Shown: piece after piece, positions 1-64,000 of the stretch | Layout of the letters: every line of letters starts with the position of its first letter | Position numbering within the stretch: the stretch's first letter is position 1 | Virus record (IMG/VR): IMGVR_UViG_3300032291_003166 | Strand: one strand, 5' to 3' | DNA length: 64,000 nt | DNA from: a virus | Taxonomy: Duplodnaviria; Heunggongvirae; Uroviricota; Caudoviricetes | Made by a program: the position numbers and the translations under genes | Notes under the pieces: model-generated | What the model saw: the letters and a program-made list of their open reading frames with translations, nothing else | The model's database searches: none | Told to the model about the DNA's origin: nothing

Positions 1-1001
1 GCTTGTGCATCTAAATTAGCTGTTGGAGAATTACTTTCTGCTAATGATGAACTAGCTGCTGTATATTCTTCAATATTTGTTAATTTATATTTGAATCCAT
101 CTAAACGACGTGCTGCACTTGAGTAGTGGACAAAATTTTCATAATCAGTGTAATCAACATTAAGAGCAAAATTTGAAGCACTTAACTGTCCTAACAACTG
201 TTGTAGTTGAGGAGCAAATTCTCCTTGAAAACTAGTTACCTCTGTAAAATTATAATATGGAGTAGGACCTACTCTTAAATTATCCAAATCTAAATCAAAA
301 TTTGGACCACGTAAAGTAGGATAAGTTACAGGTACAGAGTCTACTATTATGTTAACTTCAAATGCTTGTGGGTTTGATATCTCATCTACTATTAATAAAG
401 TATCATTAACTTTATAATTTACCGGTAGTGGATTTAATAATTTAATTAATACTGAATATGGATTTGTATTAGTATCTAAAGCTATATTAATTGCTGGATA
501 TAAATTATTTTCTCCAAAGTTAAGATAAAATTCTTTAAAGTAAGTTAAGTTTTGAATCTCATTAATAAAATTAATAGTTCCAGACTCAATAATATCATTT
601 GTAATATTATTTGTACTTAATCTTATTTCAGTTCTGTCACTTGATATTTCCTTAATAAAAAAAGCTTTATTATTTTCTTCTACTATCTTAGGCCTAAGAA
701 TATTATAATATACTTTATAATCTCCAAATTGAATGCCTAAATTTTGTAAATCAATATCAGGAGTAAATTCTAATTCTTGAATAGAATAAGTATCTGTAGG
801 TTGAAAATTTCCAGGAGTTTTATATCCTGTGAATGGAGATACAGAATATAATCTTTTATCAGATGGATCAAAAACATGCATTTCTACAAAATCTTGATTT
901 GCACCAAAATTTCGAGTCATATTTTGAGACGGAACTAAATCTGTTGAAGATCCCGTTAAAATATTGTTAACGATAGGTAATTTAGTAACTGTTGTAGCCA
1001 T
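1..1001 (-). CDS. virion structural protein (tail-fibre/baseplate module), 3' part beyond window edge
   Basis: Uninterrupted minus-strand frame from ATG at 999-1001 to position 1 (MATTVTKLPIVNNILTGSS...). Lies in the tail module. Confidence 0.6.
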   Translation of the reverse strand, partial: MATTVTKLPIVNNILTGSSTDLVPSQNMTRNFGANQDFVEMHVFDPSDKRLYSVSPFTGYKTPGNFQPTDTYSIQELEFTPDIDLQNLGIQFGDYKVYYNILRPKIVEENNKAFFIKEISSDRTEIRLSTNNITNDIIESGTINFINEIQNLTYFKEFYLNFGENNLYPAINIALDTNTNPYSVLIKLLNPLPVNYKVNDTLLIVDEISNPQAFEVNIIVDSVPVTYPTLRGPNFDLDLDNLRVGPTPYYNFTEVTSFQGEFAPQLQQLLGQLSASNFALNVDYTDYENFVHYSSAARRLDGFKYKLTNIEEYTAASSSLAESNSPTANLDAQ

Positions 1002-1002
1002 T

Positions 1003-1347
1003 TTATGCTTGGGTTCCTATTTCAATTTCAGATGTTATTAACAACTGATTTTTAAGATTAATATTTTCTTCTCTTAGATTATCAATTTCAGTTTGTAAAT
1101 CTTCTAATGATAAACCTATATAATCTAAACTTCTTGTAGCTAAAGCTAAATGTGATTCATCTGAACCAGATGGAGGTATGTCATAAAATAACACATCATA
1201 CTCATTAAAAAACTCAGATACATTCATATCAGGATTGATAAGAGTATCTTTTGTTGGTTTAACTAATTGTGAAAATTTAGTATTTACAACATTATTAAAA
1301 TCAGATAAACTATAAATAGTTTTTTGTACTTTTATTTGTTCAGCCAT
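1003..1347 (-). CDS. hypothetical protein with C-terminal coiled coil (tail-fibre associated?)
   Basis: 114 aa ORF with heptad-like C-terminus (LEDLQTEIDNLREENINLKNQLL). Stop is 1 nt before the next start. Confidence 0.5.
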   Translation of the reverse strand: MAEQIKVQKTIYSLSDFNNVVNTKFSQLVKPTKDTLINPDMNVSEFFNEYDVLFYDIPPSGSDESHLALATRSLDYIGLSLEDLQTEIDNLREENINLKNQLLITSEIEIGTQA

Positions 1348-1349
1348 TA

Positions 1350-2444
1350 TTAAACAGTTTGAGATACTTTAAAGTAATAATCATCATCAAAAATATAAGT
1401 ACCACCATCAATAATGGATTTAATTTGTATTTTATAATAACGATCTGGTTCTAAACCATTCATATATAATCTAAAATAACTACTTTCAGAGTCAATACTT
1501 AGTTGGGTTGCTACATTATCAAAATCAATTATTGTATTATTTGAATTTAAATCAATAATTGAATAATATGATTGTACAGGTAAACATTTATTATATTTGT
1601 TTAATGAAGTAGCTGAGTATACTCTAGCAGGATATTTTTCACGAGCATATACCCTAAATCTTACATATTCGTTATCATAAAATGTATTTTTATTATTAGC
1701 AATTGCTATATTAATTTCTTCATCAGTTATGAATACAGACGAGCCTGTATCGAATATACTATCCTTCCATTTAAACTCCAAGCAAGGTGGATAAATAGTG
1801 TTAGTATCTCTTGAGAAGAAATTAAAGGTATAAGTATAGTTTGGATTAAATTCTAAAGTATTTGAATTTTTAAGTATAAATCCATTATTAGGAATTAAAC
1901 TTGACGTCCAAGCTGCTACAGTATTTGTAACATTAATATTAATATCTTTAGTAGAAAAATAATCAAATGATTGAGATACACCATAAGATGAAGTATACCA
2001 AGCAGCACCACCTTCAATACCTGTAAAATAAGATGAAGTAACACCTGTTGGTAAACCAGTTACTGCCCAAGCATTTGTTTGATTAGCTGACCTATATTTC
2101 CAACTAACTCCATCATCTGTTTCAGGAAGGTTATTAAAACGTCCTGTTCCCATATCCCAACTTTGATATAATGGATAACATTCTATGTTAAAATTAGTCG
2201 GAATACCATCAACATTAGCATTGTATAATTTTAAAGAAGCAGAATAACTGCCACTTATTTTACTCAATACATCAGTTATATCAGTATTATCAAATTTGAT
2301 TAAAACACGACCAGTAGATGATGAAGGATAAAGGAATGGACTGTTTTTAGATAGATCTAAAATCGAATCCAATCCTGCATTTAATGTACTATAGTCAGTA
2401 TAGATTGTTGTATCCTGTGAAGGAAAAATTTTATATACACCCAT
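1350..2444 (-). CDS. putative tail fibre / receptor-binding protein
   Basis: 364 aa N/T/S/Y-rich beta-type composition, located between the baseplate genes and the distal tail gene. Confidence 0.4.
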   Translation of the reverse strand: MGVYKIFPSQDTTIYTDYSTLNAGLDSILDLSKNSPFLYPSSSTGRVLIKFDNTDITDVLSKISGSYSASLKLYNANVDGIPTNFNIECYPLYQSWDMGTGRFNNLPETDDGVSWKYRSANQTNAWAVTGLPTGVTSSYFTGIEGGAAWYTSSYGVSQSFDYFSTKDININVTNTVAAWTSSLIPNNGFILKNSNTLEFNPNYTYTFNFFSRDTNTIYPPCLEFKWKDSIFDTGSSVFITDEEINIAIANNKNTFYDNEYVRFRVYAREKYPARVYSATSLNKYNKCLPVQSYYSIIDLNSNNTIIDFDNVATQLSIDSESSYFRLYMNGLEPDRYYKIQIKSIIDGGTYIFDDDYYFKVSQTV

Positions 2445-2488
2445 TATTTTAGTATTATTCTAGTATAAATATGGGTTAATTATAGAAT

Positions 2489-3322
2489 TTATGCTAACAA
2501 ACTATAATATTCTTTAAAGTGTTTAATACGATCAGGTAAACCGATTGTACCTCCATTTACTCTTTTAGTAATTTTAGTAACTACTAAATCAGAAGCACCT
2601 TCATCAGCAATTTTATGTAATCCATTTTTAGAGAAGAACCAAGCAGCTGATAATAATGGATAATGAGTGGCTACTTTATCAGGCGTAACAGTCATATCTT
2701 CATTGATCGCAGAACCGAATGCTTTATAATTATCTTTACCTGTTAATTGGATATAACCACGTCCGCGGAATTTATATCCTTCACCTGTTGCTTCAGCTCC
2801 ATTACCCATTCTACCACCATATACTTTAGCAGCAATTTTAGCAGGATTACGAGCATAAGCAGCAGCTGATGCTTCAGTTGGAAAATATTTTTTAAAGATA
2901 CCATTCAAACCTTTAGCTGAGTAATTAAGATTTTCTTGTACTGCTCTAAATCCACCTGATTCATGACCACATTGGGCTAAGAAGTGAGCTAAACGTAATG
3001 GAGTATTAATCCCAAATTTAGCTGCTGTGTCAGGAATCTGAGCAATTACTGCGTCCGGAATATGTCCTTTTAGTTTATCTAATTTTAATCCTCCTATATT
3101 AACTACAGGAACAGGAGCCGGAGCTGGTGCCAGAGCTGATGTACCCATGATTTTATTCCATGTTCCATCTCCTACAATACCATCTGCTGTTAAGCCATTC
3201 TTTGCTTGAAATGCTTTAACTGCTGCTTCGGTTGCAGGACCAAAGTTTCCAATTGGATCTATTCCTAATTTTGATTGTAATAATTTAACGTTTTCGTTAT
3301 TATCGCCTTTTTTTAGTAGCAT
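2489..3322 (-). CDS. endolysin: N-terminal peptidoglycan-binding domain plus GH19 chitinase-like lysozyme domain
   Basis: The N-terminus (LLQSKLGIDPIGNFGPATEAAVKAFQAKNGLTADGIVGDGTW) matches PG_binding_1. The LAHFLAQCGHESGGF motif is diagnostic for glycoside hydrolase family 19. Confidence 0.8.
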   Translation of the reverse strand: MLLKKGDNNENVKLLQSKLGIDPIGNFGPATEAAVKAFQAKNGLTADGIVGDGTWNKIMGTSALAPAPAPVPVVNIGGLKLDKLKGHIPDAVIAQIPDTAAKFGINTPLRLAHFLAQCGHESGGFRAVQENLNYSAKGLNGIFKKYFPTEASAAAYARNPAKIAAKVYGGRMGNGAEATGEGYKFRGRGYIQLTGKDNYKAFGSAINEDMTVTPDKVATHYPLLSAAWFFSKNGLHKIADEGASDLVVTKITKRVNGGTIGLPDRIKHFKEYYSLLA

Positions 3323-3333
3323 AGTTTTAATTT

Positions 3334-5208
3334 TTAATAAGTTACAATTTTACCATAAATGTCAGTGTCTGGGTATCTTACTTCAAAGATCATAGGATCT
3401 AGAGATGGGTAAACAACTCCTTGTTTTGTAGCAGCTGATATATCATATGAGTAAGGAGAGTAATTACCACCAGCTAAGTTTTCAATATTTACTTTAATTA
3501 CTGATTGAACTCCTTTAATAGAGCCTATTAGATTATATATATCTGAATAGATAATTGGTTGGTTGATCTGCCATTTAGCTATATTAAAATAATCTTTTAA
3601 AACGCTTATACATTTAGTTAATACATCTTGTGAATTGTATGCGGGTAATATAGATATGTCGAAATTAACTTTTATATTAGCATAATACGCATCTTTAATT
3701 AATACAGCATCACTCATCATTTTGTTATATGATAAGTATGTTTTTAAATTTTGTTTTACAACATTTGACGCTCTATTTATTTTACCATCTATATTATTTG
3801 ATAAAATATAAACAGACAGTGCTAATGGGTTATTAGTGATAAAATTTTGTTTATCTGTATCATTTGCAACTAAATAATCTTGAGTCACATAAGCTTTACT
3901 TATATATCCAAATTTAGAAGGTAATGATAAAGTTCTAACTAAATAATCGGCTTTAGTTACGTTTCTATTTTGAGTTGGAAAGTTAGCTAAAGCTTGTAAT
4001 CTTATTTGTTCAGTTGTTTCTCCAGGTCCACCGCCAGATGAAGGCTCAGGATTATTAAATCTAATTGATCCATTTACAACTGAAAGAATTGATGGATCTA
4101 GATTATAAGGATCTATAAATGTATTAACTACATCATTTAAACCAATATCATCACTTGGTAAATTTGTTTGAATACCTCCACCTACTAAATAACTTACTGT
4201 TAAAGTAGTATTTGAAGGAGCAATTCCATATTCATTTGTATACTGGAAATTAGATGGATCATAAGCCATATTCATTTTACTTATACCATCTACTAAACCT
4301 AAACCAACATTATCAGGGTTAGGAATAATAACTTCATCAGGAGATGATGTAACTCCACTACCAAATTCTAATGTTAAATTGTTATCATCATTGAAGCGAG
4401 TAGTAAAACGTCTTTGTACTTTTTTAAGTCTTAATAAGAAACGAGCACTATCATCATCATTATAATAATTAGGTTCGTTAATAGCTAAATTTAAAGATTC
4501 ATCAAATACTGTATCTTGCGCTAAGTAAGGTACTTCATACCATTGGTTATTATCACTATCTGTAATACTTATCACTTCAATAATATTTGAATCATTAATA
4601 TTAACAGTAGGAAATTGTTCAGGATTACCAAAAGTAAAGGAAGTTGTTTTAACTTGTCCAGATATAGCTTCTACTGATTTCTTTAATAAATAATATTGTG
4701 GATCAGTAGTATTATTATAATATTGGTATACTACAATTTCTGTTGGATCAAATGATGATGAATGTTTAAAATCAACTGAATCTTGAGTTAAGAATGTAAT
4801 TCCTGGGTTTGAAATAGATTTAATTGAAGCATTTTTTTCTATTCTAGCTGTATATTTAAAATCAGGTTCAAATAAAGGAGCACCATCTGATGGTATTAAT
4901 TGATATATATCTAATTTAACAGATGAAGCTGTAGTTATTTTTGGTCTATATCCTAAAGCATAAGCTAAAGCAATAATATTTTTACGTTCTTGAGCGTATA
5001 ATAATAATGTTTCTTGTAATTGAGTGTCTGTATAAAATGATAAAACATCACCTACATATGCAGCCATTTCGATAAACATATTACCAGGAGCAGATGGACT
5101 AAAGTCCATATAATTATTCTTGAAATATGTTCTAGCATAATTGATTAAGTCAGATTTTAAAGTACTAAAATCCTTATCAAAATATTTAATATCAGGTACG
5201 TTTGCCAT
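3334..5208 (-). CDS. baseplate J-like / gp6-like wedge protein
   Basis: 624 aa, immediately downstream of a gp25-like gene with ATGA start/stop overlap. Gene order is typical of myovirus baseplates. Confidence 0.5.
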   Translation of the reverse strand: MANVPDIKYFDKDFSTLKSDLINYARTYFKNNYMDFSPSAPGNMFIEMAAYVGDVLSFYTDTQLQETLLLYAQERKNIIALAYALGYRPKITTASSVKLDIYQLIPSDGAPLFEPDFKYTARIEKNASIKSISNPGITFLTQDSVDFKHSSSFDPTEIVVYQYYNNTTDPQYYLLKKSVEAISGQVKTTSFTFGNPEQFPTVNINDSNIIEVISITDSDNNQWYEVPYLAQDTVFDESLNLAINEPNYYNDDDSARFLLRLKKVQRRFTTRFNDDNNLTLEFGSGVTSSPDEVIIPNPDNVGLGLVDGISKMNMAYDPSNFQYTNEYGIAPSNTTLTVSYLVGGGIQTNLPSDDIGLNDVVNTFIDPYNLDPSILSVVNGSIRFNNPEPSSGGGPGETTEQIRLQALANFPTQNRNVTKADYLVRTLSLPSKFGYISKAYVTQDYLVANDTDKQNFITNNPLALSVYILSNNIDGKINRASNVVKQNLKTYLSYNKMMSDAVLIKDAYYANIKVNFDISILPAYNSQDVLTKCISVLKDYFNIAKWQINQPIIYSDIYNLIGSIKGVQSVIKVNIENLAGGNYSPYSYDISAATKQGVVYPSLDPMIFEVRYPDTDIYGKIVTY

Positions 5209-5630
5209 TATTGTTGAGATAAAGTATTGGTTTCAACACTTATTACTAAGTTGTCAGGTTGGTTATTTATAGAGTAATCTAAAGCAATATTTACTAAATT
5301 ATTATCTGATACTCTATTAATTGTTATATCACGAATAATAATATTCGGAACATAAGCATATATTTCATTTTCTAATACAGCAGCCACATTATCAAATGTA
5401 GTATCTGGTTCAAATAAAGATGCTCTTAAATTACCACCAAATGTAGGATCAAATAAACGCTCACCTTTATTAGTTAATATATAATTAATTAAGTTAGATT
5501 TTACTTGTTCTTTAGTAGTAGTGGTTGTATTAAAAACACTTGTATCATTATTAAAGACTACACTGATACCAATTCCCTTAGGTTGCCCTACGTCTTGTGG
5601 ATTAAAGGTATATGTTGGTCTTTTTAACAT
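5208..5630 (-). CDS. baseplate wedge protein gp25/W-like
   Basis: 140 aa containing the GERLFDPTFGGNL signature of the GPW/gp25 family. Confidence 0.65.
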   Translation of the reverse strand: MLKRPTYTFNPQDVGQPKGIGISVVFNNDTSVFNTTTTTKEQVKSNLINYILTNKGERLFDPTFGGNLRASLFEPDTTFDNVAAVLENEIYAYVPNIIIRDITINRVSDNNLVNIALDYSINNQPDNLVISVETNTLSQQ

Positions 5631-6085
5631 TATAATTGTCCTTTTTCTTTCATTGTTTTCATTAATCCACTAAAATCAGGTACAGCGTCTATCTGTACTT
5701 GAGAAACATCACCTGCTGGTCTAGCTGATGATAACATTTGATCTACACTAGAAACTACTGAAGTTGCTTCAGCCACCATTGGGTTACCCATTCCGAAGGT
5801 TTGAGCATTTGATGAATCATAACTTCCCATTGAACGGAAATCACCATTCACAGCAGTTTCATTTAATATATCATTCAATATACTATTATTTGCAAACATA
5901 GTTGGAGTAACTGGTTTTGCAGGTAATGATTCTTTAATTGAATCAACTAATGAATTTTTAGTTTCAATAACGGTTTTCTTAGGTTCTGGTGTTTCCAGTA
6001 ATAATCCTAATTCTTCTCTCACAACTTGTTGTACTTCTTCTCGTACAACTTTACGTAATAATTTTACAAAGGTATCTGTCTTCAT
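5630..6085 (-). CDS. hypothetical baseplate-module protein
   Basis: 151 aa ORF translationally coupled to the gp25-like gene. Confidence 0.5.
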   Translation of the reverse strand: MKTDTFVKLLRKVVREEVQQVVREELGLLLETPEPKKTVIETKNSLVDSIKESLPAKPVTPTMFANNSILNDILNETAVNGDFRSMGSYDSSNAQTFGMGNPMVAEATSVVSSVDQMLSSARPAGDVSQVQIDAVPDFSGLMKTMKEKGQL

Positions 6086-6102
6086 GTTTATAAATATTTT
6101 TA

Positions 6103-7287
6103 TTATCCAAGTATTTGCTTAAGTTCAGTAAGTAATTCATCCTCATTACGAACTAAACTAGGTGCGGTTTGAGTAATTTTCAAATTACTAAATTTTTCAT
6201 ACGCTACTGCTTGTTTAGCTCCTGCAGGAGTTGTTATTATTCTAATTATATATTCTTTATTATTTATACTAATATATTCGTATTCTAATGTTTGAGTAGT
6301 TGGTTTATCAATAATATTAAGCAAATCACTAGAAACAGTTCCTGATGTTAAATTATTAGGTTGAGTAATAGTAAGACTTAATGTATTTAATTTGATCAAT
6401 ATTCTAGTAACTAGTCTTTGAAATACAGATAATATAGCAGTTAAAACTGTTGTTATTAATATATAATCTTTTATTTTTTCTTCTATTGGTGGAATTTGAG
6501 TAGCTGCTTCTGCTGCTGCTGTTGGATCACCGCTGGCTAAACGAGCTTTTAAAATAGCTAAATATACTCTAGCTGCTGCTAAAGCGGCTAGAATTACTTT
6601 AAGAAATATAAGTAAAGCATCAAGAGTTGTTTTAAGAATATTTACAGTCTTTTTTAAACTTTTAACTTTATTATCAAAATCTTTTTTAAATTGTTGATAA
6701 TTAGCATTATCTTTAGGTGTAAAAATTATTTTACCTCCATTAACTGTCACACGACCTTTATTTCTTAAATTCTTTTTAGTTTTATTTATTAGCCTATTAA
6801 TAATTTTATTAGCAGCTTTCTCAGCATTTATAAAATTAGATAATATAGGTAAAAGAGCGGCTACAATAACTGCTTTTGCTCCTGCAGGAGATACTTTAGT
6901 TTGTTCTTTTAAAAAATTAACTTTATCCTTAGCAGCTTTTTCTAAGTCTTCTCCTTTTTTCTTTTGCTTATCAATTATATCTTTTGCTTTTTTCTCTTTA
7001 TCTTTAGTGATATCTGAAATAGAAGAAGTATCTACTTTGGGTTCAGGTTCATTTTTATCCCTCATTTTATTAAGTAAATCTACTTCATTAGATGGTATAC
7101 GACTACTTAATATTTGTTTAGTATCCTCTATAATTACAAAATCAGGTTGGTTATTTGTAAAGGTTTGATTATTTGTTTTACCATTAAAAAGTACTTTACC
7201 ATCAACATATATAACTATATATTTTGTATATTTATCTTCATTTACAATTTCGTAAGTATATTTAGGTATATATTTTGATTTAGCCAT
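6103..7287 (-). CDS. hypothetical structural protein with K-rich region and hydrophobic helices
   Basis: 394 aa, lysine-rich centre and three hydrophobic helices (LDALLIFLKVILAALAAARVYLAIL). Confidence 0.5.
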   Translation of the reverse strand: MAKSKYIPKYTYEIVNEDKYTKYIVIYVDGKVLFNGKTNNQTFTNNQPDFVIIEDTKQILSSRIPSNEVDLLNKMRDKNEPEPKVDTSSISDITKDKEKKAKDIIDKQKKKGEDLEKAAKDKVNFLKEQTKVSPAGAKAVIVAALLPILSNFINAEKAANKIINRLINKTKKNLRNKGRVTVNGGKIIFTPKDNANYQQFKKDFDNKVKSLKKTVNILKTTLDALLIFLKVILAALAAARVYLAILKARLASGDPTAAAEAATQIPPIEEKIKDYILITTVLTAILSVFQRLVTRILIKLNTLSLTITQPNNLTSGTVSSDLLNIIDKPTTQTLEYEYISINNKEYIIRIITTPAGAKQAVAYEKFSNLKITQTAPSLVRNEDELLTELKQILG

Positions 7288-7288
7288 A

Positions 7289-7720
7289 TTATATAGTAAA
7301 TGAAGTTGGAGATTTAAAATCGTCTATTCTATTTTTTATATCTTGAAATTTACCTTTTAAAAAATTAGAAGGTATAACTAATAAAGGAGGTACAGCAGCT
7401 AAAGCAGTTACCATATCGCTATAATCAGATACTGCTTGCATTATTTCAGATAATATTTCATCTAATTGTTCACCTTTGACTATTGGTTCAGCAGAACCAT
7501 TCTTATCTAATCCAAATTGTACTCTAGGAGCGTTAACAAGAAACATATTTGCTTCATTATCACTATCTATATTACCAACATCAATTGTTACTTTTTCAGC
7601 AGCTGTTAAATTAATATATTGACGTGAAGATAAAAAAATACTATCAGAGCGTGAATTAAAAACTAAACGTCCTGATGATAATAAAATTTGTTCTCCATTA
7701 TATGTTTTTATATTCTCCAT
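7289..7720 (-). CDS. hypothetical baseplate-module protein
   Basis: 143 aa ORF, start/stop coupled to its neighbours. Confidence 0.5.
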   Translation of the reverse strand: MENIKTYNGEQILLSSGRLVFNSRSDSIFLSSRQYINLTAAEKVTIDVGNIDSDNEANMFLVNAPRVQFGLDKNGSAEPIVKGEQLDEILSEIMQAVSDYSDMVTALAAVPPLLVIPSNFLKGKFQDIKNRIDDFKSPTSFTI

Positions 7721-9033
7721 TATTTGAATACAGTTTTATTTTCTTTCCAATTTCCTATTGCTTCAAAAGTATTAGGATTTGATAAACCATTTGGTGTCCA
7801 GCTACCACCACTAAATTGAGATGTAGGAGCTATTGAAAATTTTAAATCAACAAAACCCCAAGAACCACCAATTACTCTTTTTCTAAAAGCTAATTTACCT
7901 CCCCCTCTTTGATCACCACCAGGAGCACCTGTGTTAAATTCAAGTGTATATAAAGTTCCTTGAGTACCAGAAAGTTCAGCTCCTAAAACCATTCCTATAT
8001 GACCACTACCATTAGCTTTAGTCACAGCAAATACTGCTCCTTTAAAACCTAAAGTAGAATTAAATTTATCAATACCTTCCTTAGTTAGTTTAGTACCTAT
8101 ATAATCCTTATTTCTAAGTAATGTTACAACCCCATTTATATTAAAAACTACTTGTGAACTATTATTTAATGGGAAACCACCTGCTTTATCATTACCATTT
8201 GCTGCTATAAAAGATGTTATCACACCTGCTGAACAAAACAAATTTGGAGGACATACTCTTTTAGCGACAATAACACTATGCATAGTTCCATTATATGAAA
8301 ATACTGGTAGATTTTTATTTACTACTCCATAATTAGTTGGATTCATTTTTATGGCTGAATTCACAGCGTTAGTTGATTTACATGAGTCTAAAAGAGCTTG
8401 AGCATCTGGAGTTAATTTTCCTCCCTTTACAACATTATATGTTTTACCACTTGGAGCTGTATAATTTTTAGTTTCTAATTGTGATAAAATTTGAGCTCTT
8501 TCAGTTATAGATAATGGTTTTTCTTGTCCTGTTCCATTTTCATTCACACCTGTATTATCAAATGTTTGTTCTTGTCCACTAAGTTCAGTTTCAGGTAAAG
8601 AATCTGATATCACAACTTCTTCATCAAGAGGTAAAGGTATATATGAAGGAGAAGGAGTTGGAGTAGGGGAGGGTTTTGGTTCTTCAGTTGGTAAAGAAGC
8701 TATAATAATTTCAGTACGATCTGGTTCAATTATGTTTGCTTCTTGATTTTCTGTTTCAGCAGTTATATTTAATGAATCTTGATTAACACTTCCTTGATTA
8801 TTAATATCTACGTTTCCTTCTCCAATAAACATATATGAACTATCTTCATCTGGATTTTGGCTTGTAGTTTGTAATAAACCATTCTTACGAAGTTCATCTA
8901 AATATGCTTTTGATCTAACAGATGAAAGTTTAATACCCCCCTTATTATCCATAACAACCTTAGCACCAGTTCTTGATTCTAATGAAGTTTCCCCAGGTTG
9001 AGTATTATTATAATATTGTTTTTGATCAGACAT
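7720..9033 (-). CDS. putative baseplate hub/spike protein with P/T-rich linker and C-terminal Cys/His peptidase-like domain
   Basis: 437 aa with PKPSPTPTPSPSY linker. The C-terminus carries conserved Cys (VCPPNLFCSAG) and His (GSGHIGMVLG), reminiscent of a CHAP/NlpC-type fold. This reading is unverified. Confidence 0.3.
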   Translation of the reverse strand: MSDQKQYYNNTQPGETSLESRTGAKVVMDNKGGIKLSSVRSKAYLDELRKNGLLQTTSQNPDEDSSYMFIGEGNVDINNQGSVNQDSLNITAETENQEANIIEPDRTEIIIASLPTEEPKPSPTPTPSPSYIPLPLDEEVVISDSLPETELSGQEQTFDNTGVNENGTGQEKPLSITERAQILSQLETKNYTAPSGKTYNVVKGGKLTPDAQALLDSCKSTNAVNSAIKMNPTNYGVVNKNLPVFSYNGTMHSVIVAKRVCPPNLFCSAGVITSFIAANGNDKAGGFPLNNSSQVVFNINGVVTLLRNKDYIGTKLTKEGIDKFNSTLGFKGAVFAVTKANGSGHIGMVLGAELSGTQGTLYTLEFNTGAPGGDQRGGGKLAFRKRVIGGSWGFVDLKFSIAPTSQFSGGSWTPNGLSNPNTFEAIGNWKENKTVFK

Positions 9034-9041
9034 ATTATTAA

Positions 9042-9515
9042 TTAAATAGATGGTTTAACATTGTCATCATTTGTTTTAACAAAACCAGTATTAGCTAACT
9101 TATAATCTAATTTAGTAGGATTAATGTTAGCTGGAGTTGCTGAAATTTGTGATGATCTTATAAGACTATTTTTATTTAATTCTTGTAATGTTGATATAGC
9201 ATTTAAGTAATAAACTGTTGATGTATCTTGCTCACCTAGTAAACTTGATTCCATGCTAGGTCCTATAAATAAAGGAACAACATCATCTATTTCTGGTAAT
9301 GTAATGTTATCTTTATAAGAAGGTTTTGCATTTCCTAATTTAATAGGTCCTACATTATTTTTTAAAGTATTAAATTGTATTTCTCTTGAAGAAGAATTTA
9401 CATAAGTAACTACTCCATAAAAATATGGTGACATTGTAGGAAGATTTTTTGAAGATGCATTCAATGATGAATTAGATCTCTTACTACCATATGATATAGT
9501 TGCTCCTGTCCCCAT
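9042..9515 (-). CDS. hypothetical protein
   Basis: 157 aa ORF. Confidence 0.45.
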   Translation of the reverse strand: MGTGATISYGSKRSNSSLNASSKNLPTMSPYFYGVVTYVNSSSREIQFNTLKNNVGPIKLGNAKPSYKDNITLPEIDDVVPLFIGPSMESSLLGEQDTSTVYYLNAISTLQELNKNSLIRSSQISATPANINPTKLDYKLANTGFVKTNDDNVKPSI

Positions 9516-9880
9516 TATTTATTACTTGCTTCTAATTGTTTTGTTTCAACAGGAGCAGCAGTATTACTTATTTCTTGAAATAATAATTCCTTATCACGTT
9601 CACTTAATAAACCTGCATCACTTGGATCTAAACTAGCATTCATTGCACGTTGTACAATACCAGCCATTTTGATTAAGGCATCATCATTTTTGATACCTAA
9701 TTCCATATATTCTTTTAATAAAGGAACAAGCATCATCGCGTCACCTGGCTCCTGTATCATAGGTTTCAGTTGATCGATTAATGATCTTATTTCTTTTTCT
9801 TTACGTATTGAGTTTTTATATATATCCTCTAGTAAGTTAGAAAAAGATTTACCTTTAAATAGTTCTTGATTAAAATCCAT
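9515..9880 (-). CDS. hypothetical protein
   Basis: 121 aa ORF. Confidence 0.45.
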   Translation of the reverse strand: MDFNQELFKGKSFSNLLEDIYKNSIRKEKEIRSLIDQLKPMIQEPGDAMMLVPLLKEYMELGIKNDDALIKMAGIVQRAMNASLDPSDAGLLSERDKELLFQEISNTAAPVETKQLEASNK

Positions 9881-9923
9881 TACTTATATAATTTACGTAT
9901 ATAAATATGAAAGGTAGGAAAAT

Positions 9924-10676
9924 TTAAATTGACATAGTTATATGTCCATGTTCATAATATTGATTATATTTTTTAACATAAATCAATTTTAAACGTTTTA
10001 TAATTTTCGTAATCTGAGGTGTTGAAGCGTCAGTTATTTCCTTTATATAGATATACAGTGCTTTTTTATTAAAAATATCAATGTTATCATTTTTGCGGAA
10101 TAACTCTAATATAGCATCCGCAATTTGAGCATCACGTTGTTTAGGAAATAATGTAAATAAATTAAAATCAGCGTAATAAGTAAACTGTTTTAAGAATGAT
10201 GGATTTTTATCATCATATGGATCCTTAGTATTATTTACAATATCCATTAAAATTGTTTTATCCTCATCAACTGCTTCTACAGTTGCTTTGTCTTTAAGCT
10301 TCTTATAGTTAGCGTTATTGTAGAGAATAAGGTACCTTTTTGTAATGGTACCAAAGTAACTAAATGCTTTTCCTTTTGTCTGATCATATAAGTGTAGTTT
10401 TTCTAATAAGAAAGCTACTACTTCATGTTGGAGTTCGGGGATTGTATCGACTTCTGTATAGTAAAACTTAAAAGTATGAATGATATTTTCAGCCAACTTA
10501 TGGAATGAATAATTAATTTTTTCATTAAATACTTTGTTACGTTGTGTTTGATCTGATAATGATAAATACTCTAAAATTGCATCTTCAGTTTCTTGAGTGA
10601 AGTAAACATTAGCCTTTTTTGGTTTGCGTTTACGGACAGTCCCTTTCTTAGTCAATAATACTTCTTCCTCAATCAT
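9924..10676 (-). CDS. putative phage sigma-like late transcription factor (T4 gp55-like architecture)
   Basis: 250 aa with a region (KGKAFSYFGTITKRYLILYNN) resembling sigma region 2 / gp55. It is the first gene of an operon. Confidence 0.3.
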   Translation of the reverse strand: MIEEEVLLTKKGTVRKRKPKKANVYFTQETEDAILEYLSLSDQTQRNKVFNEKINYSFHKLAENIIHTFKFYYTEVDTIPELQHEVVAFLLEKLHLYDQTKGKAFSYFGTITKRYLILYNNANYKKLKDKATVEAVDEDKTILMDIVNNTKDPYDDKNPSFLKQFTYYADFNLFTLFPKQRDAQIADAILELFRKNDNIDIFNKKALYIYIKEITDASTPQITKIIKRLKLIYVKKYNQYYEHGHITMSI

Positions 10677-10679
10677 GTT

Positions 10680-10955
10680 TTAGAAATTTTTTAAATAATG
10701 ATTTAACGAGTCTTGTATATTTTTTAGACTATTAAAGAAGAAACCGATTTGATCATCTGATTTAAATGCTTCAGTTAGTTCAACTTCGTTGAGCATTTTG
10801 TTAGATTGGTCTACAATAGCTGCAATACTATCAATAATTACTTTTTGTCTAACAGCAATTTCTTCTAATTTAACTACTTTTTGATTCAAATTCCAAATGA
10901 TATAACCAACAACAGTGGCTATCCATAATACAATTGAAATAATTCCTAATATCAT
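10680..10955 (-). CDS. small membrane protein
   Basis: 91 aa with an N-terminal transmembrane segment (ILGIISIVLWIATVVGYIIW). Confidence 0.5.
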   Translation of the reverse strand: MILGIISIVLWIATVVGYIIWNLNQKVVKLEEIAVRQKVIIDSIAAIVDQSNKMLNEVELTEAFKSDDQIGFFFNSLKNIQDSLNHYLKNF

Positions 10956-11728
10956 AAGTTTTTCATTATATCTGCTAAGGCTGGATTAGACATTTGCTTC
11001 ATAGCTTTTTGTCTAATAACTGGATTAGCATTTTTATTTAATTTAAAGTTATTGTTAGCTGGCTTAGCAGCTGGTTTTGGTCCTAATAATTTAGGTAGCC
11101 ATTCATTTTCAAACTCAACTCTTGCAGCTAATAAATCAGCCTGATGTAATACAAACATGATTGAGGTACGTGGTTTAGTTTCTGGTGTAAAATCCATTAA
11201 ATACGATTTATTAGCTTCATCATACAAGCCGTCATGCGTCCTGATAGCTAAGAATTCGTTTTTAGAGTAATTTATACCGTTGTTAGTTAATAAAAATAAA
11301 CCACGATCTGGTACGGACATATATTCAAGACGATCATTGAACATATAAGTCTCGTTTAGTTTATCACGTCTCCATTGATCAGTTTGTTCAATGTACGAGG
11401 CATGATTTTCATCTCCAAATTTACCTAAATCATGATTGATAGCAGAAAATACTAATTCTTCAATTGTATAAGTATCTACCATACCCATTGATCTCCATAC
11501 AGTATCAATTTTAATAGCTGCTTCAACAACTCGATTAACGTGGTCTACATAACCACCTGGAAAGCAATTATGATATTGAATTTTATGTGATGCTGGCATC
11601 AATACAAAACGATCTTCATGTTTAGTATAAAACTCAATAAGTTTATCTCTACGTTCACCTGAGATATATGTCTCAATGTTATTAATGAACTTATCCCAAT
11701 TTGACTTAATTTTTTCTGCTTCTAACAT
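10952..11728 (-). CDS. HD-domain phosphohydrolase
   Basis: Contains HNCFPGGYVDH and AINHDLGK motifs, i.e. the H...HD metal-binding signature. Confidence 0.6.
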   Translation of the reverse strand: MLEAEKIKSNWDKFINNIETYISGERRDKLIEFYTKHEDRFVLMPASHKIQYHNCFPGGYVDHVNRVVEAAIKIDTVWRSMGMVDTYTIEELVFSAINHDLGKFGDENHASYIEQTDQWRRDKLNETYMFNDRLEYMSVPDRGLFLLTNNGINYSKNEFLAIRTHDGLYDEANKSYLMDFTPETKPRTSIMFVLHQADLLAARVEFENEWLPKLLGPKPAAKPANNNFKLNKNANPVIRQKAMKQMSNPALADIMKNL

Positions 11729-11745
11729 AACCTATTTTTATTTAA

Positions 11746-11922
11746 TTAATCTTGTTCTGAGTTGATTAAAGATCTAATATCTTCAACTTGGTTTTTCATA
11801 GTGCTAAGCATATCTTTTGCTTCAACAGTATTAAATTTTGGATCTGAGAAACGTGCACCAAATCCGGTTAACATATTCTCTAATTGATCTAATTTTTTCT
11901 GAATAATTTGTTTATATCTCAT
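11746..11922 (-). CDS. small hypothetical protein (58 aa), not in ORF track
   Basis: Manual translation gives MRYKQIIQKKLDQLENMLTGFGARFSDPKFNTVEAKDMLSTMKNQVEDIRSLINSEQD, filling the gap between two genes. Confidence 0.3.
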   Translation of the reverse strand: MRYKQIIQKKLDQLENMLTGFGARFSDPKFNTVEAKDMLSTMKNQVEDIRSLINSEQD

Positions 11923-12256
11923 TTATGATTTGTTTAATCATGCTCACTAACTGTGGCACTGTGTCGAATGTACGAAGTGTGTCTGTGGTAGCCAAGTCTG
12001 TTTCAGCTACTATAGTAATAACTTTATCATCTAAATCTAAGAATATTATAGGATAGGTAGATGTTTGGAATTTATCTTCAATATCATCAGCAAAGTCGGA
12101 GAATTTCTCAGCATCAATGTCTGCATAGGATATCCCCGCTGCATTCAGTTCACTCTTAAGCCACATACATGTGTCACACCATTCCAACGTTAACAATCTA
12201 ACCCTTCCATCCTCTCTCATCTCCCTATCTCTCATCATTTCCTCACTAGTAATCAT
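11912..12256 (-). CDS. glutaredoxin/NrdH-like redox protein
   Basis: CDTC (CxxC) motif in a thioredoxin-fold context (LLTLEWCDTCMWLKSELNAAGISYADID). Confidence 0.5.
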   Translation of the reverse strand: MITSEEMMRDREMREDGRVRLLTLEWCDTCMWLKSELNAAGISYADIDAEKFSDFADDIEDKFQTSTYPIIFLDLDDKVITIVAETDLATTDTLRTFDTVPQLVSMIKQIINEI

Positions 12257-12423
12257 AAGTATAAATTATAATTATTTATTATTTTCTAAAAAATACGGTT
12301 TTTTCTCTGGGAGGCCAAGCCTTCCTATACCTCTCTTAATAAGTGTTTCGTTTAACGACATATTCGATTTAAACAATAATATTATGTTTATATAAATATA
12401 TATGAGAGTCAAGTTATAGTGGT

Positions 12424-12918
12424 TTATAAGGGTGATATAGTGTATTTATCACCTAATTGATTAACGATTGCTATCGCATCTCTAGAGTGCATATAAAACA
12501 TTTCTCTGTTACCTGCTACTCTAACCGCATCCAAATGTTTATGAAGTTCTTGTTCTAATTTATAAGAATTAAAACACTTAAAAGAATAAACTGGCACTCA
12601 TGGTGTAGGAACACCTGTTGCTCCTGATATTTCCTTTGCTCTTTCTTCTACCTCTCTAATTGTCATTCCTATCTTTACCATATCTGGCATTGATTTATTT
12701 ACTAAGACATAAACATACTCATTAGGAACTAATTTACCATGTTGGTCAAGAGGACTATCTTGATAATAAGTAACCTTCTCCCAACCTGCTTCTTGCAAGT
12801 CGGGAGTTAAGGTAAAGGCAGTTGCCTTTGCGCAAACTTGTTCTGATGTTAGCTCGTTACCATTCACAACCTTGTAGAAGTGAGCATCGTCACTCGTAAT
12901 GCGTCTTAATCCTTTCAT
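12424..12918 (-). pseudogene. T5orf172 (GIY-YIG-related) domain gene interrupted by a single in-frame TGA at 12598-12600
   Basis: N-terminal part (YVYVLVNKSMPDMVKIGMTIREVEERAKEISGATGVPTP) and the same-frame continuation after TGA (VPVYSFKCFNSYKLEQELHKHLDAVRVAGNREMFYMHSRDAIAIVNQ) together form a complete T5orf172 domain. Confidence 0.7.
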
Positions 12919-12920
12919 AA

Positions 12921-14102
12921 TTACTTAGTAATATATTTAACTAAATCTTTGTTTAACATCATCAATTTAAATTTACCTGGATTGCTATTGTAAATTGATT
13001 TTACCATATTATAACTAACATCAGTTGCAAATACTTTTTCGGTAATAATTTTGGTAATTCTTTCAATAATTGGTTTTTCAACTTGATTTTCTTTAGAATA
13101 ATATTCTAAGTAGTTACTAATCCTAGTACCTAATGTTGCTGCAATATCAGCTCTATAATCTTTATCTTTACCAACTAAACCTTTTAAAGTATTCATTACA
13201 TACTTCTCATCTTGGTTAATAATATTTTCTGGTGAGATCATCTTGTCCAATTTGTTATTAATGAACATTGTAAACAACGTACTAAACTCACTACCAACTG
13301 AACCCTCACCAATCATCTGAATTAACGGTAACGATTCTTCAAAGTTTTTAACGGATGATATGGAGTTAAAAAACATACTAACACTTCTACTATTAACTTG
13401 TTTAGTTACTAATTCTGGATGCATCAGCATAAAGTTAATACATCTACCATCTAATTGATTCTCTTCAGCCCATTTACCCCAGCATTTCAAATCAAATTTT
13501 AAGTTAACACTAATAAATCGTGTTTTCTGAGCGTTGTCAATACTATTAACTAAATAATCACCGTTATCAGGATTAGCAGTTAAAATAATATGCCAATCTT
13601 TAGGTAATGTCCAACTAATATATTGTTGTCTATCTACTAACTCCATTACAGCTTGAATGAATCTCATATCAGCTCTATTCCAATCATCTAATAATAGAAT
13701 ACCACCTTTTTCTTTACCACTAATCCATTCAGGTGGGCAGTAACTCATACGATTTAAACCAGTTGAACTAAAACCTTTCTTTCTATAATCCTCAACTGAA
13801 TTCTCATCCACCCATTCTTTACTATCTTCTGATTGCATCTCAAATTGGCGAATTGGAAAACCAACCAAGTCACCAATTTCTTCAATTTGTGCAAGATTCA
13901 ATTTAACAAAATTCAAATCTAATTCATCAGCTAACTGAACAATCGAAGATGTTTTACCAATACCACTATCACCTACTACTTCAGTTGATACCATTGGTTT
14001 ATTGTTTTCTTGTAAGTAACGGTTGTTACTAATAATGTGTTTTAAAAAGTCTTTTAATTCATTAACATTTAATGATACTGTTGCGTTTGATTTTTTAGCC
14101 AT
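12921..14102 (-). CDS. MoxR-like AAA+ ATPase (AAA_5 type)
   Basis: Walker A GDSGIGKTS, Walker B ILLLDDWNRAD, sensor ILTANP. Confidence 0.65.
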   Translation of the reverse strand: MAKKSNATVSLNVNELKDFLKHIISNNRYLQENNKPMVSTEVVGDSGIGKTSSIVQLADELDLNFVKLNLAQIEEIGDLVGFPIRQFEMQSEDSKEWVDENSVEDYRKKGFSSTGLNRMSYCPPEWISGKEKGGILLLDDWNRADMRFIQAVMELVDRQQYISWTLPKDWHIILTANPDNGDYLVNSIDNAQKTRFISVNLKFDLKCWGKWAEENQLDGRCINFMLMHPELVTKQVNSRSVSMFFNSISSVKNFEESLPLIQMIGEGSVGSEFSTLFTMFINNKLDKMISPENIINQDEKYVMNTLKGLVGKDKDYRADIAATLGTRISNYLEYYSKENQVEKPIIERITKIITEKVFATDVSYNMVKSIYNSNPGKFKLMMLNKDLVKYITK

Positions 14103-14139
14103 AACCTTTTTTTTTATTTTTTAAATTGTTTCTTATTTC

Positions 14140-14176
14140 TTCTTATATAATAAAGATAAGTAATTAGTCGAGGTCA
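14140..14176 (-). promoter_or_regulatory. conserved promoter-like element, variant B (TTCTTATATAATAAAGATAAG-N11-GGTCA on +)
   Basis: About 35 nt upstream of the ATG of 12921-14102. One of at least 18 near-identical copies. Confidence 0.6.
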
Positions 14177-14186
14177 TAAAAACCCA

Positions 14187-14423
14187 CTATTTCATATTTG
14201 TTGCTCTAGCAAATAATGAATCAAATATAAGATGATGATATTTGTATCCATGTTTCTTTGTTAACGCTCCATATAATTTTGGAATATTAATTTGTGTTTC
14301 TTTATCATACTCATCACCTAATTGAATTACATTTAATGCAAAACGAATATCACTATCTAACTCACTATTAATATTTTTTTCTAATTCCTTATATAAATTA
14401 TTATCTATTTTTAAAGTTTCCAT
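14187..14423 (-). CDS. hypothetical protein
   Basis: 78 aa ORF. Confidence 0.45.
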   Translation of the reverse strand: METLKIDNNLYKELEKNINSELDSDIRFALNVIQLGDEYDKETQINIPKLYGALTKKHGYKYHHLIFDSLFARATNMK

Positions 14424-15664
14424 TATCTAGTAATTTGAATTTTAGCACCTGGTAAATCCTCATTTACTTTACAGTTAGCGCAATGTACCCATAATACTGG
14501 TTTAATTGGTTTTGTTTCAGGTACACAACTTTCACCATCTGTTAAATAAATTAAATTTTGATACTTATCTGAATGTTCTTGTAAATATTTCATTACTGGT
14601 TCAAAATCTGTACCACCTCTACCTGATACTTTAATATTATCTGTTTCACCTTTATATTCATAAACTCTACCAATTCTAGCATCACATTCTACAATTGTCA
14701 CTTCAGTACCTGTTTTCCATATATGATATATTTCACTAAAGAAATCCTTTAAATCATTATCAGAAACAGAACCTGATGTGTCAATAGCAACTAATGTATT
14801 TTTCTTTTGTTTAATTTTTAAGGCTGGATTACCATAAAAACGTTTATTTGGTTTACGTCTTGTTTTCTTAGTATAAACTTTAGAAGCCATACCATTAAAA
14901 CGTCTAAGATAAGCTTTCCAATCAATAACTGCTTCTTCTTTAATTCTAAGTTCGTTAATTAATCCTTGTAATTCACCTGGTATAGTACCTCTATTACGTT
15001 CAACTTGATCTGCTACTTCTCTCAACTGATGTTCAATTTGTTTTTCCATCAATTTCTTTTCAGCCTCATCCATGTTCTCAAATTGTTTCCAAAACTCATG
15101 AGAACCTTTAACTGTAACCTTAGTGCCATCACCTAAAGTAATCTCTTTAGCCTCACCACTTCCATTAGCCTCAGACATTGCCTCCATAAATTTAGCAAAA
15201 TCACCTTCTGGGTTATCTTGTTGTTCTTTTTGTAACAAATCATAATACTTTCTAGTACCTGCTTTTAAGGGTAAATTTAACTCTTTAAATGGTGATTGAT
15301 CAATTTCTAAACCATCCCATGTTTCGTCCTTATAATCGTCTTGAATGTATTGATTAATTTCAATATCGGCAGCTACGTTTAATAATTGTTTATCTTGAAA
15401 ACTATCAAACATATGTAAGTGTTTAAATGCAATATGTAATAATTCATGTTTCAGAACTGCTACTTTACATTTCTCACCAATTGTATCCCAAAAAGCAGGA
15501 CTAACAACTAATTTAGTATTGATACCATCTTTAGCAACACATGCTGTTTGAACAGCATTACTAATTTCCTTATTTAAGCCAATCAAAAACAAACCATAAA
15601 ATGGTTCTTTAAACATTAATGTTTTAGCGTGTTTGGCAATGTCTGCGTGTAAATCGTCTATCAT
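14423..15664 (-). CDS. VWA-domain protein with N-terminal HExxH metallopeptidase-like domain (partner of MoxR ATPase)
   Basis: HELLHIAFKHLH motif N-terminally. MIDAS motif DTSGSVSD and a ...GRGGTDFEPV VWA core C-terminally. Confidence 0.65.
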   Translation of the reverse strand: MIDDLHADIAKHAKTLMFKEPFYGLFLIGLNKEISNAVQTACVAKDGINTKLVVSPAFWDTIGEKCKVAVLKHELLHIAFKHLHMFDSFQDKQLLNVAADIEINQYIQDDYKDETWDGLEIDQSPFKELNLPLKAGTRKYYDLLQKEQQDNPEGDFAKFMEAMSEANGSGEAKEITLGDGTKVTVKGSHEFWKQFENMDEAEKKLMEKQIEHQLREVADQVERNRGTIPGELQGLINELRIKEEAVIDWKAYLRRFNGMASKVYTKKTRRKPNKRFYGNPALKIKQKKNTLVAIDTSGSVSDNDLKDFFSEIYHIWKTGTEVTIVECDARIGRVYEYKGETDNIKVSGRGGTDFEPVMKYLQEHSDKYQNLIYLTDGESCVPETKPIKPVLWVHCANCKVNEDLPGAKIQITR

Positions 15665-15670
15665 GTCGTT

Positions 15671-15708
15671 TTATTTATATAATAAAGATAAGTAACTAGT
15701 CTAGGTCG
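15671..15708 (-). promoter_or_regulatory. promoter-like element, variant B (GGTCG variant box)
   Basis: TTATTTATATAATAAAGATAAG-N11-GGTCG directly upstream of the 14423-15664 start. Confidence 0.5.
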
Positions 15709-16810
15709 CAAAAACAATATCCACCAAGGCTTCTGAAGCACTATTACTTAACTTAAATTCTCTGTTAATATTATCTAGTAAGAATTTCTTAACAACCTTA
15801 CCTTCTTCACCTTCTTTAAAAGCTAATCTTAAACCACTACCAAATGCTTTCCAATCATGGTCCCATTTAATACCTTTGGTCTTTAATAATGCTAATAAAC
15901 CTTTTAAATTAGTATTAGATTGTGTATATTGACTAGGTCTAAAATTATGTAAATGATATAATTCATTTAATAAAAATGAAATTGATAACAATGTGTGGTC
16001 ATTAATAACCAAGTTAGACATCATTTCAAAACCTAACTTAATATTATCTTTATCCTCACTGAATAACATATCTCTTAGGATAGTTAAATATTCATCATCT
16101 AATTCAATACCATCTTTATTCAAATCAGCAAAAAATTCCTCATCAAAAATAAATTTTAATTTACCACTAAGAATATTTTTCTCATGTTCAAAAAGTAAAT
16201 TAACAACTTCAAATAATTTAGCATTACGGTATCCATCTACTTCAACTCCAGAAAATGAAGATGTATTAGCTTCAAATATAGCTTTATCAGCTGGATGTTT
16301 TTTAAATAATTCTTTTACAGTTTCTATATAATCTGGTCTAATATAAGCTACTTTATCTCTATTTTCAGCTTTTATATAGATATTTTTTTGTTTATCTACC
16401 GCCCAATTTGATTGTGCATTATCTAAAAAATGTTTTACTACAAATTTTTCTTTAAAAAATACAATATCTTCAATATTTAATTGTTTATTTAAATCATTAA
16501 TAAATCCTTTACTAATCAGAATATACTCAGCATAAGCATGTCTTGATGTCTTCTTTAATTTATTATCTTTAATAAACTCTTTTAATTTAAAACGAGGTAT
16601 TTCACTTGCTTTAGAAGCATAAAAAATACTACCATCTTTAATTTTACCTATTTTTGTGTTATAGATAGTATCAATTATCTTTTTTAATCTTAATGTGTTA
16701 TCTTTACTTATAAAATAACATTCTGAATTCCAATAATGGCTTCCTGAGTATTTAACTTTACCTGTGTTATAATCTTCAACAACATGGGTGGAAAAAACAT
16801 TTTCTAACAT
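15701..16810 (-). CDS. hypothetical protein
   Basis: 369 aa ORF. Confidence 0.5.
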   Translation of the reverse strand: MLENVFSTHVVEDYNTGKVKYSGSHYWNSECYFISKDNTLRLKKIIDTIYNTKIGKIKDGSIFYASKASEIPRFKLKEFIKDNKLKKTSRHAYAEYILISKGFINDLNKQLNIEDIVFFKEKFVVKHFLDNAQSNWAVDKQKNIYIKAENRDKVAYIRPDYIETVKELFKKHPADKAIFEANTSSFSGVEVDGYRNAKLFEVVNLLFEHEKNILSGKLKFIFDEEFFADLNKDGIELDDEYLTILRDMLFSEDKDNIKLGFEMMSNLVINDHTLLSISFLLNELYHLHNFRPSQYTQSNTNLKGLLALLKTKGIKWDHDWKAFGSGLRLAFKEGEEGKVVKKFLLDNINREFKLSNSASEALVDIVFAT

Positions 16811-16813
16811 AAT

Positions 16814-17017
16814 CTATTTAATTAATTTTTTATAATCTAAAATAATTTTTTGATAATCTTCAATAATTTTTTGAAGTTCTTTGATGTGTCCATTTAGAAA
16901 ATCAACTCTATTTTCTTGTATTTCAATCATTCCTTCTTTTAAAGAAACCATTTTTCTCAAATACTCAATTGTACCTTCTAATGATTTAGTGTAAGCATCA
17001 CTTGTAATTTCTGACAT
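16814..17017 (-). CDS. small coiled-coil protein
   Basis: 67 aa ORF. Confidence 0.4.
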   Translation of the reverse strand: MSEITSDAYTKSLEGTIEYLRKMVSLKEGMIEIQENRVDFLNGHIKELQKIIEDYQKIILDYKKLIK

Positions 17018-17065
17018 AATCTTTATTTTTTAATATATTTAAATTTAATGAATGGATTGAGGTCA

Positions 17066-17248
17066 TTATAATGTGTCCCATAATTCATCTAATTGTTCAT
17101 CACTAATTACATCCCTTGTATTAGGGAATTTAGATAACAACAACTGAATAAATTTTAATCTTTTTAATGACAATTCTTTGTCATGGTGAATTTCAACACT
17201 AACACTGTTTAAATGTGATTGAACGATTATACTTACTCTTGTTTCCAT
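17066..17248 (-). CDS. small hypothetical protein
   Basis: 60 aa ORF behind a promoter-motif copy. Confidence 0.4.
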   Translation of the reverse strand: METRVSIIVQSHLNSVSVEIHHDKELSLKRLKFIQLLLSKFPNTRDVISDEQLDELWDTL

Positions 17249-17261
17249 AATTTCTTATTTT

Positions 17262-17298
17262 TTCTTATATAATAAAGATAATGAAAGAGCCGCGGTCA
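17262..17298 (-). promoter_or_regulatory. promoter-like element, variant B; GGTCA box lies in the loop of a GAGCCGC/GCGGCTC hairpin (17287-17314)
   Basis: Upstream of 17066-17248. Confidence 0.6.
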
Positions 17299-17341
17299 TA
17301 AAAGACTGCGGCTCAGTAAGGGTAATATTCTAGAAAATTAA

Positions 17342-17524
17342 TTAATCGTTTCTTTCAAATACTTGATCTAAATCATCATTATCAAATTTAACTTCTTTAA
17401 ATGATAATTTTGTTTTTAAATGATCAATATATTCGTCTTTTTGGTTTATAACGTGTACTAAATCTAATATTTCATCTATTAGTTTAGACTTGTCTTCTTT
17501 TAATTTTTTAATTGTTTCCATCAC
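17342..17524 (-). CDS. small hypothetical protein
   Basis: 60 aa ORF. Confidence 0.4.
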   Translation of the reverse strand: MMETIKKLKEDKSKLIDEILDLVHVINQKDEYIDHLKTKLSFKEVKFDNDDLDQVFERND

Positions 17525-18048
17525 ATTTTACTTAAACGTCCACTCCTGTAATAATATTTCTTCCAGTAAGGGTGCTCTAATGAAGCAATGTTTACACCTG
17601 ATTTACTTGATTGGATAAATTTATTATTACTTAAATAAACTCCAACATGACTTATATCTCTAGTTTTAATTCTGAAGAATACTAAATCTCCCGTTTTTAA
17701 TTCATCTCTAGAGATAGTTTTAACATACTTAAATTGCTGTCTTGAATTTCTAGGTAACCATTCATTTACTACTTTAGAATATAATTCTCTAGCAAATGCT
17801 GAACAGTCAATCCCGTTTTTTGATTCACCCCCAAACTTATAGGGCCGACCAATCCAATCAAATACAAAATCATACAATTTTAATGACATCGGGGTGTAGT
17901 CTAAAGCTATACCTGCGATTTGATTTAAGAACTTAATTTGAAGTTCCTTTTCTTCTTCTGGCTGTGAAGTCGCCGACTTGTTCTGTGCTAGTCCTAGACT
18001 AGGCAACAGAACGATCAAGGTAGTTATTATACATATTTTCATCATCAT
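17521..18048 (-). CDS. secreted NlpC/P60-family cell-wall peptidase
   Basis: Signal peptide MMMKICIITTLIVLLPSLGLAQN, catalytic Cys context DCSAFARELY and His context DISHVGVYL. Confidence 0.7.
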   Translation of the reverse strand: MMMKICIITTLIVLLPSLGLAQNKSATSQPEEEKELQIKFLNQIAGIALDYTPMSLKLYDFVFDWIGRPYKFGGESKNGIDCSAFARELYSKVVNEWLPRNSRQQFKYVKTISRDELKTGDLVFFRIKTRDISHVGVYLSNNKFIQSSKSGVNIASLEHPYWKKYYYRSGRLSKM

Positions 18049-18143
18049 TCACCTCTCTGTTCCAACCGCACATATCGTTCCCTGAGGATTTTATTGGTGA
18101 CATCAATAAATATAATAACTATCCTGTGGGTTATCCCTTAAAT

Positions 18144-19274
18144 CTAATGACTATCGCCGATATTGTTTTTTTCACCATATATCAAATAATCAGGATTGAT
18201 CACTTTAGCGATCTTACTACGTTCACCTGATATATGTTTAATCACAATTCCTTCTTCAGGTACTTTAGTTCCTGGAATAAAATTATTAAAAGTGAATTTA
18301 TCTTGTACTTCTTGATCCCATAAACCAGTATATAAAATATCTACATAAGGTAAGTTTAAAAAATAATTAAGAGCAATATGTGTATCACCAGTGTCCATAT
18401 AACCATTATCTAACTTAATATCAAATGCTTTAAATTCAATATCTGATAAACCATAATCATATCCTTTTTGAATACCAGGACCATAAATTTCTCCATAAAT
18501 TATTATCCCATCTCCAATATAGTTAGAACCTCTATCTTTAACATAAGACCATAATTTATTTTTAATATTATATTGTTCAGCAGCTGTTCTCCAAACATCA
18601 GTTGAATAAAAACCTTGTGAGTCAGATCCTTTTTCAACGTTATGAGAACCATAAACATATTCATAGTCAATCCATTCATCAGCTAATCTAATAAATTTCT
18701 TTAATTTATCTATAAAAGATAATTTAGTTTTCTTAACAATACCATAACGAGCATTAGTACCATGAATTTTACGAGTAATCTCTACAACATCATCTTCATT
18801 AAACATTCCGTCAACATTCTTTAAATTAGGAAATTTATAATAAACATGAAAGTGAGGATTATCTTGATATCTAATTTTACGTCCTGAAGCTAATTGAATT
18901 TGTTTAACTGGTGGTTCGTATTTGAATATATTCATTACACCCATCATATCTTTACCTTCTTTTATTTCTGAAGGAAATAATCCTGATTTTGATGTTGGAA
19001 TTAATAAGCATTCAGAATATACACCTCTTAATTTAACAGTACGTACACGTCCACCTTTACGTAAATAATTAGTCACATTTAATTCATCTGATAATTGTTC
19101 AGGGATAACAGCATCTGTGGTTGCTACTATTACTAAACTTCCCTCAACATATTGATCTTTAGGGATGATACAAGTCCATCCATTTACAACTGCTAATTCT
19201 ATTTTATCAGCACCTTCAATTGGTTTGATTTCTTTGATTTTGCCTATAAAGCAAACTGAGTTATTATTTTCCAT
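18144..19274 (-). CDS. RNA ligase (Rnl2-like nucleotidyltransferase)
   Basis: Motif I KIHGTN and motif IV EGIVIKH, a covalent nucleotidyltransferase ligase layout. Confidence 0.55.
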   Translation of the reverse strand: MENNNSVCFIGKIKEIKPIEGADKIELAVVNGWTCIIPKDQYVEGSLVIVATTDAVIPEQLSDELNVTNYLRKGGRVRTVKLRGVYSECLLIPTSKSGLFPSEIKEGKDMMGVMNIFKYEPPVKQIQLASGRKIRYQDNPHFHVYYKFPNLKNVDGMFNEDDVVEITRKIHGTNARYGIVKKTKLSFIDKLKKFIRLADEWIDYEYVYGSHNVEKGSDSQGFYSTDVWRTAAEQYNIKNKLWSYVKDRGSNYIGDGIIIYGEIYGPGIQKGYDYGLSDIEFKAFDIKLDNGYMDTGDTHIALNYFLNLPYVDILYTGLWDQEVQDKFTFNNFIPGTKVPEEGIVIKHISGERSKIAKVINPDYLIYGEKNNIGDSH

Positions 19275-19277
19275 ATT

Positions 19278-19877
19278 TTAATTTAAACTATTTGGGTAAT
19301 ATAATAATGTAGGATTTTTCTTCTGAATATCCACATCTGGGTAATATTTTTTAAACTCCATTACATCAAATTTAGAAGTTATTAAATGACATCCAACTTT
19401 AGTAGGAATTATAGTTTCAATTTTATTTCCTTCAGGTTTTAAACTATTAATCAAATTAATTATATGTTTTGGTCCTTCAATAAAGATATTATCCACATCT
19501 ACAATCCAACGTTTCTCAAGTGTTTTCATTTGTCCAACGATTGAATCAAATAGATTTTGTTGTTTATGTTGTCCACTTTTAATTCGTTGAGCCAGATCCA
19601 CTAACATATTTAAGGATACGTCTTTATGACTTTGTTTTTGAACGTGAATATATGCTCGTGCTTTAAACATTTCGCATAACTGAATAATTTCATCATAACG
19701 TTTTTCTAATTGTTCGATACTAGCAATACAATATGAACGTATAGTTCTTACTGATTGATGATTATCTTTTTCACCTTCAGGTTGATCCTTTTTACGTTTA
19801 AAAATGTAAAGCATATAGAAATCATCTTCATCCTCAAAGTTGAGTAATGGCTTTATTAATTCTAAATTGTCTATCAT
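19278..19877 (-). CDS. hypothetical protein in RNA-repair cassette
   Basis: 199 aa ORF between the ligase and kinase genes. Confidence 0.45.
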   Translation of the reverse strand: MIDNLELIKPLLNFEDEDDFYMLYIFKRKKDQPEGEKDNHQSVRTIRSYCIASIEQLEKRYDEIIQLCEMFKARAYIHVQKQSHKDVSLNMLVDLAQRIKSGQHKQQNLFDSIVGQMKTLEKRWIVDVDNIFIEGPKHIINLINSLKPEGNKIETIIPTKVGCHLITSKFDVMEFKKYYPDVDIQKKNPTLLYYPNSLN

Positions 19878-20257
19878 AACTTTATATTGAATCGATTTTT
19901 CATTTTAATTAAGGTTTCATCTGGTACATTATGTTGGTTTATACCACCATGTCTGTTCTCTACAATTAATGAATGTACTCTATAACCATACTTCTCAGCC
20001 ATCTCAAAATAAGGCTTCATTTCTCTCTCAGTTGTAAACGTATTTGATACAATTACTCTTTCAAAGTCATTTCTCATATATGAATCAACTATACTTTGAC
20101 ACCAAAGGTGTGCATCTTTTAATTTAGAAGCATCAAATTTATATTCATCATCTTCCATAAAATATTGATCAGCTTCAGCTGTTATTCTACCTATTGATTT
20201 TGCTAATGTTGATTTACCACTACCCGGTAATCCTCTTAATAATATTAATTCTTTCAT
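19874..20257 (-). CDS. P-loop kinase, polynucleotide 5'-kinase-like
   Basis: MKELILLRGLPGSGKSTLAKS Walker A at the N-terminus. Size and context resemble the T4 Pnk kinase domain. Confidence 0.5.
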   Translation of the reverse strand: MKELILLRGLPGSGKSTLAKSIGRITAEADQYFMEDDEYKFDASKLKDAHLWCQSIVDSYMRNDFERVIVSNTFTTEREMKPYFEMAEKYGYRVHSLIVENRHGGINQHNVPDETLIKMKNRFNIKL

Positions 20258-20697
20258 ACAGTATGTTCTATTTGTACTCTAACACAGTTTTGAGGTAATC
20301 TATTTATATGTCTGTAATTATTAATATAACCCATAATATTAGCACTACCAATTGCATTTGCTGAATGTGTATAAACATCAACAACTGGTTTTCCTTCCAT
20401 CCATTGTTCTACTAACCATTTAGCACAATCATATCCTGTCTTCTCAGTAATATTATTATAATTTAATTCGTAGTTATGATATACATTTTTATGCCATTCA
20501 GCCATAGCACTATCTCCTAAATCATGGTCTAATGAAATAACATCAATATTTTCTAAACCAACCTCATTTACTTTGGCTACAAACTCATCATAATTTCTTA
20601 CAACAGTCCATTCTTCAATCCCATGAATCCATTCATTATTTGGACTTAATGGTGTGCGTACATCATCTAAATAAATTCTATATCTAGTATTTCCCAT
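20254..20697 (-). CDS. hypothetical protein in RNA-repair cassette
   Basis: 147 aa ORF. Confidence 0.45.
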   Translation of the reverse strand: MGNTRYRIYLDDVRTPLSPNNEWIHGIEEWTVVRNYDEFVAKVNEVGLENIDVISLDHDLGDSAMAEWHKNVYHNYELNYNNITEKTGYDCAKWLVEQWMEGKPVVDVYTHSANAIGSANIMGYINNYRHINRLPQNCVRVQIEHTV

Positions 20698-20698
20698 A

Positions 20699-21367
20699 TT
20701 ATTGTTCTCCTTTTAATCTTTCTTCGTGGTGGTCGGAAGGTAATATATTTGCTTTAATAGGCCTAGTTTTTAGTAAACTAATTACTTCCTCCATTGAGTA
20801 AGGTGTTAAAGCATTTCCATCCATCCCTACATCCATTGATCTTCCACTCATTATTTTCTTATTTTTAGGTAAATGAACATGACCAAATAAATGATATCTT
20901 CCATTATTCATATCATGCCAACTACATAGTGGATAATGATCAACTACAAACTCAACTTTATTTTCACCTTTATGGTTATACACAGTTAAGACTTCATATT
21001 GGAAAGTTTGAGTAAAAATATCTTGAATATTTTGTCTATTATTCTGGATATGATGATCATGGTTTCCATAAGCTAGATAAATGTTACGACAAATTATTCT
21101 ATCTCTAAATTCTTTAATTGATTCAAAACCCCCAAATGACCAGTCACCTAAGTGAATTAAGATATCATCCTGCATAACAAGTCTATTGATGTTATCAACA
21201 ATGGCATCATTCATATGTTCTAATGTTTGAAAATCTCTTGTTTGGTCAACAGGAATTTCTCCATCTTGAGTTCTCCAATTAGTAACTCCTCTACAAATGT
21301 TTTTGTGATTATAATGTGTGTCTGAAGTAAAGAATAGCTTTTGGCCTTTTTCTAATTTTATTTTCAT
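20699..21367 (-). CDS. calcineurin-like metallophosphoesterase (candidate 2',3'-phosphatase of RNA repair)
   Basis: DxH (SDTHYNH), GD (HLGDW) and GNHD (YGNHDHH) motifs. Confidence 0.6.
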   Translation of the reverse strand: MKIKLEKGQKLFFTSDTHYNHKNICRGVTNWRTQDGEIPVDQTRDFQTLEHMNDAIVDNINRLVMQDDILIHLGDWSFGGFESIKEFRDRIICRNIYLAYGNHDHHIQNNRQNIQDIFTQTFQYEVLTVYNHKGENKVEFVVDHYPLCSWHDMNNGRYHLFGHVHLPKNKKIMSGRSMDVGMDGNALTPYSMEEVISLLKTRPIKANILPSDHHEERLKGEQ

Positions 21368-21379
21368 AACCTTTATTTC

Positions 21380-21415
21380 TTAATATAATTAAATATAACA
21401 AACTAACCTAGGTCA
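21380..21415 (-). promoter_or_regulatory. promoter-like element, variant A (TTAATATAATTAAATATAAC-N11-GGTCA)
   Basis: Upstream of 20699-21367 with a cataacctttattt leader. Confidence 0.6.
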
Positions 21416-21754
21416 TTATTTCCAAAATAACTGGATTAATATAATTGATATTGATAAGCCTAAACAAACTAATGTTTTAGTGGTTATTGCTTCCCCAAAC
21501 CAAAGTTTAGACATTAAAATAAAAACGGTCACTCCTACCCCGTATCCAATTAACCTTGAAGGCCATAACTGTCCATCATAAGCAGACACCATGTATTTAA
21601 CAGAGGTTAAAAATAGATAAGAGATAGGAACGCCCAATAATGCTATAACAAGTTGATGATCTTGCATCCACTTAAATCTAAATTGTCCTTGTAATTGAAA
21701 AAATGTTAACGCTTGAGCTAAAGCTCCAATAAGCATTCCGTATACTAATCTCAT
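21416..21754 (-). CDS. integral membrane protein
   Basis: 112 aa with 3-4 hydrophobic helices. Confidence 0.5.
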   Translation of the reverse strand: MRLVYGMLIGALAQALTFFQLQGQFRFKWMQDHQLVIALLGVPISYLFLTSVKYMVSAYDGQLWPSRLIGYGVGVTVFILMSKLWFGEAITTKTLVCLGLSISIILIQLFWK

Positions 21755-21917
21755 AATTCCTCTTTTTTAACATATTTTATCCCACACTCAGTCTCCCGCA
21801 TATTATCCGGTCCTACTCCTTCCCACGCCTTAGCAATAAATTCTAAGTCAGTTGGGTTAGCGTTTTTATTGGCGGCTATAGTGGAGAAATACTCCAATGT
21901 GCGTTGCATTATTATAA

Positions 21918-22115
21918 TCATATTTTTCTATCTAATGATATGTTTTTACAAAATCTAATTTCCTTATTATTCAAAGTCCAAATCTCACCATTATCCATAG
22001 CACAAGTAAATAATAAGTTATGTTCTTGAGAATAATCAATTACTAAAAAAGCATAACCCTCCATTCCATCACTTAATCGATAAACAGGGATCATAGGATT
22101 TAATTGTAATATCAT
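21918..22115 (-). CDS. small hypothetical protein
   Basis: 65 aa ORF. Confidence 0.4.
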   Translation of the reverse strand: MILQLNPMIPVYRLSDGMEGYAFLVIDYSQEHNLLFTCAMDNGEIWTLNNKEIRFCKNISLDRKI

Positions 22116-22339
22116 ATTATGATACCTTTAACTATTGTTTTACCTTCTAATTGCTCTTTATCAAGTTCTCTTACTTTCTCATGAGATCCAAAATACCAAG
22201 AGTCATTAACATTTAATGCTATTTCTTCTTCAGGTGATATATAACTTACATCATGGTATCCTCCTTCATATCCATGTCTGAATACTCTTATGTTAGGATC
22301 TAATTGTTGTAATTGAGTAATTAATTCTTGTACTGTCAT
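22112..22339 (-). CDS. small hypothetical protein
   Basis: 75 aa ORF. Confidence 0.4.
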   Translation of the reverse strand: MTVQELITQLQQLDPNIRVFRHGYEGGYHDVSYISPEEEIALNVNDSWYFGSHEKVRELDKEQLEGKTIVKGIII

Positions 22340-22352
22340 ATTAATTCTTTAG

Positions 22353-22426
22353 TGGACCCTGCTGGGCTCGAACCAGCGACCCACAGATTATGAGTCTGTT
22401 GCTCTAACCAACTGAGCTAAGGGTCC
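22353..22426 (-). tRNA. tRNA-Met (anticodon CAT)
   Basis: Minus-strand sequence GGACCCTTAGCTCAGTTGGTTAGAGCAACAGACTCATAATCTGTGGGTCGCTGGTTCGAGCCCAGCAGGGTCCA folds as a perfect cloverleaf: 7-bp acceptor GGACCCT/AGGGTCC, D-arm GCTC..GAGC, anticodon loop CTCATAA, T-arm GCTGG-TTCGAGC-CCAGC. Confidence 0.9.
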
Positions 22427-22434
22427 GGTGTTTA

Positions 22435-22626
22435 TTATAACAAATCTTTAATCATTTGTTTTTCCTTTTCTAATAAACTAATTAATTCATCAATTAATTC
22501 TAATCTAAATTCACAATCATCATCATAAAAATCATCAAATTTTTCTAAAATAGAATCATTAATCTTTTCATTTAATTGTTTATTAATCTGTTCAAATACA
22601 GATTTTTCAATTTTACTTAATACCAT
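22435..22626 (-). CDS. small hypothetical protein
   Basis: 63 aa ORF. Confidence 0.4.
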   Translation of the reverse strand: MVLSKIEKSVFEQINKQLNEKINDSILEKFDDFYDDDCEFRLELIDELISLLEKEKQMIKDLL

Positions 22627-22647
22627 AATCTTTATTTTTTTTTTTAT

Positions 22648-22833
22648 TTAATTAATTAACCAACCATGTATTTCATTACTACGTCTAATTAACTCATCCT
22701 CTTGTTCAGGCGTAAGTAAATCATACGCTTGTTCTAACTCATAAGCTAAATCATCAGAGATCTCAGAGTAATTATCAATTTGATCATTCGCTTTCTTTTG
22801 CAACTCAATAATTCTTTCAACTAAATTTTCCAT
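22648..22833 (-). CDS. small acidic hypothetical protein
   Basis: 61 aa ORF behind a promoter-motif copy. Confidence 0.4.
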   Translation of the reverse strand: MENLVERIIELQKKANDQIDNYSEISDDLAYELEQAYDLLTPEQEDELIRRSNEIHGWLIN

Positions 22834-22846
22834 GTCTTTTTAATCT

Positions 22847-22882
22847 TTAATATAATTAAATATAACTAAGGAGTCGAGGTCA
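22847..22882 (-). promoter_or_regulatory. promoter-like element, variant A
   Basis: Upstream of 22648-22833. Confidence 0.6.
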
Positions 22883-22938
22883 ATTAAAACCCTTTCGAGT
22901 TCGAACCACCACACCCTTCCTCTATATATACAAATATA

Positions 22939-23184
22939 TTATGTATGTGTTATATTGTATAAATCAGCCATTGGATTATCCATTGGTAAGTTAATTAATG
23001 CCCAATGTGTTACTTCGGTGTTATAATCATCTCGATTTCCCTTAAACCATATTTCATCTCCAGGGGCCATATTACATCTTTCATCCATTACTATTCCCCA
23101 TCCACCATATGTTAATACTTGTTCCCCAACTGGTGGTAATTCGTCTTTAATGTTTATCCAGTTTATCATATTAAATAATTGCAA
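22939..23184 (-). CDS. small hypothetical protein (DUF551-like?)
   Basis: 81 aa ORF, W/G-rich. Confidence 0.35.
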   Translation of the reverse strand: MQLFNMINWINIKDELPPVGEQVLTYGGWGIVMDERCNMAPGDEIWFKGNRDDYNTEVTHWALINLPMDNPMADLYNITHT

Positions 23185-23344
23185 AATATTTTAAAATATA
23201 AATAATTGAATAACCCGCTCCACCAAAACCCAACAACCTGAATAAAAATTTCAAAAACAATGACCCAGTCAAATTAGCAAAAGTAAAAAATAATGATTGG
23301 GGTAATGTAATAATCGCTAATATTAATCCTAATTTTTCCATAAT

Positions 23345-23572
23345 TTAAATTGCTTCAATTCCGGTGATACTTCTGTTATTTAATTTGATTGAGCGTTTAT
23401 TACCCTCTAATAAATTTTCAAGTGTAATTACTCTAATGAACTCGGCATTGATCTCTTTAACCATACCTTTAACATTAAACCAATATTGTGAACCAGAACC
23501 TCCTCCTAAATTTTCAACAACGTTGAACTCGTATTTACTGTTTACTTTGATTTTTGATAATTGCGTTTTCAT
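23345..23572 (-). CDS. small hypothetical protein
   Basis: 75 aa ORF. Confidence 0.4.
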   Translation of the reverse strand: MKTQLSKIKVNSKYEFNVVENLGGGSGSQYWFNVKGMVKEINAEFIRVITLENLLEGNKRSIKLNNRSITGIEAI

Positions 23573-23578
23573 AACCTT

Positions 23579-23767
23579 TTATTTAATAATTAAACCAAGT
23601 TCATTTACTGACTTTAACTCTTTACTATACACTTCAACCAAATAGTCAGTTTCTCCAGTTATAACACCTGTCTTCCAAGTGTGTAATAAATTCTCTATTA
23701 ATCTGGCTCTTGTTAATATAGCCATATTTAATATTGATACTTGTTCATTTGTTAATTCTATTTTCAT
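23579..23767 (-). CDS. small hypothetical protein
   Basis: 62 aa ORF behind a promoter-motif copy. Confidence 0.4.
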   Translation of the reverse strand: MKIELTNEQVSILNMAILTRARLIENLLHTWKTGVITGETDYLVEVYSKELKSVNELGLIIK

Positions 23768-23786
23768 AACCTTAATTTTTAAATTT

Positions 23787-23822
23787 TTAATATATTTAAA
23801 TATAACAAACTAGTCGCGGTTA
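23787..23822 (-). promoter_or_regulatory. promoter-like element, variant A (GGTTA variant box inside a GCGGTT-AAACCGC palindrome)
   Basis: Upstream of 23579-23767. Confidence 0.55.
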
Positions 23823-24239
23823 AACCGCAACTTCTTCATTCATAACAAACGCTTTTGAAGCCCATGTTTTAGCATTAACTGCTTTATATTGTTCCTGGCT
23901 ATACAAATTGGTGTTAAAATATAACTGATTGATAACACCAACCTCCAAACCTAATAACATATCCTCATCAATCATGATAACCTTTTTACCATTACGAGCA
24001 AAAACATTCAACCAAACATTACTATCTTCTGCTTTAAACTCAACAGTCTGTAAAGCACCTTTTTTATAACTACCTAATACAGCTGATGGATTGTTTGAGT
24101 AGTACTCATTATAACGTGGATCAACATCAACACAAGTTAACATACCGGACTGAGTTTTAACAATTGTTCTAAATTTACCTTTACGACCTTTAATAAATTC
24201 TACTGTGTTGATCTTTGTTGTGTTTATTACTTTTTTCAT
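23820..24239 (-). CDS. hypothetical protein
   Basis: 139 aa ORF behind a promoter-motif copy. Confidence 0.5.
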   Translation of the reverse strand: MKKVINTTKINTVEFIKGRKGKFRTIVKTQSGMLTCVDVDPRYNEYYSNNPSAVLGSYKKGALQTVEFKAEDSNVWLNVFARNGKKVIMIDEDMLLGLEVGVINQLYFNTNLYSQEQYKAVNAKTWASKAFVMNEEVAV

Positions 24240-24257
24240 AACCTTTATTTCTTATTT

Positions 24258-24294
24258 TTTCTTATATAATAAAGATACTAAGGCAGCCCGGGTC
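24258..24294 (-). promoter_or_regulatory. promoter-like element, variant B
   Basis: Upstream of 23820-24239. Box is CCCGGGTCA. Confidence 0.6.
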
Positions 24295-24402
24295 AACCAA
24301 CGATATGTATATATATCATCCGTATTAAAAAATCTATAAGAAACTCTTCTTGCGATCCCGATAACTTGTGCGCAAATGGGTAATTCGCGGTTTATAGAGC
24401 AG

Positions 24403-24588
24403 CTATTTGAGCTGGTGTCTATCTAATAAACATTTGGGACATTCCTTATCTTTATTGATAGGAGTACAACAAACAGGACATATGTGATCTACTTCATTCA
24501 TAGTATTAAATATTATATACGTATATATGCCATCGACGCAAAAGATCGTTTTCGATCGGAGAACACATATCATCTTTTTACGGGTCAA
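24403..24588 (-). CDS. small zinc-finger protein (4 Cys)
   Basis: CPVCC...CPKC. The real start may be the internal Met (MNEVDH...). Confidence 0.35.
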   Translation of the reverse strand: MTRKKMICVLRSKTIFCVDGIYTYIIFNTMNEVDHICPVCCTPINKDKECPKCLLDRHQLK

Positions 24589-24602
24589 CCACTCACGTCG
24601 AT

Positions 24603-24700
24603 GGACCTCTATTACCGGGGGGCCTCTAACATCCTTGAACCTCTAAGGCCCGGGATCTTTTTTTACCCCCCTTTAGCCTTTTTAATCTTGCACCTCTAAC
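24603..24700. repeat. four direct copies of CCTCTA(A) (17-, 17- and 53-nt spacing) in a GC-enriched intergenic segment
   Basis: ggaCCTCTAtta, ggCCTCTAAcat, aaCCTCTAAggc, caCCTCTAAcaa, interspersed with CCGGGGGG, CCCGGG and CCCCCC. Confidence 0.5.
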
Positions 24701-24930
24701 AACTCGTCGTCGTTATTTAAATCTAACGCATCATTGTAAATTCCACCATCGACATCAGCTATTAACGAGTCGAGTTCCGATATAGCCGATTCCAATTTAG
24801 AGGTCACGTTATGATAGCTATCCTCTATTAATTGCTGGTTATCTGTATTACGCAGTTCATCATCCAGGTTAGTATATAGTTCCTGTAGTTCCGCTTTAAT
24901 TTCGTTTAGGTATTGAGTTAGTTCATCCAT
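24682..24930 (-). CDS. small acidic hypothetical protein
   Basis: 82 aa ORF, strongly acidic. Confidence 0.45.
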   Translation of the reverse strand: MDELTQYLNEIKAELQELYTNLDDELRNTDNQQLIEDSYHNVTSKLESAISELDSLIADVDGGIYNDALDLNNDDELLEVQD

Positions 24931-25166
24931 TGTATTATAGTTTAATTGTTGTACTTAATCCTAATACACAAAATGTAAATCCATCTACACCATGTGCGAA
25001 ATATAGTATAGGAAAGTGCCTATAATTACTTTTACTAATGTAGCCAAATTTATAGCTAAATTTAATACCACGTGTTGTTTTCATAATTTTAATTTTTAAT
25101 ATAAATACTATCAATAATGGCTTTTAAAACTCATCCCATCCGGGGTAAAGAAACTAGGCCAATTAG

Positions 25167-25196
25167 TTTTTGCTGTAGTCAGGACAGGAATCGAAC
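25167..25196 (-). other. tRNA-like 3' fragment (T-arm ACAGG-TTCGATT-CCTGT plus acceptor-like CCTGACT-A) without a recognisable 5' half
   Basis: Minus strand reads ...GTAACAGGTTCGATTCCTGTCCTGACTACAGCA. The complementary AGTCAGG is found only ~140 nt upstream, at + 25302-25308. Confidence 0.3.
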
Positions 25197-25490
25197 CTGT
25201 TACATTAGCTTCACTTGGTTTCCTATCTTTTGCAGGTTTTAAAATATCTCAGATTGTCGCCCTACTCATATTTTATTATACCGCTACTGTATTTCCGCCA
25301 CCTGACTATATATCATTGGGAGGTTAAGTCCGCGGTTGTTACTCACTCACTATCCGGACCACCGGAGCAGCTTAACCTATTACATCATATACTATTGCAA
25401 TATGATAACCGTTTTATTATTAAGGAATTATAACCGACTATTTCTATTAATGGCAGACTCACCTCGGTTTAATTTTTTTAACTTCCTTAT

Positions 25491-25595
25491 TTAATTATCT
25501 TTATTTTTTAATTCATCAATCTTGTTACTTAAATTGTTATAACTAAGTATAATAAACACCATGTTTACTACTAATAAAAATGCTAATACTGCCAT
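25491..25595 (-). CDS. small hydrophobic peptide (34 aa), paralog of the peptide at 28088-28237, not in ORF track
   Basis: Manual translation MAVLAFLLVVNMVFIILSYNNLSNKIDELKNKDN, preceded by cataatttt... and a promoter-motif copy. Confidence 0.4.
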   Translation of the reverse strand: MAVLAFLLVVNMVFIILSYNNLSNKIDELKNKDN

Positions 25596-25620
25596 AATTT
25601 TTTATTTAATTTTTTTAACT

Positions 25621-25656
25621 TCCTATATATTAAATATAACTACCCTACCCGGGTCA
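25621..25656 (-). promoter_or_regulatory. promoter-like element, variant A, followed (upstream) by a GC-rich hairpin
   Basis: Upstream of the small peptide gene 25491-25595. Box is CCCGGGTCA. Confidence 0.55.
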
Positions 25657-25663
25657 TCCAATC

Positions 25664-25689
25664 GTGCACTTCCGCGGGTGGGAGGCGCA
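25664..25689. repeat. GC-rich hairpin repeat, copy 1 (gtgcacttccgcgggtgggaggcgca)
   Basis: Near-identical to copy 2. Each sits immediately upstream of a CCCGGGTCA promoter box. Confidence 0.55.
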
Positions 25690-25755
25690 TGTTTTCCTCT
25701 CCCAAACCTCCCCCCGCGCGGTTTTTATGGCGCGGTTTCCCTCCGCGTGTTATTT

Positions 25756-25971
25756 TTATGCGGCTTTTATCTCCACCGTTTTATTCTCCAATTCCTCTTT
25801 CTCCACTGAAATATAATATGTACTGTTGTCTGTGTTTTTACATATGAACACATGTTTACCTGATGCGCTATCTGTACCTAAATAAATACCTACGTGGTAA
25901 GTTGTTGTACCGTCTTCATATTTGCGTTTGATGTTGTAATTGTTTTTAATAACTAATTCCATAACCTGCAT
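25756..25971 (-). CDS. small hypothetical protein
   Basis: 71 aa ORF. A second ATG at 25960-25962 sits in the conserved cataacct context. Confidence 0.45.
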   Translation of the reverse strand: MQVMELVIKNNYNIKRKYEDGTTTYHVGIYLGTDSASGKHVFICKNTDNSTYYISVEKEELENKTVEIKAA

Positions 25972-26010
25972 TTCTTATTATATATAAATATAACAACCCA
26001 ACCCGGGTCA
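25972..26010 (-). promoter_or_regulatory. promoter-like element, variant A/B hybrid, followed (upstream) by a GC-rich hairpin
   Basis: Upstream of 25756-25971. Box is CCCGGGTCA. Confidence 0.55.
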
Positions 26011-26023
26011 CCCTAGCAGGATC

Positions 26024-26047
26024 GCGCACTCCCGCGGGTGGGAGCGC
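26024..26047. repeat. GC-rich hairpin repeat, copy 2 (gcgcactcccgcgggtgggagcgc)
   Basis: CTCCC-gcggg-TGGGAG stem-loop extended by GCG/CGC. Confidence 0.55.
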
Positions 26048-26306
26048 AATATTTTTTAATCCCAGCGCGTTGACCCGCAATATATCTGTATATAGGTCCC
26101 CTCTTTGTAGGGAGGCTTGGCCTCCGGCGCAAGGGGTGAACGTACCCACATCTCGCCACCACCCACACTTACACTACCGATCACATACCATCACACACTC
26201 ACACTTATATATAAACGCTATAACAACGCTTTACTAACCGGCTTGTCACCCACCGGCACCGTTTATCATCCATCACAGTAGTCGTTTATATCGCCGCTAT
26301 GTCGTC

Positions 26307-26513
26307 TTACTTGCCCGCCGTTTGGATGTAATCGTTTATATATTTTATCGTATTCTCGACCCTATACACTCGTCCACTCACCATGTATATATCTACATAG
26401 CTTGACTTTGCGTCTCCATTTCCGTCACGTACGATATGTGCTTCCATTGTCTCGATGTTGGACTCGTTTAGCCATATCGATCTGTCTTGTTGGTACTTAG
26501 TTAGTTCTATCAT
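26307..26513 (-). CDS. small hypothetical protein in GC-elevated segment
   Basis: 68 aa ORF. Local composition differs from the rest of the window. Confidence 0.4.
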   Translation of the reverse strand: MIELTKYQQDRSIWLNESNIETMEAHIVRDGNGDAKSSYVDIYMVSGRVYRVENTIKYINDYIQTAGK

Positions 26514-26523
26514 GCTGGATTAT

Positions 26524-26805
26524 TTATTCTTCTATATCGTCTTCTACCATTTGTTTTATTATGGCATGGTCATTTTGGTTTAGGAAACCCATTTGTTCGT
26601 TTGCTATCTTGGTTACCATCTCTTGTGCTCTGCACCAACCCTCATTGAACACATCTTGTATATCACTATAATACATTTGTTGTGCTTTATCAAAGTATGG
26701 CTTTAAGTCAACCGTTTCTATCCATGATGCTAATCTACGTCCACCACCATCATCATATGTTATTTGTTCCATCAACCAATCAATTGGTGTTTGTTTATTT
26801 GTCAT
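26524..26805 (-). CDS. small hypothetical protein in GC-elevated segment
   Basis: 93 aa ORF. Confidence 0.4.
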   Translation of the reverse strand: MTNKQTPIDWLMEQITYDDGGGRRLASWIETVDLKPYFDKAQQMYYSDIQDVFNEGWCRAQEMVTKIANEQMGFLNQNDHAIIKQMVEDDIEE

Positions 26806-26971
26806 TGTTATTTTTTTAAATTCAACAATCTTTTTGTAATATATATTCTAAATACTTTCCTATTGGGTTTACCATTACAACAATCCAACCATTAGAAAGA
26901 TATTCATTCAAGTGAGTTATATTTGAATAACTAGCATCAGAACAAGTTCTTATAATCATTTGTTTCATATC

Positions 26972-28078
26972 TTATTTCTTTTTAAATTGTTCAAACCATT
27001 CTTTAGGTAATACAGGTATTTTAAGTGTTTTTTCTGCAGAGCACATTAAACAATAATCAGAATATTCAATCATATCTTCCTCACTATACAGTATTTTAGG
27101 TTTTGGTTCAGTAAATGGTACTGCACTAAAGTGAAAATTTCCATTTGATATCTTATAACCAATATAGGCAAATAACTTCCCATTTTTATCAGGTTTTATT
27201 GCGAATACTTCTATGTTTGTAGCATCAGGCGGAACTATTATTTGACTTCTTTCTGCTTGCAATTTAGCTCCATTAATAAATCCTTTTTTATATATTGTCC
27301 TATCAGTTTTATTTATATCCCATTCTTGCTGCGGATAATTACATCCGTCATCAACTCTAAACTCTTCTGGATACTTTTCTAATGACAATCTTTCAGCAGC
27401 TTCTTCAAGTGTTTCTTGTTTAAATTGCTCTAATTTAGTATCAAACTCTTCAATATTATCATTGATTAAATCAATATGTTGTTTAGGTTCTTCTTTTAGA
27501 ACTCTGATAAAACACCCACAATTATGTCCTGAACTATCTAAGAAACAACCATTGTTATTATTTCCTTTGCATTCTCCAATGTATTCGTATTTGTGTTTAG
27601 GTTCTTGTATTGGAAACTTTTCATCTAATTCTTTAATGAATTCTTCCATAGTCACTGTTGGTAGCTGTTTTGGAATGCTGATTTTATAAGTATATCTTCC
27701 TTCCCAATATTGATATTTAACATCAACCCACTCACAACTTGGATTCTTAATAAACCATTCAAGAAACTCATCATCAATAGTTTGTACACCATCTTTGATT
27801 AAGTCTTGGTCTGTTGTTAGGATGATTTTTTTGCAAAAATTTGGGTTAGGTTTAAAAGTGTGTTTAGTTATAATATGAACATCTCCTGCTGCATCTATAT
27901 GATAAAAAGCTCCGTTATCAAATATTGAACTATCATAAGGTAATTTTTCATCAGAAGTGATGTAGATGTGTTGGTCTATTAGACCTTTTACTTCTGTTTC
28001 TTTAAAAAAGTATAATTGATTTACAAATTTACTTAACCTACTTGGTTTATCCGTTGGTATTAAATGAATGTTTTTCAT
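26972..28078 (-). CDS. hypothetical Cys-rich protein
   Basis: 368 aa with Cys clusters GECKGNNNNGCFLDSSGHNCGC and CLMC. Confidence 0.5.
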   Translation of the reverse strand: MKNIHLIPTDKPSRLSKFVNQLYFFKETEVKGLIDQHIYITSDEKLPYDSSIFDNGAFYHIDAAGDVHIITKHTFKPNPNFCKKIILTTDQDLIKDGVQTIDDEFLEWFIKNPSCEWVDVKYQYWEGRYTYKISIPKQLPTVTMEEFIKELDEKFPIQEPKHKYEYIGECKGNNNNGCFLDSSGHNCGCFIRVLKEEPKQHIDLINDNIEEFDTKLEQFKQETLEEAAERLSLEKYPEEFRVDDGCNYPQQEWDINKTDRTIYKKGFINGAKLQAERSQIIVPPDATNIEVFAIKPDKNGKLFAYIGYKISNGNFHFSAVPFTEPKPKILYSEEDMIEYSDYCLMCSAEKTLKIPVLPKEWFEQFKKK

Positions 28079-28087
28079 AACCTTTAT

Positions 28088-28237
28088 TTATAATTTTATA
28101 TCTATATCCTTACTATCAATTTTCCTCTTCAATTCTGTAATTTTATCTAAAATAACTTTTTGATATCCTGATATAATAAAGAAAAACATTATATTAAGGA
28201 AAATGCTTACTACTAATAAAAATGCTAATGCTGTCAT
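28088..28237 (-). CDS. small hydrophobic peptide (49 aa), paralog of the peptide at 25491-25595, not in ORF track
   Basis: Manual translation MTALAFLLVVSIFLNIMFFFIISGYQKVILDKITELKRKIDSKDIDIKL. Start sits in the cataacctttattt context behind a promoter-motif copy. Confidence 0.45.
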   Translation of the reverse strand: MTALAFLLVVSIFLNIMFFFIISGYQKVILDKITELKRKIDSKDIDIKL

Positions 28238-28245
28238 AACCTTTA

Positions 28246-28285
28246 TTTTTAAATATAATTAAATATAATAATCTAGTCGGGGTCA
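28246..28285 (-). promoter_or_regulatory. promoter-like element, variant A
   Basis: Upstream of the small peptide gene 28088-28237. Confidence 0.6.
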
Positions 28286-28536
28286 TTATTTATTTTGTAT
28301 GTCTGGTCATATACCCTATCCCATTCCATATCGTACCTATGTTTTGTTCCTTCATCTAAATCATCATATATGTTCTCCATAAAGTACTTGTCCATTCTAT
28401 AAGCGATTTGCAAGTGAATTAAGTATGACTGGCAATAGTGGCCGTCCGGGGCTTGAGTACACATTAATGGACTACAGCATCCTTCCTCACCACATGCACT
28501 ACAAGCCGGACAATACGGACTATACTTTTCTTCCAT
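28273..28536 (-). CDS. small Cys-rich protein
   Basis: 87 aa with CPACSACGEEGCC. Confidence 0.4.
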   Translation of the reverse strand: MEEKYSPYCPACSACGEEGCCSPLMCTQAPDGHYCQSYLIHLQIAYRMDKYFMENIYDDLDEGTKHRYDMEWDRVYDQTYKINNDPD

Positions 28537-28768
28537 ATACTTTAGTAGTTAACAATGTTATTAATTGTCGTTTTTGTTTGAATGTTAAATTTTCTTCAAC
28601 TAATAATCCAATTTCATCATCTGTTGCTATATCACAATAGTAATCATATTCATCATCTGTCATTCTGGCTACTACTTTAACTACATTATCCATAGCATCT
28701 AGTACCCCACCTGATGATTTGATTCCATACTTATCATCTGTCCAATTTTTTCTTGCTAACCTACTCAT
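28520..28768 (-). CDS. small hypothetical protein
   Basis: 82 aa ORF. Confidence 0.4.
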   Translation of the reverse strand: MSRLARKNWTDDKYGIKSSGGVLDAMDNVVKVVARMTDDEYDYYCDIATDDEIGLLVEENLTFKQKRQLITLLTTKVYGRKV

Positions 28769-29045
28769 TTTCTATTTGCTCATATGTTAATTCAAAAATA
28801 TCTGGTTTGCAAGGATAAAATTCTCCTTTAACACCTTTGATAATATAATCTCCTTCGGTGGCTGACATTATTCCTTCTAATGTTGGGATAATACAAGTTG
28901 CAATACCATCCATTCTTTTTTCAATAGTAATATCTTGAACTTTACCTCCGGTGAACTCTTTAACTTGTTCCCAATTAGTTCTTGTAAATTGAATCGCTTC
29001 AATTTCTACTGGTTTTTTTCTATATTTCATGTTATTTCTTTTCAA
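28761..29045 (-). CDS. small hypothetical protein
   Basis: 94 aa ORF. Confidence 0.4.
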   Translation of the reverse strand: MKRNNMKYRKKPVEIEAIQFTRTNWEQVKEFTGGKVQDITIEKRMDGIATCIIPTLEGIMSATEGDYIIKGVKGEFYPCKPDIFELTYEQIENE

Positions 29046-29262
29046 TTAGAAATCTTTTATTATATATTTCCTTAAATTGTTCTGGACATTCATCTGAATA
29101 CCAATGTATTGTAATATTCATTGCTTTCATAATCATTATTAAGTCATCTAATGATCGTACTTGCTCCCAATTTATTTCAAATTGTTTATCAAATATTTTA
29201 AATGATCCATTAGTTACACTAACTTCGGGTGTTTTATATTCTTGATTTTCTATTTCTTCCAT
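29032..29262 (-). CDS. small hypothetical protein
   Basis: 76 aa ORF. Confidence 0.4.
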   Translation of the reverse strand: MEEIENQEYKTPEVSVTNGSFKIFDKQFEINWEQVRSLDDLIMIMKAMNITIHWYSDECPEQFKEIYNKRFLIEKK

Positions 29263-29711
29263 TGCTCTGGTTTTAAAGGTAATACTGATACTTGAACTAA
29301 TGTTCCATCATCTGTAATACGACTATAATGTAATGTACTATCTTGATTTAATTTAATTATAATATCATATTCTAATACATTTCCAAATGCATTTTTAGAT
29401 GTTTTTAGTGTATCTACAATTATATATTCATTACCTATTGGTGTTGATTTTGTGGTTGTTTGATAATCAATCAACTCTGTCAATGTACTAAGTAATTTCT
29501 GATTAACCTCATATTTAATACTATTCTCAACAATCTTTGGATCAATGTGTCCAATAATCATATCTTGTGGTATATTATATACCGATCTAATTTGCATTAT
29601 TTTTTTATCAACTATTGTTGGGTTGAATTGAGGGTATTTAGGTTTAATTGGCTCGTAACCTAACATGAATAGCAATCTGTTGATGTATTTTTTCATAACC
29701 TTTATTTGCAA
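29250..29711 (-). CDS. hypothetical protein
   Basis: 153 aa ORF. Confidence 0.45.
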   Translation of the reverse strand: MQIKVMKKYINRLLFMLGYEPIKPKYPQFNPTIVDKKIMQIRSVYNIPQDMIIGHIDPKIVENSIKYEVNQKLLSTLTELIDYQTTTKSTPIGNEYIIVDTLKTSKNAFGNVLEYDIIIKLNQDSTLHYSRITDDGTLVQVSVLPLKPEQWKK

Positions 29712-29893
29712 TTTTTTAATTGTGCAATTTCTTCTCTTAATTTTCTAACTTCTTTAACTAAAGAATTGCTTTGCTCTTCTTTTTTTCTACATTCGTTGCA
29801 TGTTTGTCCCCACATACTTTGAGCAACTTTACCACAAGTATAACATTCATACCCAACTATGTTGCCTCTATAATCTCTTACTGAATTGTTCAT
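29702..29893 (-). CDS. small zinc-ribbon protein
   Basis: CYTC...CNEC. Confidence 0.4.
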   Translation of the reverse strand: MNNSVRDYRGNIVGYECYTCGKVAQSMWGQTCNECRKKEEQSNSLVKEVRKLREEIAQLKNCK

Positions 29894-29924
29894 ATATTAT
29901 TTATTTTTATATTTTTCATAACCT

Positions 29925-30116
29925 TTATTTTAATTTAACTACAAATGAATTAAATCCACTTGCTATGAATGTTTTTTCACTTAATGATAGGGCTGTCAAA
30001 TGAAATAAGTCATTTCGCATCATTTCTATATATTCCTTTGAGATGTCTATATCAACTCCTCTACCATTTCTTTTTATTTGACTTATAAAAATTAACTCTT
30101 TTCCAAACTTTTTCAT
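29925..30116 (-). CDS. small hypothetical protein
   Basis: 63 aa ORF. Confidence 0.35.
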   Translation of the reverse strand: MKKFGKELIFISQIKRNGRGVDIDISKEYIEMMRNDLFHLTALSLSEKTFIASGFNSFVVKLK

Positions 30117-30119
30117 AAC

Positions 30120-30311
30120 CTATCCCTTTATTGCTGCTGCTAAAACTACCATACCTAAAATTATTACTACAATACTAATTGGTATCCATAACGGTGCTGT
30201 TACCCACCACCAACTCCAATCGATGTTATTAGTTAATTTTAATACTAGGAATATTAAAAACAACATTGTTCCTAATCCTATTCCGTTACTTGAATTACTG
30301 TTTTTGCTCAT
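30120..30311 (-). CDS. small two-TM membrane protein (holin-like topology)
   Basis: 63 aa with two hydrophobic segments and a W-rich turn (DWSWWWVTAPLW). Confidence 0.4.
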   Translation of the reverse strand: MSKNSNSSNGIGLGTMLFLIFLVLKLTNNIDWSWWWVTAPLWIPISIVVIILGMVVLAAAIKG

Positions 30312-30552
30312 GCTTTAAATTATTTATTTCGTTAATTAATTCTTCATAATACATTTTGAATGGATTTGGAAATAATACTTTATCCATTGCCTCAATTATT
30401 TTATTAACTGATATGACTGCACATATTTTAGCATTATGTAATACTGTTCGCTCATCATAATCATTAGATAACATTCCGCTACCCATATAACAATAGACAT
30501 GCGGTTTAAATTCATCTACTAATTTTTTAGCCTCTAATGTTATCTTTTTCAT
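30295..30552 (-). CDS. small hypothetical protein
   Basis: 85 aa ORF. Confidence 0.4.
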   Translation of the reverse strand: MKKITLEAKKLVDEFKPHVYCYMGSGMLSNDYDERTVLHNAKICAVISVNKIIEAMDKVLFPNPFKMYYEELINEINNLKHEQKQ

Positions 30553-30755
30553 TTTTTAGTTGCTTTAGGTTGTGCTATTTTAAACCCCATTGCCTTTGGT
30601 TTTGGTGTTCGTTTTTTCTTTACCTCATCATTACTTAATAACTGATTAACCTTATAGTTTATCATTGCTGATTGCTGGCCTAATAATATAATTAATCCCA
30701 CCATAACCAACTGTATAACCACTACCCCAATTAATATTCCTATTGTTACGTTCAT
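30549..30755 (-). CDS. small single-TM membrane protein with basic tail
   Basis: 68 aa (MNVTIGILIGVVVIQLVMVGLIILL...KKKRTPKPK). Confidence 0.45.
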   Translation of the reverse strand: MNVTIGILIGVVVIQLVMVGLIILLGQQSAMINYKVNQLLSNDEVKKKRTPKPKAMGFKIAQPKATKK

Positions 30756-30865
30756 ATTTTGTTTTACTTTATATGTGGGTTAAGTGGCTTGTCGGGTAAT
30801 TTATATCCTTCAATATAAAGTTCCCGCCGTCACACTTGCTATTAAAATTATATATACGTAGGAGG

Positions 30866-31120
30866 TTATGCGAATTTCGAAAAAGCTGCATTTGGTGTTT
30901 TTTCTATTTGTTTTAAATACTCTAACATTTTATTTAATGCTTCTATTTTTAATGTTACTTGACTTATTGAGTCACCTTTAAATGATACTGCTTCTTCATT
31001 TGCTGTTGTTACATCAATTGATTTTGATTTATGATTGTAACTTAACTCTATTACTTCTACATCCACTCCATTTTGAGCTTGGAAGTAAACTGTTTCCCAT
31101 GTTTTAATAATATCTACCAT
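30866..31120 (-). CDS. small hypothetical protein
   Basis: 84 aa ORF. Confidence 0.4.
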   Translation of the reverse strand: MVDIIKTWETVYFQAQNGVDVEVIELSYNHKSKSIDVTTANEEAVSFKGDSISQVTLKIEALNKMLEYLKQIEKTPNAAFSKFA

Positions 31121-31129
31121 ATGTTAAAA

Positions 31130-31453
31130 TTAAAAAGGTGTGTGACCCCATATCAATGCTACTCTATATTTTTCAGTTTGAACTAATTCATTTATTTGAT
31201 AAGGAAATAATTTGCTTTGATATATTATTTCTCTAGCCATTTCTATATTACCGGCATCATCTGATGTTAACATTTTACAAATAGTATCAAACATTTCCTT
31301 ATCCATATCATGGATTAAGTTTTTATATTGTTGTGCTCTTAACTTTTTACTTAAGCTTTTTTTAACTTGTTTTATACTTTCTAAGTATGGATCCACTCTG
31401 TAATCACTTTGTTTATCCTGTTTCTTCTGCCAAGCGTAAAGTGGATTATACAT
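31130..31453 (-). CDS. hypothetical protein (start revised to ATG at 31451-31453)
   Basis: The track ORF starts at a TTG inside a hairpin. The in-frame ATG (MYNPLYAWQ...) sits in the conserved context behind a promoter-motif copy. Confidence 0.45.
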   Translation of the reverse strand: MYNPLYAWQKKQDKQSDYRVDPYLESIKQVKKSLSKKLRAQQYKNLIHDMDKEMFDTICKMLTSDDAGNIEMAREIIYQSKLFPYQINELVQTEKYRVALIWGHTPF

Positions 31454-31466
31454 TATCTTTATTTTT

Positions 31467-31503
31467 TTAATATAATTAAATGTAAATATGGGGCCTAGGT
31501 TAT
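31467..31503 (-). promoter_or_regulatory. promoter-like element, degenerate variant A overlapping a GGGGC...GCCCC hairpin (31490-31512)
   Basis: TTAATATAATTAAATGTAAAT then a GC hairpin, upstream of the revised start at 31453. Confidence 0.45.
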
Positions 31504-31520
31504 CCAAGCCCCATTTTATA

Positions 31521-32471
31521 TTAGAAACCTGTTCCCTTAACTAATGTTGGTGTGGTTCCATATACTGGTAACTTACCATCCCATTTATTAATATATTCTA
31601 ACTGTAATAATAGTGGTGTTAACGTTTGTTGTTTCATTCTATTTGCTTCCGCTTCTGCTTTAGCTGATGTTAACATTGCTTGGGCATTACCTTGAGCAGT
31701 TGCTATTTTAATTTTAGCTCTTGCTTCGGCCGTTTTAACTTCGTTCTCTGCTCTTAAGGCTGACTGAACGGCATTGTTCTTAGCCTCAATTGATTTCTTA
31801 AATGTTTCAGGATATATTAAATTTGAAGTGAATTGATTAATAATGAATCCTTCTTTTAATAATTGTCCATCTAATAATCTACGAACTTCAATTTCAAATA
31901 ATGCTCTATTACTAATTAATTCATCAGCTGTGTATTTGTTAGTTGCTAATCGAAATGCATCATAAACTGCTGTCTTTAAAAATCCTTCTTCAATATCCTC
32001 TAGCGGTCTACGATATTTGCTAAAGATTGCTGGTACTTTCTCACGTTTAACTGAATAGTTCATAATAGGTGACACACTAAATTCAGATCCATCTTTACTA
32101 TTTACAATGAATGAATCCTCACCTTTATATTCTTTATGTTGAATAAATGTTGGAAACTCATAAATTCGTGTTGTAAATGGATTATAAAATACCATCCCCG
32201 TTACTGCGGTTACATCATCTACACCTTTATTATCTCCATATTGGTTAACTTTAACACCTACGTGTCCCGCATCAATTCTCTCACATGAGAAGAATGATGT
32301 TACTAATAAGATAAATCCTACGATTGCTGCTACTACGTTTTTAATCATTTTTGTTGCTTTTAATTGTTGTTTTTGGTTAAATTCTTGTTCCATTTGATCT
32401 AATTCTTGATCACTTCTTCTACTATTAGTAAGAGGATCATAACGATGATCGTATCTATCAAATTTTTTCAT
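31521..32471 (-). CDS. SPFH/band-7 (HflK/C-, prohibitin-like) membrane protein
   Basis: N-terminal TM segment (VVAAIVGFILLVTSFFSC) and a C-terminal Ala/Glu-rich coiled region typical of SPFH proteins. Confidence 0.55.
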   Translation of the reverse strand: MKKFDRYDHRYDPLTNSRRSDQELDQMEQEFNQKQQLKATKMIKNVVAAIVGFILLVTSFFSCERIDAGHVGVKVNQYGDNKGVDDVTAVTGMVFYNPFTTRIYEFPTFIQHKEYKGEDSFIVNSKDGSEFSVSPIMNYSVKREKVPAIFSKYRRPLEDIEEGFLKTAVYDAFRLATNKYTADELISNRALFEIEVRRLLDGQLLKEGFIINQFTSNLIYPETFKKSIEAKNNAVQSALRAENEVKTAEARAKIKIATAQGNAQAMLTSAKAEAEANRMKQQTLTPLLLQLEYINKWDGKLPVYGTTPTLVKGTGF

Positions 32472-32472
32472 G

Positions 32473-32778
32473 TTATTTTATTTGTTTTTGTTTGTTTTTT
32501 GTTTTTGGAATTGGTTCTCTGTATACACCTTTATTCTTAATATATTCAATTATATTTGCTTGTTCTTGCTCTGTTAATTCAATTTCTTTAACTGGTGGAA
32601 AATAATATTGGATACAGAAATGATAAGCAAAATATAAAGCTATTATACCTGCTGTTAATGATAACATGTTTGTAATAGTATTAGCCGCTGATAATCCGGG
32701 AAATACAATTTTATCAAATATTAATATTAATCCAATTAATACTAAAATGGGTTTTAAAAAGTTAATTAATTTTTTCAT
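32473..32778 (-). CDS. membrane protein (2 TM)
   Basis: 101 aa with two hydrophobic helices. Confidence 0.45.
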   Translation of the reverse strand: MKKLINFLKPILVLIGLILIFDKIVFPGLSAANTITNMLSLTAGIIALYFAYHFCIQYYFPPVKEIELTEQEQANIIEYIKNKGVYREPIPKTKNKQKQIK

Positions 32779-32786
32779 CTGTTTTT

Positions 32787-33026
32787 TTATTGAATATTCT
32801 CGTCGTACCTTGTTTTACCTGATGTTTGTGATGACATTGTTTCACCTTTATTAGTGAAATAATGACTTCTACCACCATCCCAAAATCTATACACTTTAAC
32901 ACCATCATGTTCAAATAACAATTCAACTTTAAATTCATCGTTGTTTGTTTGTTCTTTCCTCAATGCAACACCCTCACATGATGTTAATGCTACTGCTAAT
33001 AATACTAATGCTAGTAATTTTTTCAT
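32787..33026 (-). CDS. small lipoprotein
   Basis: MKKLLALVLLAVALTSC lipobox. Confidence 0.5.
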   Translation of the reverse strand: MKKLLALVLLAVALTSCEGVALRKEQTNNDEFKVELLFEHDGVKVYRFWDGGRSHYFTNKGETMSSQTSGKTRYDENIQ

Positions 33027-33030
33027 AACT

Positions 33031-33315
33031 TTATTTGTTTTTGATTATATTATATATTTCTTGTTTAAACGATTCAAAATCACTTAACTTAACTTTATCA
33101 ACATTGAATAATTCAAATTCAATATCTGTGTTAACATATGATTTTACTACTAATAGATGATAATCTTTTGCCAGTGGAGATTTGTTAGCATAATTTGATA
33201 CATGATCAATACCTTCTGCTGTTGTTTTCTTATGCAACTTAATTACAAATATTGGTTTCATATCTCTACTTAGTTTTTTTCTTACGTCCTCTAGTTTTTG
33301 TTTTAGACTTTGCAT
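33031..33315 (-). CDS. small hypothetical protein
   Basis: 94 aa ORF. Its N-terminus overlaps the upstream gene, so the true start may be the internal Met. Confidence 0.4.
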   Translation of the reverse strand: MQSLKQKLEDVRKKLSRDMKPIFVIKLHKKTTAEGIDHVSNYANKSPLAKDYHLLVVKSYVNTDIEFELFNVDKVKLSDFESFKQEIYNIIKNK

Positions 33316-33562
33316 CTTGTATGGCGTTTATTTTTTTCATTTCATTACGAATACGTTTAGCTTCTTTAGCTTCCTTAGCCATTTGTTTTTGTGCTTTCTC
33401 CGCACCTGGTTTGTAAACAATATTTACTTCAATTGGACCTCTATCTGATATGTTTAAATCATAAACCCATGTTCTAATACTAAGTTCATCTTCATATACT
33501 CTACTAAATTTAGTTGGTTTTTCTTCAACTTGTATTTCTTTTGGTCTACCTCTACCTGCCAT
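33266..33562 (-). CDS. small basic DNA-binding protein with AT-hook-like motifs
   Basis: MAGRGRPKE at the N-terminus, K/R-rich C-terminus TRGRKKKTK. Confidence 0.4.
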   Translation of the reverse strand: MAGRGRPKEIQVEEKPTKFSRVYEDELSIRTWVYDLNISDRGPIEVNIVYKPGAEKAQKQMAKEAKEAKRIRNEMKKINAIQDAKSKTKTRGRKKKTK

Positions 33563-33574
33563 ATCCTTTATTTT

Positions 33575-33742
33575 TTAATTATTTACTGTGTAAAGCATCT
33601 CTATTGCTTTTTCTAAATCTTCTAATAACCTTTCATTTCTAATTATTACATCCCAATCTTTAGGTTCTTGATTTAGAGCAATTAATAATTCTGATTTGAG
33701 TTTATTTCTTTCTACTTCTAATAATCTTATTGAATATTCCAT
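33575..33742 (-). CDS. small hypothetical protein (55 aa), not in ORF track
   Basis: Manual translation MEYSIRLLEVERNKLKSELLIALNQEPKDWDV..., start in the cat-atcc context behind a promoter-motif copy. Confidence 0.3.
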   Translation of the reverse strand: MEYSIRLLEVERNKLKSELLIALNQEPKDWDVIIRNERLLEDLEKAIEMLYTVNN

Positions 33743-33754
33743 ATCCCTTAATTT

Positions 33755-33790
33755 TTAATATAATTAAATATAAGTAACTAATTGAGGTCA
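33755..33790 (-). promoter_or_regulatory. promoter-like element, variant A
   Basis: Upstream of the small ORF 33575-33742. Confidence 0.55.
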
Positions 33791-34686
33791 GTTTGTTCTT
33801 TATATTTATTAAATAATTTTTCTGCCTCCTGCTTATATTCAATTGATGTTTTATTTTCCCATTTATTAACGTTATTTATAAAATAATTAAATTTTAATTC
33901 TGTTATGCTTAATGTTGATTTTTTATATAACTCTTCATTTTTACAATAACTTCGTTCTTTGACTTCAACTTGGTATTTATTACCTTCTTTACCTATTACT
34001 TTGAAACCATTAACATATACATACTGATGTGATGCTCTACCATACTGGAATGGTATGAGTTTATCAACCGTTGTTATTTTATTTTTATCTTCTCCATAAT
34101 AGTTAAATTTATATTCTGGTTTAAATGACTCTAATTCGAATCCTATTTCCTTCATACTTTTTAATTCATCTTCTTTAATTTCATTTTTTAATTTATTTAA
34201 AGATGTTTCTAATGAAGTGTATTTAGTGTATATGCCTTCTTTATCCTTGATAATTTCTCTATATGATGGTGCCCATTCATTAATAAATTTATTAGTAACT
34301 GAATTAGACCTGGTGGTGAGTTCACCTAGAAATTTTAAATAAACACCCGTTACATCATCATCTAATCTTGCCCCGTAAGTGTTTTCCCATTGTATCCCTA
34401 TATATTCTTTTTTACTGAAATCTCTTTTAAGTTGTATCTCTAATTTATACTTCCATTTATTATCTAATTTATCATTTGGATCAGAGAATGATAATGTAAT
34501 TAAATCTTTAGCAAATTTTAATTCGGAAAACGGATATATAAAATTTATTTTAAACCAACTATTGATTTCATCTTCTAATTTTTGTTGAGCAGGGATTGAA
34601 ATACTTTCATTATAATCATTATATTCTTTTTTAAGAATGCTTAATTGACTTAATAAATTATCGTATAAAACTTGTTTGATATCCAT
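33778..34686 (-). CDS. hypothetical protein
   Basis: 302 aa ORF behind a promoter-motif copy. Confidence 0.5.
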   Translation of the reverse strand: MDIKQVLYDNLLSQLSILKKEYNDYNESISIPAQQKLEDEINSWFKINFIYPFSELKFAKDLITLSFSDPNDKLDNKWKYKLEIQLKRDFSKKEYIGIQWENTYGARLDDDVTGVYLKFLGELTTRSNSVTNKFINEWAPSYREIIKDKEGIYTKYTSLETSLNKLKNEIKEDELKSMKEIGFELESFKPEYKFNYYGEDKNKITTVDKLIPFQYGRASHQYVYVNGFKVIGKEGNKYQVEVKERSYCKNEELYKKSTLSITELKFNYFINNVNKWENKTSIEYKQEAEKLFNKYKEQTDLN

Positions 34687-34700
34687 AACCTTCTTATTTT

Positions 34701-34737
34701 TTCTTATATAATAAAGATAATGAGTTGATTAAGGTCA
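34701..34737 (-). promoter_or_regulatory. promoter-like element, variant B
   Basis: Upstream of 33778-34686. Confidence 0.6.
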
Positions 34738-34910
34738 ACCAATTATGTATTTCTTAATTGCTTAATAGCAAAACGGTAGTCATGCATTTCTGCATTAGTC
34801 ATTTTATTAATATTAAAGAATATCATTTGGTCTATTTTATAACCAGAAGATGTATTTTGACGTAACTTAACTAACTCTATAGTATCTATTACTAATTGTG
34901 TCATAACCTA

Positions 34911-35267
34911 TTAATTGCAGCTGTGTTTAGTTAATATATCCTTTAGTTTGGTTGTATCATCCTGGTTAAATGTTTTATTATCAAACCGTTTAATAATATT
35001 TTCTGCTAACTTAATATCTCTCTTAATATCAGCTATTCTAGCTGTGTGGTCACCATATTGTTTTGATGTCCAAAATCCAAGATGGTTATTTAGACAAATC
35101 ATAGTTTTATTAAGTAATGTTTGATTATATTGTTGCTCAATTTTTGTATTATCAATACCTCCACCTAATACTCCACTTAAATCTATATTAAACTTTTTAA
35201 GTGAATTACCTTTATCACTTTGTTTAAGTAATTTATCAGCTAATTTATCGTAAGGATTTCTTGCCAT
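34911..35267 (-). CDS. hypothetical protein
   Basis: 118 aa ORF. Confidence 0.45.
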   Translation of the reverse strand: MARNPYDKLADKLLKQSDKGNSLKKFNIDLSGVLGGGIDNTKIEQQYNQTLLNKTMICLNNHLGFWTSKQYGDHTARIADIKRDIKLAENIIKRFDNKTFNQDDTTKLKDILTKHSCN

Positions 35268-35300
35268 ATAAAATAAATATAGGGGGGCTATTCACCCCCT
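35268..35300 (-). terminator. rho-independent terminator (GGGGGG-ctattca-CCCCC followed by a T-rich run on the minus strand)
   Basis: Minus strand reads AGGGGGTGAATAGCCCCCC then TATATTTATTTTAT, 10 nt downstream of the 35309-36103 stop. Confidence 0.6.
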
Positions 35301-35308
35301 TTGTTTAA

Positions 35309-36103
35309 TTAACAACTAACATATTCTGATGCTAGTTCCCATAACGCTTCATTGATTTTTAAATCCTGGCTAAAATTCTTAATGGTTCTTGCTTTACGAT
35401 TTTTAGTACCGTATCTAAATCCACCACCAATAATTTTTTCTTGTACTCGGTTATAAACACTCCACAAATCATTACCCTCATCTTCTTTACGTTCGATGTT
35501 TAATAAACCTTCAATATCAACAAACGTATTTGATTTTTCATTGTTGAAACGTAACTTAATTGCCTTGTGAGCGAAATCAACCATTTGGTCTTCAGTTAAT
35601 TCTGTTTGTGAAAACTGATCCATTTTCTCTACTAACATTGGGAACGAATCAACTGCTTCATTAATTTTAGTTTGTAATTCAGCAAACGTATAACCCATAT
35701 GACGTAATTTAAAATCACCATAACTTTGATCACAAATTACTAAACCATTTGAACATACTAATCTAAATAAACCAATCTGGAATTTAAATGAACTTAAACC
35801 ATCATGTGAATTAGTTAATAAAATTTGTGGATAAACTTTATCACCATCATTACCTTCAATCTCAATATTTGGATTGAAAAATTTAATCATGTGACGTTGA
35901 TAACCTACCGTAGTTGATTTACGTGCTTTAATTTCTTTAGCATCACATGGTAACCAACCTAATGACATCATATCATTAATAACTCTGTCAGTTGGAATGT
36001 GAACATAATGCTCACTCAAACCAATTTTTTGTTTAGTTTGAAATGTGCTTGGTGCTAATTCTTTAATCTGATCTAATGTTAATGTTTCGAATACTGTTTT
36101 CAT
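35309..36103 (-). CDS. hypothetical protein
   Basis: 264 aa ORF behind a promoter-motif copy. Confidence 0.5.
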   Translation of the reverse strand: MKTVFETLTLDQIKELAPSTFQTKQKIGLSEHYVHIPTDRVINDMMSLGWLPCDAKEIKARKSTTVGYQRHMIKFFNPNIEIEGNDGDKVYPQILLTNSHDGLSSFKFQIGLFRLVCSNGLVICDQSYGDFKLRHMGYTFAELQTKINEAVDSFPMLVEKMDQFSQTELTEDQMVDFAHKAIKLRFNNEKSNTFVDIEGLLNIERKEDEGNDLWSVYNRVQEKIIGGGFRYGTKNRKARTIKNFSQDLKINEALWELASEYVSC

Positions 36104-36145
36104 AACCTTTATTTTAATTTGTTAATAATTTATTTTTCTTATTTT

Positions 36146-36182
36146 TTCTTATATAATAAATATAACAAACTAACCCGGGTCA
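36146..36182 (-). promoter_or_regulatory. promoter-like element, hybrid (TTCTTATATAATAAATATAAC-N11-GGTCA)
   Basis: Upstream of 35309-36103. Confidence 0.6.
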
Positions 36183-36183
36183 T

Positions 36184-36438
36184 CTACAGGCTCCCTAACA
36201 CATTTGTCAGTTGGGCAAGTGTCATTACTCCAGTGTGACGTTTTACTATCTCACCATTTTTCTCAAATATAAGTGTAGGTACAGCTGATATTTGATATTG
36301 TAGTGCTAATTCTGATGCTGTGGATGCATCTATTTTCTGATATGGAGTATTTGTTTCAGCCATTACGCTTTCAAATACTGGACCGAACATGCGACATGGT
36401 CCACATGATGGGGTTGAGAAATATTTAACTGTTACCAT
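36184..36438 (-). CDS. thioredoxin
   Basis: MVTVKYFSTPSCGPC... with a CGPC active site. The track's upstream extension uses a GTG and overlaps the upstream gene. Confidence 0.8.
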   Translation of the reverse strand: MVTVKYFSTPSCGPCRMFGPVFESVMAETNTPYQKIDASTASELALQYQISAVPTLIFEKNGEIVKRHTGVMTLAQLTNVLGSL

Positions 36439-36439
36439 T

Positions 36440-36637
36440 TTAATTATTTTTAATTGTGTTTTGTAATCGTTCTTCGTATCTATTTTTAACTCGTCTAACA
36501 GCTGCTTCCGCTGATGATAATCCAAAGTTAAATACATCACCTTCCTCCGGGTGTTTACTTTTTTTAATTTCTTCTAGACACTCCTCAGTAAATGCGTCTA
36601 GTAATGTTTTAATAATTATAGCTGTTGTTCCCGACAT
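36440..36637 (-). CDS. small hypothetical protein
   Basis: 65 aa ORF, stop 2 nt before the thioredoxin ATG. Confidence 0.4.
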   Translation of the reverse strand: MSGTTAIIIKTLLDAFTEECLEEIKKSKHPEEGDVFNFGLSSAEAAVRRVKNRYEERLQNTIKNN

Positions 36638-36638
36638 A

Positions 36639-37043
36639 TTATTTTTTATTTAAAATTTCAAGTACTTTTTTCAAACCTCCTGATAATTGTTCATTAATCA
36701 TTTCTTCTTCTTCCTTAAAATTTAACTCAAGTTTATTATCAAATAATCTACTTAATTTAGTAAATAATTCAAAATTAATTTCAAGGTGATAACTATACTT
36801 ATGGTTTGTTATCTCTAATAATGAATGTTGTAATACAATATACAATCCTTTTTTCTCTAATTTAATAATTCTCTTATTAACTACAGGCATTAGGATTAAA
36901 TCTACATTATCATCTCTCAATGCTCGTCTAAAAATTGATGAACCAATTTGATGAGTAGTTAATATAGGAAACGCTTTATCCTTATTAAAATTTTTATACG
37001 ACCTAGTTAATTTTACTTTAAGTTTTCTAAATAATCTTTTCAT
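36639..37043 (-). CDS. hypothetical protein
   Basis: 134 aa ORF. Confidence 0.45.
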   Translation of the reverse strand: MKRLFRKLKVKLTRSYKNFNKDKAFPILTTHQIGSSIFRRALRDDNVDLILMPVVNKRIIKLEKKGLYIVLQHSLLEITNHKYSYHLEINFELFTKLSRLFDNKLELNFKEEEEMINEQLSGGLKKVLEILNKK

Positions 37044-37067
37044 AACATTTAATTTAATATTCTTATT

Positions 37068-37493
37068 TTAATTAGCCAAATTTTTCTCACGTAATGATTG
37101 AACATGTTTGCAATTACCTTTTGATCTCCAATATCCTGGGCAAGTACATTTATAAGTATTTTTAGTGGGATCATAAGTTGTTTTATAAGTACCTAATGAG
37201 CCTACTGTTTTCTCAACTATTGTTTCTTTAGGTGGTTTTGGTTTAATCCACTTAACATCATCTAATGTAGTGTCTGGATGAACTTCAATCCAAGATGGCA
37301 TTAAGTATTTTTTACCTTCATTACTAATATATAATGTAGGAGACATATAATGATTAAATTCATACCTAAATACATTAGCAATACAAATCTTGATACCATC
37401 TTGAGATGGTTTGATACTAAACGGAGCGGGAGAACTGATTAGTTCATTTGTTACTCTCCCGTCTCCATAATGTGTTTGAACTTTATATAGCAT
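37068..37493 (-). CDS. hypothetical protein (C-terminal Cys cluster)
   Basis: 141 aa with CTCPGYWRSKGNCKH. Confidence 0.45.
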   Translation of the reverse strand: MLYKVQTHYGDGRVTNELISSPAPFSIKPSQDGIKICIANVFRYEFNHYMSPTLYISNEGKKYLMPSWIEVHPDTTLDDVKWIKPKPPKETIVEKTVGSLGTYKTTYDPTKNTYKCTCPGYWRSKGNCKHVQSLREKNLAN

Positions 37494-37505
37494 AACCTTT
37501 ATTTC

Positions 37506-37541
37506 TTAATATAATTAAATATATGTAACTGATTGGGGTCA
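37506..37541 (-). promoter_or_regulatory. promoter-like element, variant A
   Basis: Upstream of 37068-37493. Confidence 0.6.
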
Positions 37542-38243
37542 ACTATGTTTCCATATATACCCATGAGCTGTTTTTTGCTTTCCACTACAACATGATGATA
37601 TATCTCCACTGTTGATTCCTAATTCTTTAGATGCTGTTTTTAAGGAAGGCCAATGTTTTATTACATTCATATTTAAATCGTATTGTATTATTGGTTTTAA
37701 TCCTTTATCTATTTTATTTTCACTTATTTTTAAGACGTGTTCTTTAGATAATGTTTTACCTGACTTAGATAAACTTTGTTTTTTCTTCCATTCATCATTT
37801 CTAACCACCCCATAATTACCATGTTCATTTCCTTTCTTAGTAATATTATATTTTTGGCCTTTTTTTCTTATTCTAATTTTTTCTTTAGAATCATCGGAGT
37901 ATTTAGTTCCTAAATTATAATTATTACCTTTTTTAGATTGAGATATTTTATTTTTAGTTAAATCTGAGTGTTTGTCAGGGCCATTTCCTCCACTATTTTT
38001 ATTATAAAGAGCATAACCTAAATTTTCATAATATTTAATCCATTTTATTTCTAATGGTTTCCAATCAATCGACATAATAGAATCAACCTCTTCAATAACT
38101 TCAAATTTAATATCATTTCCAAATCTACGTTTATGATGATATTTTCTATGAGATATATTTAATGTTTTTCCAATATACACTGTTTTAGGATCATTATTGA
38201 TATTTGAAATTAAATAAATGTATGTCATGATTGTTATTTTCAA
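37539..38243 (-). CDS. GIY-YIG homing endonuclease (I-TevI-like, with NUMOD3 repeats and C-terminal HTH)
   Basis: YIYLISN...VYIGKT GIY-YIG core, followed by repeated K/S-rich NUMOD3-like units (SQSKKG, SKEKIRIRKKG, SKSGKT). Confidence 0.7.
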   Translation of the reverse strand: MKITIMTYIYLISNINNDPKTVYIGKTLNISHRKYHHKRRFGNDIKFEVIEEVDSIMSIDWKPLEIKWIKYYENLGYALYNKNSGGNGPDKHSDLTKNKISQSKKGNNYNLGTKYSDDSKEKIRIRKKGQKYNITKKGNEHGNYGVVRNDEWKKKQSLSKSGKTLSKEHVLKISENKIDKGLKPIIQYDLNMNVIKHWPSLKTASKELGINSGDISSCCSGKQKTAHGYIWKHS

Positions 38244-38277
38244 TAAATATATAAATTCCTACATTCCTGTCAAGAAT

Positions 38278-39354
38278 TTACTCATAACTATCTCTATCAA
38301 TATTGATCACCTTAGGAAAGCGAGGAACTTTATCTTCTGTTAATTCGAAATATTTGACAGTTGCTTTCTTCCCAATTAATTCATCTCTTTGATTCCATAA
38401 TTCAGTTAAATATTCCCAGGTTCCATTAACAGCAGAATCAAATGGTTTACCATTAATATTAAATTTAAGTTTACCAATTTTTGAACTTAAATTACCTTTT
38501 CCTTCTTCATAACCTAATATTTTAAATTCAGCATCATTAAATGTTTTATATTTTAATAATGATTTAGAACGTTTGTTTTCATAATTTGAATCCGTTCTTA
38601 ATATTTGTCCTTCATATCCGTCAGCCATATAATCAAAATAATAAGCTGATATATCATTCTCATTATCTACTTGTTCTGTTTTAACAACCTGGCATGTTGT
38701 AGGTAAAGATAAACTATTTAATACTCTAAAACGATCAACAAATGTCTTATCAACACTTGGTATATCATAGATATGATATTCAATACACTCAGCACTTAAT
38801 ATTAAATCTTCTGATGTTGGTTTTGTTTTACGAACACATGATATAATTTTATTAAAATCAGCTACATCCTTACTAGCATATAATTCTCCATCTAATATTA
38901 AATCTGGATTTGATTTAAGTAATGGTTTTAGTGATTCAAATATATGAGGTGCAGATATAATTCGTTTACCATTACGTGTCCACATACCATCTTCTTTAAC
39001 AATACATCTAATACCATCTAATTTAGGTTGAGTAAAGATTGGATATTTAATTTTATGTTTATAATCATTATAATCATGAGCTAACATTGGTTTAAAATAA
39101 ACTGGTGTGTCTATTTTATTTATATCTTCCCAATATCCTAACTCAGTACGTTTACGAAACATTGCGTCTGCTTCTCTAACTGCTTGTTCATTAGATGAAT
39201 TATATGATTTGCCTTCGCAACATGTCCATTCTGAAGTAACTTTTTGACCATCTTCAAAACCACTAATTGTTCTGAAGCAATTATCTTTTACTTCAATTCT
39301 CCATGTTGATACTTTACCTGTAACTGATCGCTTATATAAAATTGGATAACTCAT
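38278..39354 (-). CDS. ATP-dependent DNA ligase (T7-like)
   Basis: Motif I KLDGIR and a T7-ligase-like N-terminus. Confidence 0.75.
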   Translation of the reverse strand: MSYPILYKRSVTGKVSTWRIEVKDNCFRTISGFEDGQKVTSEWTCCEGKSYNSSNEQAVREADAMFRKRTELGYWEDINKIDTPVYFKPMLAHDYNDYKHKIKYPIFTQPKLDGIRCIVKEDGMWTRNGKRIISAPHIFESLKPLLKSNPDLILDGELYASKDVADFNKIISCVRKTKPTSEDLILSAECIEYHIYDIPSVDKTFVDRFRVLNSLSLPTTCQVVKTEQVDNENDISAYYFDYMADGYEGQILRTDSNYENKRSKSLLKYKTFNDAEFKILGYEEGKGNLSSKIGKLKFNINGKPFDSAVNGTWEYLTELWNQRDELIGKKATVKYFELTEDKVPRFPKVINIDRDSYE

Positions 39355-39366
39355 AACCTTTATTTT

Positions 39367-39402
39367 TTAATATATTTAAATATAGTAAAGGAATTGAGGT
39401 CA
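39367..39402 (-). promoter_or_regulatory. promoter-like element, variant A
   Basis: Upstream of the DNA ligase gene 38278-39354. Confidence 0.6.
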
Positions 39403-39464
39403 ACTAAACTTACTTATAACCAAGTTATAAGGGTCCATTAATAAAGATACATAAGGGATTAGGG

Positions 39465-40100
39465 TCAGACCTTAGAAATGAATTCACTTCCTGGTTCAAT
39501 TTCAGAACTAGTATTTAATATACCTAAATTACCTAAATGTTCTTTATAATAATCATCTAACTCCCAAGTCACTTCACTTTGATAAGTTGATGGATTATAA
39601 TCTTCAATATGCTGAACTTGTTTATCAGTAAATATATTACCTACATATAAGAAATAATGATTGTAACATAGTAATTCTAAATTTTCTATTCTCCAATTTT
39701 TCTTATTACCATCTTTAAAGTTAAGTATTAAAGGTACTTTATAATCAATTACTCTTCGTTCTGCGAAACCACAGTTAGAACAACATTCTTGTAAATAACT
39801 TTCTTGTATTAACCTGTTTTTTAATTTTTCAGGAGTGTATGAGTCAACTGATACTCTACCTTCTATTATATCTAATAATGCTGGTTCTTTACCTCGGTTA
39901 GGTAAAAATTTAGATATACCTTTGCCTGATTGATTTAAATGTTTTTCAAATAGTGTTATACCATTTTCATCTGTAAAATTTTTAGCATATTGTTTATAAT
40001 GAGTGTATGAACAGTTAAGGTATCTAGCCGCCGCGCGATTAGATTTAGTCATTCTCATTGCTCGCTCTATATCATCTTTTAGAAATGGTTTTGGTTTCAT
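39465..40100 (-). CDS. HNH homing endonuclease with N-terminal HTH
   Basis: CSNCGF...NLELLCYNH HNH motif. Confidence 0.6.
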   Translation of the reverse strand: MKPKPFLKDDIERAMRMTKSNRAAARYLNCSYTHYKQYAKNFTDENGITLFEKHLNQSGKGISKFLPNRGKEPALLDIIEGRVSVDSYTPEKLKNRLIQESYLQECCSNCGFAERRVIDYKVPLILNFKDGNKKNWRIENLELLCYNHYFLYVGNIFTDKQVQHIEDYNPSTYQSEVTWELDDYYKEHLGNLGILNTSSEIEPGSEFISKV

Positions 40101-40102
40101 AA

Positions 40103-40519
40103 CTATTTAACGTCTGGATTATTTTTTAAGTTAACTAAAATATTCCATATGTCATCAGGTGTTTCTGAAGGTACTACATTATCGTTTTCATCATATAAAT
40201 CATTTATTGATCCATCTGGATTAAATTTATCATATAAATAAAAACTAATTACTTCATAACCTTCTTTACCAAAATGTAAAAGTATAAGTGAATCTATTAC
40301 TTGTAAAAACATCTCATCATAACTAGTAAGATCAATTTTTAATTCAGTTTGTGTTAAATGTGATCTGACTTGAGTGGCTTGAATATTTAAAAGTATTCCA
40401 TTAAATAAATCTTTTTGTTTATCAATATGGGCTTTCTTTTTACGTTTAACTGTAGAATTAATTTGGAGTAATTCATCTACTGCTTTCTTTATATCGTCAA
40501 AACTACTACCTTGTCTCAT
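40103..40519 (-). CDS. hypothetical protein
   Basis: 138 aa ORF. Confidence 0.45.
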   Translation of the reverse strand: MRQGSSFDDIKKAVDELLQINSTVKRKKKAHIDKQKDLFNGILLNIQATQVRSHLTQTELKIDLTSYDEMFLQVIDSLILLHFGKEGYEVISFYLYDKFNPDGSINDLYDENDNVVPSETPDDIWNILVNLKNNPDVK

Positions 40520-40833
40520 TTTATTTTATCTATTAATGTTTTAATTTCAATACATTTTTCATATTGTTCATCTACTTCAAACCATTTTAAACAAGATTCC
40601 AAAGCTGGGACCCACTGTTGTTTATTAAGTTCAATTAACATTTCTGTGTTACTGATAGTGAATAATACTGCTGTTTTTCTTTTATTATTAATAGCATCAT
40701 TAATACCTGCTAATGTTTCTTGGTATACTGCTTTTGAGAATACATCATTATTAATAATACTATTAACATCTACTTCACCATCACCATTAATAGTTAATAC
40801 CATTTTAGGAATTATTCTAGTTTTCTTAGCCAT
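40516..40833 (-). CDS. hypothetical protein
   Basis: 105 aa ORF, last gene of the glycosylation operon. Confidence 0.45.
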   Translation of the reverse strand: MAKKTRIIPKMVLTINGDGEVDVNSIINNDVFSKAVYQETLAGINDAINNKRKTAVLFTISNTEMLIELNKQQWVPALESCLKWFEVDEQYEKCIEIKTLIDKIK

Positions 40834-40839
40834 AATATA

Positions 40840-42024
40840 TTATTTACTATAAATATGAACTAGATTCTGTTCATAAGTATTCATAGCATTAATTTTAATT
40901 TTGAATATATCTAATTCAAATTCTCCTATTTCACCTGATTCAGCTATGATTTCTGGTAGTTGAGTTAATATATTAAATGCATCTTGGTTTAAGTATTGAG
41001 CGTCAAATTCTACTATAATATCTTCTTTAGGGGTATTATATTTTGTTACTTTAATTTTAGATTTTAAATCAACTTTAGTATGAGGTTGTTCATTTTCATA
41101 ATAAGCTGCTTCTAATACTCCCATTTCATCATCAAGGTATATTGTATCACACCATGGTTCTAGAGTTGCTAACATATTTAAATTACAAGTACTAACTACA
41201 AATGCAATATTATATTTGGGAGGTATAATTGGTTTCATAAATGAATCATGTTTTACAAAATGTCCCCACTTACGAATAAAATTTCTAGCATTTTTACTTG
41301 TTGTATGTAACCACTCCTCACTATTCTTACCAGCACTACCTCCAGCATGTTTATTAAATCTACTACCTCGGCTAGTAAAATGATACACTAAAGCATCCCA
41401 TGATTGAATTACTTTATATCCTTTTAATATAAAACGATTAAATAAATCACTATCCTCTTTAGACTGTGGAGCAAATAATTCATCATGTCCTCCAATAGCT
41501 AAAAAATCATCTTTATACATACACCATGGTGCAAATATACCTTCAGTTACTTTATCTTTATTTAATACTTCATTTTGTGAAGACCATTCATACCAATTAT
41601 CTTTAAACTCATCAGCTTCAATCCCAAAGTCCATAGTTATTTTTTCTGGTCCTGAAGGATGTAATGGTGGTTCAACCCTAGTAGCACTTACTACTATACC
41701 TGGTTTTAGATGTTTTAAAATATTACTATCTAAATTAGGTGAAGCAACCATATCAGCATGAAAAGCAAATATAATATCTGTTCGAGCCATTTCAATCCCT
41801 TTATCAAACATTCCTACTATACCAATACGTTCTGGGCCTGGATTGTGATATGTTATTAAATCGTTGTCATCTAGTTGTTTAATCCAATCTTGTGTGCCGT
41901 CTACACTCGCGTCATCTAAAACTAATATTTCATGTTTAGTTTTTAAATTACGAATTGATTTATAAGCTAATTGTAAAAATTCTAAATTGTTTCTACTTGG
42001 TAATACAAATGTTATTTTTTGCAT
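40840..42024 (-). CDS. family-2 glycosyltransferase
   Basis: VLPSRN...LVLDDASVDGT, a GT-A DxD signature. Confidence 0.65.
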   Translation of the reverse strand: MQKITFVLPSRNNLEFLQLAYKSIRNLKTKHEILVLDDASVDGTQDWIKQLDDNDLITYHNPGPERIGIVGMFDKGIEMARTDIIFAFHADMVASPNLDSNILKHLKPGIVVSATRVEPPLHPSGPEKITMDFGIEADEFKDNWYEWSSQNEVLNKDKVTEGIFAPWCMYKDDFLAIGGHDELFAPQSKEDSDLFNRFILKGYKVIQSWDALVYHFTSRGSRFNKHAGGSAGKNSEEWLHTTSKNARNFIRKWGHFVKHDSFMKPIIPPKYNIAFVVSTCNLNMLATLEPWCDTIYLDDEMGVLEAAYYENEQPHTKVDLKSKIKVTKYNTPKEDIIVEFDAQYLNQDAFNILTQLPEIIAESGEIGEFELDIFKIKINAMNTYEQNLVHIYSK

Positions 42025-42857
42025 AAATAATTTTTAATATAATCTTCTATATTTAATTTTGGATCCCATCCTAATAATTCTTTAGCTGATGTATCATCAC
42101 ATAATGTGATAAGTGCTTCTCCTGGTTTGTCATCTTTATATATAATTTCTTTACCAAACATATCAGCTATGTCTTTAATAGAATAATTCCATCCTCTACC
42201 TAGTTCGAATATATGTCCCCATTTCTGCTTCTCCAAAATTAAAGTTAAAGCATCTACAATATCATCAACATGAGTAAAATCTCTACGTTTTGTACCATCA
42301 CCATATATTGTTAATGGTTTATTTTTTTCAATACATTTTTCCCAAGCACCGATTAAAGTAGTATAACCGCCTTCTTTTAAATGGTATGGACCATAAACAT
42401 TATAAAATCTAGCTATTGAAGCATTAAGGTTAAAATGTGTTTGATATAGATAAATTATTTCCTCACCTATATCTTTACTAAATGTATACGGATTTTTAAA
42501 TTTGCCTGAATGGTGAGATGAACTACCCGCGTATATTAATGGTATATTATTCTCTGAACAATATTTAGCTAATTTAAAAGTAGCATTAGCGTTAGTTGTA
42601 AAGTAACTATATGGATCTTCAAATGATGGTTGTATTCTAGCTATAGCTGCTAAATGATATATTACATCTGGTTTCCAGTATGAATAATCATCTATATTTC
42701 TAATATCAAAATTAATATACTCTGCTCCATCCTGATGGTTTGATTTTAAACCAGTGTTGTAATTATCTAATGACACTACATCATAACCTTTACTTAATAA
42801 TTTTTTAATTAAATTAGTTCCTATAAAACCCGCTCCACCTGTAACTAATATTTTCAT
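42012..42857 (-). CDS. NAD-dependent nucleotide-sugar epimerase/dehydratase (SDR)
   Basis: MKILVTGGAGFIG Rossmann motif and YTFSK (YxxxK). Confidence 0.65.
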   Translation of the reverse strand: MKILVTGGAGFIGTNLIKKLLSKGYDVVSLDNYNTGLKSNHQDGAEYINFDIRNIDDYSYWKPDVIYHLAAIARIQPSFEDPYSYFTTNANATFKLAKYCSENNIPLIYAGSSSHHSGKFKNPYTFSKDIGEEIIYLYQTHFNLNASIARFYNVYGPYHLKEGGYTTLIGAWEKCIEKNKPLTIYGDGTKRRDFTHVDDIVDALTLILEKQKWGHIFELGRGWNYSIKDIADMFGKEIIYKDDKPGEALITLCDDTSAKELLGWDPKLNIEDYIKNYLCKK

Positions 42858-43741
42858 ATATATTGTTGAATTAAATCATTATAACGTTTAGCTGTTTGTT
42901 TTGGACTTAAATATTCTTTAATATTTTTCATATTATCTCTATAGTAGTTAATTTGATTCATATTCATTCCTCTAATCCAATCCATTTTATTTCTGAATTC
43001 ATCTTCATTATTGATATAAAATTCATAAGACTCACCTACTATATCTACTACTGATTCTTCTCTACTGGTTAATAATATTGATTCAAAACAAGATGCTACA
43101 GCTAATTTAGTACATGGTTTATAAAAATAATCTAATGTATTGTTTTCTCTAAAACTACTATGAATATTGTATTTAGTATGTTGATCATTACCATTTACTG
43201 TATTATCAAATACATCTACATATCCAATTAATTTATTTTTATCTAATTGGAATCCATTTAATCCTCCTATATAAGAAGCTATTTTAGTATTAGTAATATT
43301 TGGTGTTAGTAAATCTTCATTATCTATATCCCATTGGTGAGGAATAACAATATGTTTAACATTAATTAAATATTCTTCTGCTTTAATTTTAGAATATGAA
43401 TTAGTATGTATGATAACATCTAAATAGCTATAATAATCAATTAAATCACTATTATAAAATATATTAGTATGATTAAAGCAAAAATTATCTATCACATCGT
43501 ATATTAAAACATTATTATTTTTACTTAATGTTTCTAACATTTGATGATTTACTATATGTAAAGGCTCACCTACAAAAACTATTATATAATTTTTAATATC
43601 ATTAATTGTTTTTAAAAATGTATCACGTAACACATAAGGTATTTTTATATCATTATATTTTTCTAATGCTTGTACTGTTTGTAAGCCTCTCATCTTACAA
43701 GCCCCAGATGTACTATGTCCTACAAAAACTACATTTCTCAT
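42854..43741 (-). CDS. hypothetical protein in glycosylation island
   Basis: 295 aa ORF. Confidence 0.45.
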   Translation of the reverse strand: MRNVVFVGHSTSGACKMRGLQTVQALEKYNDIKIPYVLRDTFLKTINDIKNYIIVFVGEPLHIVNHQMLETLSKNNNVLIYDVIDNFCFNHTNIFYNSDLIDYYSYLDVIIHTNSYSKIKAEEYLINVKHIVIPHQWDIDNEDLLTPNITNTKIASYIGGLNGFQLDKNKLIGYVDVFDNTVNGNDQHTKYNIHSSFRENNTLDYFYKPCTKLAVASCFESILLTSREESVVDIVGESYEFYINNEDEFRNKMDWIRGMNMNQINYYRDNMKNIKEYLSPKQTAKRYNDLIQQYI

Positions 43742-44415
43742 AACTCATTAAATAATTTATATTCTAATTCAAAATTATCTTTTAAATATAAAAGTATATT
43801 TTTAAAATTTAAATAATTTTCTTCAGTCCAATTATTTTTATTGTGTTCTCCCCATATATGAGATTGAAAATAAATAGTGTTATTAATTATAGTTACAGAT
43901 TCATCATTATGAATTGAACTTTCACCCTGAAATATTTTATTATTTACTTTTATATTATTATTAAGGTGAGTATGAATAGCTGTGTATTTAAATACTTCAC
44001 TAACTGCATCAAAACTACCTTGTGTTGCTAACCAACCTGGCATTCTCCATCCTGTAGGTATATGACCTGCTTGAGTCCATTCATTTAAACTATCTTGTAA
44101 TCTATCTTTAGCTTGATTATAATCTAATTCTATAAATTCACATTCCCTACAACCTGGATCTACAACTGTACGTTTATGATAATGACCATGTCCTGCTAAT
44201 TCAATCCAATCATATTGTAACCAATATTGTATCCAATCTTTATGTTGTGATAAAGGAAATTTATCATGATAATTTGAAGGTGTAAATAAAACAAATTTAC
44301 ATCCAAATTCTTTATTTAGTTCTTTTAAATATTCTACTGATTGATCACCTTCACATCCCCAATTTTGTTCTGGGTGAGTATCATCAATAGCAATTATTAT
44401 ATCTAATTTATTCAT
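43738..44415 (-). CDS. hypothetical protein in glycosylation island (His-cluster, possible hydrolase/deacetylase)
   Basis: 225 aa with HGHYH. Confidence 0.3.
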   Translation of the reverse strand: MNKLDIIIAIDDTHPEQNWGCEGDQSVEYLKELNKEFGCKFVLFTPSNYHDKFPLSQHKDWIQYWLQYDWIELAGHGHYHKRTVVDPGCRECEFIELDYNQAKDRLQDSLNEWTQAGHIPTGWRMPGWLATQGSFDAVSEVFKYTAIHTHLNNNIKVNNKIFQGESSIHNDESVTIINNTIYFQSHIWGEHNKNNWTEENYLNFKNILLYLKDNFELEYKLFNEL

Positions 44416-45362
44416 AGTGAATTAAAATAATTTTCCATTTTGATTAAGAATTGATTTTCACTAATTAAATTTCTATAATTACCTCTAGCATCAATAGAAC
44501 ATTCTTTATAGAACGATTCATTATTTTTTAATTCAATAGCTAATTTTCTAGCTGATTCTAAATCACCTAAACCAACACTTAATTTAGGATGTATTTTTCT
44601 TTGAGTATCAGCTTCATTATACCCAATACATGGTATACCTAAAAAACCACAGTTCATAGCAAATGTACCAGCTGCTATTGTAGGCATTAAGTGTATAGCA
44701 TATTTAAACTCTGCTAAAGCATAAATCCATTCATTCCATTGTAAATAAGGTAAATGAGTCACTAATTGTTCTTCATTTGGTTGTTTACGACCCATACTAG
44801 GACAATATATAGGTAAATCAAATTCAGTAGCAACAACATAACTATCAAAGCCACCATACCATCTAGTAAAATTACCTCCAACTATAACTTTATCTTGTTT
44901 TTCAATTAATCTAGCATTTAAAACACTATCCTCAACCATTAATGAAGGTATATCTTGAATTGGTATTTTAGGATTAATACCTTTAAAATAAGGTATATCA
45001 GTTTCATTTTCAGTTAATATACCATCTACATTAGTCAATAAATTATAATGCCATATTTGCTGATGTACTGGTAAGTCTTGATAAATCCAACTTGGACCTT
45101 CTTGCATAAATAACACTTTATCAGCTATTTTTCTTGCTTCAGTTACTACATCTATTTCATATAATTTATCTCTATCAACAGGAGTTTTAGGTATTAATAA
45201 AATTGCTATATCATATTTTGCTTTTACATTATTAATATTAAATAATGAATAATGATCAGCTTGTAAAGCACACATTTGAGCAAATTCTACTCTCATATTA
45301 TTATGAGTTCTAGGTACTTTGCTAGTGAAATCCATTTGGGATAAAAAAATAATTTTTTTCAT
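44412..45362 (-). CDS. hypothetical protein in glycosylation island (possible GT-B-like)
   Basis: 316 aa ORF. Confidence 0.35.
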   Translation of the reverse strand: MKKIIFLSQMDFTSKVPRTHNNMRVEFAQMCALQADHYSLFNINNVKAKYDIAILLIPKTPVDRDKLYEIDVVTEARKIADKVLFMQEGPSWIYQDLPVHQQIWHYNLLTNVDGILTENETDIPYFKGINPKIPIQDIPSLMVEDSVLNARLIEKQDKVIVGGNFTRWYGGFDSYVVATEFDLPIYCPSMGRKQPNEEQLVTHLPYLQWNEWIYALAEFKYAIHLMPTIAAGTFAMNCGFLGIPCIGYNEADTQRKIHPKLSVGLGDLESARKLAIELKNNESFYKECSIDARGNYRNLISENQFLIKMENYFNSL

Positions 45363-45991
45363 TTTATTTCATTTAAGGGCATTTTATTACTATCATCTAA
45401 AGTTAATAATAATTTATCATTATCGTTGATTTGAGGATGCCATTCTTTAAAAGATAATTTTAATTCTTCTAATTTTTCAAATATAGCATCTTGTTTATAA
45501 CCTAAATATTTTATAATATATTCTCTAGGAAATTTATCTAAATGCCACTCACCCCATAATTCATTAATATAACTTAAAATATTAGTTTGGGTTAAGTGAT
45601 ATAATACATCATACTCAGCTCCTTCAATATCTAATTTTAATATAATATAATCATCTGAGTTAAAGTTATTTTTTATAAATTCTGATAAATCTATTGATTT
45701 GACTTCATTATATAAATTTTGATCGATTTTTCTATCTGATTTTTCTAAATATAAAGTTGAAGCATCACTCCATTCAGTTGAAATATATATTTTAACTATA
45801 TCTTCTTTATCCCATACAGCATTATTATATAAATGAACTTTAGAATCATTACTCCATTTATCAATTAATTTATCATATAATATAGGTACAGCTTCAAAGG
45901 AATATATTTCAATATCAGAACCAAATTGTTTTTTAGCTCCAACTATTGATTGCCCTCTATTTGCTCCACAGTCTAAAAATATTTTTCTCAT
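45359..45991 (-). CDS. FkbM-family methyltransferase
   Basis: MRKIFLDCGANRGQS N-terminal motif typical of FkbM methyltransferases. Confidence 0.5.
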   Translation of the reverse strand: MRKIFLDCGANRGQSIVGAKKQFGSDIEIYSFEAVPILYDKLIDKWSNDSKVHLYNNAVWDKEDIVKIYISTEWSDASTLYLEKSDRKIDQNLYNEVKSIDLSEFIKNNFNSDDYIILKLDIEGAEYDVLYHLTQTNILSYINELWGEWHLDKFPREYIIKYLGYKQDAIFEKLEELKLSFKEWHPQINDNDKLLLTLDDSNKMPLNEIK

Positions 45992-47106
45992 ACTGATAAT
46001 ATACTATTATTTAACTCGATTGCCAAATCTATTGTTTGATCCATATTTAAGTATTTATAACTTCCCATTCGTCCTCCAAAATAAACATTAGATTCATTTT
46101 TAATTAAATCAAAATACTTACTATATATTACTTGATTTTTATCATCATTAACTGGGTAATATGATTCTTTACCTATACTCCAGTCATCAGGATATTCTTT
46201 AGTAATAACAGTAAATGGTTGAGTACCAAATTCAAAGTGTTTATGTTCTATAATTCTAGTAAATGAATATTTTTCTTCAGGGTAACTCATCATAAATGTA
46301 CCTTGATAATCAGGTATATTTAAACGTTCATGTTCAAAGATTAATGAACGATATTCTAAAGGACCAAATTGATAATTAAAATATCTATCTATAGGACCAG
46401 TATAAATTATTTTATCAGCTAATGAATTAAAATATTCTTTATTTTCTAGATAGTCTATATTTAATTTTACTTCTATATTTTTGCTTAAATTTTCAAATAG
46501 TAAAGTATAATTTGGAATGCCTTGATATGGATTATAATAATAACTATCTTCAAATGTTAATCTAAAGGTTTGACGTTTTAAAATATTAGCTGGGATGTCT
46601 TTAGGATCTTTATTCCATTGTTTTTTTAAATAACCCTCATAAAATATAGAATATAATTCAGGACCTACTAATTGTAGTCCCCATTCATAAGCGTTTTTAG
46701 GATCAGGATATAATTCTTTATAAGGTTTAGTTACTTCTTCAATTTTAGCTTTAGCCTCATCTGGAGTGAGCACACCATAAACTTGATGTAGTGTTAATAG
46801 ATTAATAGGAAATGAATATATTGTATCCTTATATCTTAATTTGGGTCTACATGAAAAATGATTTACTGTAGTATATTTTTGTATAAATTCCCAAATATGT
46901 TTTTTATCAGTATTAAAAATATGAGGACCATATTTATGTACTTTAATACTATCTACATCTTCTGTATAACAATTGCCACCAATATGATCTCGTTTATCTA
47001 TAATTAAACAAGTTTTACCAGCATCAGTTAATAAACGAGCATTTACTAAACCATATAGTCCTGCTCCAACTATTAAGTAATCGTATTTATTTTTTAAAGT
47101 ATTCAT
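45988..47106 (-). CDS. glf: UDP-galactopyranose mutase
   Basis: YDYLIVGAGLYGLV...IDKRDHIGGNCYTE FAD motif, and colinearity with bacterial Glf along the whole length (HKYGPHIF, YTGPIDRYF, GPLEYRSL, YPVND). Confidence 0.9.
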   Translation of the reverse strand: MNTLKNKYDYLIVGAGLYGLVNARLLTDAGKTCLIIDKRDHIGGNCYTEDVDSIKVHKYGPHIFNTDKKHIWEFIQKYTTVNHFSCRPKLRYKDTIYSFPINLLTLHQVYGVLTPDEAKAKIEEVTKPYKELYPDPKNAYEWGLQLVGPELYSIFYEGYLKKQWNKDPKDIPANILKRQTFRLTFEDSYYYNPYQGIPNYTLLFENLSKNIEVKLNIDYLENKEYFNSLADKIIYTGPIDRYFNYQFGPLEYRSLIFEHERLNIPDYQGTFMMSYPEEKYSFTRIIEHKHFEFGTQPFTVITKEYPDDWSIGKESYYPVNDDKNQVIYSKYFDLIKNESNVYFGGRMGSYKYLNMDQTIDLAIELNNSILSV

Positions 47107-47986
47107 CTAAGTATTCATGTAAACAAATTTTCCAAGTTCTCATATAATTTTTATCTAACTTATTTAAATTAGCATTAATTAATTTTTCTGAATATGGTCT
47201 TGGAGCGAAATATTCTTGTTTAAAATGATCACTTTCTACTTTATGGATTACAACATCTAGATTAAGATGTTCTTTAATTGCTACTGCTGTTTCATATCTA
47301 CTAGCCTCACCTTGACTTACCATATTATATAAACCATATGGTAAATTTTCATCTATATGTCTTATTATTGAGTAAGCAAAATCTTTAGTATAAGTAGGTA
47401 CTCCTAATTTATCATCTACAACATATAATTCTTTAGCACCCGCTTCAATTTGTTTCATTATTTTATTAACAAATTTCTTATCTTTATCTGGTCCACCACC
47501 CATCATCCAACCTGCTCTGAATATCCAATATTTTTCGTAATCTTGATTTTGTAATAATTGTTCTACATAATATTTACTCTTACCATAAGCACTTAATGGA
47601 TATGGTTTATCATCTTCAGTATAGAATTCTTTATCATTACCAAATATACCTGCTGTGCTAATGAATACATAAGGTACATTTAAATCTTTAGCTAAATTAA
47701 ATAAGTGAATTGCAGCAATTGTATTTGTTAAATAACAATCATCTTTTTCTTGTTCAGCATACTCTAAATCTACTATAGCAGCAAAATTTAAAATTATATC
47801 TGGTTTGAATTCATTTACTAGTTTAGATGTATGTTCTAAATCTCTTATATCACAATAAACAATATTGTTTGAATTTGATAAATCCTTATCTGTGAGTAAA
47901 TAATCTTCAGTATCAAACATACTCTGTAATGTGGTACCTAACATTCCGTTAGCACCTGCTATAAACATTTTATTATATGGTATCAT
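47087..47986 (-). CDS. NAD(P)-dependent sugar reductase/epimerase (RmlD-like)
   Basis: FIAGANGMLG Rossmann motif and YGKSK (YxxxK). Confidence 0.55.
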   Translation of the reverse strand: MIPYNKMFIAGANGMLGTTLQSMFDTEDYLLTDKDLSNSNNIVYCDIRDLEHTSKLVNEFKPDIILNFAAIVDLEYAEQEKDDCYLTNTIAAIHLFNLAKDLNVPYVFISTAGIFGNDKEFYTEDDKPYPLSAYGKSKYYVEQLLQNQDYEKYWIFRAGWMMGGGPDKDKKFVNKIMKQIEAGAKELYVVDDKLGVPTYTKDFAYSIIRHIDENLPYGLYNMVSQGEASRYETAVAIKEHLNLDVVIHKVESDHFKQEYFAPRPYSEKLINANLNKLDKNYMRTWKICLHEYLDEYFKK

Positions 47987-48590
47987 AATAATTATTTTGA
48001 TGTTCTTGTTTTTCTATTGATTTATGATGTTTTATACAATAAATTTCATCTGTTGGTAGTAATGTATAATTTTTATGCCCAGTTATAACCTCATGAACTT
48101 TACTAGCCCAATTTATTTTAGGAGAGTTTTGTAATATACGAGTTTGATAATCTGGAAAATTGATCCATCCTTTTTCATTTATACTCCATCTCCATTTAGT
48201 TATGTGATTTTGAGTTAAACCATCTACTGTATTAATTCTAGGGACTAAAAATAAATCAACTGTTGGATTTTCTTGTAATAGTAAATGTATAGATTGAATA
48301 AATTCTTCATCCAATAACTCATCAGCATCAATCTGATAAATCCAATCTCCATTACAATGTTGTTTTAAATTATTTTTAAATGAAGAAAAATTAGCATTAA
48401 GTGGAAATTCAATAACCTTTATTTGTCCTTCATATTTTCTTAAAACTGAATATACTTCTTGAGTAGTGTTACCTTGATCACATTGAACTACTATCTCATC
48501 TTCTGATCTTTTAAACTTAGTAAGCTGAGTTAGTAGTTTATCTATTTCTAGATGTTCAATACAAACAGGTATAGCGTAACTGATTATCAT
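47973..48590 (-). CDS. small GT-A-like glycosyltransferase
   Basis: IDADELLDEE DxD-like motif in 205 aa. Confidence 0.35.
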   Translation of the reverse strand: MIISYAIPVCIEHLEIDKLLTQLTKFKRSEDEIVVQCDQGNTTQEVYSVLRKYEGQIKVIEFPLNANFSSFKNNLKQHCNGDWIYQIDADELLDEEFIQSIHLLLQENPTVDLFLVPRINTVDGLTQNHITKWRWSINEKGWINFPDYQTRILQNSPKINWASKVHEVITGHKNYTLLPTDEIYCIKHHKSIEKQEHQNNYYDTI

Positions 48591-48595
48591 ATTTT

Positions 48596-49030
48596 TTAAA
48601 TATCAAATAAACCTATGTAAGCACATGCTTCATCAAATGCTTCTTTATTAAATGTTTTTAATGTTTTAGGATCTGATTTGAATTTGGCTCCTTTAAGTTT
48701 TTCTTTTTCTTCATCAGTGGTTTCAGTTACTTTGATACCTGCCCAACCCCAATTTTCCTTAGTAGTACCATTTACAAATACAGTACCTTTATCAGCAACA
48801 TTAATTACAGTTGGATACCATACTTGATTATTGTCATCCACAAATCTAATATCTTTATATAATTCAGGCATTACTTCTTCAGTTTCAGTAACTAATTGTT
48901 CGCCATCAATCATTAATTCATTAGATGTAAATCCACATCCCATACAGCTCCATATGTTTATACCTTGTTGTTTATATTCATAACAAGCGTCAGATGAACA
49001 TCTTTTACATATTACTAATTTATCTTCCAT
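48596..49030 (-). CDS. zinc-ribbon protein
   Basis: CKRC...CMGC. Confidence 0.4.
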   Translation of the reverse strand: MEDKLVICKRCSSDACYEYKQQGINIWSCMGCGFTSNELMIDGEQLVTETEEVMPELYKDIRFVDDNNQVWYPTVINVADKGTVFVNGTTKENWGWAGIKVTETTDEEKEKLKGAKFKSDPKTLKTFNKEAFDEACAYIGLFDI

Positions 49031-50307
49031 TATTTTATTTTATTAAGTTTAGGTAGTTTTAATTCTACTTGTTTTACTATTTTTGATTCTAAAATATTAT
49101 CTAATACCTCAGCCATTTTATCAAATGAGAAATTATTTTTAGAATAATGAGCTTGACGTTTAGCTAAATCACTATATTTTCTATAATCACTATATATAGT
49201 TTTAAATGCTTTAGCTACTTCAGCATCATTAGGAGTAAACCATTGTGACTCAGCCAAAATCATATTTTGTGATTGTGCTGATTGGTGAACATTGGTTAAT
49301 AATCCATTTACTAAAATATTATAATCAGAATGTAAGAAATCTATATGGCCACTCCAATTACTTGCTATAATAGGTTTTTTAGATAAACTAAATTCTAATA
49401 ATGGTCTTCCAAAACCTTCACCTTTAGTTAAACTAACCATAGCTTTTACTTTAGGATGATTATATAAATCATTAATATCTTTATCTTCTAAATCACCATG
49501 TAGTAAATAGATGTTTGGTAAATTACCCTTTACAGTTTGTTTAATAGCATCTATTTTTTTAAGTATTTCTTCTCTATCCATAATAGAGTTTGTTACTTGA
49601 CTTGTTTTTAATATTAGACCAGGTTTATTAGTTTTATTTTTAAATGTTTCTAAAAATGCCTTAATCATATAACCTATATTTTTTCTATCCTCACCAATTT
49701 GTCCTTGTAACCAGTGGCCTACAAATAGAAAATTAAAATCTTCTTTAATTTCATCTAATGATTCTACCAAATCTCCTTCTAACAAACCATCAGGAACAAA
49801 ATTATATTTATTTAAATCAACTCCTTCAAATAATACTTCTATAGGTGATTTTAACTCAATAATTCCTTCAACTTGGTTAGTTTGATTATTACGTTTCTCA
49901 AATTTAGATTGTTCAAATACTGTTTTAGCATGGTTTGAAGATACTAAATTTAAATTCATTCTATTTAATCCTTCAATCCAACTCGGATCACATACTGTTG
50001 TTTCTATACCAGCTGTAATACCTATATTATATTTTCCAATTGGTTGAAATTCATTTGGAACTGTTACTTGTATCCAAACATCTGGCTGTTGTGGTAACTG
50101 AGGTTGTCGAAAAATTAAATCATATAATTGTTTATCCTCTGGATTATCTAAATCTAGAGCATTATATGATGTATTACCCCAACGTTGGGATAAAATTTTA
50201 ATATCGTATTTATCGTATTTTAAAAGTGCTTTAACTATATCTCTTGATCTAGCACCGTATCCTGACATTGTCTCAATAGGACAACTTATAAATAATAATG
50301 GTTTCAT
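49030..50307 (-). CDS. GT-B (GT4-like) glycosyltransferase
   Basis: TKGEGFGRPLLEF E-x7-E motif. Confidence 0.6.
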   Translation of the reverse strand: MKPLLFISCPIETMSGYGARSRDIVKALLKYDKYDIKILSQRWGNTSYNALDLDNPEDKQLYDLIFRQPQLPQQPDVWIQVTVPNEFQPIGKYNIGITAGIETTVCDPSWIEGLNRMNLNLVSSNHAKTVFEQSKFEKRNNQTNQVEGIIELKSPIEVLFEGVDLNKYNFVPDGLLEGDLVESLDEIKEDFNFLFVGHWLQGQIGEDRKNIGYMIKAFLETFKNKTNKPGLILKTSQVTNSIMDREEILKKIDAIKQTVKGNLPNIYLLHGDLEDKDINDLYNHPKVKAMVSLTKGEGFGRPLLEFSLSKKPIIASNWSGHIDFLHSDYNILVNGLLTNVHQSAQSQNMILAESQWFTPNDAEVAKAFKTIYSDYRKYSDLAKRQAHYSKNNFSFDKMAEVLDNILESKIVKQVELKLPKLNKIK

Positions 50308-50314
50308 AACTATA

Positions 50315-51760
50315 TTAATATACTAATTTATGAGTAATATGTTTTCTTTTTAATGGTTCTGTTTTAATTAATTCAAATTTTGGTTTTGGTTTAAATGTTT
50401 CTAATACAGTATTAATATGATTAATAACATTTTCACTCATATTTTCTGCTGACATCATTGATTCATTTCCGTTAACCCAATCATATGCTAATTTACCTCT
50501 ACGTTCTCTTTCTTCAGCACCTAATTCATAAACTTCCATAATGGCATCAGCTGCTTCTCTAAAATCAACTCTATCATCAAATATATAAGGTGTAGCAACT
50601 GAACCTTGTAAACTTACATTACTTGGAAATACAGGTATTGCCCATTCACCACATTCTTTATAAGTTCCAAAATGATTAGAACAGAAGTTTTCATCAAAAT
50701 CAATCCATTTTCCTTTTTCATCTACAAAACGCATTTGATCTTGCATACCACCAGTTACATTTGCAATAATCATCTTCCCACACATCATGCCTTCAGTTAA
50801 TGATAAACCCCATCCTTCATTTGAACTTAATAATATAACAGCATCTGATAAATTATATAATAGATTTATATGAGCTGATGGTAAACGTTGATCTGAAAAA
50901 TATATTTGTGAACATTGTTCTTCAGTAAATAACATATCTCGTACCGCATATAAATCAGTACCATGTTCATCAACAGGTTGAGTATGTAATATAATAGAGC
51001 ATTTATCTGCTTTTTCTTTAGGTAACTTATCTAAAAATAGTTTAAATGCAGCTAACATATCTGAAGTTGATTTACGTCTAATGTTTCTTGAATTATACAT
51101 TAATGTAAAATCATATTCTTTACCTCCAAAAAATAATTTTTTAGCATCTAATAAATTTTTATACTCACTATTTTTCTCATCAATAGGGAAGAATATTTTA
51201 TTATTAATACCATGTGGTACATAACTTAATGTTTTATCTTTAGCTTTATCACCTAATACTAATTTATTAATATTAAGAGTTTGTTTTGATATAGACATTA
51301 ATCCATCACATGATTCATAATATGATTCATTATATCTTGGAGCTGGATAATCATCCCAAATATTAAGATAAATCATAGGTATTTTCCTTCTGATTTCATT
51401 CTCAATCTGAAATAACCAAATCCAATATCTCGGGTCAGTAAAGAATAATAATGCATCTGGTTTTTCCAATTCAATTAATTGTCTAACTAACTGAGCGTCT
51501 CCATATCCATTAGTTGGATAAATAATTATACTTGAATCATCTATCCCAGCATGTGTATTAGTATCTGCACTAATATCTAAACGTTGTCCTTGTTCTGGAT
51601 GACTTATAGCTCCTCCTAAATTTACCCAATTAAATTGATGAGATGTACCTACTACAATCTCTCTAGCCATAGTAGCTATACCTGATGTAAAACGAATGTC
51701 ATCACAAAGTAAAAGTATTTTTTTACGTTTTGATTGTTCAATATAACCTTTTTTATTCAT
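50315..51760 (-). CDS. GT-B (GT4-like) glycosyltransferase
   Basis: SSNEGWGLSLTEGMMCG motif. Confidence 0.6.
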   Translation of the reverse strand: MNKKGYIEQSKRKKILLLCDDIRFTSGIATMAREIVVGTSHQFNWVNLGGAISHPEQGQRLDISADTNTHAGIDDSSIIIYPTNGYGDAQLVRQLIELEKPDALLFFTDPRYWIWLFQIENEIRRKIPMIYLNIWDDYPAPRYNESYYESCDGLMSISKQTLNINKLVLGDKAKDKTLSYVPHGINNKIFFPIDEKNSEYKNLLDAKKLFFGGKEYDFTLMYNSRNIRRKSTSDMLAAFKLFLDKLPKEKADKCSIILHTQPVDEHGTDLYAVRDMLFTEEQCSQIYFSDQRLPSAHINLLYNLSDAVILLSSNEGWGLSLTEGMMCGKMIIANVTGGMQDQMRFVDEKGKWIDFDENFCSNHFGTYKECGEWAIPVFPSNVSLQGSVATPYIFDDRVDFREAADAIMEVYELGAEERERRGKLAYDWVNGNESMMSAENMSENVINHINTVLETFKPKPKFELIKTEPLKRKHITHKLVY

Positions 51761-51778
51761 AACAGTTTTAATTTATTT

Positions 51779-51973
51779 TTAACTTTGACTTCCTGATAAT
51801 GCTAAGTTAGTATGATTATGAAGTTGTTTTTTATAATCTTCATCACTAAGATATAAATGAATACTTCGGTCTACTAATTTTTGTAATGAGAATTTTGTTC
51901 TAACACATAATATTTTGAACTCTTCAAATAATTCTTCATTAACTTTTACACTTGTTAATTTGTTCTTTTCCAT
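51779..51973 (-). CDS. small putative DNA-binding protein (RHH-like)
   Basis: 64 aa, first gene of the glycosylation operon. Confidence 0.3.
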   Translation of the reverse strand: MEKNKLTSVKVNEELFEEFKILCVRTKFSLQKLVDRSIHLYLSDEDYKKQLHNHTNLALSGSQS

Positions 51974-52011
51974 AATAATTTTAATTTGTTATATATAAAT
52001 ATATACAAATA

Positions 52012-52965
52012 TTAAGAAACGATGTTTTTATCACAAAGTTCTTTATTATTACTGAATGGACAATATAAGCATGAATTTTTACTTACTATTTTAGGATAAT
52101 CTTTATCTATATGTTTACCTTCATTATCAAAACAATCATTTAAGAAATTATTAAATAATTCCATTGCTTGTTTTCTTTTTGTTTTACCAGCTGCTGGTTT
52201 AAACATTTGAGCACGAGGTATGATAAAATTATCATTATCCCATAATTTTCTTTTAACTATAAAAAATTGTACTTCAATTTTATCTACTTCAATATTATAT
52301 TGTTTAGCAAAAAATTCTTTATAAAGTAAAATTTGAGCTATTTTAACATCATCTTTTTTCTCTTTATTCTTCCAACCCTGTCTTGATGTTTTAATATCGT
52401 ATATATAAACTTTATCTAAATCTTTATCATATAAAACAAAATCAATATAGCCTTTAATAAATAAATTTTTACTTAAACCTACCATTAATGGCATCTCAAT
52501 ACCTAATAATACAACATTGCGGGTTGAAAAATATTGTCTACGATGTTTTTTAAAAAAATCTAAAATTTCAATACCATCTTCATAAAACTCAGCCATCTCA
52601 TCTGGTGATGAAAAGTGAGTTTTAGTTCTATTAAATTCTTCTTTATATAATGTTTTAAATGTTTCTTTGAATACAGCTATTATATCTTCTCTATCAGCTT
52701 CAGCTCCACTTACTTCATATAATATTTTTAAATAATGCTGCATTGCCTCATGAATTGCTGTTCCAAATATAGTATGGATTGATTGTTCATATGTAGATAA
52801 ACCTTTAACATAGTTTAAATACCATTGATGAGGACATTTACGATAAATTGAGTATTGAGAATATGATACAGCTTTTTGATAACTATAATTTAATTCGGTA
52901 GGTTTATGATTTTGAACTTTAAGTTCAACTTCAGTTAATCTTTGTTTAGCCATTATTTTTTCCAT
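52012..52965 (-). CDS. PD-(D/E)xK nuclease with Cas4/RecB-like Cys cluster
   Basis: N-terminal Cys (RKCPHQW), D...DIKTSRQGW core, and C-terminal CLYCPFSNNKELC. Confidence 0.5.
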   Translation of the reverse strand: MEKIMAKQRLTEVELKVQNHKPTELNYSYQKAVSYSQYSIYRKCPHQWYLNYVKGLSTYEQSIHTIFGTAIHEAMQHYLKILYEVSGAEADREDIIAVFKETFKTLYKEEFNRTKTHFSSPDEMAEFYEDGIEILDFFKKHRRQYFSTRNVVLLGIEMPLMVGLSKNLFIKGYIDFVLYDKDLDKVYIYDIKTSRQGWKNKEKKDDVKIAQILLYKEFFAKQYNIEVDKIEVQFFIVKRKLWDNDNFIIPRAQMFKPAAGKTKRKQAMELFNNFLNDCFDNEGKHIDKDYPKIVSKNSCLYCPFSNNKELCDKNIVS

Positions 52966-53309
52966 TTACCTGCTTTTACAAGCAAAGCGATAATTGAGTA
53001 GTTAGATAAGTCTATATAAGCATCTTCTATAGGCTCATTATCTAATGAATTGGTTTTATTTAACAATACTAATTGTTTTAAACGTTGCATTTTATCCATT
53101 GAACGGATCCAAATTGCTGTTAAGGATAGATTGACATCCTCTTTAGTTTCTAAATTAGAACCCATAGCAATGTTTCCTAAACCATAAGATAACATTTTAC
53201 GAGCAAATAATTCGTATTGTTCTTTTTGTATTGCTTTAAATCCTTCAGCTAATTCAGGATATTCGATTTCAAAATCTTCTACAAACGGGTTAATTTTTTT
53301 ATTTTCCAT
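52953..53309 (-). CDS. hypothetical protein
   Basis: 118 aa ORF. Confidence 0.45.
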   Translation of the reverse strand: MENKKINPFVEDFEIEYPELAEGFKAIQKEQYELFARKMLSYGLGNIAMGSNLETKEDVNLSLTAIWIRSMDKMQRLKQLVLLNKTNSLDNEPIEDAYIDLSNYSIIALLVKAGKWKK

Positions 53310-53350
53310 TTCTTATTATATATTAAATATAAGTAACTTAATAGGGGACG
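53310..53350 (-). promoter_or_regulatory. promoter-like element, degenerate (box GGGAC)
   Basis: TTCTTATTATATATTAAATATAAG-N11-GGGAC upstream of 52953-53309. Confidence 0.35.
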
Positions 53351-53362
53351 CCAAGTTAGTTA

Positions 53363-53683
53363 TTAATTATTGTAATCTATTGAATTATCTAATTTATTTT
53401 TCTTAGTAATATAATCACGTTCGATGGTGTTATATAATTTATCAAACCTAGAGTCGGTTGATGATGAAAGTGTTCTATGAGATTCTTGAATATTTTTATC
53501 AAGCTTTTCATAAGTTGTATGTATATTATTATAAATAATTTCTATATTTTTACTCATAATATCTTCAAGTTCTTTTAAACTTGCTTCTGTTTTTCTTGCC
53601 TTAACAAAACCCATAATGGCTATCACTACAATTGCAATAACAATCACCACAAGCATTCCTAAAACAAACGACATTGTTTCCAT
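53363..53683 (-). CDS. single-TM membrane protein
   Basis: N-terminal hydrophobic segment (LGMLVVIVIAIVVIAIMGFV). Confidence 0.45.
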   Translation of the reverse strand: METMSFVLGMLVVIVIAIVVIAIMGFVKARKTEASLKELEDIMSKNIEIIYNNIHTTYEKLDKNIQESHRTLSSSTDSRFDKLYNTIERDYITKKNKLDNSIDYNN

Positions 53684-53685
53684 AT

Positions 53686-54087
53686 TTATTTTCTCCTTTT
53701 TTTAAGTTTACTTGACGTCCCCACGTTAAGTATATTTTCAACTTCTTCATCAGTTAATATAGTAACATATTCTTTTGCTTCTCTAGTACTACACTGATAG
53801 TATTCAGATATTTTATTTATGGTTTCTGTTTCAAATTTACTCTTAGATTTAATATATCTAAAAAATGCTTTCTTTTTAGGTAATAAATCACAGTAGAATT
53901 TATAAACTACTTTATTAGAGCAATTTGGATATCGTTGAATTAAATTAACAACATCAATGTAATTAGGATCCATACTGATGAATCGGTTAATCATATATAG
54001 ATTAAACTCGTTTTTTTCATCATCAGTAAATTTATCCCATGGTCGCTTACTGTATGTTATTTCATTTAACCAATCGAATAAATTCAT
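53686..54087 (-). CDS. hypothetical protein
   Basis: 133 aa ORF. Confidence 0.45.
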   Translation of the reverse strand: MNLFDWLNEITYSKRPWDKFTDDEKNEFNLYMINRFISMDPNYIDVVNLIQRYPNCSNKVVYKFYCDLLPKKKAFFRYIKSKSKFETETINKISEYYQCSTREAKEYVTILTDEEVENILNVGTSSKLKKRRK

Positions 54088-54368
54088 TATTCAGCTGTTT
54101 TCTTTAATGGTTCAGGTAGAAATTCTTCATTAACGTGTCCACACTTAGAACATGAAAATACTGGTAGTGGAATTAAGGCATCTTTTTCTGTACCTGCTAA
54201 AAATCGACTTGCTTTTCTAAGCATTAATCCTTCTTGAAATACATTATGTCCACATTCTTCACAAACGATTTCTGCTGTTTTATCTAAACTAATGTTTAAT
54301 TGTAATTGTTCTTGACTCATTTTGTTTTGGTTTATATTTAAATTAATTAATTTATTCTGGGTATACAA
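54087..54368 (-). CDS. zinc-ribbon protein
   Basis: CEECGH...CSKCGH. Confidence 0.45.
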   Translation of the reverse strand: MYTQNKLINLNINQNKMSQEQLQLNISLDKTAEIVCEECGHNVFQEGLMLRKASRFLAGTEKDALIPLPVFSCSKCGHVNEEFLPEPLKKTAE

Positions 54369-54600
54369 TTATACCTGTGTCTTTTTCTCCACGTGATGTT
54401 AATTGAGGTTCTGGTGGTATTGTTTGAAATTTATTTCCTTGTATTTTAAATGATCCACCTTGTTTAATCATTTTTCTAAAGAAATTCTCTTGAGCTTCAG
54501 TCCATGATTCACTTAAATCTAATATAACTTGTTTCTCTACTAATGTTCCATTTAAGTAGATATCTACTCCTTTTCTAATTGCTTGTCCCTTTAATGCCAT
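54352..54600 (-). CDS. small hypothetical protein
   Basis: 82 aa ORF. Confidence 0.4.
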   Translation of the reverse strand: MALKGQAIRKGVDIYLNGTLVEKQVILDLSESWTEAQENFFRKMIKQGGSFKIQGNKFQTIPPEPQLTSRGEKDTGIIVYPE

Positions 54601-54601
54601 G

Positions 54602-55489
54602 TTATAAATTTAATAGTTTAGCTACACATCCGCAGAAACAAATTTCTTTATCTGGTATAGTAGTTGAGTGAAATAAATATTCTTCTATAATAATAGTAGC
54701 TTCTGGTGATGAGTATGCGTCATGTAGTTCCTTATAAACCCCGGTAAAATCGTTTAAACCAGCGTCTGCTACTATTTGTCTAATGGTGTTGAATGATGTA
54801 GATTTATTTGATTTAAGTTCTGATATAATTAGATTAGTGTAATTATTATCTACTATATTAGTCTTAAGTACTAATTTTCCTTTGTTAATACTACTTTGTA
54901 ATACATTTAAAGCACGTCTAATATCAGGATATGTTTTTTTAACTACACTAACTAAATCAGCAGTATCAAATTCAATTTGTTCTTGTTCTAAAATATTTTT
55001 TAAATGTTTAGCTATTGATTTAATATCAGGTGTAGTTAAACTAAATAATGTTAAACGTGATTGTAATGGATCAATAATACGTTCAGCATAATTACAAGTA
55101 AAAATAAATCTAGTAGTTAAACTAAATGATTCAATAACATTTCTAAGTGCTGCTTGAGCATTTATAGTTAAGAAATCAGCTTCATCTAATATTACTACTT
55201 TTAATGGTTGAAATGTAGCACCTGAAGCAAATTGTTTTACTTTGTCTCTAATTGTATCAATACCATTTTCATCACTACAATTTAAGTATAAGTGATCACA
55301 TTTGATATTTTTAATTATTAATTTAGCAGCTGTTGTTTTACCAGTACCTGGTGTACCATGTAGTAATAAATTTGGGAAATCATTTTTACTAATCCATTCT
55401 TGTAGATTAGATATAAATTCTTCATTACCTAAATAACCTTCTAAAATGTCTGGGCGATATTTTTCAACCCATAGTGTGTGTTTGCTCAT
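54602..55489 (-). CDS. clamp-loader ATPase (RFC small subunit / gp44-like)
   Basis: Walker A HGTPGTGKTT, Walker B VVILDEAD, sensor-1 TRFIFTCN. Confidence 0.8.
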   Translation of the reverse strand: MSKHTLWVEKYRPDILEGYLGNEEFISNLQEWISKNDFPNLLLHGTPGTGKTTAAKLIIKNIKCDHLYLNCSDENGIDTIRDKVKQFASGATFQPLKVVILDEADFLTINAQAALRNVIESFSLTTRFIFTCNYAERIIDPLQSRLTLFSLTTPDIKSIAKHLKNILEQEQIEFDTADLVSVVKKTYPDIRRALNVLQSSINKGKLVLKTNIVDNNYTNLIISELKSNKSTSFNTIRQIVADAGLNDFTGVYKELHDAYSSPEATIIIEEYLFHSTTIPDKEICFCGCVAKLLNL

Positions 55490-55686
55490 ATGTATTCAAA
55501 TATAACATCAATATTGCGCGGAGCCAATTCTTTGATTTTATGATATTTTCGAATACCGTCTAATGGTTTAGCATCATTTTCATTTAAACTCCATTGAAGT
55601 TTACCACCATCCGCTAATCCAGTAAAATAACCATAGTCACTATAGACAACAAACCAATCGCGTCCGTCACTTTTTAATTTTCTCAT
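55486..55686 (-). CDS. small hypothetical protein
   Basis: 66 aa ORF. Confidence 0.4.
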   Translation of the reverse strand: MRKLKSDGRDWFVVYSDYGYFTGLADGGKLQWSLNENDAKPLDGIRKYHKIKELAPRNIDVIFEYI

Positions 55687-55720
55687 AACCTTTATTTAAC
55701 TAACTATAATTTAGTTAGAT

Positions 55721-55999
55721 TTAGAAATCATTCTCAACGTCTTGTAAGAATTTATCATAATTATCATTACCGTAAGCAAACTTTACCGATGGGTGATTAA
55801 ATGCTTTTTTTAAATCATAATATGAATTAACTTTATTTAATATTCTAGACGCATCAACATATTGGTCATCACCATCAGTTTCTTTACCATCCATATAATA
55901 TCTTTTAGCCATATTTTTAAGATTTTTCTTAGCAACATCTGACAATTCTGCTGATTTTTCTTCTAGTATAAGTTTTACTATTTCTTTTAATTTAGTCAT
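55721..55999 (-). CDS. small hypothetical protein
   Basis: 92 aa ORF. Confidence 0.4.
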   Translation of the reverse strand: MTKLKEIVKLILEEKSAELSDVAKKNLKNMAKRYYMDGKETDGDDQYVDASRILNKVNSYYDLKKAFNHPSVKFAYGNDNYDKFLQDVENDF

Positions 56000-56004
56000 G
56001 TTTT

Positions 56005-56325
56005 TTATTTTATAAGATTTAATCTACAATCAAACCCATGATCATTTAGCAGGTCATTAGCTTGTCTAATATATAAACTTTCATTAGGAACGTTAGTTTG
56101 AACACTAATTGAGAACTTTCCTCCACCTATTGAATGCCCGTCATTATCTAATGCTTTAAGTGTGTTTTTTCCAATTGAGTGTGATTGCAATCCTTTATTA
56201 GTTTTAATACCAGTATTGATAAAGTTGATAGCATCTAATAACTCATCGATATCTGGTCCTATTAACTCAATATTAGATTGTTGTTCGTTTAAAATTTCTT
56301 TTACAATATCTTTTAATTTTATCAT
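56005..56325 (-). CDS. small hypothetical protein
   Basis: 106 aa ORF. Confidence 0.4.
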   Translation of the reverse strand: MIKLKDIVKEILNEQQSNIELIGPDIDELLDAINFINTGIKTNKGLQSHSIGKNTLKALDNDGHSIGGGKFSISVQTNVPNESLYIRQANDLLNDHGFDCRLNLIK

Positions 56326-56356
56326 GTTATTTTTGTTTATTATAAATATAATAACT

Positions 56357-56992
56357 TTATTTAGGATCTACAAATTTTAATTTAGAAATATTTTCTACAT
56401 CAACAACTTTTACCTCATAATATTTTACATTTTTATCTGTAGGTATTACATTTGGAAATATCCAAGCGAAATATTGACCTGATTTTTTGATGTAGATTAC
56501 TTTCCAACATTTAGCAGGGATTGATAATTTGCCTACTTTTTTAATTTCACCAACTGATCCCATCCATACTTTAACACTATCAGCTACAGCTGCTGTCTCA
56601 CGTACTTCAGTTTCAAGTGATTTCCATACGCCTCTATTTAATTGAGGTACTTGAGGTGTCATATTACTGAAGTAGAATGATTCGTTCATTCCAACTTGAT
56701 CACATCTATTATCCTCAGCATTCATATTATGTCCTCTATCATATCCACTACCATCATAACTACTTTGTAGGTCAGTTTCTTTCGTTGCTAGAGGATCAGG
56801 TTTAAATGCTGTTCCACGAGGTATTCTTGTGTCGCAAATTAACATTGCTTTAGTCAACCAGTACTCTACTAATACAGGATAATTTTTCTGAGTGTCATAT
56901 GTTGCAGTATATGTTTTGTGTTTTAATACAACTGTTTGAGCGTTAACTGTAAAGCTAACAAATAATAATAGTCCTAATAATATATTTTTCAT
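56357..56992 (-). CDS. secreted non-specific DNA/RNA endonuclease (NUC / beta-beta-alpha-Me family)
   Basis: Signal peptide MKNILLGLLLFVSFTVNAQT, and a GYDRGHNMN (DRGH) active-site motif. Confidence 0.7.
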   Translation of the reverse strand: MKNILLGLLLFVSFTVNAQTVVLKHKTYTATYDTQKNYPVLVEYWLTKAMLICDTRIPRGTAFKPDPLATKETDLQSSYDGSGYDRGHNMNAEDNRCDQVGMNESFYFSNMTPQVPQLNRGVWKSLETEVRETAAVADSVKVWMGSVGEIKKVGKLSIPAKCWKVIYIKKSGQYFAWIFPNVIPTDKNVKYYEVKVVDVENISKLKFVDPK

Positions 56993-57309
56993 GTCAATAA
57001 ATATTGATGTATCATATAACTTAACTTATACCCTGTAAATGCTCCTAATGCTGATGGAATAGGGAATACTATTAGTTTTCCTAAATCAGTAACATATTTA
57101 GGACGATTTACTATTCTACCCATATAAGCATAATATGTTAAATACCCCACTAATACTGCTATATCTACTCTAGTAGCAATAAATACAACCAGCATTGCTC
57201 CTAAAAATCCGAATGTAAAGTTATCCCTAACACCTTCCCAAATTTCTTTAGTAGTTGCATCTTTATATTCTTTTACTATTTTTTGTATTTGAGCTTTTTG
57301 TTTTCTCAT
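56989..57309 (-). CDS. membrane protein
   Basis: 106 aa with two hydrophobic helices. Confidence 0.45.
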   Translation of the reverse strand: MRKQKAQIQKIVKEYKDATTKEIWEGVRDNFTFGFLGAMLVVFIATRVDIAVLVGYLTYYAYMGRIVNRPKYVTDLGKLIVFPIPSALGAFTGYKLSYMIHQYLLT

Positions 57310-57311
57310 AA

Positions 57312-58313
57312 CTAATTACTTAGTGGTGCTTTAATTGCTGGATGTGATTGATAATCTATTAATTTAAATGTTACATCAGTATCTAATGAATTTATAATCT
57401 CATCTATTTCTAATAAATGCCAATTTTCATTACCTGAATTAATATTTAATGTTGGTAATTCAAATGGTTCTCTACCAATTTGTTCTTTAGCCTGCTCAAC
57501 ATGATTTGAATACAAATGTACATCGCCTAAATTTCCAATCAATTCATCAGGGACCATATTTACTGCTTTAGCAATGATTTCTAATAATAAACCGTATGAA
57601 GCAATGTTGAATGGTAAACCTAAGAATGTATCTACTGAACGTTGATTCCACATTAATGAGATTGCTCTATATTTTCCGGGGTTGGTTATTTTCTCTTCTC
57701 GTGTTGTTTTTCTGGTGTATAATTGAAATCCATAATGGCAAGGTGGAAGTACCATTTGATCTAATTCTCCAACGTTCCAAGCATTAACCATTAATCGTCT
57801 TGAGTCTGGATTTGTTTTTAATTTGTTGATTAGGTTAGAAATTTGGTCTATTGTTCCTGTATCTCCATAACCTTCATGATATTCCCACTTTCTCCATTGC
57901 TTACCGTACACAGGACCTAGTTCACCCAATTCTTTAGCAACCGTTGGATTGGTTTTTATTTCGTTAATCAATTCTTCTTTTGTAAATTTATTAACTGGTT
58001 GTGATAAAAACTTACCCTCGGTTTCCCATCTTCTTTCATAATTCTTATAAGCATCACCGTCCCAAATGTGACAATCGTAATCCAATAGAAACTTGATATT
58101 AGTATCACCTCTTAAGAACCATAACAATTCAGTTACAATTGATTTCCAAGCCATTTTCTTGGTTGTTAGTAATGGAAAACCATCTGACATTTTATGTCTG
58201 ATTTGTTTTCCAAATACTGAAATAGTGCCTGTTCCTGTTCTATCTTGTTTTATTACTCCGTTATCAATGATGTCCTGAAGTAATTGTTGGTATTGTTTAT
58301 CTAAATTATTCAT
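57312..58313 (-). CDS. thyA: thymidylate synthase ThyA-like (long-insert type)
   Basis: DRTGTGT, GELGPVYGKQWRKW, LPPCH catalytic Cys, QRSVDTFLGLPFNIASY with the dUMP-specificity Asn retained. Confidence 0.75.
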   Translation of the reverse strand: MNNLDKQYQQLLQDIIDNGVIKQDRTGTGTISVFGKQIRHKMSDGFPLLTTKKMAWKSIVTELLWFLRGDTNIKFLLDYDCHIWDGDAYKNYERRWETEGKFLSQPVNKFTKEELINEIKTNPTVAKELGELGPVYGKQWRKWEYHEGYGDTGTIDQISNLINKLKTNPDSRRLMVNAWNVGELDQMVLPPCHYGFQLYTRKTTREEKITNPGKYRAISLMWNQRSVDTFLGLPFNIASYGLLLEIIAKAVNMVPDELIGNLGDVHLYSNHVEQAKEQIGREPFELPTLNINSGNENWHLLEIDEIINSLDTDVTFKLIDYQSHPAIKAPLSN

Positions 58314-58537
58314 TATTCTAAATCTATGTTATGTTCGTTTAGTATTCTATAGAAGTTCTCTCTACAGTCCTGATATGCTTTGTATGTATCATCACTCATT
58401 GAATCAGGTGCATGTTTAGTTTTACCTCTCAAATAGGCTTCTATACTATGCATTGCTACATATAGTTTTTGTCCTTGAGTTGCCATTTTAAATTCTTCTT
58501 GCTCTTCAGGTAAATCAAATTTTAATATTGCTTTCAT
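58313..58537 (-). CDS. small hypothetical protein
   Basis: 74 aa ORF. Confidence 0.4.
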   Translation of the reverse strand: MKAILKFDLPEEQEEFKMATQGQKLYVAMHSIEAYLRGKTKHAPDSMSDDTYKAYQDCRENFYRILNEHNIDLE

Positions 58538-58547
58538 TATTTATATT

Positions 58548-58742
58548 TTAGTTAATAATAAAATCATAACTTGCACAATCCATCATTAATTCTCGTGATA
58601 AATTATAATCATTATATATATTTTCAAAATTTCTAATTAACTTTTCACAAGTTTCATATTGTTGAATATTAGTACATGACGGAATAACTTCTTCCTTAAT
58701 CCACATATACACATCGTATTTGTTTTTGCTTTTAGCTGCCAT
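58548..58742 (-). CDS. small hypothetical protein
   Basis: 64 aa ORF. Confidence 0.4.
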   Translation of the reverse strand: MAAKSKNKYDVYMWIKEEVIPSCTNIQQYETCEKLIRNFENIYNDYNLSRELMMDCASYDFIIN

Positions 58743-58744
58743 TT

Positions 58745-59551
58745 TTAAATTATATATAGTGGTTTTGAAGTATTATTTAATTCTGGGAATGCTGTATTAA
58801 TAAAATTATCCATATTTACTTCTCTTGTTTTAGATAAGTGTTTAATGAAATTTAATTTTTTCATATCCTTTTCTATATTAGTATTATGTTCATATGTTCG
58901 CATAATCATTTTTTGGATTAAATTTAATAAATTATAATATGGTTTAGCATCTTTCATAAAACTATCCATACGTTTCCAATACTTATATGAAGTAGATGAT
59001 CTGGAATCTAAAGCATATCGCATTCTGTAACTTAAAGTAATACTTGGATGAACTAATTGTATCTCAAAATCATCAAAAAATACAGATATAATATCTTTTT
59101 TCCTAATAATTTCATCATTAAAAATATCTATTTTAAAAAACATATTTTTGTTTAAGTCAGAATCAACTGGTTCTTCTAAGGTTTTAGTGAATTGCCACAT
59201 TTTAGCATTAGGATCAAATGTAAATGGTTTTTTTTCTTCCTCCCATGAATAACCTCTTGTACTATCATTTAAATCAAAGAAATTTTTAATAGAATTATAA
59301 TCTTCTTCAGTAAATACTTCTGTTAATCCTAAATCAAAATCACCAACTTTTTCCATAGGTTCAAAACCTAATAATTTTAAAGAAAGACTACCAGTTAAAC
59401 ATATTTTATTATTCATTGCTAACATAGGTAAAATAAATTTCTCAAAAGAAATTTTATCATCAGGATGTAATGAATCTATTATTGTTTTATTAAAGTTGAG
59501 TCTCATCAACCCAGTATCAGAATTGACACTATATTGTAAATTTATATTCAT
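58745..59551 (-). CDS. hypothetical protein
   Basis: 268 aa ORF. Confidence 0.5.
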   Translation of the reverse strand: MNINLQYSVNSDTGLMRLNFNKTIIDSLHPDDKISFEKFILPMLAMNNKICLTGSLSLKLLGFEPMEKVGDFDLGLTEVFTEEDYNSIKNFFDLNDSTRGYSWEEEKKPFTFDPNAKMWQFTKTLEEPVDSDLNKNMFFKIDIFNDEIIRKKDIISVFFDDFEIQLVHPSITLSYRMRYALDSRSSTSYKYWKRMDSFMKDAKPYYNLLNLIQKMIMRTYEHNTNIEKDMKKLNFIKHLSKTREVNMDNFINTAFPELNNTSKPLYII

Positions 59552-59566
59552 AACCTTTATTTTAAT

Positions 59567-59833
59567 TTAAAAACGCTTTGCTAATTTTATAATTAACGCT
59601 TCTTCTTCGTTAGTTAACTGGTAATAGTTACTAGATAATTTTGTTATAGCGTCTGTAAACTCCCAATTATTGGCAGATGCTACCACAGGTATACCATAAC
59701 CATCTTCAATTAATAACTGAAGCATTTGTTTTGCTTCTGAACTATTCATTTCATCATAGAAATCTTCTACACTAACATCAATGTCTACGTCAGTGTATTC
59801 TTCAAGGCATGCTGATTCAGTAAATTTTGGCAT
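59567..59833 (-). CDS. small hypothetical protein
   Basis: 88 aa ORF behind a promoter-motif copy. Confidence 0.4.
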   Translation of the reverse strand: MPKFTESACLEEYTDVDIDVSVEDFYDEMNSSEAKQMLQLLIEDGYGIPVVASANNWEFTDAITKLSSNYYQLTNEEEALIIKLAKRF

Positions 59834-59846
59834 AATTTTTATTTTT

Positions 59847-59882
59847 TTAATGTAATTAAATATAAGTAATTAACTGCGGTCA
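59847..59882 (-). promoter_or_regulatory. promoter-like element, variant A
   Basis: TTAATGTAATTAAATATAAG-N11-GGTCA upstream of 59567-59833. Confidence 0.55.
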
Positions 59883-59884
59883 TT

Positions 59885-60520
59885 CTAATCCCACCAGCCT
59901 TTCATACCAGATCCATCAAACCACTCGTTCCATAAATCTTTTTTACCTTGTTGCCTTGATGAGTATTGTATTAAAAATTCTTTATATTGTTTTATATCTT
60001 GTCCTTCAAATATTCTCCATAATTCTTTCCATTCTTGTTCTTCAATTTCATTAGATCTATCAAACACTTTTCTGTTATGTTCTCTTTCTTCAGGAGTATC
60101 TTTATCAACCATTCGATAATATTCAGGTTTACCTTCAACACGTTCAAATTCTATTTCATGGTGAACCATTTCTCCTAATTCACTTTCAGCTATTGGAATA
60201 TAATTATCTTTAACAATATTATCTATAATCTTAGCTGCTCTTAACATTTTATCAACCTTCTTTAAACGAGGTATATCTACTTCACGACCATGTTCTTCAA
60301 GTTTAATAGCCATATCCTTTAAACCTGTTTCCATAAAATAAAGCATATATGTATGATCCCACCATCTATAATTCCATAGTGCTTTTCTAAATAGAATTAC
60401 ATTACGTATAAATCTAGGAATACTATACCTTACAACTTCCCATACTTTCCATAACTTACTGTCATACCAAACTAACTTTTCTATACTTTCGAAAAATTTA
60501 TCTTTAAATTCTACTTTCAT
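59885..60520 (-). CDS. hypothetical protein
   Basis: 211 aa ORF. Confidence 0.45.
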   Translation of the reverse strand: MKVEFKDKFFESIEKLVWYDSKLWKVWEVVRYSIPRFIRNVILFRKALWNYRWWDHTYMLYFMETGLKDMAIKLEEHGREVDIPRLKKVDKMLRAAKIIDNIVKDNYIPIAESELGEMVHHEIEFERVEGKPEYYRMVDKDTPEEREHNRKVFDRSNEIEEQEWKELWRIFEGQDIKQYKEFLIQYSSRQQGKKDLWNEWFDGSGMKGWWD

Positions 60521-60522
60521 AA

Positions 60523-61227
60523 CTATATTATTTTATTAAATGAAATTATACCATCTGTTATTATCATATATTCTTTACTTGTTTCTTGAACATCTACAAA
60601 GTAATATCTACCACCTGTAGCTCCTCCTTTTTTATCTATTCTTTTTACAGCTGTATGTCCTACAACTTGTATGATATCTTTCTTAAGATTTTTAGCATCT
60701 CTCATTAATGATTTAGGTCTAATCCATATTGGTGTTTGTCCTAAATCATCTCCATAACCATTGATACCATCAAATTCAAATGAAAATGGTTTAAACAACC
60801 ACATATCGTTTACAAACTCATCAATTGGTTCATTATTCCATCCATGTTTGTTTAGCCATCCTTCACCAACACCAGCGTGAGTAAATAAAAATTCATCCAT
60901 TTTATATGCCATTTGTAAATGTTGTCTATTTTCATTTATAACATGGTTTATACTTACTGACATTTTAGCCTGATAACCTGAAGTACCTGTAAATCCAATT
61001 TCTGGAAAATAATGATAATCATGATTTCCTATTAGTAAAATAACTTCAGATTGATGAGAGTTTTTATATTCAATAATTTGTTTAAAATTATGAATCTGGT
61101 CTATTCCTGGTATATTAAATGAGTCAAAGTAATCTCCTAAGAATACTACTTTATCAGGTTGTTCTTGAGCGATAATATGTTTCCACATATCTCTACCATG
61201 TACATCACTTATAATAACTGTTTTCAT
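60523..61227 (-). CDS. calcineurin-like metallophosphoesterase
   Basis: DxH (ISDVHG), GD (FLGDYFD) and GNHD (IGNHDYH) motifs. Confidence 0.65.
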   Translation of the reverse strand: MKTVIISDVHGRDMWKHIIAQEQPDKVVFLGDYFDSFNIPGIDQIHNFKQIIEYKNSHQSEVILLIGNHDYHYFPEIGFTGTSGYQAKMSVSINHVINENRQHLQMAYKMDEFLFTHAGVGEGWLNKHGWNNEPIDEFVNDMWLFKPFSFEFDGINGYGDDLGQTPIWIRPKSLMRDAKNLKKDIIQVVGHTAVKRIDKKGGATGGRYYFVDVQETSKEYMIITDGIISFNKII

Positions 61228-61263
61228 ACTATGAATATAACAAATTGGATTTAGGTTACCAAA

Positions 61264-62577
61264 TTATAATTGTACTTTCGATCCTACCATAACCATATTT
61301 AATACTGGTGTTCCTGGTAATGTACCAAAGCTTACTTTATAATCAAAACCAAATTTAAATCTTTTTGTTATTGCGTAATCAAATGATGAGCCTACCATAA
61401 ATCCAAAATTTGGATCTACTGATAATTGTTTATCTGAATATAATAAAGGAGTCCCATTAGCAAATATAGATGGAGTCATGTTTATCTTTTTATTTATTAC
61501 TAAGGGTTTCATATAGAACATAGTCATTGATGCTAGATATGATTGAGTTTTAGTAACTAAGAACATTGCTCCTAAGTTAACATTATATCCAAATACACCC
61601 ATTTTTGGTCTTGCAATTACTTCACTATATCCTAAAAACGCAAATATATTTCCCATAGCATAAGCTGTAGTTAATGATGTATTTGATACAGTTGTTGCTT
61701 GTTGATCGTTGAATGTAATTTTAGTATAACGTGTTGATAAGGCAAATTGTTGTAAATTAGACCATATCATAGCAGTAACACCATATGATTTATCTCCAGC
61801 CATTGAATTTTTAGATACACCCACATTCATTATAGCTGAGAATGTATTATCTGGATTTTGTGCTGTAGTGAAGTCAGATGCTATTAATAATGGATTTGCA
61901 GGTGCAGATTTTGCTTTTGCTTTTGCTTTACTATCTTTTTTCTCATCTTTCTTTTCCTCCTTAGATTCAGATTTACTTTCTTCTTTACTTTCTTCCTTAG
62001 ATTCAGATTTTGATTCTTCTGTTTTAGACTCTTCTGATTTAGATTCAGATTTGCTTTCTCCACCTCCTCCACCTTCGGATTTACTTTCAGATGATGAACC
62101 TCCTCCACTACTAGATGATGATTCAGAGCTACTACTTGATGATGAACTACTACTTGAACTACTTGATGCAGCAGGAGCAGGTGCTGCTGCAGAAGCGGCT
62201 GCAGGAGCAGGTGGTGGAGCAACTGGGGGTGGTGGTGGAGCTGCGGCAGCAGCGGCGGCAGCACTTGCTGCTGATTTAGCTACTGATGTTGCTACTTGTG
62301 TTTGAGTTGCAGCTGCTGCTACAGGTACAGGACATGGAGTTGATAATATAGTTTTAACCCATGATGCTACTACCCCAGATTGTGCTTGATCATAAGTAAA
62401 TGTATTTACTTTTCCTCTTACAACTACAGTTATTACAGAATTAGGTAATGGAAATGATACTACATATGTTTTTCCATCACATGGATCAATATATGTTTGT
62501 GTTAATACTTGTGATTTAGATTTAAAACTAAATACTAGTATTAAGATTATTATTAAGGGTACTATTCTCTTCCACAT
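61264..62577 (-). CDS. secreted/outer-membrane protein: signal peptide, ~150-aa A/P/S/E/K low-complexity linker, C-terminal beta-rich domain
   Basis: MWKRIVPLIIILILVFSF signal. The linker has poly-A, PPPPP, a 14-residue poly-S run and (ESK)n repeats. The C-terminal ~210 aa shows alternating hydrophobic beta-strand periodicity. Confidence 0.5.
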   Translation of the reverse strand: MWKRIVPLIIILILVFSFKSKSQVLTQTYIDPCDGKTYVVSFPLPNSVITVVVRGKVNTFTYDQAQSGVVASWVKTILSTPCPVPVAAAATQTQVATSVAKSAASAAAAAAAAPPPPPVAPPPAPAAASAAAPAPAASSSSSSSSSSSSSSESSSSSGGGSSSESKSEGGGGGESKSESKSEESKTEESKSESKEESKEESKSESKEEKKDEKKDSKAKAKAKSAPANPLLIASDFTTAQNPDNTFSAIMNVGVSKNSMAGDKSYGVTAMIWSNLQQFALSTRYTKITFNDQQATTVSNTSLTTAYAMGNIFAFLGYSEVIARPKMGVFGYNVNLGAMFLVTKTQSYLASMTMFYMKPLVINKKINMTPSIFANGTPLLYSDKQLSVDPNFGFMVGSSFDYAITKRFKFGFDYKVSFGTLPGTPVLNMVMVGSKVQL

Positions 62578-63382
62578 ATGTCAATTCAAATTTTAATTTT
62601 GAATCATAACCTTCAGGTAGTAACCTTTTATATCCTACAAACTCACAGAATGTGGGATCTGAATTATATTGTAATGTTAATGTAGATAAATTAATTAATA
62701 TTTGTCCAGTTGTAAATATCTGGTGTTCACTTTCTCTTCTATATGGATTAAAAAAATTATCTTCAACATATTGATTAGATAGTGTATTGAATATTTCATT
62801 TATTTTATATATTTTATTTAATTCACGTTCAGCAATTTCTAATCTACTGAATGATGATTGTTTTTTAATACCTGTATTATATCCTGCTCCAGGATAATAT
62901 ATTCCATGATTTGTTCTTACTATTGGTTGATCTTTTTTAACTTCAATAGTTAAAGGATTATGTTTAGAAGTACCTTCAATTACATATTTTGCTTCTGGGG
63001 TAGATACAAATGTTATTCCTTTTAATCCGTTGTGTTGAGGTTTACTATTCTTATAGTCAGTTAAATAACTTAAAACACTTTCAATATTAGTTAATGATAG
63101 AGCATGTCTTATTTTAAACCCATCATATGAAACAGCATTTTTTCGTTTTTTAACTACTACTCCTTCACGTTCATCCTGATTAACCATTAATGTAGCATTG
63201 GTTATACCAATGCCATATTCATTTAATCCTTCAGACCAATCTGTACCTGTATCATGGATATAAAGTACTTCTACTCCATCTCTTAATTCATGAATTACTT
63301 CAATATATGCTTTATATTTTCTATCTCGGTTTTTAACTAATATCGATTGATTCTCTAAATATAGAGATGCTATAACACACAT
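62528..63382 (-). CDS. Ntn-hydrolase, choloylglycine hydrolase / penicillin V acylase-like (N-terminal Cys nucleophile)
   Basis: Starts MC(VIASLYLENQSILVKNRD), with the Cys2 and NRD hallmarks of the linear-amide C-N hydrolase family. Confidence 0.4.
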   Translation of the reverse strand: MCVIASLYLENQSILVKNRDRKYKAYIEVIHELRDGVEVLYIHDTGTDWSEGLNEYGIGITNATLMVNQDEREGVVVKKRKNAVSYDGFKIRHALSLTNIESVLSYLTDYKNSKPQHNGLKGITFVSTPEAKYVIEGTSKHNPLTIEVKKDQPIVRTNHGIYYPGAGYNTGIKKQSSFSRLEIAERELNKIYKINEIFNTLSNQYVEDNFFNPYRRESEHQIFTTGQILINLSTLTLQYNSDPTFCEFVGYKRLLPEGYDSKLKFELTYVEENSTLNNNLNTSI

Positions 63383-63383
63383 T

Positions 63384-64000
63384 TTATTTTGTGAATATAC
63401 CTTTTTTAACCATTCTATCTAAGATACGAGCACATGCTATATCTAAGGCTTTTTTAGTTGAAATTGAAATTGTTGATTGATTAAATTTAACTGGATCAAC
63501 TGTTGCATCTGATAGTAAAGTAAGTTCACGAGTTGTTTTAGCTTCACCTAAACCTGAACCTGAGAATATTAACCCGGTTTCTGCGTCTGTGAATCGTACT
63601 TGTAATCCAATTCTAGTTATCATTAAATTTTTAACACCATCTTTAAGATTTACAGTCTCGTCTTCACTAACTGAATAATCATAACATTCGATTGTTACGA
63701 AATATTTTGCTAGATTGATTTTGCCTCTGCCATCTAATTTGTTTTCTGAAATTCCAGCTTGTGATGCTTTAAATTGCATTACCATTCTGTTTTTAATTTC
63801 AGCTTTATCTTCAGTAAATTTAAATCTATTTAGATTTTCTAAATATTCCATTGAAATATTAGCAACACCTAACCCAACACGTTTTTCCTTTAATTCAGGA
63901 TACATCTCATACATTTCCTCACTAATACCACATTTAAGAATTTGAATAGGGATTTGTGGTCCTACATAATCTAAGAATGCAGATATATCAATAGCTGTTT
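63384..64000 (-). CDS. CsgG/LpoB-like lipoprotein-fold protein, 5' end beyond window
   Basis: The frame remains open upstream of the track's Met to the window edge (...TAIDISAFLDYVGPQIPIQILKCGISEE-MYEMYPEL...). A GSGLGEAKTTRE...LSD segment resembles the CsgG family. This call is weak. Confidence 0.25.
   Translation of the reverse strand, partial: TAIDISAFLDYVGPQIPIQILKCGISEEMYEMYPELKEKRVGLGVANISMEYLENLNRFKFTEDKAEIKNRMVMQFKASQAGISENKLDGRGKINLAKYFVTIECYDYSVSEDETVNLKDGVKNLMITRIGLQVRFTDAETGLIFSGSGLGEAKTTRELTLLSDATVDPVKFNQSTISISTKKALDIACARILDRMVKKGIFTK

Follow-up and report, generated by a model that had tools for sequence, protein, structure and literature searches.

To our knowledge, hardly any work has been done on how phages of Bacteroidota programme their transcription. 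In phage T4, late promoters consist of TATAAATA and are read by gp55, gp33 and gp45. At T4 middle promoters, where AsiA and MotA act together in sigma appropriation, a MotA box stands in for the -35 element, at a distance of 12 ± 1 bp from a sigma70 -10 element (PMC2988021). The T4-type phages RB49 and phi1 carry promoter-early stem-loop (PeSL) cassettes, dozens of near-identical intergenic copies with a strong early promoter (PMC2839356). The -7 element of Flavobacterium johnsoniae is TAHHTTTG, running from T-12 to G-5 with the start 4-5 nt downstream, its -33 box is weak, and further motifs are centred at -18 and -28 (PMC6847099); the Flavobacterium -33 box has also been described as dispensable or weak (PMC2483708). 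Here we describe a repeated element of a Flavobacterium-type phage that shares features with several of these systems.

Results

The window, by which we mean the whole stretch of 64,000 nucleotides analysed here, comes from a large freshwater phage of the Flavobacterium type and amounts to only about 40% of its genome. This phage belongs to a group with ~165-kb genomes that is distantly T4-like and related to Flavobacterium phage immuto (Immutovirus). The initial annotation had noticed a recurrent element in which a TGACC box precedes an A/T block at a fixed distance, and the element is real. Its exact core, TGACC-N13-TAHHTTTA, has 16 matches in the window against 0.11 expected. With an iterated weight matrix we recover 18 sites; every one is on the minus (gene) strand, and the plus strand has none (Table 1). 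Beyond these 18 there are four weaker variants, two with N13 (39467 and 30868) and two with N14 (61258 and 18133). The spacer length is also as invariant as had been claimed, the N13 to TAnnTTTA used here being the earlier N11 plus 2: 16 of the 29 gene-strand TGACC pentamers lie exactly 13 nt 5′ of TAnnTTTA, and when spacings of 6 to 22 nt are considered, none of the 29 is paired with it at a distance other than 13 nt. The TGACC box holds 1.2-2.8 bits per position and the spacer 0.1-1.1 bits per position.

The 36-nt consensus first proposed matches 11 sites with at most three mismatches and none in shuffled sequence. It describes class A copies (...TTATATTTAATTATATTAA) well but not class B copies (...TTATCTTTATTATATAAGA), in which the distal block is shifted by 1 nt. 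All copies are on the gene strand and upstream of start codons; they fall within intergenic gaps or overlap them, from 14 to 60 kb, and none is found in the structural block at 1-12 kb. This strand-locked placement agrees with the promoter-like behaviour suggested earlier and points to promoter activity of the cassettes. The distance of 15-35 nt to the start codon needs revision: the end of the A/T box is 22-25 nt from ATG in 12 of 17 copies (overall range 13-53 nt), so the 36-nt block usually stops about 12-15 nt before ATG. The 'AAATAAAGGTT-ATG' tail, once counted as part of the element, lies outside the promoter and is a general trait of translation starts in this phage, because GTTATG is present at 24 of 101 gene starts.

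Table 1. Positions of the cassettes, their variants and the sigma-like gene in the window
Feature	Position	Strand	Remarks
TTTGG-TAACC-N14-TATATTCA variant	61222..61258	-	upstream TTG retained; weak
Class A cassette	59847..59882	-	upstream of 88-aa ORF
Extra TGACC-N13-TATCTTTA copy	39432..39467	-	tandem, 65 nt upstream of 39402 copy; weak
Class A cassette	39367..39402	-	upstream of DNA ligase gene (38278-39354)
Class A cassette	37506..37541	-	upstream of 141-aa ORFan
Class B cassette	36147..36182	-	upstream of 264-aa ORF
Class B cassette	34702..34737	-	TTG also retained 20 nt upstream of -7 box
Class A cassette	33755..33790	-	
TAACC variant, class A	31467..31502	-	inside terminator-like hairpin (31488-31514)
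Weak TAACC-N13-TAATTTTA copy	30833..30868	-	110-nt intergenic gap
Class A cassette	28250..28285	-	
TGACC-type cassette	25975..26010	-	overlaps ATATTTATA motif and hairpin
TGACC-type cassette	25621..25656	-	no ORF of at least 40 aa after it; faces ORF-poor stretch
Class B cassette	24260..24295	-	upstream of 139-aa ORFan
TAACC variant, class A	23787..23822	-	overlaps hairpin (23812-23832)
Class A cassette, exact match to earlier consensus	22847..22882	-	upstream of small ORFs and tRNA-Met
Class A cassette, exact match to earlier consensus	21380..21415	-	left edge of 3.3-kb block missing from L092
TAACC-N14 variant	18097..18133	-	downstream of RNA ligase gene; right edge of 3.3-kb block missing from L092
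Class B cassette	17263..17298	-	within hairpin GAGCCGC...GCGGCTC; L092 homology stops here
Class A cassette	17030..17065	-	
CGACC variant, class B	15673..15708	-	upstream of DUF2201 metallopeptidase/VWA gene; variant box conserved in orthologous promoters
Class B cassette	14141..14176	-	upstream of AAA ATPase gene; TGACC invariant in six orthologous promoters; L092 synteny break
Sigma-like protein gene (250 aa, two helical domains)	9924..10676	-	proposed late sigma rather than TGACC reader

The host-like Bacteroidetes pattern had been reported as absent, but the A/T block proves to contain most of its -7 element. Its invariant part, TA[T/A][A/C]TTTA, equals the host consensus TAHHTTTG (PMC6847099) at seven of eight positions, sharing T-12, A-11, H, H, T-8, T-7 and T-6. 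The same seven of eight positions are matched in all 53 TGACC-type copies, with no G at the two H positions. The phage box differs from the -7 element of Bacteroidota housekeeping promoters (-33 TTTG / -7 TAnnTTTG) in its last base, which is A in 18 of 18 window copies and in 98 of 99 copies of the sister clade, whereas the host G-5 is nearly invariant. The second difference is upstream: TTG at N20 is kept in only 13 of 53 TGACC-clade copies, so that a -33 box (TTTG or TTG, 19-21 nt upstream) is mostly gone from this clade. The initial annotation had likened TGACC to a sigma70 -35 box. A sigma70-type -35/-10 promoter, with TTGACA-like and TATAAT-like hexamers 16-18 nt apart, is rejected as TGACC is only 13 nt from TATATT, too close to the -10-like TA for a -35 box, and a sigma70-type consensus scan of the region showed no enrichment (117 found against 128 expected) and missed the elements.

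Sister phages, including the cultured immuto, have the same core in the arrangement TTG-N20-TATATTTA, which matches the canonical host geometry with TTG exactly 20 nt upstream. In 11 sister loci such copies number 99 on the gene strand against 3 on the other strand, and in immuto 28 against 1. Most of them gather where ORFans are plentiful, and the spacer shows no conservation, also at the place where the window's clade has TGACC 13 nt from the -7 box. TGACC-N13 is used by all five distinct relatives compared in which the sigma-like protein shares 79% identity or more with that of the window (L002, L006, L089, L091 and L092). It is evident that the upstream box is limited to one phage lineage, and the element is in this sense phage-specific, as first proposed. 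A scan of bacterial genomes gave scattered single hits among the matches listed, which carry no weight either way. In the window's clade, TGACC is at about -30 to -26 relative to the predicted start, and TTG is largely decayed. At six orthologous promoters TGACC is invariant, although these promoters differ in their spacers and even in the -7 box. Other lineages (L096 and L020) also have lineage-specific conserved spacer sequences, so concerted evolution of the cassettes, and not a dedicated factor, could explain part of the conservation.

The cassettes also coincide with differences in gene content. Copies flank ORFans, and synteny with the closest relative, L092, breaks at the cassettes at 21415, 18148, 17258 and 14177. 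When alignment ends were pooled, 6 of 39 were no more than 15 nt away from a cassette, where 2.6 would be expected (P about 0.04). As with the PeSL cassettes of RB49 and phi1, repeated copies of what would be early promoters are concentrated in plastic, ORFan-rich regions, where they bound the insertions and deletions that separate close relatives, and in some of them a terminator hairpin lies over the promoter boxes. PeSL cassettes differ in that the stem-loop terminator is integral to each, whereas only about 5 of the 18 window copies have a stable, convincing hairpin across the boxes (3 of them found by a terminator scan). As a further difference, the window's putative promoter is Bacteroidota-like, and the box upstream is non-canonical.

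In the sigma-like protein, a disordered linker connects a sigma-2 fold at the N-terminus with a helical domain at the C-terminus. Structurally it is most similar to the late sigma gp55 of T4, and phage sigma factors with two domains match it over the full length. The window and immuto proteins are 47% identical overall, with both domains about equally conserved; the putative recognition helix reads STPQITKIIKRLK in one of the pair and ETPTLTRVISKLK in the other. The gene stands at the head of the structural block, beside the late genes, and a ATATTTATA motif lies ahead of structural genes in all relatives examined, immuto included. The protein had been suggested as the reader of the element. 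The protein is indeed sigma-like, but because immuto, which lacks TGACC, conserves both domains equally and the gene heads ATATTTATA-bearing structural genes, it is more likely to be a late sigma than the TGACC reader. We regard ATATTTATA as a candidate late promoter class paired with this gp55-like sigma. T4 late transcription likewise combines gp55 with a single-box promoter ahead of structural genes. The likeness concerns ATATTTATA only, while the TGACC element is bipartite and missing from structural genes. A middle or late class had been proposed for the element; late use is unlikely, given the lack of copies at 1-12 kb, where ATATTTATA is found instead, and early or middle use fits.

Discussion

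In geometry the element resembles T4 middle promoters. Both pair a host-type -10-like element with a box that is specific to a phage lineage and replaces the -35 or -33 element, here with TTG largely lost; the box lies 12 ± 1 bp upstream in T4 and a fixed 13 bp here, centred near -28 to -30, and the genes served include DNA and nucleotide enzymes in both. The differences are also clear. The MotA box is (a/t)(a/t)(a/t)TGCTTtA and not TGACC, the host is a member of the Bacteroidota, and the same cassettes in sister phages resemble plain host-type early promoters. The 118 window ORFs (~40% of the genome) match 76 Pfam families, the best 25 of which include neither MotA nor AsiA, and the best 25 of 41 matched families for the 65 small window ORFs include no HTH, MotA or AsiA family. 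We found no candidate TGACC-binding protein in this ~40% of the genome.

On balance, we lean towards the view that the element is the main early/middle promoter cassette of the phage, with a -7 box read by the host and a TGACC box read by an auxiliary factor. Judged from the sequence and the relatives, the -7 box TA[T/A][A/C]TTTA would be recognized by region 2 of the host primary sigma. By analogy with F. johnsoniae, transcription should start about 5-6 nt past this box and give a leader of about 17 nt. TGACC would supplant the decayed -33 TTG as the upstream recognition element. Since TGACC stands in for the usual TTG box but lies a few bases nearer to the -7 box, the host polymerase may depend on a helper at these cassettes. 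The most likely helper would be an auxiliary factor, either an early phage product or a protein brought in with the virion, by which the host RNA polymerase is redirected, because TGACC is too close to the -7 box for a normal sigma region 4 contact and has the geometry of the T4 MotA box. More tentatively, TGACC is possibly the docking site of such a factor, which would re-target the Bacteroidota sigma-A holoenzyme in the style of sigma appropriation and would have evolved in a single clade, where it took the place of the ancestral -33 contact. The genes driven would be ORFans together with DNA and nucleotide enzymes. Read-through from the 14176 copy probably also drives the gene of the gp55-like sigma, which would then activate late genes via the separate ATATTTATA motif. 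The cassettes would mark, in addition, joints at which gene blocks are gained or lost between relatives, like the PeSL cassettes of RB49.

It is also conceivable, if rather doubtful, that the entire element is read by the host RNA polymerase on its own. TGACC would then be a host-specific upstream contact near -28 or a tolerated -33 substitute, and the cassettes would be ordinary but very strong early promoters tuned to this clade's own Bacteroidota host. The promoters used first after infection have to function without phage proteins and should work with the unaided host polymerase, which favours direct host recognition. The cassettes match the sister TTG-N20 promoters in kind of position and are similarly dense, one cassette sharing with a sister promoter the position after the RNA ligase gene, and part of the copies keep TTG at N20. 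Since the -33 box is dispensable or weak in Flavobacterium and motifs centred at -18 and -28 occur (PMC2483708; PMC6847099), the host polymerase might itself contact DNA near -28. However, the pentamer is G+C-rich and under stricter conservation than the -7 box, and so does not resemble the -28 signal described for the host, which is A/T-rich, and the 13-nt spacing is incompatible with known sigma region 4 contacts at -35.

Another proposal is that TGACC and a weakly symmetric downstream GAYTA form a repressor operator that shuts off early transcription from a promoter with only a -7 box. The sequence forms a partial dyad, TGACC-nn-G(A/G)(T/C)T(A), whose second half carries 0.7-1.1 bits per position, its placement between the -33 and -7 boxes is typical for repressors, and the -33 box is not essential in Flavobacterium (PMC2483708). 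We consider this improbable: the second half-site is weak and departs from a true palindrome at positions 8 and 10, the loss of TTG in the same clade is better explained by a positive function of TGACC, and the 65 small window ORFs give no HTH protein among the matches listed. The least credible reader of both boxes is the 9924-10676 product itself, with a C-terminal helix-turn-helix on TGACC and sigma-2 on the A/T block, for although its two-domain architecture would suit a bipartite element, its resemblance to gp55, its place at the head of the structural block, the ATATTTATA motif ahead of structural genes in both clades and the conservation of both domains in immuto, whose promoters are TTG-N20, all point elsewhere, and its own gene lies downstream of TGACC promoters, which fits a cascade and not self-dependence.

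Our preferred reading, with an auxiliary factor on TGACC, bears on a phage group that is very abundant in lake metagenomes: more than 8000 protein clusters are homologous to its sigma-like protein alone. The comparison defines an early promoter class with a core common to the whole group and a candidate late class, ATATTTATA, paired with the gp55-like sigma. It also reveals a natural experiment, in which one clade swapped the -33 TTG for a differently placed TGACC, and this swap makes it directly testable whether it is the host polymerase or a phage factor that rewires the upstream contact of a promoter. Should the docking-factor reading be true, this would be the first such system outside enterobacterial T4-like phages, with the TTG-type sister clade as its natural control. 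The cassettes mark joints of gene shuffling in these genomes and may offer ready-made strong promoters for Flavobacterium genetics.

Repeated TGACC elements

The window is A/T-rich (~28% G+C), and all of its credible genes are on the minus strand. Structural and lysis genes (baseplate wedge, gp25-like protein, endolysin) occupy 1-12 kb, and 14-60 kb contain many ORFans, DNA ligase, RNA ligase, thymidylate synthase, nucleases, an AAA ATPase with a VWA-metallopeptidase and a sugar-modification cluster. The promoter context proposed in the initial annotation is borne out, as every copy of the TGACC element lies in or overlaps an intergenic gap within 14-60 kb. The 36-nt consensus given there matches 11 sites at ≤3 mismatches and none in shuffled sequences, and a position weight matrix iterated from these settles at 18 sites, every one of them on the minus strand and none on the plus strand. 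The minimal core, TGACC-N13-TAHHTTTA, has 16 exact matches in the window vs 0.11 expected. The spacing is as invariant as had been claimed: of the 29 TGACC pentamers on the gene strand, 16 have TAnnTTTA on their 3′ side at exactly 13 nt, and within 6-22 nt no other distance occurs. Four weaker copies were also found (see table). From the end of the -7-like box to the ATG there are 22-25 nt in 12 of 17 copies, and two cassette subclasses can be told apart by a 1-nt shift of the distal A/T block. The “AAATAAAGGTT-ATG” tail does not belong to the promoter but is a general translation-start trait of the phage, with GTTATG at 24 of the 101 gene starts. The TGACC repeat is a real feature and far from random. 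The best explanation is an early or middle promoter cassette specific to the clade, in which a Bacteroidota -7 core is combined with a non-canonical upstream TGACC box.

Positions of individual features (window unless a related locus is named)
Feature	Position	Strand	Remark
Weaker cassette copies	39467, 30868		N13
Weaker cassette copies	61258, 18133		N14
Homology breaks vs L092	21415, 18148, 17258, 14177
ATATTTATA copies	2464-2472, 6089-6097, 9900-9908, 12391-12399, 25983-25991, 40848-40856, 51994-52002, 56341-56349	minus
GIY-YIG/NUMOD homing-endonuclease gene	37539-38243	minus
Element ahead of homing-endonuclease gene	38244-38277		TTGACA...TATATTTA
ORF-poor region	24230-26330	minus	richer in G+C
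Conserved block	24513-24655		91.6% identical to L092
tRNA-like piece	25175-25305		acceptor-like stem TAGTCAGG...CCTGACTA, T-arm ACAGGTTCGATTCCTGT
Small paired-CxxC ORFs	54087-54368, 29702-29893	minus
DUF1599 ORF	52953-53309		“nucleotide modification associated”
Cassette before DNA polymerase ORF	L001 1013-1045
Extended upstream sequence	L020 4036-17542		TTAACACTT...TTTTCACGG
Extended upstream sequence	L096 6408-14131		TTTGGCTTTTCAGA

The A/T block and the host promoter type

The invariant part of the A/T block is TA[T/A][A/C]TTTA. In Flavobacterium johnsoniae the -7 element is TAHHTTTG (T-12 to G-5) and transcription starts 4-5 nt beyond it (PMC6847099); a general Bacteroidota -33/-7 consensus has been described as well (PMC2483708). 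The phage core agrees with the F. johnsoniae element at 7 of 8 positions, including the lack of G at both H positions; the sole mismatch is the last base, which is A in 18 of 18 window copies. For the -7 box, the initial claim that the element lacks a host-type Bacteroidota pattern therefore does not hold. The comparison of TGACC with a sigma70 -35 element is not supported either; a sigma70-type scan gave no enrichment. A good TATATT hexamer is found 13 nt from TGACC and the distal hexamer at 22-23 nt. TGACC as a sigma70 -35 with TTTAAT or TATATT downstream was rejected, because the 17-nt register places T at the critical -11 position. A bacterial genome scan for TGACC-N13-TATATTTAA returned at least 120 scattered single matches; among the matches listed, none is window-related and none has two or more copies, and the scan is uninformative on the host or on host use of the motif.

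The promoter-like cassette in related phages

Flavobacterium phage immuto (Immutovirus, 160 kb) is the sole cultured relative found; its genome shares synteny with the window and includes genes for T4-like gp20, gp23 and prohead protease. The sigma-like protein has >8000 homologous clusters, of which the 120 listed all share at least 78% identity with the window protein, and several of these 120 sit on ~165-kb metagenome contigs. Complete contigs of ~165 kb include Ga0453895_0000004 and Ga0480410_0000002. Lake metagenomes are the main source of the related loci fetched via the RNA ligase gene. An exact look-up of a window-end ORF, aimed beyond the window, found no record.

TGACC-N13-TAHHTTTA is present, on the gene strand only, in all five distinct fetched relatives with a sigma-like protein ≥79% identical to that of the window (L002, L006, L089, L091 and L092). 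It is likewise carried by L001, a locus with DNA polymerase, clamp and GroEL genes that is probably another part of a TGACC-clade genome. In L001 just 4 nt separate the -7 box of a cassette from the ATG of the DNA polymerase ORF, so either the mRNA would be leaderless or translation would begin at a later start codon. Immuto, and more distant relatives retrieved with the two ligase genes (RNA and DNA), show the same core with TTG exactly 20 nt upstream. This TTG-N20 arrangement is canonical for Bacteroidota and corresponds to a sigma70 spacer of 17 nt. Such cores number 99 on the gene strand vs 3 on the opposite strand in 11 loci; the spacer of these sister-phage copies is unconserved, and the last box base is A in 98 of 99. 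The immuto elements (28 gene-strand vs 1) are grouped in the ORFan-rich 19.8-25.5 kb and 60.9-76.2 kb. Since the sister phages share the core with TTG-N20, sequence comparison indicates that the TGACC element is its own clade's version of a promoter cassette common to the whole phage group. Further lineage-specific extensions are seen in L020, L096 and L093, and those of L020 and L096 stand on the shared TATATTTA core. Our literature search turned up no relevant description of a promoter motif in immuto-like phages.

In F. johnsoniae numbering TGACC occupies -30 to -26, the same stretch that is unconserved spacer in the sister phages, and the ancestral TTG at -35 to -33 is retained in only 13 of 53 TGACC-type copies. 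The information content is 1.2-2.8 bits per position in TGACC vs 0.1-1.1 in the spacer. In the orthologous promoter before the AAA ATPase gene, compared in six genomes, TGACC is invariant, and the spacer and even the -7 box vary. TGACC appears to be under selection, not merely inherited.

The sigma-like ORF and a candidate late promoter

The ORF at 9924-10676 had been put forward as sigma-like and as a possible reader of the element. It has no match at the sequence level in Pfam, PHROGs or PDB (phmmer and profile searches) and was identified by fold search only. In the AlphaFold model (mean pLDDT 68.6), a disordered linker connects two helical domains, 28-129 and 161-243, and in BFVD two-domain phage sigma factors match the protein over its full length; both support the sigma-like assignment. 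That this protein reads TGACC is unlikely. The gene heads the structural block, and its product shares 47% identity with the immuto homologue, the two domains being conserved to a similar degree, yet immuto is without TGACC promoters. The occurrence of ATATTTATA before structural genes and its conservation in relatives argue in the same direction, and the protein more probably reads ATATTTATA late promoters.

There are 8 gene-strand copies of ATATTTATA in the window and none on the opposite strand, each 3-29 nt before a start codon, including those of three structural genes. The copies have C-rich sequence ahead and no upstream box. The motif recurs at orthologous sites in every relative examined: 26 gene-strand copies vs 0 were found in five loci, and immuto has 14 vs 1, ahead of terminase, tail sheath and tail fibre genes. 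The raw count in the window, 8 vs 10 expected, does not exceed chance, and it is strand, position and conservation, not count, that support ATATTTATA as a candidate late promoter for the gp55-like sigma.

Recognition of TGACC

A 13-nt spacing is too short for sigma region 4 contact. TGACC has the geometry of the T4 MotA box, which replaces the -35 element and is located 12 ± 1 bp from the -10 element (PMC2988021). Given this spacing, this geometry and the lack of sigma70 enrichment, we favour the reading of TGACC by an auxiliary factor, which would re-target the host polymerase. The simplest model is a T4-like cascade: TGACC promoters would be active early or in the middle period and would result in expression of the gp55-like sigma gene, located downstream of the copy at 14176, and this sigma would then read the ATATTTATA late promoters. 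Our regulator search covered the window, only ~40% of the genome; no HTH, MotA or AsiA family is among the 25 of 76 and 25 of 41 matched Pfam families listed for its ORFs, and its small ORFs gave sub-threshold zinc-ribbon matches only. The two small ORFs with paired CxxC motifs show such similarity to the zinc ribbons of TFIIB and small RNA polymerase subunits, and could, on this weak sequence resemblance, be polymerase-binding factors. The immuto annotation includes a similar small “RpoN/RPB10” protein.

The main rival to an auxiliary factor is direct recognition of the cassette by the host polymerase. The cassettes resemble counterparts of the plain early promoters of the sister phages, the -33 box is weak or dispensable in Flavobacterium (PMC2483708, PMC6847099), and host promoters show motifs centred at -18 and -28 (PMC6847099). 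It is possible but less likely that TGACC is a repressor operator, as the dyad TGACC-nn-GAYTA is weak. An RNA-level role of the element was rejected, with hairpins in a minority of copies only and Rfam matches to tRNA-Met alone.

Cassettes at proposed recombination joints

Homology between the window and L092, its closest relative, breaks at four places, each at a cassette. Two of the breaks, at 21415 and 18148, bound a 3.3-kb block that is missing from L092 (compare L092 2646-2656), with cassettes on both sides; it contains a phosphoesterase gene, three ORFs and the RNA ligase gene. When five relatives are pooled, 6 of 39 alignment ends lie ≤15 nt from a cassette vs 2.6 expected (P ~0.04). 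Terminator-like hairpins embed about 5 of 18 cassette copies. In joint position and hairpins the window cassettes parallel the PeSL cassettes described in phages RB49 and phi1 (PMC2839356).

The element ahead of the homing-endonuclease gene is canonical (TTG-N19) and without TGACC, and this mobile gene therefore appears to bring its own, differently built promoter. Three TGACC promoters feed into the ORF-poor region, where the conserved block is more similar to L092 than is neighbouring coding DNA. The tRNA-like piece in this region received no call by ARAGORN or Rfam and its folding z-scores are not significant; relaxed ARAGORN and folding of the ORF-poor 24-26 kb likewise gave nothing significant.

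Immuto encodes a complete 7-deazaguanine DNA-modification set (DpdA, QueC, QueD, QueE, QueF and FolE; 18.6-37 kb), and the window has the DUF1599 ORF. If guanines of the phage DNA are modified, the reading of G-containing boxes such as TGACC/GGTCA could change.

Follow-up and report, generated by a model that had tools for sequence, protein, structure and literature searches.

What is the role of a GC-rich and apparently gene-poor stretch of about 2 kb within an AT-rich phage genome? The window analysed here is the whole 64,000-nt stretch of a Caudoviricetes virus (IMG/VR record IMGVR_UViG_3300032291_003166). GC content ranges from 22 to 39% per kb across the window, with 24-27 kb the richest stretch, and non-coding GC islands (60-nt windows, at least 55% GC) occur only at the tRNA-Met gene and at 24.5-26.3 kb. 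The interval 24240-26150 had been described as a non-coding regulatory hub with little coding capacity. The low coding capacity holds roughly, with five small minus-strand ORFs covering ~43% of the interval, but the dismissal of these ORFs as unconvincing fails for at least two real genes, one encoding an 82-aa protein and one a 71-aa protein (Table 1). Conserved non-coding modules and exchangeable small genes together make the interval a mosaic rather than a purely non-coding hub. All of its genes lie on the minus strand, and the plus strand of the window carries neither a gene nor a member of the promoter family described below. We read the interval as a hyperplastic accessory region in an uncultured phage of AT-rich composition that probably infects Bacteroidota; nucleotide comparison with GenBank phages gave no match, and at that level the phage is unrelated to the T4-likes.

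Table 1. Features of the interval and GC islands of the window. L345 is a syntenic relative.
Feature	Position	Strand	Remarks
nc1, conserved non-coding block	26150..26306	-	Immediately follows the 68-aa gene's stop codon (gene at 26513..26307)
GGAGGC-CAA-GCCTCC hairpin	26110..26125	-	GAGGC-TTG-GCCTC on the + strand
Stem-loop D	26020..26054	-	GCGC-UCCC / ACCCGC loop / GGGA-(GU)-GCGC; 21 nt upstream of promoter D
Promoter D and 5' UTR	25972..26010	-	TGACCCGGG-N9-TATATTTA...GGTTATG; family member
o71, exchangeable small gene	25756..25971	-	Between cassettes D and C; 66-aa homologue, 60% identity
Island C, overlapping G/C stems	25657..25755	-	Includes stem-loop C (25660-25694)
Promoter C	25605..25656	-	TGACCCGGG-N9-TATATTTA; family member, upstream of the tRNA-like unit
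Insertion block with o34, 34-aa membrane-peptide ORF (25595..25491)	25418..25604	-	Missing from L345
Leader of tRNA-like RNA	25310..25417	-	Two hairpins, including GGTTAAG...CTTAACC
tRNA-like RNA gene	25175..25309 (RNA 25307..25177, 131 nt)	-	AGTCAGG start, CCTGACT end, then A-C
Trailer after tRNA-like RNA	25085..25174	-	98% identical in L345
o49, 49-aa ORF	24935..25084	-	Indel relative to L345
82-aa gene	24682..24930	-	phrog_4068 match, E=2.4e-5
Four direct (T)TAGAGG boxes	24606..24699: 24699-24693, 24646-24640, 24629-24623, 24611-24606	-	
Internal promoter-like box	Within 24502..24604	-	TTGACC-N13-TATGTGTT (24588...)
9-bp inverted repeat	24604-24596 and 24538-24530		CCATCGACG/CGTCGATGG, bracketing the internal box
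14-bp AT palindrome	24527-24514		TATATACGTATATA, after the inverted repeat
32-aa CxxC...CxxC zinc-ribbon ORF	24403..24501	-	Indel relative to L345
Conserved upstream block and promoter	24240..24402	-	TTGACCCGGG-N9-TATCTTTA; upstream of the 139-aa gene (24239..23820)
Non-coding GC islands	22350-22418, 24578-24675, 25312-25379, 25629-25770, 25981-26193, 26238-26298		22350-22418 is tRNA-Met
Two remaining (coding) GC islands	28438-28500, 62146-62303		

On balance, the GC-rich non-coding blocks are probably conserved modules, namely stem-loop/promoter cassettes, a tRNA-like non-coding unit and TTAGAGG regulator sites. The promoter component was recognized in part by the original prediction, which placed three copies of an extended GGTCA box, CCCGGGTCA, in the interval. 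All are exact on the plus strand, at 25648, 26002 and 24287 (reported as 24286), and a fourth exact copy at 36174 had been missed. Allowing one mismatch, the box has 6 matches against 1.16 expected, a number reached in 0/100 shuffles. These boxes are members of a promoter family, TGACC-N13-TAnnTTTA, with 16 copies in the window against 0.10 expected, every one of them on the minus strand and 35-60 nt upstream of an ATG. The description of hairpin repeats fused to promoter boxes is therefore accurate, the boxes being a real, strand-specific and statistically supported family. Their CCCGGG extension is not itself conserved and reads CCCGGA, CCTGGA or CCTGGG in relatives. A sigma-70 scan revealed no enrichment (34 found, 39.6 expected). 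The TGACC-N13-TAnnTTTA boxes are predicted to act as promoters.

The two paralogous GC hairpins are present as a 44-nt direct repeat (25661-25704 and 26021-26064; 75% identity), and their core, CCACCCGCGG, is exclusive to them within the window (0 expected). The window contains only two full cassettes, which are paralogous units of ~85 nt (26064-25981 and 25704-25620), each with a G/C-rich stem-loop or stem-loop cluster 15-21 nt upstream of its promoter. Syntenic relatives, retrieved via the 68-aa gene, retain these hairpin-plus-promoter units rather than lacking them. Identities to L345 and L343 are 97% and 87.5% for stem-loop D, the paralogue of stem-loop C, and 94% and 89% for promoter D with its 5' UTR. 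The core is unchanged in 6/6 copies; in L343, one C-G pair of the stem-loop has become U-A by a compensatory change. Island C is identical over 99/99 nt in L345 despite a different upstream ORF; its fold z-scores are modest and alike on the two strands (-2.3 sense, -2.7 antisense). Neither stem-loop C nor stem-loop D is a canonical intrinsic terminator, as the sense strand has no U tract and continues with GAUUGGA and GAUCCUG, respectively; T runs come after the two stem-loops only on the plus strand.

Two further GC stems had been reported. The stem CCGCGCGGTTTTTATGGCGCGG lies at 25714-25735 as claimed, whereas GAGGC-TTG-GCCTC exists but spans 26112-26124, 13 nt from the reported 26125-26137. 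The latter hairpin is lineage-specific, being present in L345 and L346 and missing from the L343, L347 and L348 lineage. N4-type virion RNA polymerase promoters are hairpins with a conserved stem of 5-7 bp and a 3-nt loop at early promoters. The hairpin fits this shape, but such an assignment was rejected on account of its single copy and its absence from that lineage.

The non-coding modules are 92-100% identical to those of L345, compared with 76-89% for flanking genes. For the 139-aa gene, the upstream block (93.5%) and promoter (98%) exceed the gene itself (76%). nc1 is 92% identical in L345 and 87% in L343, equal to or above its neighbouring genes, and the 82-aa gene reaches 84% and 81%. 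The contrast recurs in the L343/L347/L348 lineage, where genes are at 81-82% and the non-coding blocks reach 87% (nc1), 92.5% (island A) and 91% (inverted-repeat block). The small ORFs vary as whole blocks. L345 carries an unrelated 73-aa ORF in place of o71 between the same two cassettes (BLASTP between the two products gave no alignment), and o34, o49 and the zinc-ribbon ORF are each present or absent as a unit. In L345, nothing separates promoter C from the tRNA-like gene's leader, the missing o49 leaves the trailer directly adjacent to the 82-aa gene homologue, and a 40-nt CA-rich segment stands in the position of the zinc-ribbon ORF. The insertion point of o34 is behind promoter C, and a perfect 20-nt direct repeat (25468-25487 and 25605-25624) flanks the insertion block; o34 is paralogous to a 49-aa ORF at 28237..28088. 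The cassettes thus mark breakpoints of ORF replacement and insertion between related phages (o71, o34).

From this arrangement we infer how the modules may be transcribed, terminated, processed and put to use. The stem-loop may attenuate or process transcripts arriving from upstream, while the promoter would restart transcription for the short unit that follows. Being repeated and highly conserved, the cassettes may double as recombination homology through which intervening small ORFs are replaced, inserted or deleted. A comparable system is known in T4-type phages as PeSL (promoter-early stem-loop) cassettes (Arbiol et al. 2010, PMC2839356; Comeau et al. 2014, PMC4122927). Both have repeated composites of a phage promoter and a G/C-rich stem-loop, and the polyG/polyC tracts of PeSLs have a counterpart in island C. 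Both concentrate these composites immediately 5' of small ORFans in a hyperplastic region, and in both, ORF insertions, deletions and replacements break within the cassettes. In contrast to PeSLs, the promoter here is TGACC-N13-TAnnTTTA instead of a sigma-70 consensus early promoter, and the stem-loop sits upstream of the -35-like box with an unchanged loop/core CCACCCGCGG. The PeSL principle, in which regulatory cassettes are recombination sites that shuffle accessory genes, would thereby extend to an unrelated uncultured lineage and to another promoter type.

It is unlikely that the GC blocks (nc1 to stem-loop D, islands C and A) are not cassettes but stable sense-strand sRNAs or cis RNA elements involved in antitermination or processing. 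GC islands mark RNA genes in AT-rich genomes, the others here being tRNA-Met and the tRNA-like region, and the unchanged loop of stem-loops C and D suggests sequence-specific recognition. nc1 also folds much better in the sense orientation (-29 versus -16 kcal/mol antisense), with many G-U pairs and wobble-compatible one-sided changes. However, its covariation is not significant, the observed score being reached by 26/500 shuffles, and in the L343 lineage conservation does not extend to nc2, nc3 or the outer helices. The blocks have no Rfam match even at E<=10 and no independent promoter/terminator pair around them. nc1 contains no conserved ORF under purifying selection. Structured ncRNA, one of the functions originally proposed, does occur in the interval, in the form of the previously unseen tRNA-like RNA gene; for the flagged hairpins, such a role is putative.

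Transcription-factor operators, a second proposed function, are plausible for a feature other than the hairpins, the TTAGAGG boxes at 24699-24606. These are kept in three lineages with variable spacers, and 3/7 TTAGAGG copies of the window fall inside 77 nt. The adjoining block, 24502..24604, is 97% identical in L345 and 91% in L343. The four boxes may bind a phage regulator upstream of the internal TTGACC box. It is quite unlikely that this locus is instead a replication origin, with the boxes as iterons and the inverted repeat and TATATACGTATATA (24604-24514) as a lambda-like unwinding region, or that nc1, with its repeated ATAAACG motifs, is an alternative or second site. In the lambda origin, iterons precede an AT-rich region, which is followed by a palindrome. 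Here, direct repeats conserved in three lineages are followed by an inverted repeat and an AT palindrome, 91-97% conserved, and nc1 is conserved without convincing RNA covariation. On the other hand, the boxes are 17-18 nt apart, not about two helical turns, they lie 20 nt upstream of the TTGACC-N13-TAT box, where an operator array fits equally well, and no replication initiator or helicase gene was identified adjacent to them. Cumulative GC skew falls monotonically over 12-64 kb, with no inflection at 24-26 kb. A packaging site, which had also been suggested, found no support.

Returning to the modular reading, a further element is the tRNA-like RNA. This RNA has an acceptor stem of 7-8 bp in which AGTCAGG pairs with CCTGACT, a canonical T arm (ACAGG-TTCGATT-CCTGT; 5-bp stem, GTTCRANYC-type loop), the discriminator A and C74. 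Where a tRNA has its D and anticodon arms, this RNA has a long-range helix around a 75-nt domain; the D region AAATACAGTAGCGG of the window copy is unpaired and the G18-G19 motif is lost. It is not a canonical tRNA, having neither an anticodon stem with a 7-nt loop nor a G18-G19 D arm, and it is unable to decode codons. ARAGORN finds no tRNA in the gene, even with introns allowed and a lowered threshold, and the Rfam tRNA model scores 17.5 bits against a 29-bit gathering threshold. A tmRNA was also rejected, given a negative ARAGORN tmRNA search, no Rfam match and no conserved tag reading frame. Both ends of a tmRNA similarly form an acceptor/T-arm domain around a large non-tRNA insert, but the present element is much shorter (131 nt), Leu-type rather than Ala-type, and lacks G3-U70.

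In the proposed scheme, the cassette promoter at 25656 would drive the structured leader, the 131-nt RNA and the trailer, and RNase P together with the 3' processing/CCA-adding pathway would excise a stable tRNA-like RNA. The leader is ~96% identical in L345, with differences confined to an internal loop. At the same locus, L345 has an allelic copy with the same flanks and scaffold and a 36-nt core. An orthologue in L017 (11747-11883) is 93.4% identical over 137 nt, exactly the element, and the proteins of shared genes in that phage are just 40-67% identical to those of the window phage. The L017 copy sits in an array with tRNA-Lys and tRNA-Ile genes having the same acceptor and T arm. The window copy, with its degenerate D arm and one orthologue, could be decaying or recently transferred.

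The window copy belongs to a scaffold family, whose 3' 24-mer it carries unaltered and whose 5' part it matches exactly over 15 nt. The family is defined by 5' AGTCAGGTGGCGG... and 3' ACAGGTTCGATTCCTGTCCTGACT-AC around a non-homologous core. The exact 24-mer was used to gather the family, so invariance of the 3' half is by construction. This 24-mer is shared by >119 IMG/VR contigs/loci versus 2/185,579 prokaryotic species genomes. The family comprises 81 distinct sequences of 68-199 nt, most with 5' AGTCAGGTGGCGGAATTGGTAGACGC, and A-C directly follows the acceptor stem in 86 of 95 distinct contexts. Both halves of the scaffold occur together in no GenBank phage, and no Rfam family covers it. 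Locus pairs share flanks of 79-100% identity around cores of 27-58% identity. The family is phage-restricted and built on a tRNA-Leu-type scaffold, with a central domain that is exchanged like a cassette. The exchanged domain is therefore probably the part that bears specificity, for example as a decoy or binding module.

The breadth of this family also bears on whether the interval has any dedicated function. That recent recombination merely mimics conservation, and that the hairpins and a pseudo-tRNA are decaying remnants, is very unlikely. The 99/99-nt and ~100% block identities are above the usual level of purifying selection at such divergence, and the former could reflect recent recombination; the region is visibly mosaic, and the D arm of the window copy has lost its pairing and G18-G19 motif. 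Nevertheless, the blocks out-conserve genes also in the more distant L343/L347/L348 lineage, the promoter elements look functional and strand-specific, and 81 distinct members retain acceptor stem and T arm despite unrelated cores, which random decay would not achieve. It is highly improbable that the hairpins serve the plus strand, as terminators of antisense transcripts or 3' ends of antisense sRNAs from AT-rich near-palindromic promoter regions, since terminator-like sites with T runs (25669-25685, 25730-25748, 25743-25763), TTTCCC after the 25714-25735 stem, AATATTTTTT after stem-loop D and an inverted-repeat arm in L343 in which 3/4 changes keep pairing (G-U) only in plus-strand RNA are set against a plus strand without genes, 16/16 promoter-family members on the minus strand, the commonness of T runs at 28% GC and an nc1 alignment whose A-C mismatches disfavour the plus-strand fold.

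The scaffold family may tentatively be viewed as a new class of phage RNA, in which the unvarying tRNA 'top half' enlists the tRNA machinery of the host or stabilises the RNA, and a rapidly swapped core confers specificity. The machinery recruited would include RNase P and the CCA-adding enzyme, perhaps LeuRS or EF-Tu, and the core may inhibit host defence nucleases that target tRNAs, or lure them as a decoy, or it may be a module for binding or guiding. Arms-race-like core swapping at fixed loci, together with RNA-repair genes downstream, would fit such a role. The family is large, unannotated, essentially phage-restricted and missed by standard tRNA finders and Rfam; its design is a conserved tRNA top half around a hypervariable core exchanged between phages. 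If the cores are functional, it would constitute a natural 'tRNA scaffold' system relevant to phage-host tRNA conflicts and RNA engineering. GC islands of AT-rich phage genomes offer a practical route to such elements.

Several known RNAs resemble this family in part. Class II tRNA-Leu shares the 7-bp acceptor stem, the GGTTCGAWTCC T arm and the discriminator A with the family, most members of which also have the GGCGGAATTGGTAGACGC D arm typical of bacterial tRNA-Leu. Family loci lie within or near phage tRNA arrays, and the L070 member is a regular class II tRNA-Leu(UAA). Unlike tRNA-Leu, the family lacks a 7-nt anticodon loop, its D-to-T-arm region spans 30-150 nt and is unrelated between members, and ARAGORN and Rfam fail or score marginally; the window copy lacks the D arm as well. 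The stable tRNA-like RNAs species 1 and 2 of T4 (rnaC/rnaD) are small, non-decoding and matured by the tRNA processing machinery. They resemble the present RNAs as small tRNA-like RNAs beside phage tRNA genes; they are not known to form a scaffold family with exchangeable cores. The YrlA Y RNAs of bacteria and phages mimic tRNA in T arm, D arm and acceptor (Chen et al. 2014, PMC4201824). In contrast to the present family, whose ends form the acceptor stem, YrlA is permuted, with a loop-closed 'acceptor', and ends in a Ro-binding stem; it requires an Rsr/Ro60 partner, and a Ro60 gene did not turn up among the scanned proteins. An IMG/VR survey (PMC10690425), which draws on the same data source, likewise predicts candidate non-canonical tRNA-like motifs of uncultured phages and names five that overlap ARAGORN tRNA calls; a tRNA-Leu-type scaffold with replaced cores is not among its descriptions. 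A few kb downstream of the interval, the same phage carries genes for RNA repair, encoding an RNA ligase, a kinase and a phosphatase.

The interval at 24240-26150 is best explained as a shuffling region resembling the PeSL cassettes, together with a transcription unit dedicated to a tRNA-like RNA. PeSL cassettes consist of a promoter and a G/C stem-loop, occur in hyperplastic regions upstream of ORFans, and mediate indels and replacements (PMC2839356, PMC4122927); the pattern of modules and exchanged ORFs in the interval matches theirs. Syntenic IMG/VR contigs (L343-L348) were reached via homologues of the 68-aa gene, and identities to the close relative L345 are listed in the table. In the more distant L343 lineage, genes are 81-82% identical, still below the block nc1 (87%), the inverted-repeat block (91%) and island A (92.5%).

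Features of the interval and its flanks, with identity to the close relative L345
Feature	Coordinates	Class	Identity to L345
nc1	26150..26306 (-)	non-coding	92%
nc2		non-coding	96%
nc3		non-coding	96%
Stem-loop D	26020..26054	non-coding	97%
Promoter D	25972..26010	non-coding	94%
o71	25756..25971	small minus-strand ORF	
Island C (incl. stem-loop C)	25657..25755	non-coding	99/99 nt
Promoter C	25605..25656		
Block with o34	25418..25604	small minus-strand ORF	
Leader of tRNA-like RNA	25310..25417	non-coding	~96%
Predicted tRNA-like gene	25307..25177 (-)		
Trailer of tRNA-like RNA	25085..25174	non-coding	98%
o49	24935..25084	small minus-strand ORF	
o82	24682..24930	coding	84%
Island A, (T)TAGAGG boxes	24606..24699		
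Island A, inverted-repeat block	24502..24604	non-coding	97%
Zinc-ribbon ORF	24403..24501	small minus-strand ORF	
Upstream block of 139-aa gene		non-coding	93.5%
Promoter of 139-aa gene		non-coding	98%
o139	24239..23820	coding	76%
o93 (3' part)		coding	82%
o68		coding	89%
o75		coding	81.5%

Between cassettes D and C, each a stem-loop with its promoter, the window carries o71, a real ORF, whereas L345 carries an unrelated 73-aa ORF. L345 also lacks the o34 block, o49 and the zinc-ribbon ORF, and there promoter C is followed directly by the tRNA-like leader, marking that gene as its likely target. The sequence anatomy, the statistics, the conservation and the swapping are established; the tRNA-like RNA would be transcribed from this promoter and processed; roles for it, the stem-loops and the boxes are likewise presumed. 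The ORF at 25491-25595 is an insertion relative to L345 with a perfect 20-nt direct repeat on both sides (25468-25487, 25605-25624); it is a paralogue of the ORF at 28088-28237 (minus strand), both encoding small membrane peptides whose N termini follow the pattern MxxLAFLLVV.

The promoter-hairpin description in the original prediction proved apt and its sequence observations correct. The extended GGTCA box CCCGGGTCA occurs at 24287, 25648 and 26002, with an additional copy at 36174. On the minus strand the box reads TGACC, and the pattern TGACC-N13-TAnnTTTA has 16 copies in the window, all on that strand (0.10 expected). An ATG follows each copy at a distance of 35-60 nt, and the usual context is AAATAAAGGTTATG. 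All but one of these copies fall between 14 and 40 kb; the glycosyltransferase (GT1, GT2) cluster at 40840-51760 (minus strand) has none. The TAnnTTTA element is probably similar to the Bacteroidota -7 box TAnnTTTG, and genes for a sigma-70-family protein occur in relatives of this phage group. A CCCGGG extension marks a four-member subgroup; since relatives have CCCGGA, CCTGGA or CCTGGG instead, the palindrome itself is under no constraint.

In this AT-rich window, GC ranges from 22 to 39% per kb and is highest at 24-27 kb. Non-coding 60-nt windows of at least 55% GC are restricted to the interval and tRNA-Met, and small minus-strand ORFs occupy ~43% of the interval. This canonical tRNA-Met (CAU; 22352-22426, minus strand; 72.7 bits), 97% identical in L345, is the sole standard tRNA of the window. 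The strongest GC island (62146-62303, minus strand; 72% GC) is coding and specifies a low-complexity linker, rich in Ala, Pro and Ser, within a 437-aa protein.

The two GC hairpins are indeed paralogous, a 44-nt repeat pairing 25661-25704 with 26021-26064, and within the window their core CCACCCGCGG occurs only there. The GC stem CCGCGCGG...GGCGCGG is present at 25714-25735; GAGGC-TTG-GCCTC also exists, but at 26112-26124 rather than 26125-26137. Persistence of these elements in relatives holds for the stem-loop core, invariant in six copies, but not for the CCCGGG extension, which varies, or for the GGAGGC hairpin, which is lineage-specific. The L343 stem-loop carries a single compensatory change, C-G to U-A. 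The stem-loops may terminate transcription; the sense strand after them has no U tract, so termination is proposed by analogy only, and T runs follow them on the plus strand. It is just as possible that the loop is recognized by its sequence. Single-sequence folding gave weak z-scores with the strands indistinguishable, and a hairpin-pattern scan of IMG/VR returned no match.

The suggestion of a structured ncRNA is borne out in part by a predicted tRNA-like gene, an element that the original prediction did not include. It reads AGTCAGG-TGGCGGAAAT...-ACAGGTTCGATTCCTGT-CCTGACT, followed by A-C. The Rfam tRNA model scores it at 17.5 bits, below the gathering score of 29 bits; at gathering and at E<=10, Rfam found only tRNA-Met and this sub-threshold match, and ARAGORN called nothing for the gene. 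Reading it as a tRNA with an intron was rejected, since the anticodons and introns that ARAGORN called across the family, with introns allowed, were scattered and mutually inconsistent, and it called none for the window copy. An antisense-guide function was discarded because core-to-window complementarity is at chance level only, and tmRNA identity was rejected.

Judged from sequence, the predicted RNA is one member of an undescribed scaffold family, restricted to phages, in which a constant acceptor stem and T arm enclose exchangeable cores; literature and sequence-string searches found no description of it. The 3' 24-mer occurs at more than 119 IMG/VR loci and in 2 of 185,579 species genomes (a Bacteroidetes MAG and a 6-kb contig of a Rickettsiaceae MAG), and both halves of the element occur together in no GenBank phage record. 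The IMG/VR matches listed comprise 81 distinct elements of 68-199 nt, a few of them ordinary tRNAs with the same acceptor stem and T arm (Lys-UUU, Pro-UGG, Ile-UAU and class II Leu-UAA). In most members among these matches, the D arm is of the tRNA-Leu type (GGCGGAATTGGTAGACGC) and leads into a variable segment of 30-150 nt, unrelated in sequence, that usually closes with a helix 2 nt ahead of the T arm. A-C follows the acceptor stem in 86 of 95 distinct contexts listed, and CCA is encoded in only 3. Many members reside in tRNA arrays, and at 17 of the listed loci (e.g. L016, L020, L024, L028, L042) the element is immediately followed by a probable large-terminase gene, assigned by N-terminal sequence only. 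Several IMG/VR loci have a Bacteroidota-type TAnnTTTG box (TAGTATATTTGCAT) directly 5' of AGTCAGG.

The remote relative L017, an IMG/VR contig (27.9% GC), has genes syntenic with window 2-12.7 kb at 40-67% protein identity. Its copy of the element has 93.4% identity across 137 nt, and no other nucleotide match between the two genomes comes close; the match boundaries are those of the element. This copy belongs to an array at L017 11541-13101 in which five genes share the AGTCAGG...CCTGACT acceptor stem, with small ORFs in between (tRNA-Lys, a tRNA-like gene, tRNA-Ile, the orthologue, and a tRNA-Leu-like gene with an 8-nt loop). The consensus fold of the two sequences combines an 8-bp acceptor stem and the T arm with a long-range helix, UACAGUAGC/GCUAAUGUA, which replaces the D and anticodon arms. 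Scans of IMG/VR with nc1 and core patterns returned L017 or no match. A scan of metagenomes was dominated by chance hits in GC-rich DNA.

The L345 allele has the flanks and scaffold of the window around a 36-nt core, giving a 72-nt tRNA-like RNA (33 bits) with an 8-nt loop and the 3' end ACCA. Three independent IMG/VR groups among the matches listed likewise show the core exchanged at a fixed locus (flanks 79-100%, cores 27-58% identical); in one, the other allele is a regular tRNA-Leu(UAA). In L345, an extra 88 nt after the gene (1482-1569) include a remnant 5' half (AGTCAGATGACGG), and the 3' extension (ATCGTAAGTAGATCTGACGGCCGCGTAAAGGTGCC) also follows family members in unrelated IMG/VR contigs (3' flanks of L058 and L110).

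We read the four (T)TAGAGG boxes of island A, kept in three lineages with variable spacers, as a putative operator array. The array ends 20 nt upstream of TTGACC-N13-TATGTGTT, a box inside a 9-bp inverted repeat and next to the palindrome TATATACGTATATA. The main rival explanation is that island A is a lambda-like replication origin; however, neither this nor the origin originally suggested is favored by cumulative GC skew, which showed no inflection. The conserved nc1 folds at -29 kcal/mol in sense and -16 kcal/mol in antisense, and its covariation score was attained by 26 of 500 shuffles. A conserved antisense ORF across nc1 was rejected: the frame is open by composition alone, and most substitutions change the amino acid, with no purifying selection.

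The window is part of a large phage, as indicated by its Pfam matches (including MoxR/VWA-like proteins, glycosyltransferases, DNA ligase, GIY-YIG endonuclease and lysin) and by an RNA ligase/kinase/phosphatase set. All window ORFs of at least 150 aa lie on the minus strand, and the region has no nucleotide-level match among 50,697 GenBank phages. Relatives found via the 139-aa and 368-aa proteins were too distant, with neither synteny nor common motifs. The RNA-repair-like set (18144-21367, minus strand), a few kb downstream of the tRNA-like gene, comprises RNA ligase (PF09414), AAA_33 kinase-like, metallophosphatase and cREC_REC genes, with labels taken from the source contig. At 37539-39354 (minus strand), a GIY-YIG/NUMOD homing-endonuclease gene directly adjoins an ATP-dependent DNA ligase gene. 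More than 300 IMG/VR contigs share the N-terminal ~140 aa of the 368-aa protein (26972-28078, minus strand).

Follow-up and report, generated by a model that had tools for sequence, protein, structure and literature searches.

Closest described systems

The virion glycosylation operons of actinobacteriophages, among them those of mycobacteriophages Che8 and Corndog, were reportedly described by Freeman and colleagues in 2023. Like the island analyzed here, which lies in a 64,000-nucleotide stretch of viral DNA (IMG/VR record IMGVR_UViG_3300032291_003166; "the window"), these operons comprise soluble phage glycosyltransferases (GTs) and methyltransferases that work in the cytoplasm without membrane machinery. 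Their glycans are placed on capsid and tail-tube subunits, their genes are found at the border of the structural module or beyond it, and two of the island's enzymes, GT4a and GT4b, show weak sequence links to actinophage GTs. The island differs in being much larger and in having a core of three GTs and a zinc-ribbon protein, followed by a cassette making rare NDP-sugars. The cassettes of relatives would specify galactofuranose (Galf), amino, deoxy and nonulosonic sugars in phages of Gram-negative aquatic hosts.

Comparable clusters are found among giant viruses, namely the fibril clusters of the Megavirinae (PMC10117803) and the chlorovirus capsid glycans with glycosyltransferase B736L (PMC9614988). 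The present virus is, however, a bacterial one, B736L shares only 18% identity with GT4a and itself has no known acceptor, and a core-plus-cassette arrangement at one fixed genomic site is not described for giant viruses. Phages that glycosylate their DNA include the T-even phages (glucosyl-hmC), RB69 and DLP3 (arabinosyl-5hoC), Rhizobium phage RL38JI (Gal-Glc-Glc-5hoC, with Glf; PMC13326640) and those with MT/5mYOX/GT clusters (bioRxiv 10.1101/2023.12.21.572611). They resemble the island in having several GT-A and GT-B enzymes, sometimes Glf or other sugar-nucleotide enzymes, diverse sugars, and a position near replication and ThyA-family genes. In contrast to them, the island has no base-activating enzyme, its ThyA is canonical, the DNA of a cultured relative is free of sugar, homology to known DNA GTs is undetectable and the promoter-like motif belongs to a structural-gene class.

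Bacterial O-antigen and capsule loci and the GtrABC/Wzy-beta modules likewise hold a variable NDP-sugar and GT block between conserved flanks, and the enzyme families (RmlD, Glf, DegT, GDP-mannose dehydratase, NeuB, FkbM, GT2 and GT4) recur in the islands. Unlike these loci, the island is found in phage contexts only and lacks an initiating transferase, Wzx, Wzy, WaaL, ABC transporter, GtrA and GtrC. Finally, cyanomyovirus S-SCSM2R has 13 GTs, with multi-GT islands in P-SSM2 and S-SCSM1 (PMC12801897), and the "moraphages" have four core GTs (PMC12619734). These phages, too, are large and aquatic and have numerous genes for GTs and epimerases of predicted function; their GTs are described as scattered or as belonging to hyperplastic regions. 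None of them is reported to combine a conserved primer core and zinc-ribbon protein with a fixed promoter motif and an exchangeable cassette, and a tblastn search with GT4a revealed no homolog in those cyanomyoviruses.

Gene content of the island

The island (nucleotides 40516-51973) consists of 14 minus-strand ORFs, separated by at most 18 nt or overlapping by 1-20 nt. An earlier note on this DNA had proposed a twelve-gene island; the island stands, but not the number, and the items listed in that note also sum to 14. An ENA metagenome contig (L071) encoding an identical GT4a protein was independently called with 14 genes of the same product lengths and order. The products include Glf, five probable GTs, two SDR proteins, an FkbM methyltransferase, a deacetylase-like protein and a zinc-ribbon protein, all of them acidic like the remainder of the island proteins (pI 4.6-6.3). 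Pfam, NCBIfam and PDB searches upheld the earlier annotation of two GT4 and two GT2 enzymes, Glf, two SDRs, FkbM and the zinc-ribbon protein, and we judge the note to have been right in its gene calls and in supposing a complete glycan pathway.

The genome is that of a virulent, T4-distant myovirus of roughly 130-170 kb, related to Flavobacterium phage immuto. The island is located in a replication and nucleotide-metabolism region (clamp loader, DUF1599 "nucleotide modification associated domain", nuclease, ligase) away from the structural genes, with the capsid genes falling beyond the window.

The core begins with p64 (51779..51973; this and all following island genes are on the minus strand), a 64 amino acid Arc/RHH-like protein found in 63 related loci with a median identity of 77%. 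It matches PHROG 3180 ("Arc-like repressor", E-value=1.3e-4), so that the RHH-like regulator proposed earlier is retained, if weakly. GT4a (50315..51760; 481 amino acids) is a retaining GT-B (GT4) enzyme and a candidate primer of the glycan; its closest solved relative, both in sequence and in fold, is B736L, and GT4 relatives by fold include the small-molecule and lipid GTs BshA, PimA, sucrose-phosphate synthase and tetrahydrobiopterin GT. The second core enzyme, GT4b (49030..50307; 425 amino acids), is also of GT4 type (Pfam Glycos_transf_1; PHROG 2170, E-value=2.5e-20), with a median identity of 76% across 56 loci and 47% identity in Microcystis phage Mel-JY01. Between the window phage and immuto, GT4a and GT4b are 59-61% identical and rank among the best-conserved proteins (baseplate wedge 47%, ThyA 55%). 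The only other phage matches are weak ones to actinophage GTs: Kitkat gp29, whose gene has the tail terminator on one side and the tail chaperones on the other, and a TJE1 GT adjoining an epimerase and a methyltransferase. The core is completed by the zinc-ribbon protein (48596..49030; 144 amino acids, four cysteines, pI 4.6), which has no assigned role or fold, and by GT2s (47973..48590; 205 amino acids), a GT-A (GT2) enzyme (Pfam Glycos_transf_2, E-value=1e-10) present in 41 loci at a median identity of 51% and also in immuto, Mel-JY01 and Rhodothermus phage RM378.

The cassette opens with an RmlD-family NDP-4-keto-6-deoxyhexose reductase (47087..47986; 299 amino acids; RmlD_sub_bind, E-value=2e-50). 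It scores 167 bits against TIGR01214, under the 224-bit cut-off, its top PDB matches are all dTDP-4-dehydrorhamnose reductases, and it is limited to five loci (L002, L055, L071, L170 and L171). Glf (45988..47106; 372 amino acids; PF03275, E-value=4e-63) exceeds the TIGR00031 cut-off (328 versus 304 bits) and aligns over its full length with the solved mutases of C. jejuni (380 bits) and E. coli (369 bits), features by which it is identified as a true UDP-galactopyranose mutase. The FkbM-family methyltransferase (45359..45991; 210 amino acids; TIGR01444, E-value=4e-22; PF05050) is probably responsible for sugar O-methylation.

Two of four proteins earlier left as unknowns could be assigned. The 316 amino acid unk_316 (44412..45362), a semi-conserved cassette protein, is a divergent GT-B glycosyltransferase: its family profile matches the C-terminal domain of the GT4 enzyme BshA (E-value=1.3e-4), and immuto gp173, a mannosyltransferase by annotation, is its homolog at 23% identity. 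The 225 amino acid product of 43738..44415 is a DUF2334 protein (PF10096, E-value=4e-10), occurring in 8 loci, mostly next to unk_316. From its Pfam clan we take this family to be polysaccharide-deacetylase-like. The other two remain unassigned, as the note had it. One is the 295 amino acid cassette protein unk_295 (42854..43741), which had no family match in Pfam, NCBIfam, PHROG or PDB-profile searches. Homologs of it occur in all six Glf loci and are missing from the Glf-less cassettes except for one 4.3-kb fragment; this co-occurrence makes it a candidate galactofuranosyltransferase.

The distal flank is conserved. It comprises an SDR NDP-sugar epimerase or reductase (42012..42857; 281 amino acids; PF01370, E-value=3e-46), whose scores are far under the cut-off of every NCBIfam equivalog, and the GT2 glycosyltransferase GT2L (40840..42024; 394 amino acids; PF00535, E-value=1.5e-13). 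Both are 71% identical to their immuto counterparts, and this pair is the only stretch seen by megablast at the DNA level (73.8% identity). The last gene, and the second unassigned one, is unk_105 (40516..40833; 105 amino acids), which follows GT2L in seven loci.

Promoter-like motif

A promoter-like motif, TATATATTTATATA (51990..52005, minus strand), of the class NATATTTAT[AT], is located about 21 nt upstream of the p64 start codon and is the probable start of the island transcription unit. The same class occurs at equal distance upstream of p64 in 46 of 46 distinct related loci. A further copy, CATATTTATA, lies 15 nt upstream of the unk_105 start codon and would give this gene its own late-type motif.

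In immuto the class precedes the genes for tail sheath, tube, baseplate hub, large terminase, tail spike and a virion structural protein, and 19 of 28 matches fall upstream of ORFs, against a null of 3.6% (p=1.5e-21). In the window it precedes baseplate genes and shows the same upstream enrichment (p=8e-11). Because p64 shares its motif with the genes for sheath, tube, hub, terminase and baseplate, we place the island in the structural-gene class, which suggests late expression. The motif is also found ahead of some non-structural genes, for example GroES and a lectin-like gene; the adjoining DUF1599/PD-(D/E)XK pair carries another, TTGACC-type motif.

Distribution among phages

The core (p64, GT4a, GT4b, zinc-ribbon protein and GT2) is common to more than 75 viral or mis-binned contigs, and the order PD-(D/E)XK, p64, GT4a, GT4b, zinc-ribbon, GT2s and then a variable block is seen in 64 IMG/VR loci. 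Three cultured phages have it: immuto, Mel-JY01, in an equivalent neighborhood, and RM378, in which GT4a, GT4b and GT2s are present. A scan of 185,579 species genomes yielded only 14 MAG contigs, and all those long enough to reveal neighbors show the phage gene order; the locus is thus known from phage contexts only. The region behind the core is hypervariable. In 42 of the 64 loci, 299 cassette proteins fell into 140 clusters, the commonest being unk_316 (17 loci), and the cassettes are rich in SDR proteins, GDP-mannose dehydratases, DegT aminotransferases, methyltransferases, GT2, NeuB, GT11 and acetyltransferases. No flippase, polymerase, priming phosphoglycosyltransferase, ligase or ABC exporter was found in these 42 cassettes or in the window, nor were the membrane partners GtrA and GtrC. 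None of the cassette proteins is polytopic; hydrophobic stretches occur in five, all members of soluble enzyme families.

The earlier statement that a phage seldom has more than one or two GTs overstates the case. Even counting Glf by itself, 90 phage records are positive; published examples include a cyanomyovirus in which there are 13 GTs and a phage lineage whose core GTs number four, and the island architecture itself recurs. The large aquatic phages that have a fixed three-GT set followed by an exchangeable rare-sugar cassette are a widespread group.

Possible acceptors of the glycan

Three destinations had been proposed for the sugars: virion proteins, host surface glycans and DNA. In the last case the GTs would build an oligosaccharide on a modified phage base to evade restriction, as in the T-even phages, RB69/DLP3 and RL38JI, where fine annotation includes Glf among the candidate genes of the Gal-Glc-Glc-5-hydroxycytosine pathway (PMC13326640). 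The setting is suggestive, with replication genes around the island, the DUF1599 protein and PD-(D/E)XK nuclease beside it, and ThyA and a non-specific nuclease each 5 kb away; moreover, three core GTs fit the trisaccharide that is the known upper size of a DNA glycan, and hypervariable sugars might suit an arms race with type IV restriction. The ThyA gene (57312-58313), however, which had been thought indistinguishable from a dUMP hydroxymethylase, can be told apart. Its product shares 52% identity with E. coli ThyA, and L143, C146, D169 and N177 are retained in it, as they are in four relatives (immuto, L016, L019 and L076), which identifies it as a canonical thymidylate synthase; by published residue criteria such an enzyme makes dTMP, not hmdU, hmdC or 5hodC (PMC13326640). 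No hydroxymethylase, cytosine methyltransferase or TET-like enzyme/5mYOX was found in the window. Immuto, which possesses the same GT core, has virion DNA composed of dA, dC, dT and formyl-preQ1 (fdPreQ1, 324 Da, without sugar) replacing dG, with no glycosylated nucleoside by LC-UV-MS/MS (PMC10516641); preQ1/DpdA genes are missing from the window, and a search of 78 loci found none at 10 kb or less from the core. A canonical ThyA and sugar-free immuto DNA therefore make DNA glycosylation unlikely. Searches (tblastn) of 50,697 phage records with GT4a, GT4b and GT2s recovered no Straboviridae or Pootjesviridae GT, the acidity of all the island proteins also argues against a DNA substrate, and five or six GTs plus methylation would give an implausibly bulky base; we regard this reading as highly improbable.

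Remodeling of the host envelope is possible but rather doubtful. On the cytoplasmic side, phage GTs would modify lipid-linked intermediates of the host (Und-PP-sugar, lipid A-core), and a host flippase, ligase or exporter would display the altered LPS, capsule or exopolysaccharide. This might block superinfection, prevent new particles from being trapped on debris or alter grazing and aggregation. The three known host phyla are all diderm, so a lipid acceptor universal among them is conceivable. In its NDP-sugar genes and GTs, variable center and conserved flanks, the locus is built like one for O antigen or capsule, its GTs fall in the PHROG category "moron/auxiliary metabolic gene", its GT2s match GtrB-like families, and host-surface modification is favored by the authors of the multi-GT cyanophage study (PMC12801897). 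Against this stand the missing priming, flipping, polymerizing, ligating, exporting and GtrA/GtrC functions, and the strong conservation of the core enzymes in phages whose hosts (Bacteroidota, Cyanobacteria and Rhodothermus) have differing surface glycans. The structural-gene motif would leave a surface change shortly before lysis little time to matter, and masking a receptor needs less than a complex hypervariable glycan. The option is weakened. More doubtful still is another cytoplasmic acceptor, such as a glycolipid, free oligosaccharide, glycosylated small molecule, host protein or the zinc-ribbon protein, with roles in host takeover, anti-defense or storage. The GT4 relatives by fold are in keeping with it, and the conserved zinc-ribbon protein could be a carrier or adaptor; but neither a metabolite nor the inactivation of a host protein calls for a hypervariable structure of many sugars, diversity of that kind being typical of exposed, recognized surfaces, and the promoter class is shared with virion genes.

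Glycosylation of virion proteins is the best survivor of the three proposals. We put the probability at about 0.5 that the island directs a self-contained glycosylation of virion proteins with a strain-variable glycan, the acceptor, late expression and role being deduced. The architecture, the lack of an export route, the structural-gene motif, the case against DNA, the viral nearest relatives and the precedents all speak for it; the latter are the capsid and tail-tube glycans of mycobacteriophages, as cited in PMC12619734, and the clade-specific glycan clusters of the Megavirinae (PMC10117803). The presence of the core in cultured phages, its phage gene order in every MAG contig long enough to reveal neighbors and the high conservation of GT4a and GT4b suggest that the acceptor is intrinsic to the phage. 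On the other side, the island sits in the replication region and not among the structural genes, its motif also precedes non-structural genes, and soluble GTs can also use lipid-linked intermediates made and exported by the host.

Proposed glycan assembly and its meaning

Under virion glycosylation, the island would be a self-contained cytoplasmic module for glycan assembly. The phage-only core (GT4a, GT4b, zinc-ribbon protein and small GT2) would put the inner sugars on an acceptor supplied by the phage lineage, most likely one or more virion proteins; unusual donors and the outer transferases would then come from the exchangeable cassette. Here its products could provide UDP-galactofuranose (through Glf) and a 6-deoxyhexose (through the RmlD-like reductase), together with O-methylation by FkbM and possibly de-N-acetylation by the DUF2334 protein; it also encodes the divergent GT-B unk_316 and the Glf-linked unk_295, a candidate Galf-transferase. 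The distal SDR and GT2L would finish the glycan. Close relatives appear to swap the cassette between the conserved core and the SDR/GT2L pair, and therefore related phage particles would bear different glycans, a serotype-like coat. If this is true, the glycan could serve in particle shielding, in stability or in changed interactions.

Gene content of the island and its setting

With a GC content of about 0.28 the window is AT-rich, and nearly all of its coding sequence lies on the minus strand. The island at 40516–51973, also on the minus strand, contains 14 ORFs which are spaced by 18 nt or less or overlap by 1–20 nt. An ENA metagenome contig specifying an identical GT4a protein (L071) has 14 independently called genes, matching in product length and order. 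The earlier note had described a twelve-gene island; its gene descriptions stand, and its count is replaced by 14.

At the high-coordinate end is p64, a 64 amino acid Arc/RHH-like protein (PHROG 3180, E 1.3e-4), followed by the Glycos_transf_1 proteins GT4a (481 aa) and GT4b (425 aa), a zinc-ribbon protein of 144 aa, and GT2s, a GT2 enzyme of 205 aa; these five are referred to as the core. Next come an RmlD-family reductase, the PDB matches of which are all dTDP-4-dehydrorhamnose reductases, Glf, an FkbM methyltransferase, unk_316, a DUF2334 protein and unk_295, and the low-coordinate end is formed by SDR (281 aa), GT2L (a GT2 enzyme of 394 aa) and unk_105. The unk proteins are named by their length in amino acids. 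The GT4 enzymes possess the two Rossmann domains and the C-terminal EX7E motif of retaining, GT-B-fold transferases. Since the unk_316 family profile matches the C-terminal domain of the GT4 enzyme BshA (E 1.3e-4), and its counterpart in the Flavobacterium phage vB_FspM_immuto (hereafter immuto) is annotated as a mannosyltransferase, the island has five probable glycosyltransferases.

Among cultured phages the nearest relative is immuto, a 160-kb myovirus whose portal, capsid and baseplate are T4-like; its proteins show 30% to 71% identity to those of the window, and synteny is partial. Baseplate genes occupy 1–11.7 kb of the window. Genes for replication and nucleotide metabolism code for a DNA ligase, clamp loader, ThyA, PD-(D/E)XK nuclease, non-specific nuclease and homing endonucleases, and many small ORFs and one tRNA-Met gene are also present. 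There is no integrase among the annotated ORFs of the window, which makes the earlier term "lytic-type" a reasonable one. Ten unannotated ORFs, of which nine are large and one is the 138-aa p138, had no match in PHROGs.

Several other features were recorded. A DNA/RNA non-specific endonuclease (Endonuclease_NS, E 1e-34), possibly serving host DNA degradation, is specified at 56357–56992 between ThyA and the clamp loader. An AAA (MoxR-like) ATPase followed by a DUF2201 metallopeptidase/VWA protein, usually paired in bacteria, is found at 12921–15664. An RNA ligase (18144–19274), NlpC/P60 peptidase (17521–18048) and SPFH/Band-7 protein (31521–32471) lie amid small ORFs. Between 24001 and 28000 the GC content rises to about 0.345, versus 0.26–0.30 elsewhere; this interval has few ORFs of at least 100 aa, carries G-rich intergenic stretches (e.g. 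24589–24681 and 26150–26306), and revealed no RNA family in Rfam. The sole tRNA-Met gene (CAT; 22352–22426) shares 88% identity with tRNA-Met genes found in crAss-like phages of human and pig faeces.

Putative promoter motifs

In 46 of 46 distinct related loci, the short spacer preceding p64 contains TATATTTAT(A), which is invariant and keeps a constant distance to the start codon. The pattern NATATTTAT[AT] occurs 28 times in the immuto genome, and 19 of these sites are located 3–45 nt upstream of an ORF on the same strand (3.6% expected at random; p 1.5e-21). Among the genes so preceded are those for the tail sheath, tail tube, baseplate hub, large terminase, tail spike and a virion structural protein, several genes of the baseplate/fibre module, and gp182, the p64 homolog. 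The window has 17 occurrences, 10 of them so placed (p 8e-11), with three before baseplate genes, one before p64 and one before unk_105; on the minus strand the motif is also found upstream of 1350–2444, 5630–6085, 9515–9880, 25756–25971, 34911–35267, 37539–38228 and 56005–56325. When read along the direction of transcription, the motif has as its core the T4 late box TATAAATA in reverse complement. We read NATATTTAT[AT], which precedes certain non-structural genes too, as a putative late or structural promoter class.

A second motif, TTGACC-N14-TATATTTAAWTATATTA, is found ahead of many small ORFs and of the ligase gene; the DUF1599/PD-(D/E)XK pair which adjoins the island is preceded by a close variant without the exact TTGACC box. 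As an intergenic repeat on the minus strand, TTGACC-N14-TATATTTAA(A/T)TATATTA (variant TTATCTTTATTATATAAGAA) was located at 21381–21397, 22848–22864, 23788–23804, 33756–33772, 37507–37523 and 39368–39384. Variants occupy the gaps at 14103–14186, 15665–15700, 17249–17341, 24240–24402, 34687–34910, 36104–36183, 53310–53362 and 59834–59884, and close variants stand upstream of the DUF1599 gene and of several further ORFs. The TTGACC-N14-TATATTTAA element is usually followed by AAAGGTT and ATG, and looks like an early or middle promoter of the phage together with a ribosome-binding site. Since the island shares its motif with structural genes, and the other motif stands next door, we infer that the island would be a separate transcription unit of the structural-gene (late) class. 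Scans for sigma-70 promoters, terminators, the Bacteroidetes -7 element (TAnnTTTG) and the T4 late box (TATAAATA) revealed no enrichment over shuffled sequence and were uninformative on operon structure.

A conserved core and a variable cassette

Scanning IMG/VR with GT4a identified 64 loci, in which the order is PD-(D/E)XK nuclease, p64, GT4a, GT4b, zinc-ribbon protein and GT2s, followed by a locus-specific block of sugar genes (the cassette). In closer relatives the cassette is succeeded by SDR, GT2L, unk_105, p138 and an HNH gene. Conservation declines along the locus, the median identity being 73–76% for GT4a and GT4b and 51% for GT2s.

The cassettes of 42 loci comprise 299 proteins, which at a threshold of at least 35% identity fell into 140 clusters; the glycan genes thus vary in a lineage- or clade-specific manner. 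By Pfam, the cluster representatives include 16 SDR epimerases/dehydratases, 15 proteins of the GDP-mannose dehydratase type, 11 GT2 enzymes, nine DegT aminotransferases, about 12 methyltransferases plus seven of the FkbM family, as well as mannose-6-phosphate isomerase, NeuB, C-methyltransferase, GT11 and hexapeptide acetyltransferases. Immuto has aminotransferases and an acetyltransferase at the place of the RmlD-like, Glf and FkbM genes of the window. Relatives with 78–95% GT4a identity already differ in cassette content, and among those closest to the window phage sub-modules are mixed: one (L005) has FkbM, unk_316 and DUF2334 genes and no Glf, another (L055) RmlD-like, Glf, unk_316, DUF2334 and unk_295 genes and no FkbM.

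A variable block of NDP-sugar and glycosyltransferase genes between conserved flanks is also the layout of surface-polysaccharide loci. By megablast, the sole DNA-level match between the islands of the window and immuto covers SDR and GT2L (73.8% identity), and the cassette is therefore bracketed by two conserved arms, an arrangement that would favour exchange through recombination. Just downstream of the island, genes for a GIY-YIG/NUMOD homing endonuclease (37539–38243) and an HNH endonuclease (39465–40100) flank the DNA ligase gene, and in relatives the HNH gene is conserved beside the island. Nucleases of this type could facilitate swapping of the cassette next to them.

The probable galactofuranose branch

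As regards family membership, the view of Glf as a very clear UDP-galactopyranose mutase is borne out; UDP-Gal is its presumed substrate, with dTDP-fucose (Fcf2-type) and UDP-GalNAc as the alternatives. The protein scores 328.4 bits over its full length against TIGR00031 (cut-off 303.75), matches PF03275 (E 4e-63), and has the N-terminal FAD-binding Rossmann motif GAGLYG at residues 14–19 (PF13450, E 2e-20). It aligns end to end with solved mutases, residues 8–370 with that of E. coli (1i8t) and residues 8–362 with that of C. jejuni (4mo2), at 369–380 bits. In the window its gene overlaps that of the RmlD-like reductase, which recalls the dTDP-fucofuranose pair Fcf1/Fcf2 of E. coli O52. Because Glf is present and the RmlD-like gene absent in two loci (L080 and L168), UDP-galactofuranose (UDP-Galf) is the simpler reading, and dTDP-fucofuranose the less likely product. 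No nucleotidyltransferase or 4,6-dehydratase was found in the island; the host would therefore supply UDP-Gal or UDP-Glc and dTDP-4-keto-6-deoxyhexose.

A homolog of unk_295 is found in all six Glf loci (L055, L071, L080, L168, L170 and L171), which represent five different contexts, and directly adjoins Glf in two of them. Cassettes without Glf have none, except for one 4.3-kb fragment which may end before Glf. Unlike unk_295, unk_316 and DUF2334 also occur without Glf. From this co-occurrence we propose that unk_295 is an enzyme using UDP-Galf, and a candidate Galf-transferase. A single-sequence similarity to the streptococcal Gtf3 (E 0.1) was not confirmed, the PDB profile search being negative, and profile-profile comparisons of unk_295 with unk_316 and GT4a were negative as well.

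Distribution of the core

The core is of old origin and restricted to phages, and two further cultured phages possess its glycosyltransferases. In Microcystis phage Mel-JY01 the neighbourhood comprises clamp loader, DUF1599, PD-(D/E)XK, GT4a, GT4b, GT2s, methyltransferase and further glycosyltransferase genes. In Rhodothermus phage RM378, GT4a, GT4b and a GT2s homolog adjoin polymerase and ribonucleotide reductase genes. A pattern scan of 185,579 bacterial and archaeal species, with one genome each, recovered only 14 contigs, all from metagenome-assembled genomes (MAGs) of incongruent taxonomy, and every contig long enough to show its neighbours had the phage gene order. Island-bearing phage contigs (L076, L077, L079, L082 and others) have been binned in MAGs of Saccharibacteria, Woesearchaeota, Methanobacteriota and Nisaea, among others; these placements are almost certainly binning errors in public genomes.

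One of the 14 contigs (L076; CAYVDC010000001.1; 184.7 kb) carries the core but hardly any cassette; three glycosyltransferases and the zinc-ribbon protein would therefore make up the minimal system. The retention of the core in phages of three host phyla argues that its acceptor is supplied by the phage rather than by the envelope of a particular host.

The acceptor of the glycan

In the window island we found no priming transferase, flippase, polymerase, ligase or exporter, and the same functions, with transporters and the GtrA/GtrC families, are absent from the 25 most frequent Pfam families of the 140 cluster representatives. There are no polytopic proteins in the island or among the 299 cassette proteins; five of the latter have one or two hydrophobic stretches, and these belong to soluble families (RmlD-like, glycosyltransferase, methyltransferase, acetyltransferase and DegT aminotransferase). 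By gene content, this is a set of virus-encoded soluble glycosyltransferases and sugar-nucleotide enzymes independent of membrane machinery. Glycan assembly must therefore end in the cytoplasm, unless host machinery is borrowed. The likeness to Wzx/Wzy- or ABC-dependent loci and to seroconversion modules is one of layout only.

The best-supported model, to which we assign a probability of about 0.5, is autonomous, late-expressed glycosylation of an acceptor provided by the phage, with virion proteins as the most likely candidates. The glycan would have a conserved inner part and an outer part that differs among strains. Its covalent attachment to structural proteins of the virion would draw indirect support from the promoter motif which the island shares with structural genes. 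Remodelling of the host envelope with borrowed export machinery would suit the layout, but it sits poorly with a core kept across host phyla, and we regard it as unlikely. Slightly less probable again is some other cytoplasmic acceptor.

DNA itself is the least likely acceptor, and the suggestion that the island glycosyltransferases hypermodify phage DNA is given little credence here. In its favour, Glf is among the listed candidate genes of the DNA glycosylation pathway of Rhizobium phage RL38JI, and the neighbouring DUF1599 protein bears the name "nucleotide modification associated". The most telling point against it comes from immuto, which has the same core (identities to the window of 59% for GT4a, 61% for GT4b, 45% for the zinc-ribbon protein, 48% for GT2s, and 71% for SDR and GT2L). 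Its virion DNA, analyzed by LC-UV-MS/MS, contains dA, dC, dT and a 324-Da formyl-preQ1 (fdPreQ1) replacing dG, and no sugar-bearing nucleoside (PMC10516641). Moreover, the core glycosyltransferases have no detectable homology to the DNA glycosyltransferases of Straboviridae or Pootjesviridae, the island proteins are all acidic, and no ThyA-family hydroxymethylase/hydroxylase, cytosine methyltransferase or 5mYOX/TET-like domain was found in the 64-kb window.

The ThyA protein also argues against DNA. It had been thought indistinguishable by eye from a dUMP hydroxymethylase, a point which the diagnostic residues of the family settle: N177D marks dCMP-using enzymes, L143D/E hydroxymethylases and D169N 5-hydroxy-dCMP synthases (PMC13326640). 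The window protein, 52% identical to E. coli ThyA and above the NF002496 cut-off, retains L143, the catalytic C146, D169 and N177, as do the core-linked ThyA proteins of immuto and three other loci (L016, L019 and L076), and is thus a canonical thymidylate synthase. Glycosyltransferases near a ThyA gene are not evidence of DNA glycosylation unless the active-site residues have been checked. The window protein (57312–58313) has 333 aa compared with 264 aa in E. coli, with several insertions, the largest of about 38 residues after W83; the immuto homolog is longer still (423 aa).

Glycosylation of preQ1, by the core acting together with the 7-deazaguanine system of immuto, was also considered and rejected, since a search of 78 loci revealed no Que or DpdA gene closer than 10 kb to the core, the whole window likewise has none, and the base in immuto DNA is formyl-preQ1, not glycosyl-preQ1. 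In immuto (L068) a complete FolE/QueD/QueE/QueC/QueF/DpdA/DpdN set is located at 18607–37015 between ThyA and polymerase. The syntenic interval of the window, about 5 kb from ThyA to the island, is without all of these genes, and the two phages therefore probably differ in DNA modification.

Significance

To our knowledge, actinobacteriophages are so far the only phages in which particles with self-made glycans have been demonstrated. More tentatively than the acceptor model itself, we suggest that the island is a viral "serotype locus" of a widespread aquatic myovirus lineage with Bacteroidota, cyanobacterial and Rhodothermus hosts. It would combine a phage-exclusive primer core, a structural-gene promoter and freely exchanged rare-sugar cassettes, and might be the first such locus in phages of Gram-negative hosts, with a zinc-ribbon protein of new fold and, in unk_295, a new galactofuranosyltransferase family. 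The two GT4 enzymes, the zinc-ribbon protein and the GT2 enzyme would prime the glycan, and related virions would wear differing self-made glycan coats. The same kind of system is known from giant viruses (chlorovirus, PMC9614988; Megavirinae, PMC10117803) and, according to work cited in PMC12619734, from mycobacteriophages. Aquatic phages with multiple glycosyltransferases have already been noted (PMC12619734, PMC12801897); we found no published description of the core-plus-cassette locus, the promoter motif, the zinc-ribbon component or the Glf-linked unknown protein.

The locus is a compact source of soluble rare-sugar enzymes (for Galf, amino, deoxy and methyl sugars, and nonulosonic acids) and also encodes a conserved protein with no assigned fold and, in unk_295, a candidate new Galf-transferase. 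The question can be put to a direct test, since one member, immuto on Flavobacterium sp. LMO8, is in culture. If the proposal is correct, abundant aquatic phages would commonly glycosylate their virions, in patterns that differ as serotypes do. This would affect the stability, stickiness, grazing and recognition of the particles, as well as the definition of phage "strains".
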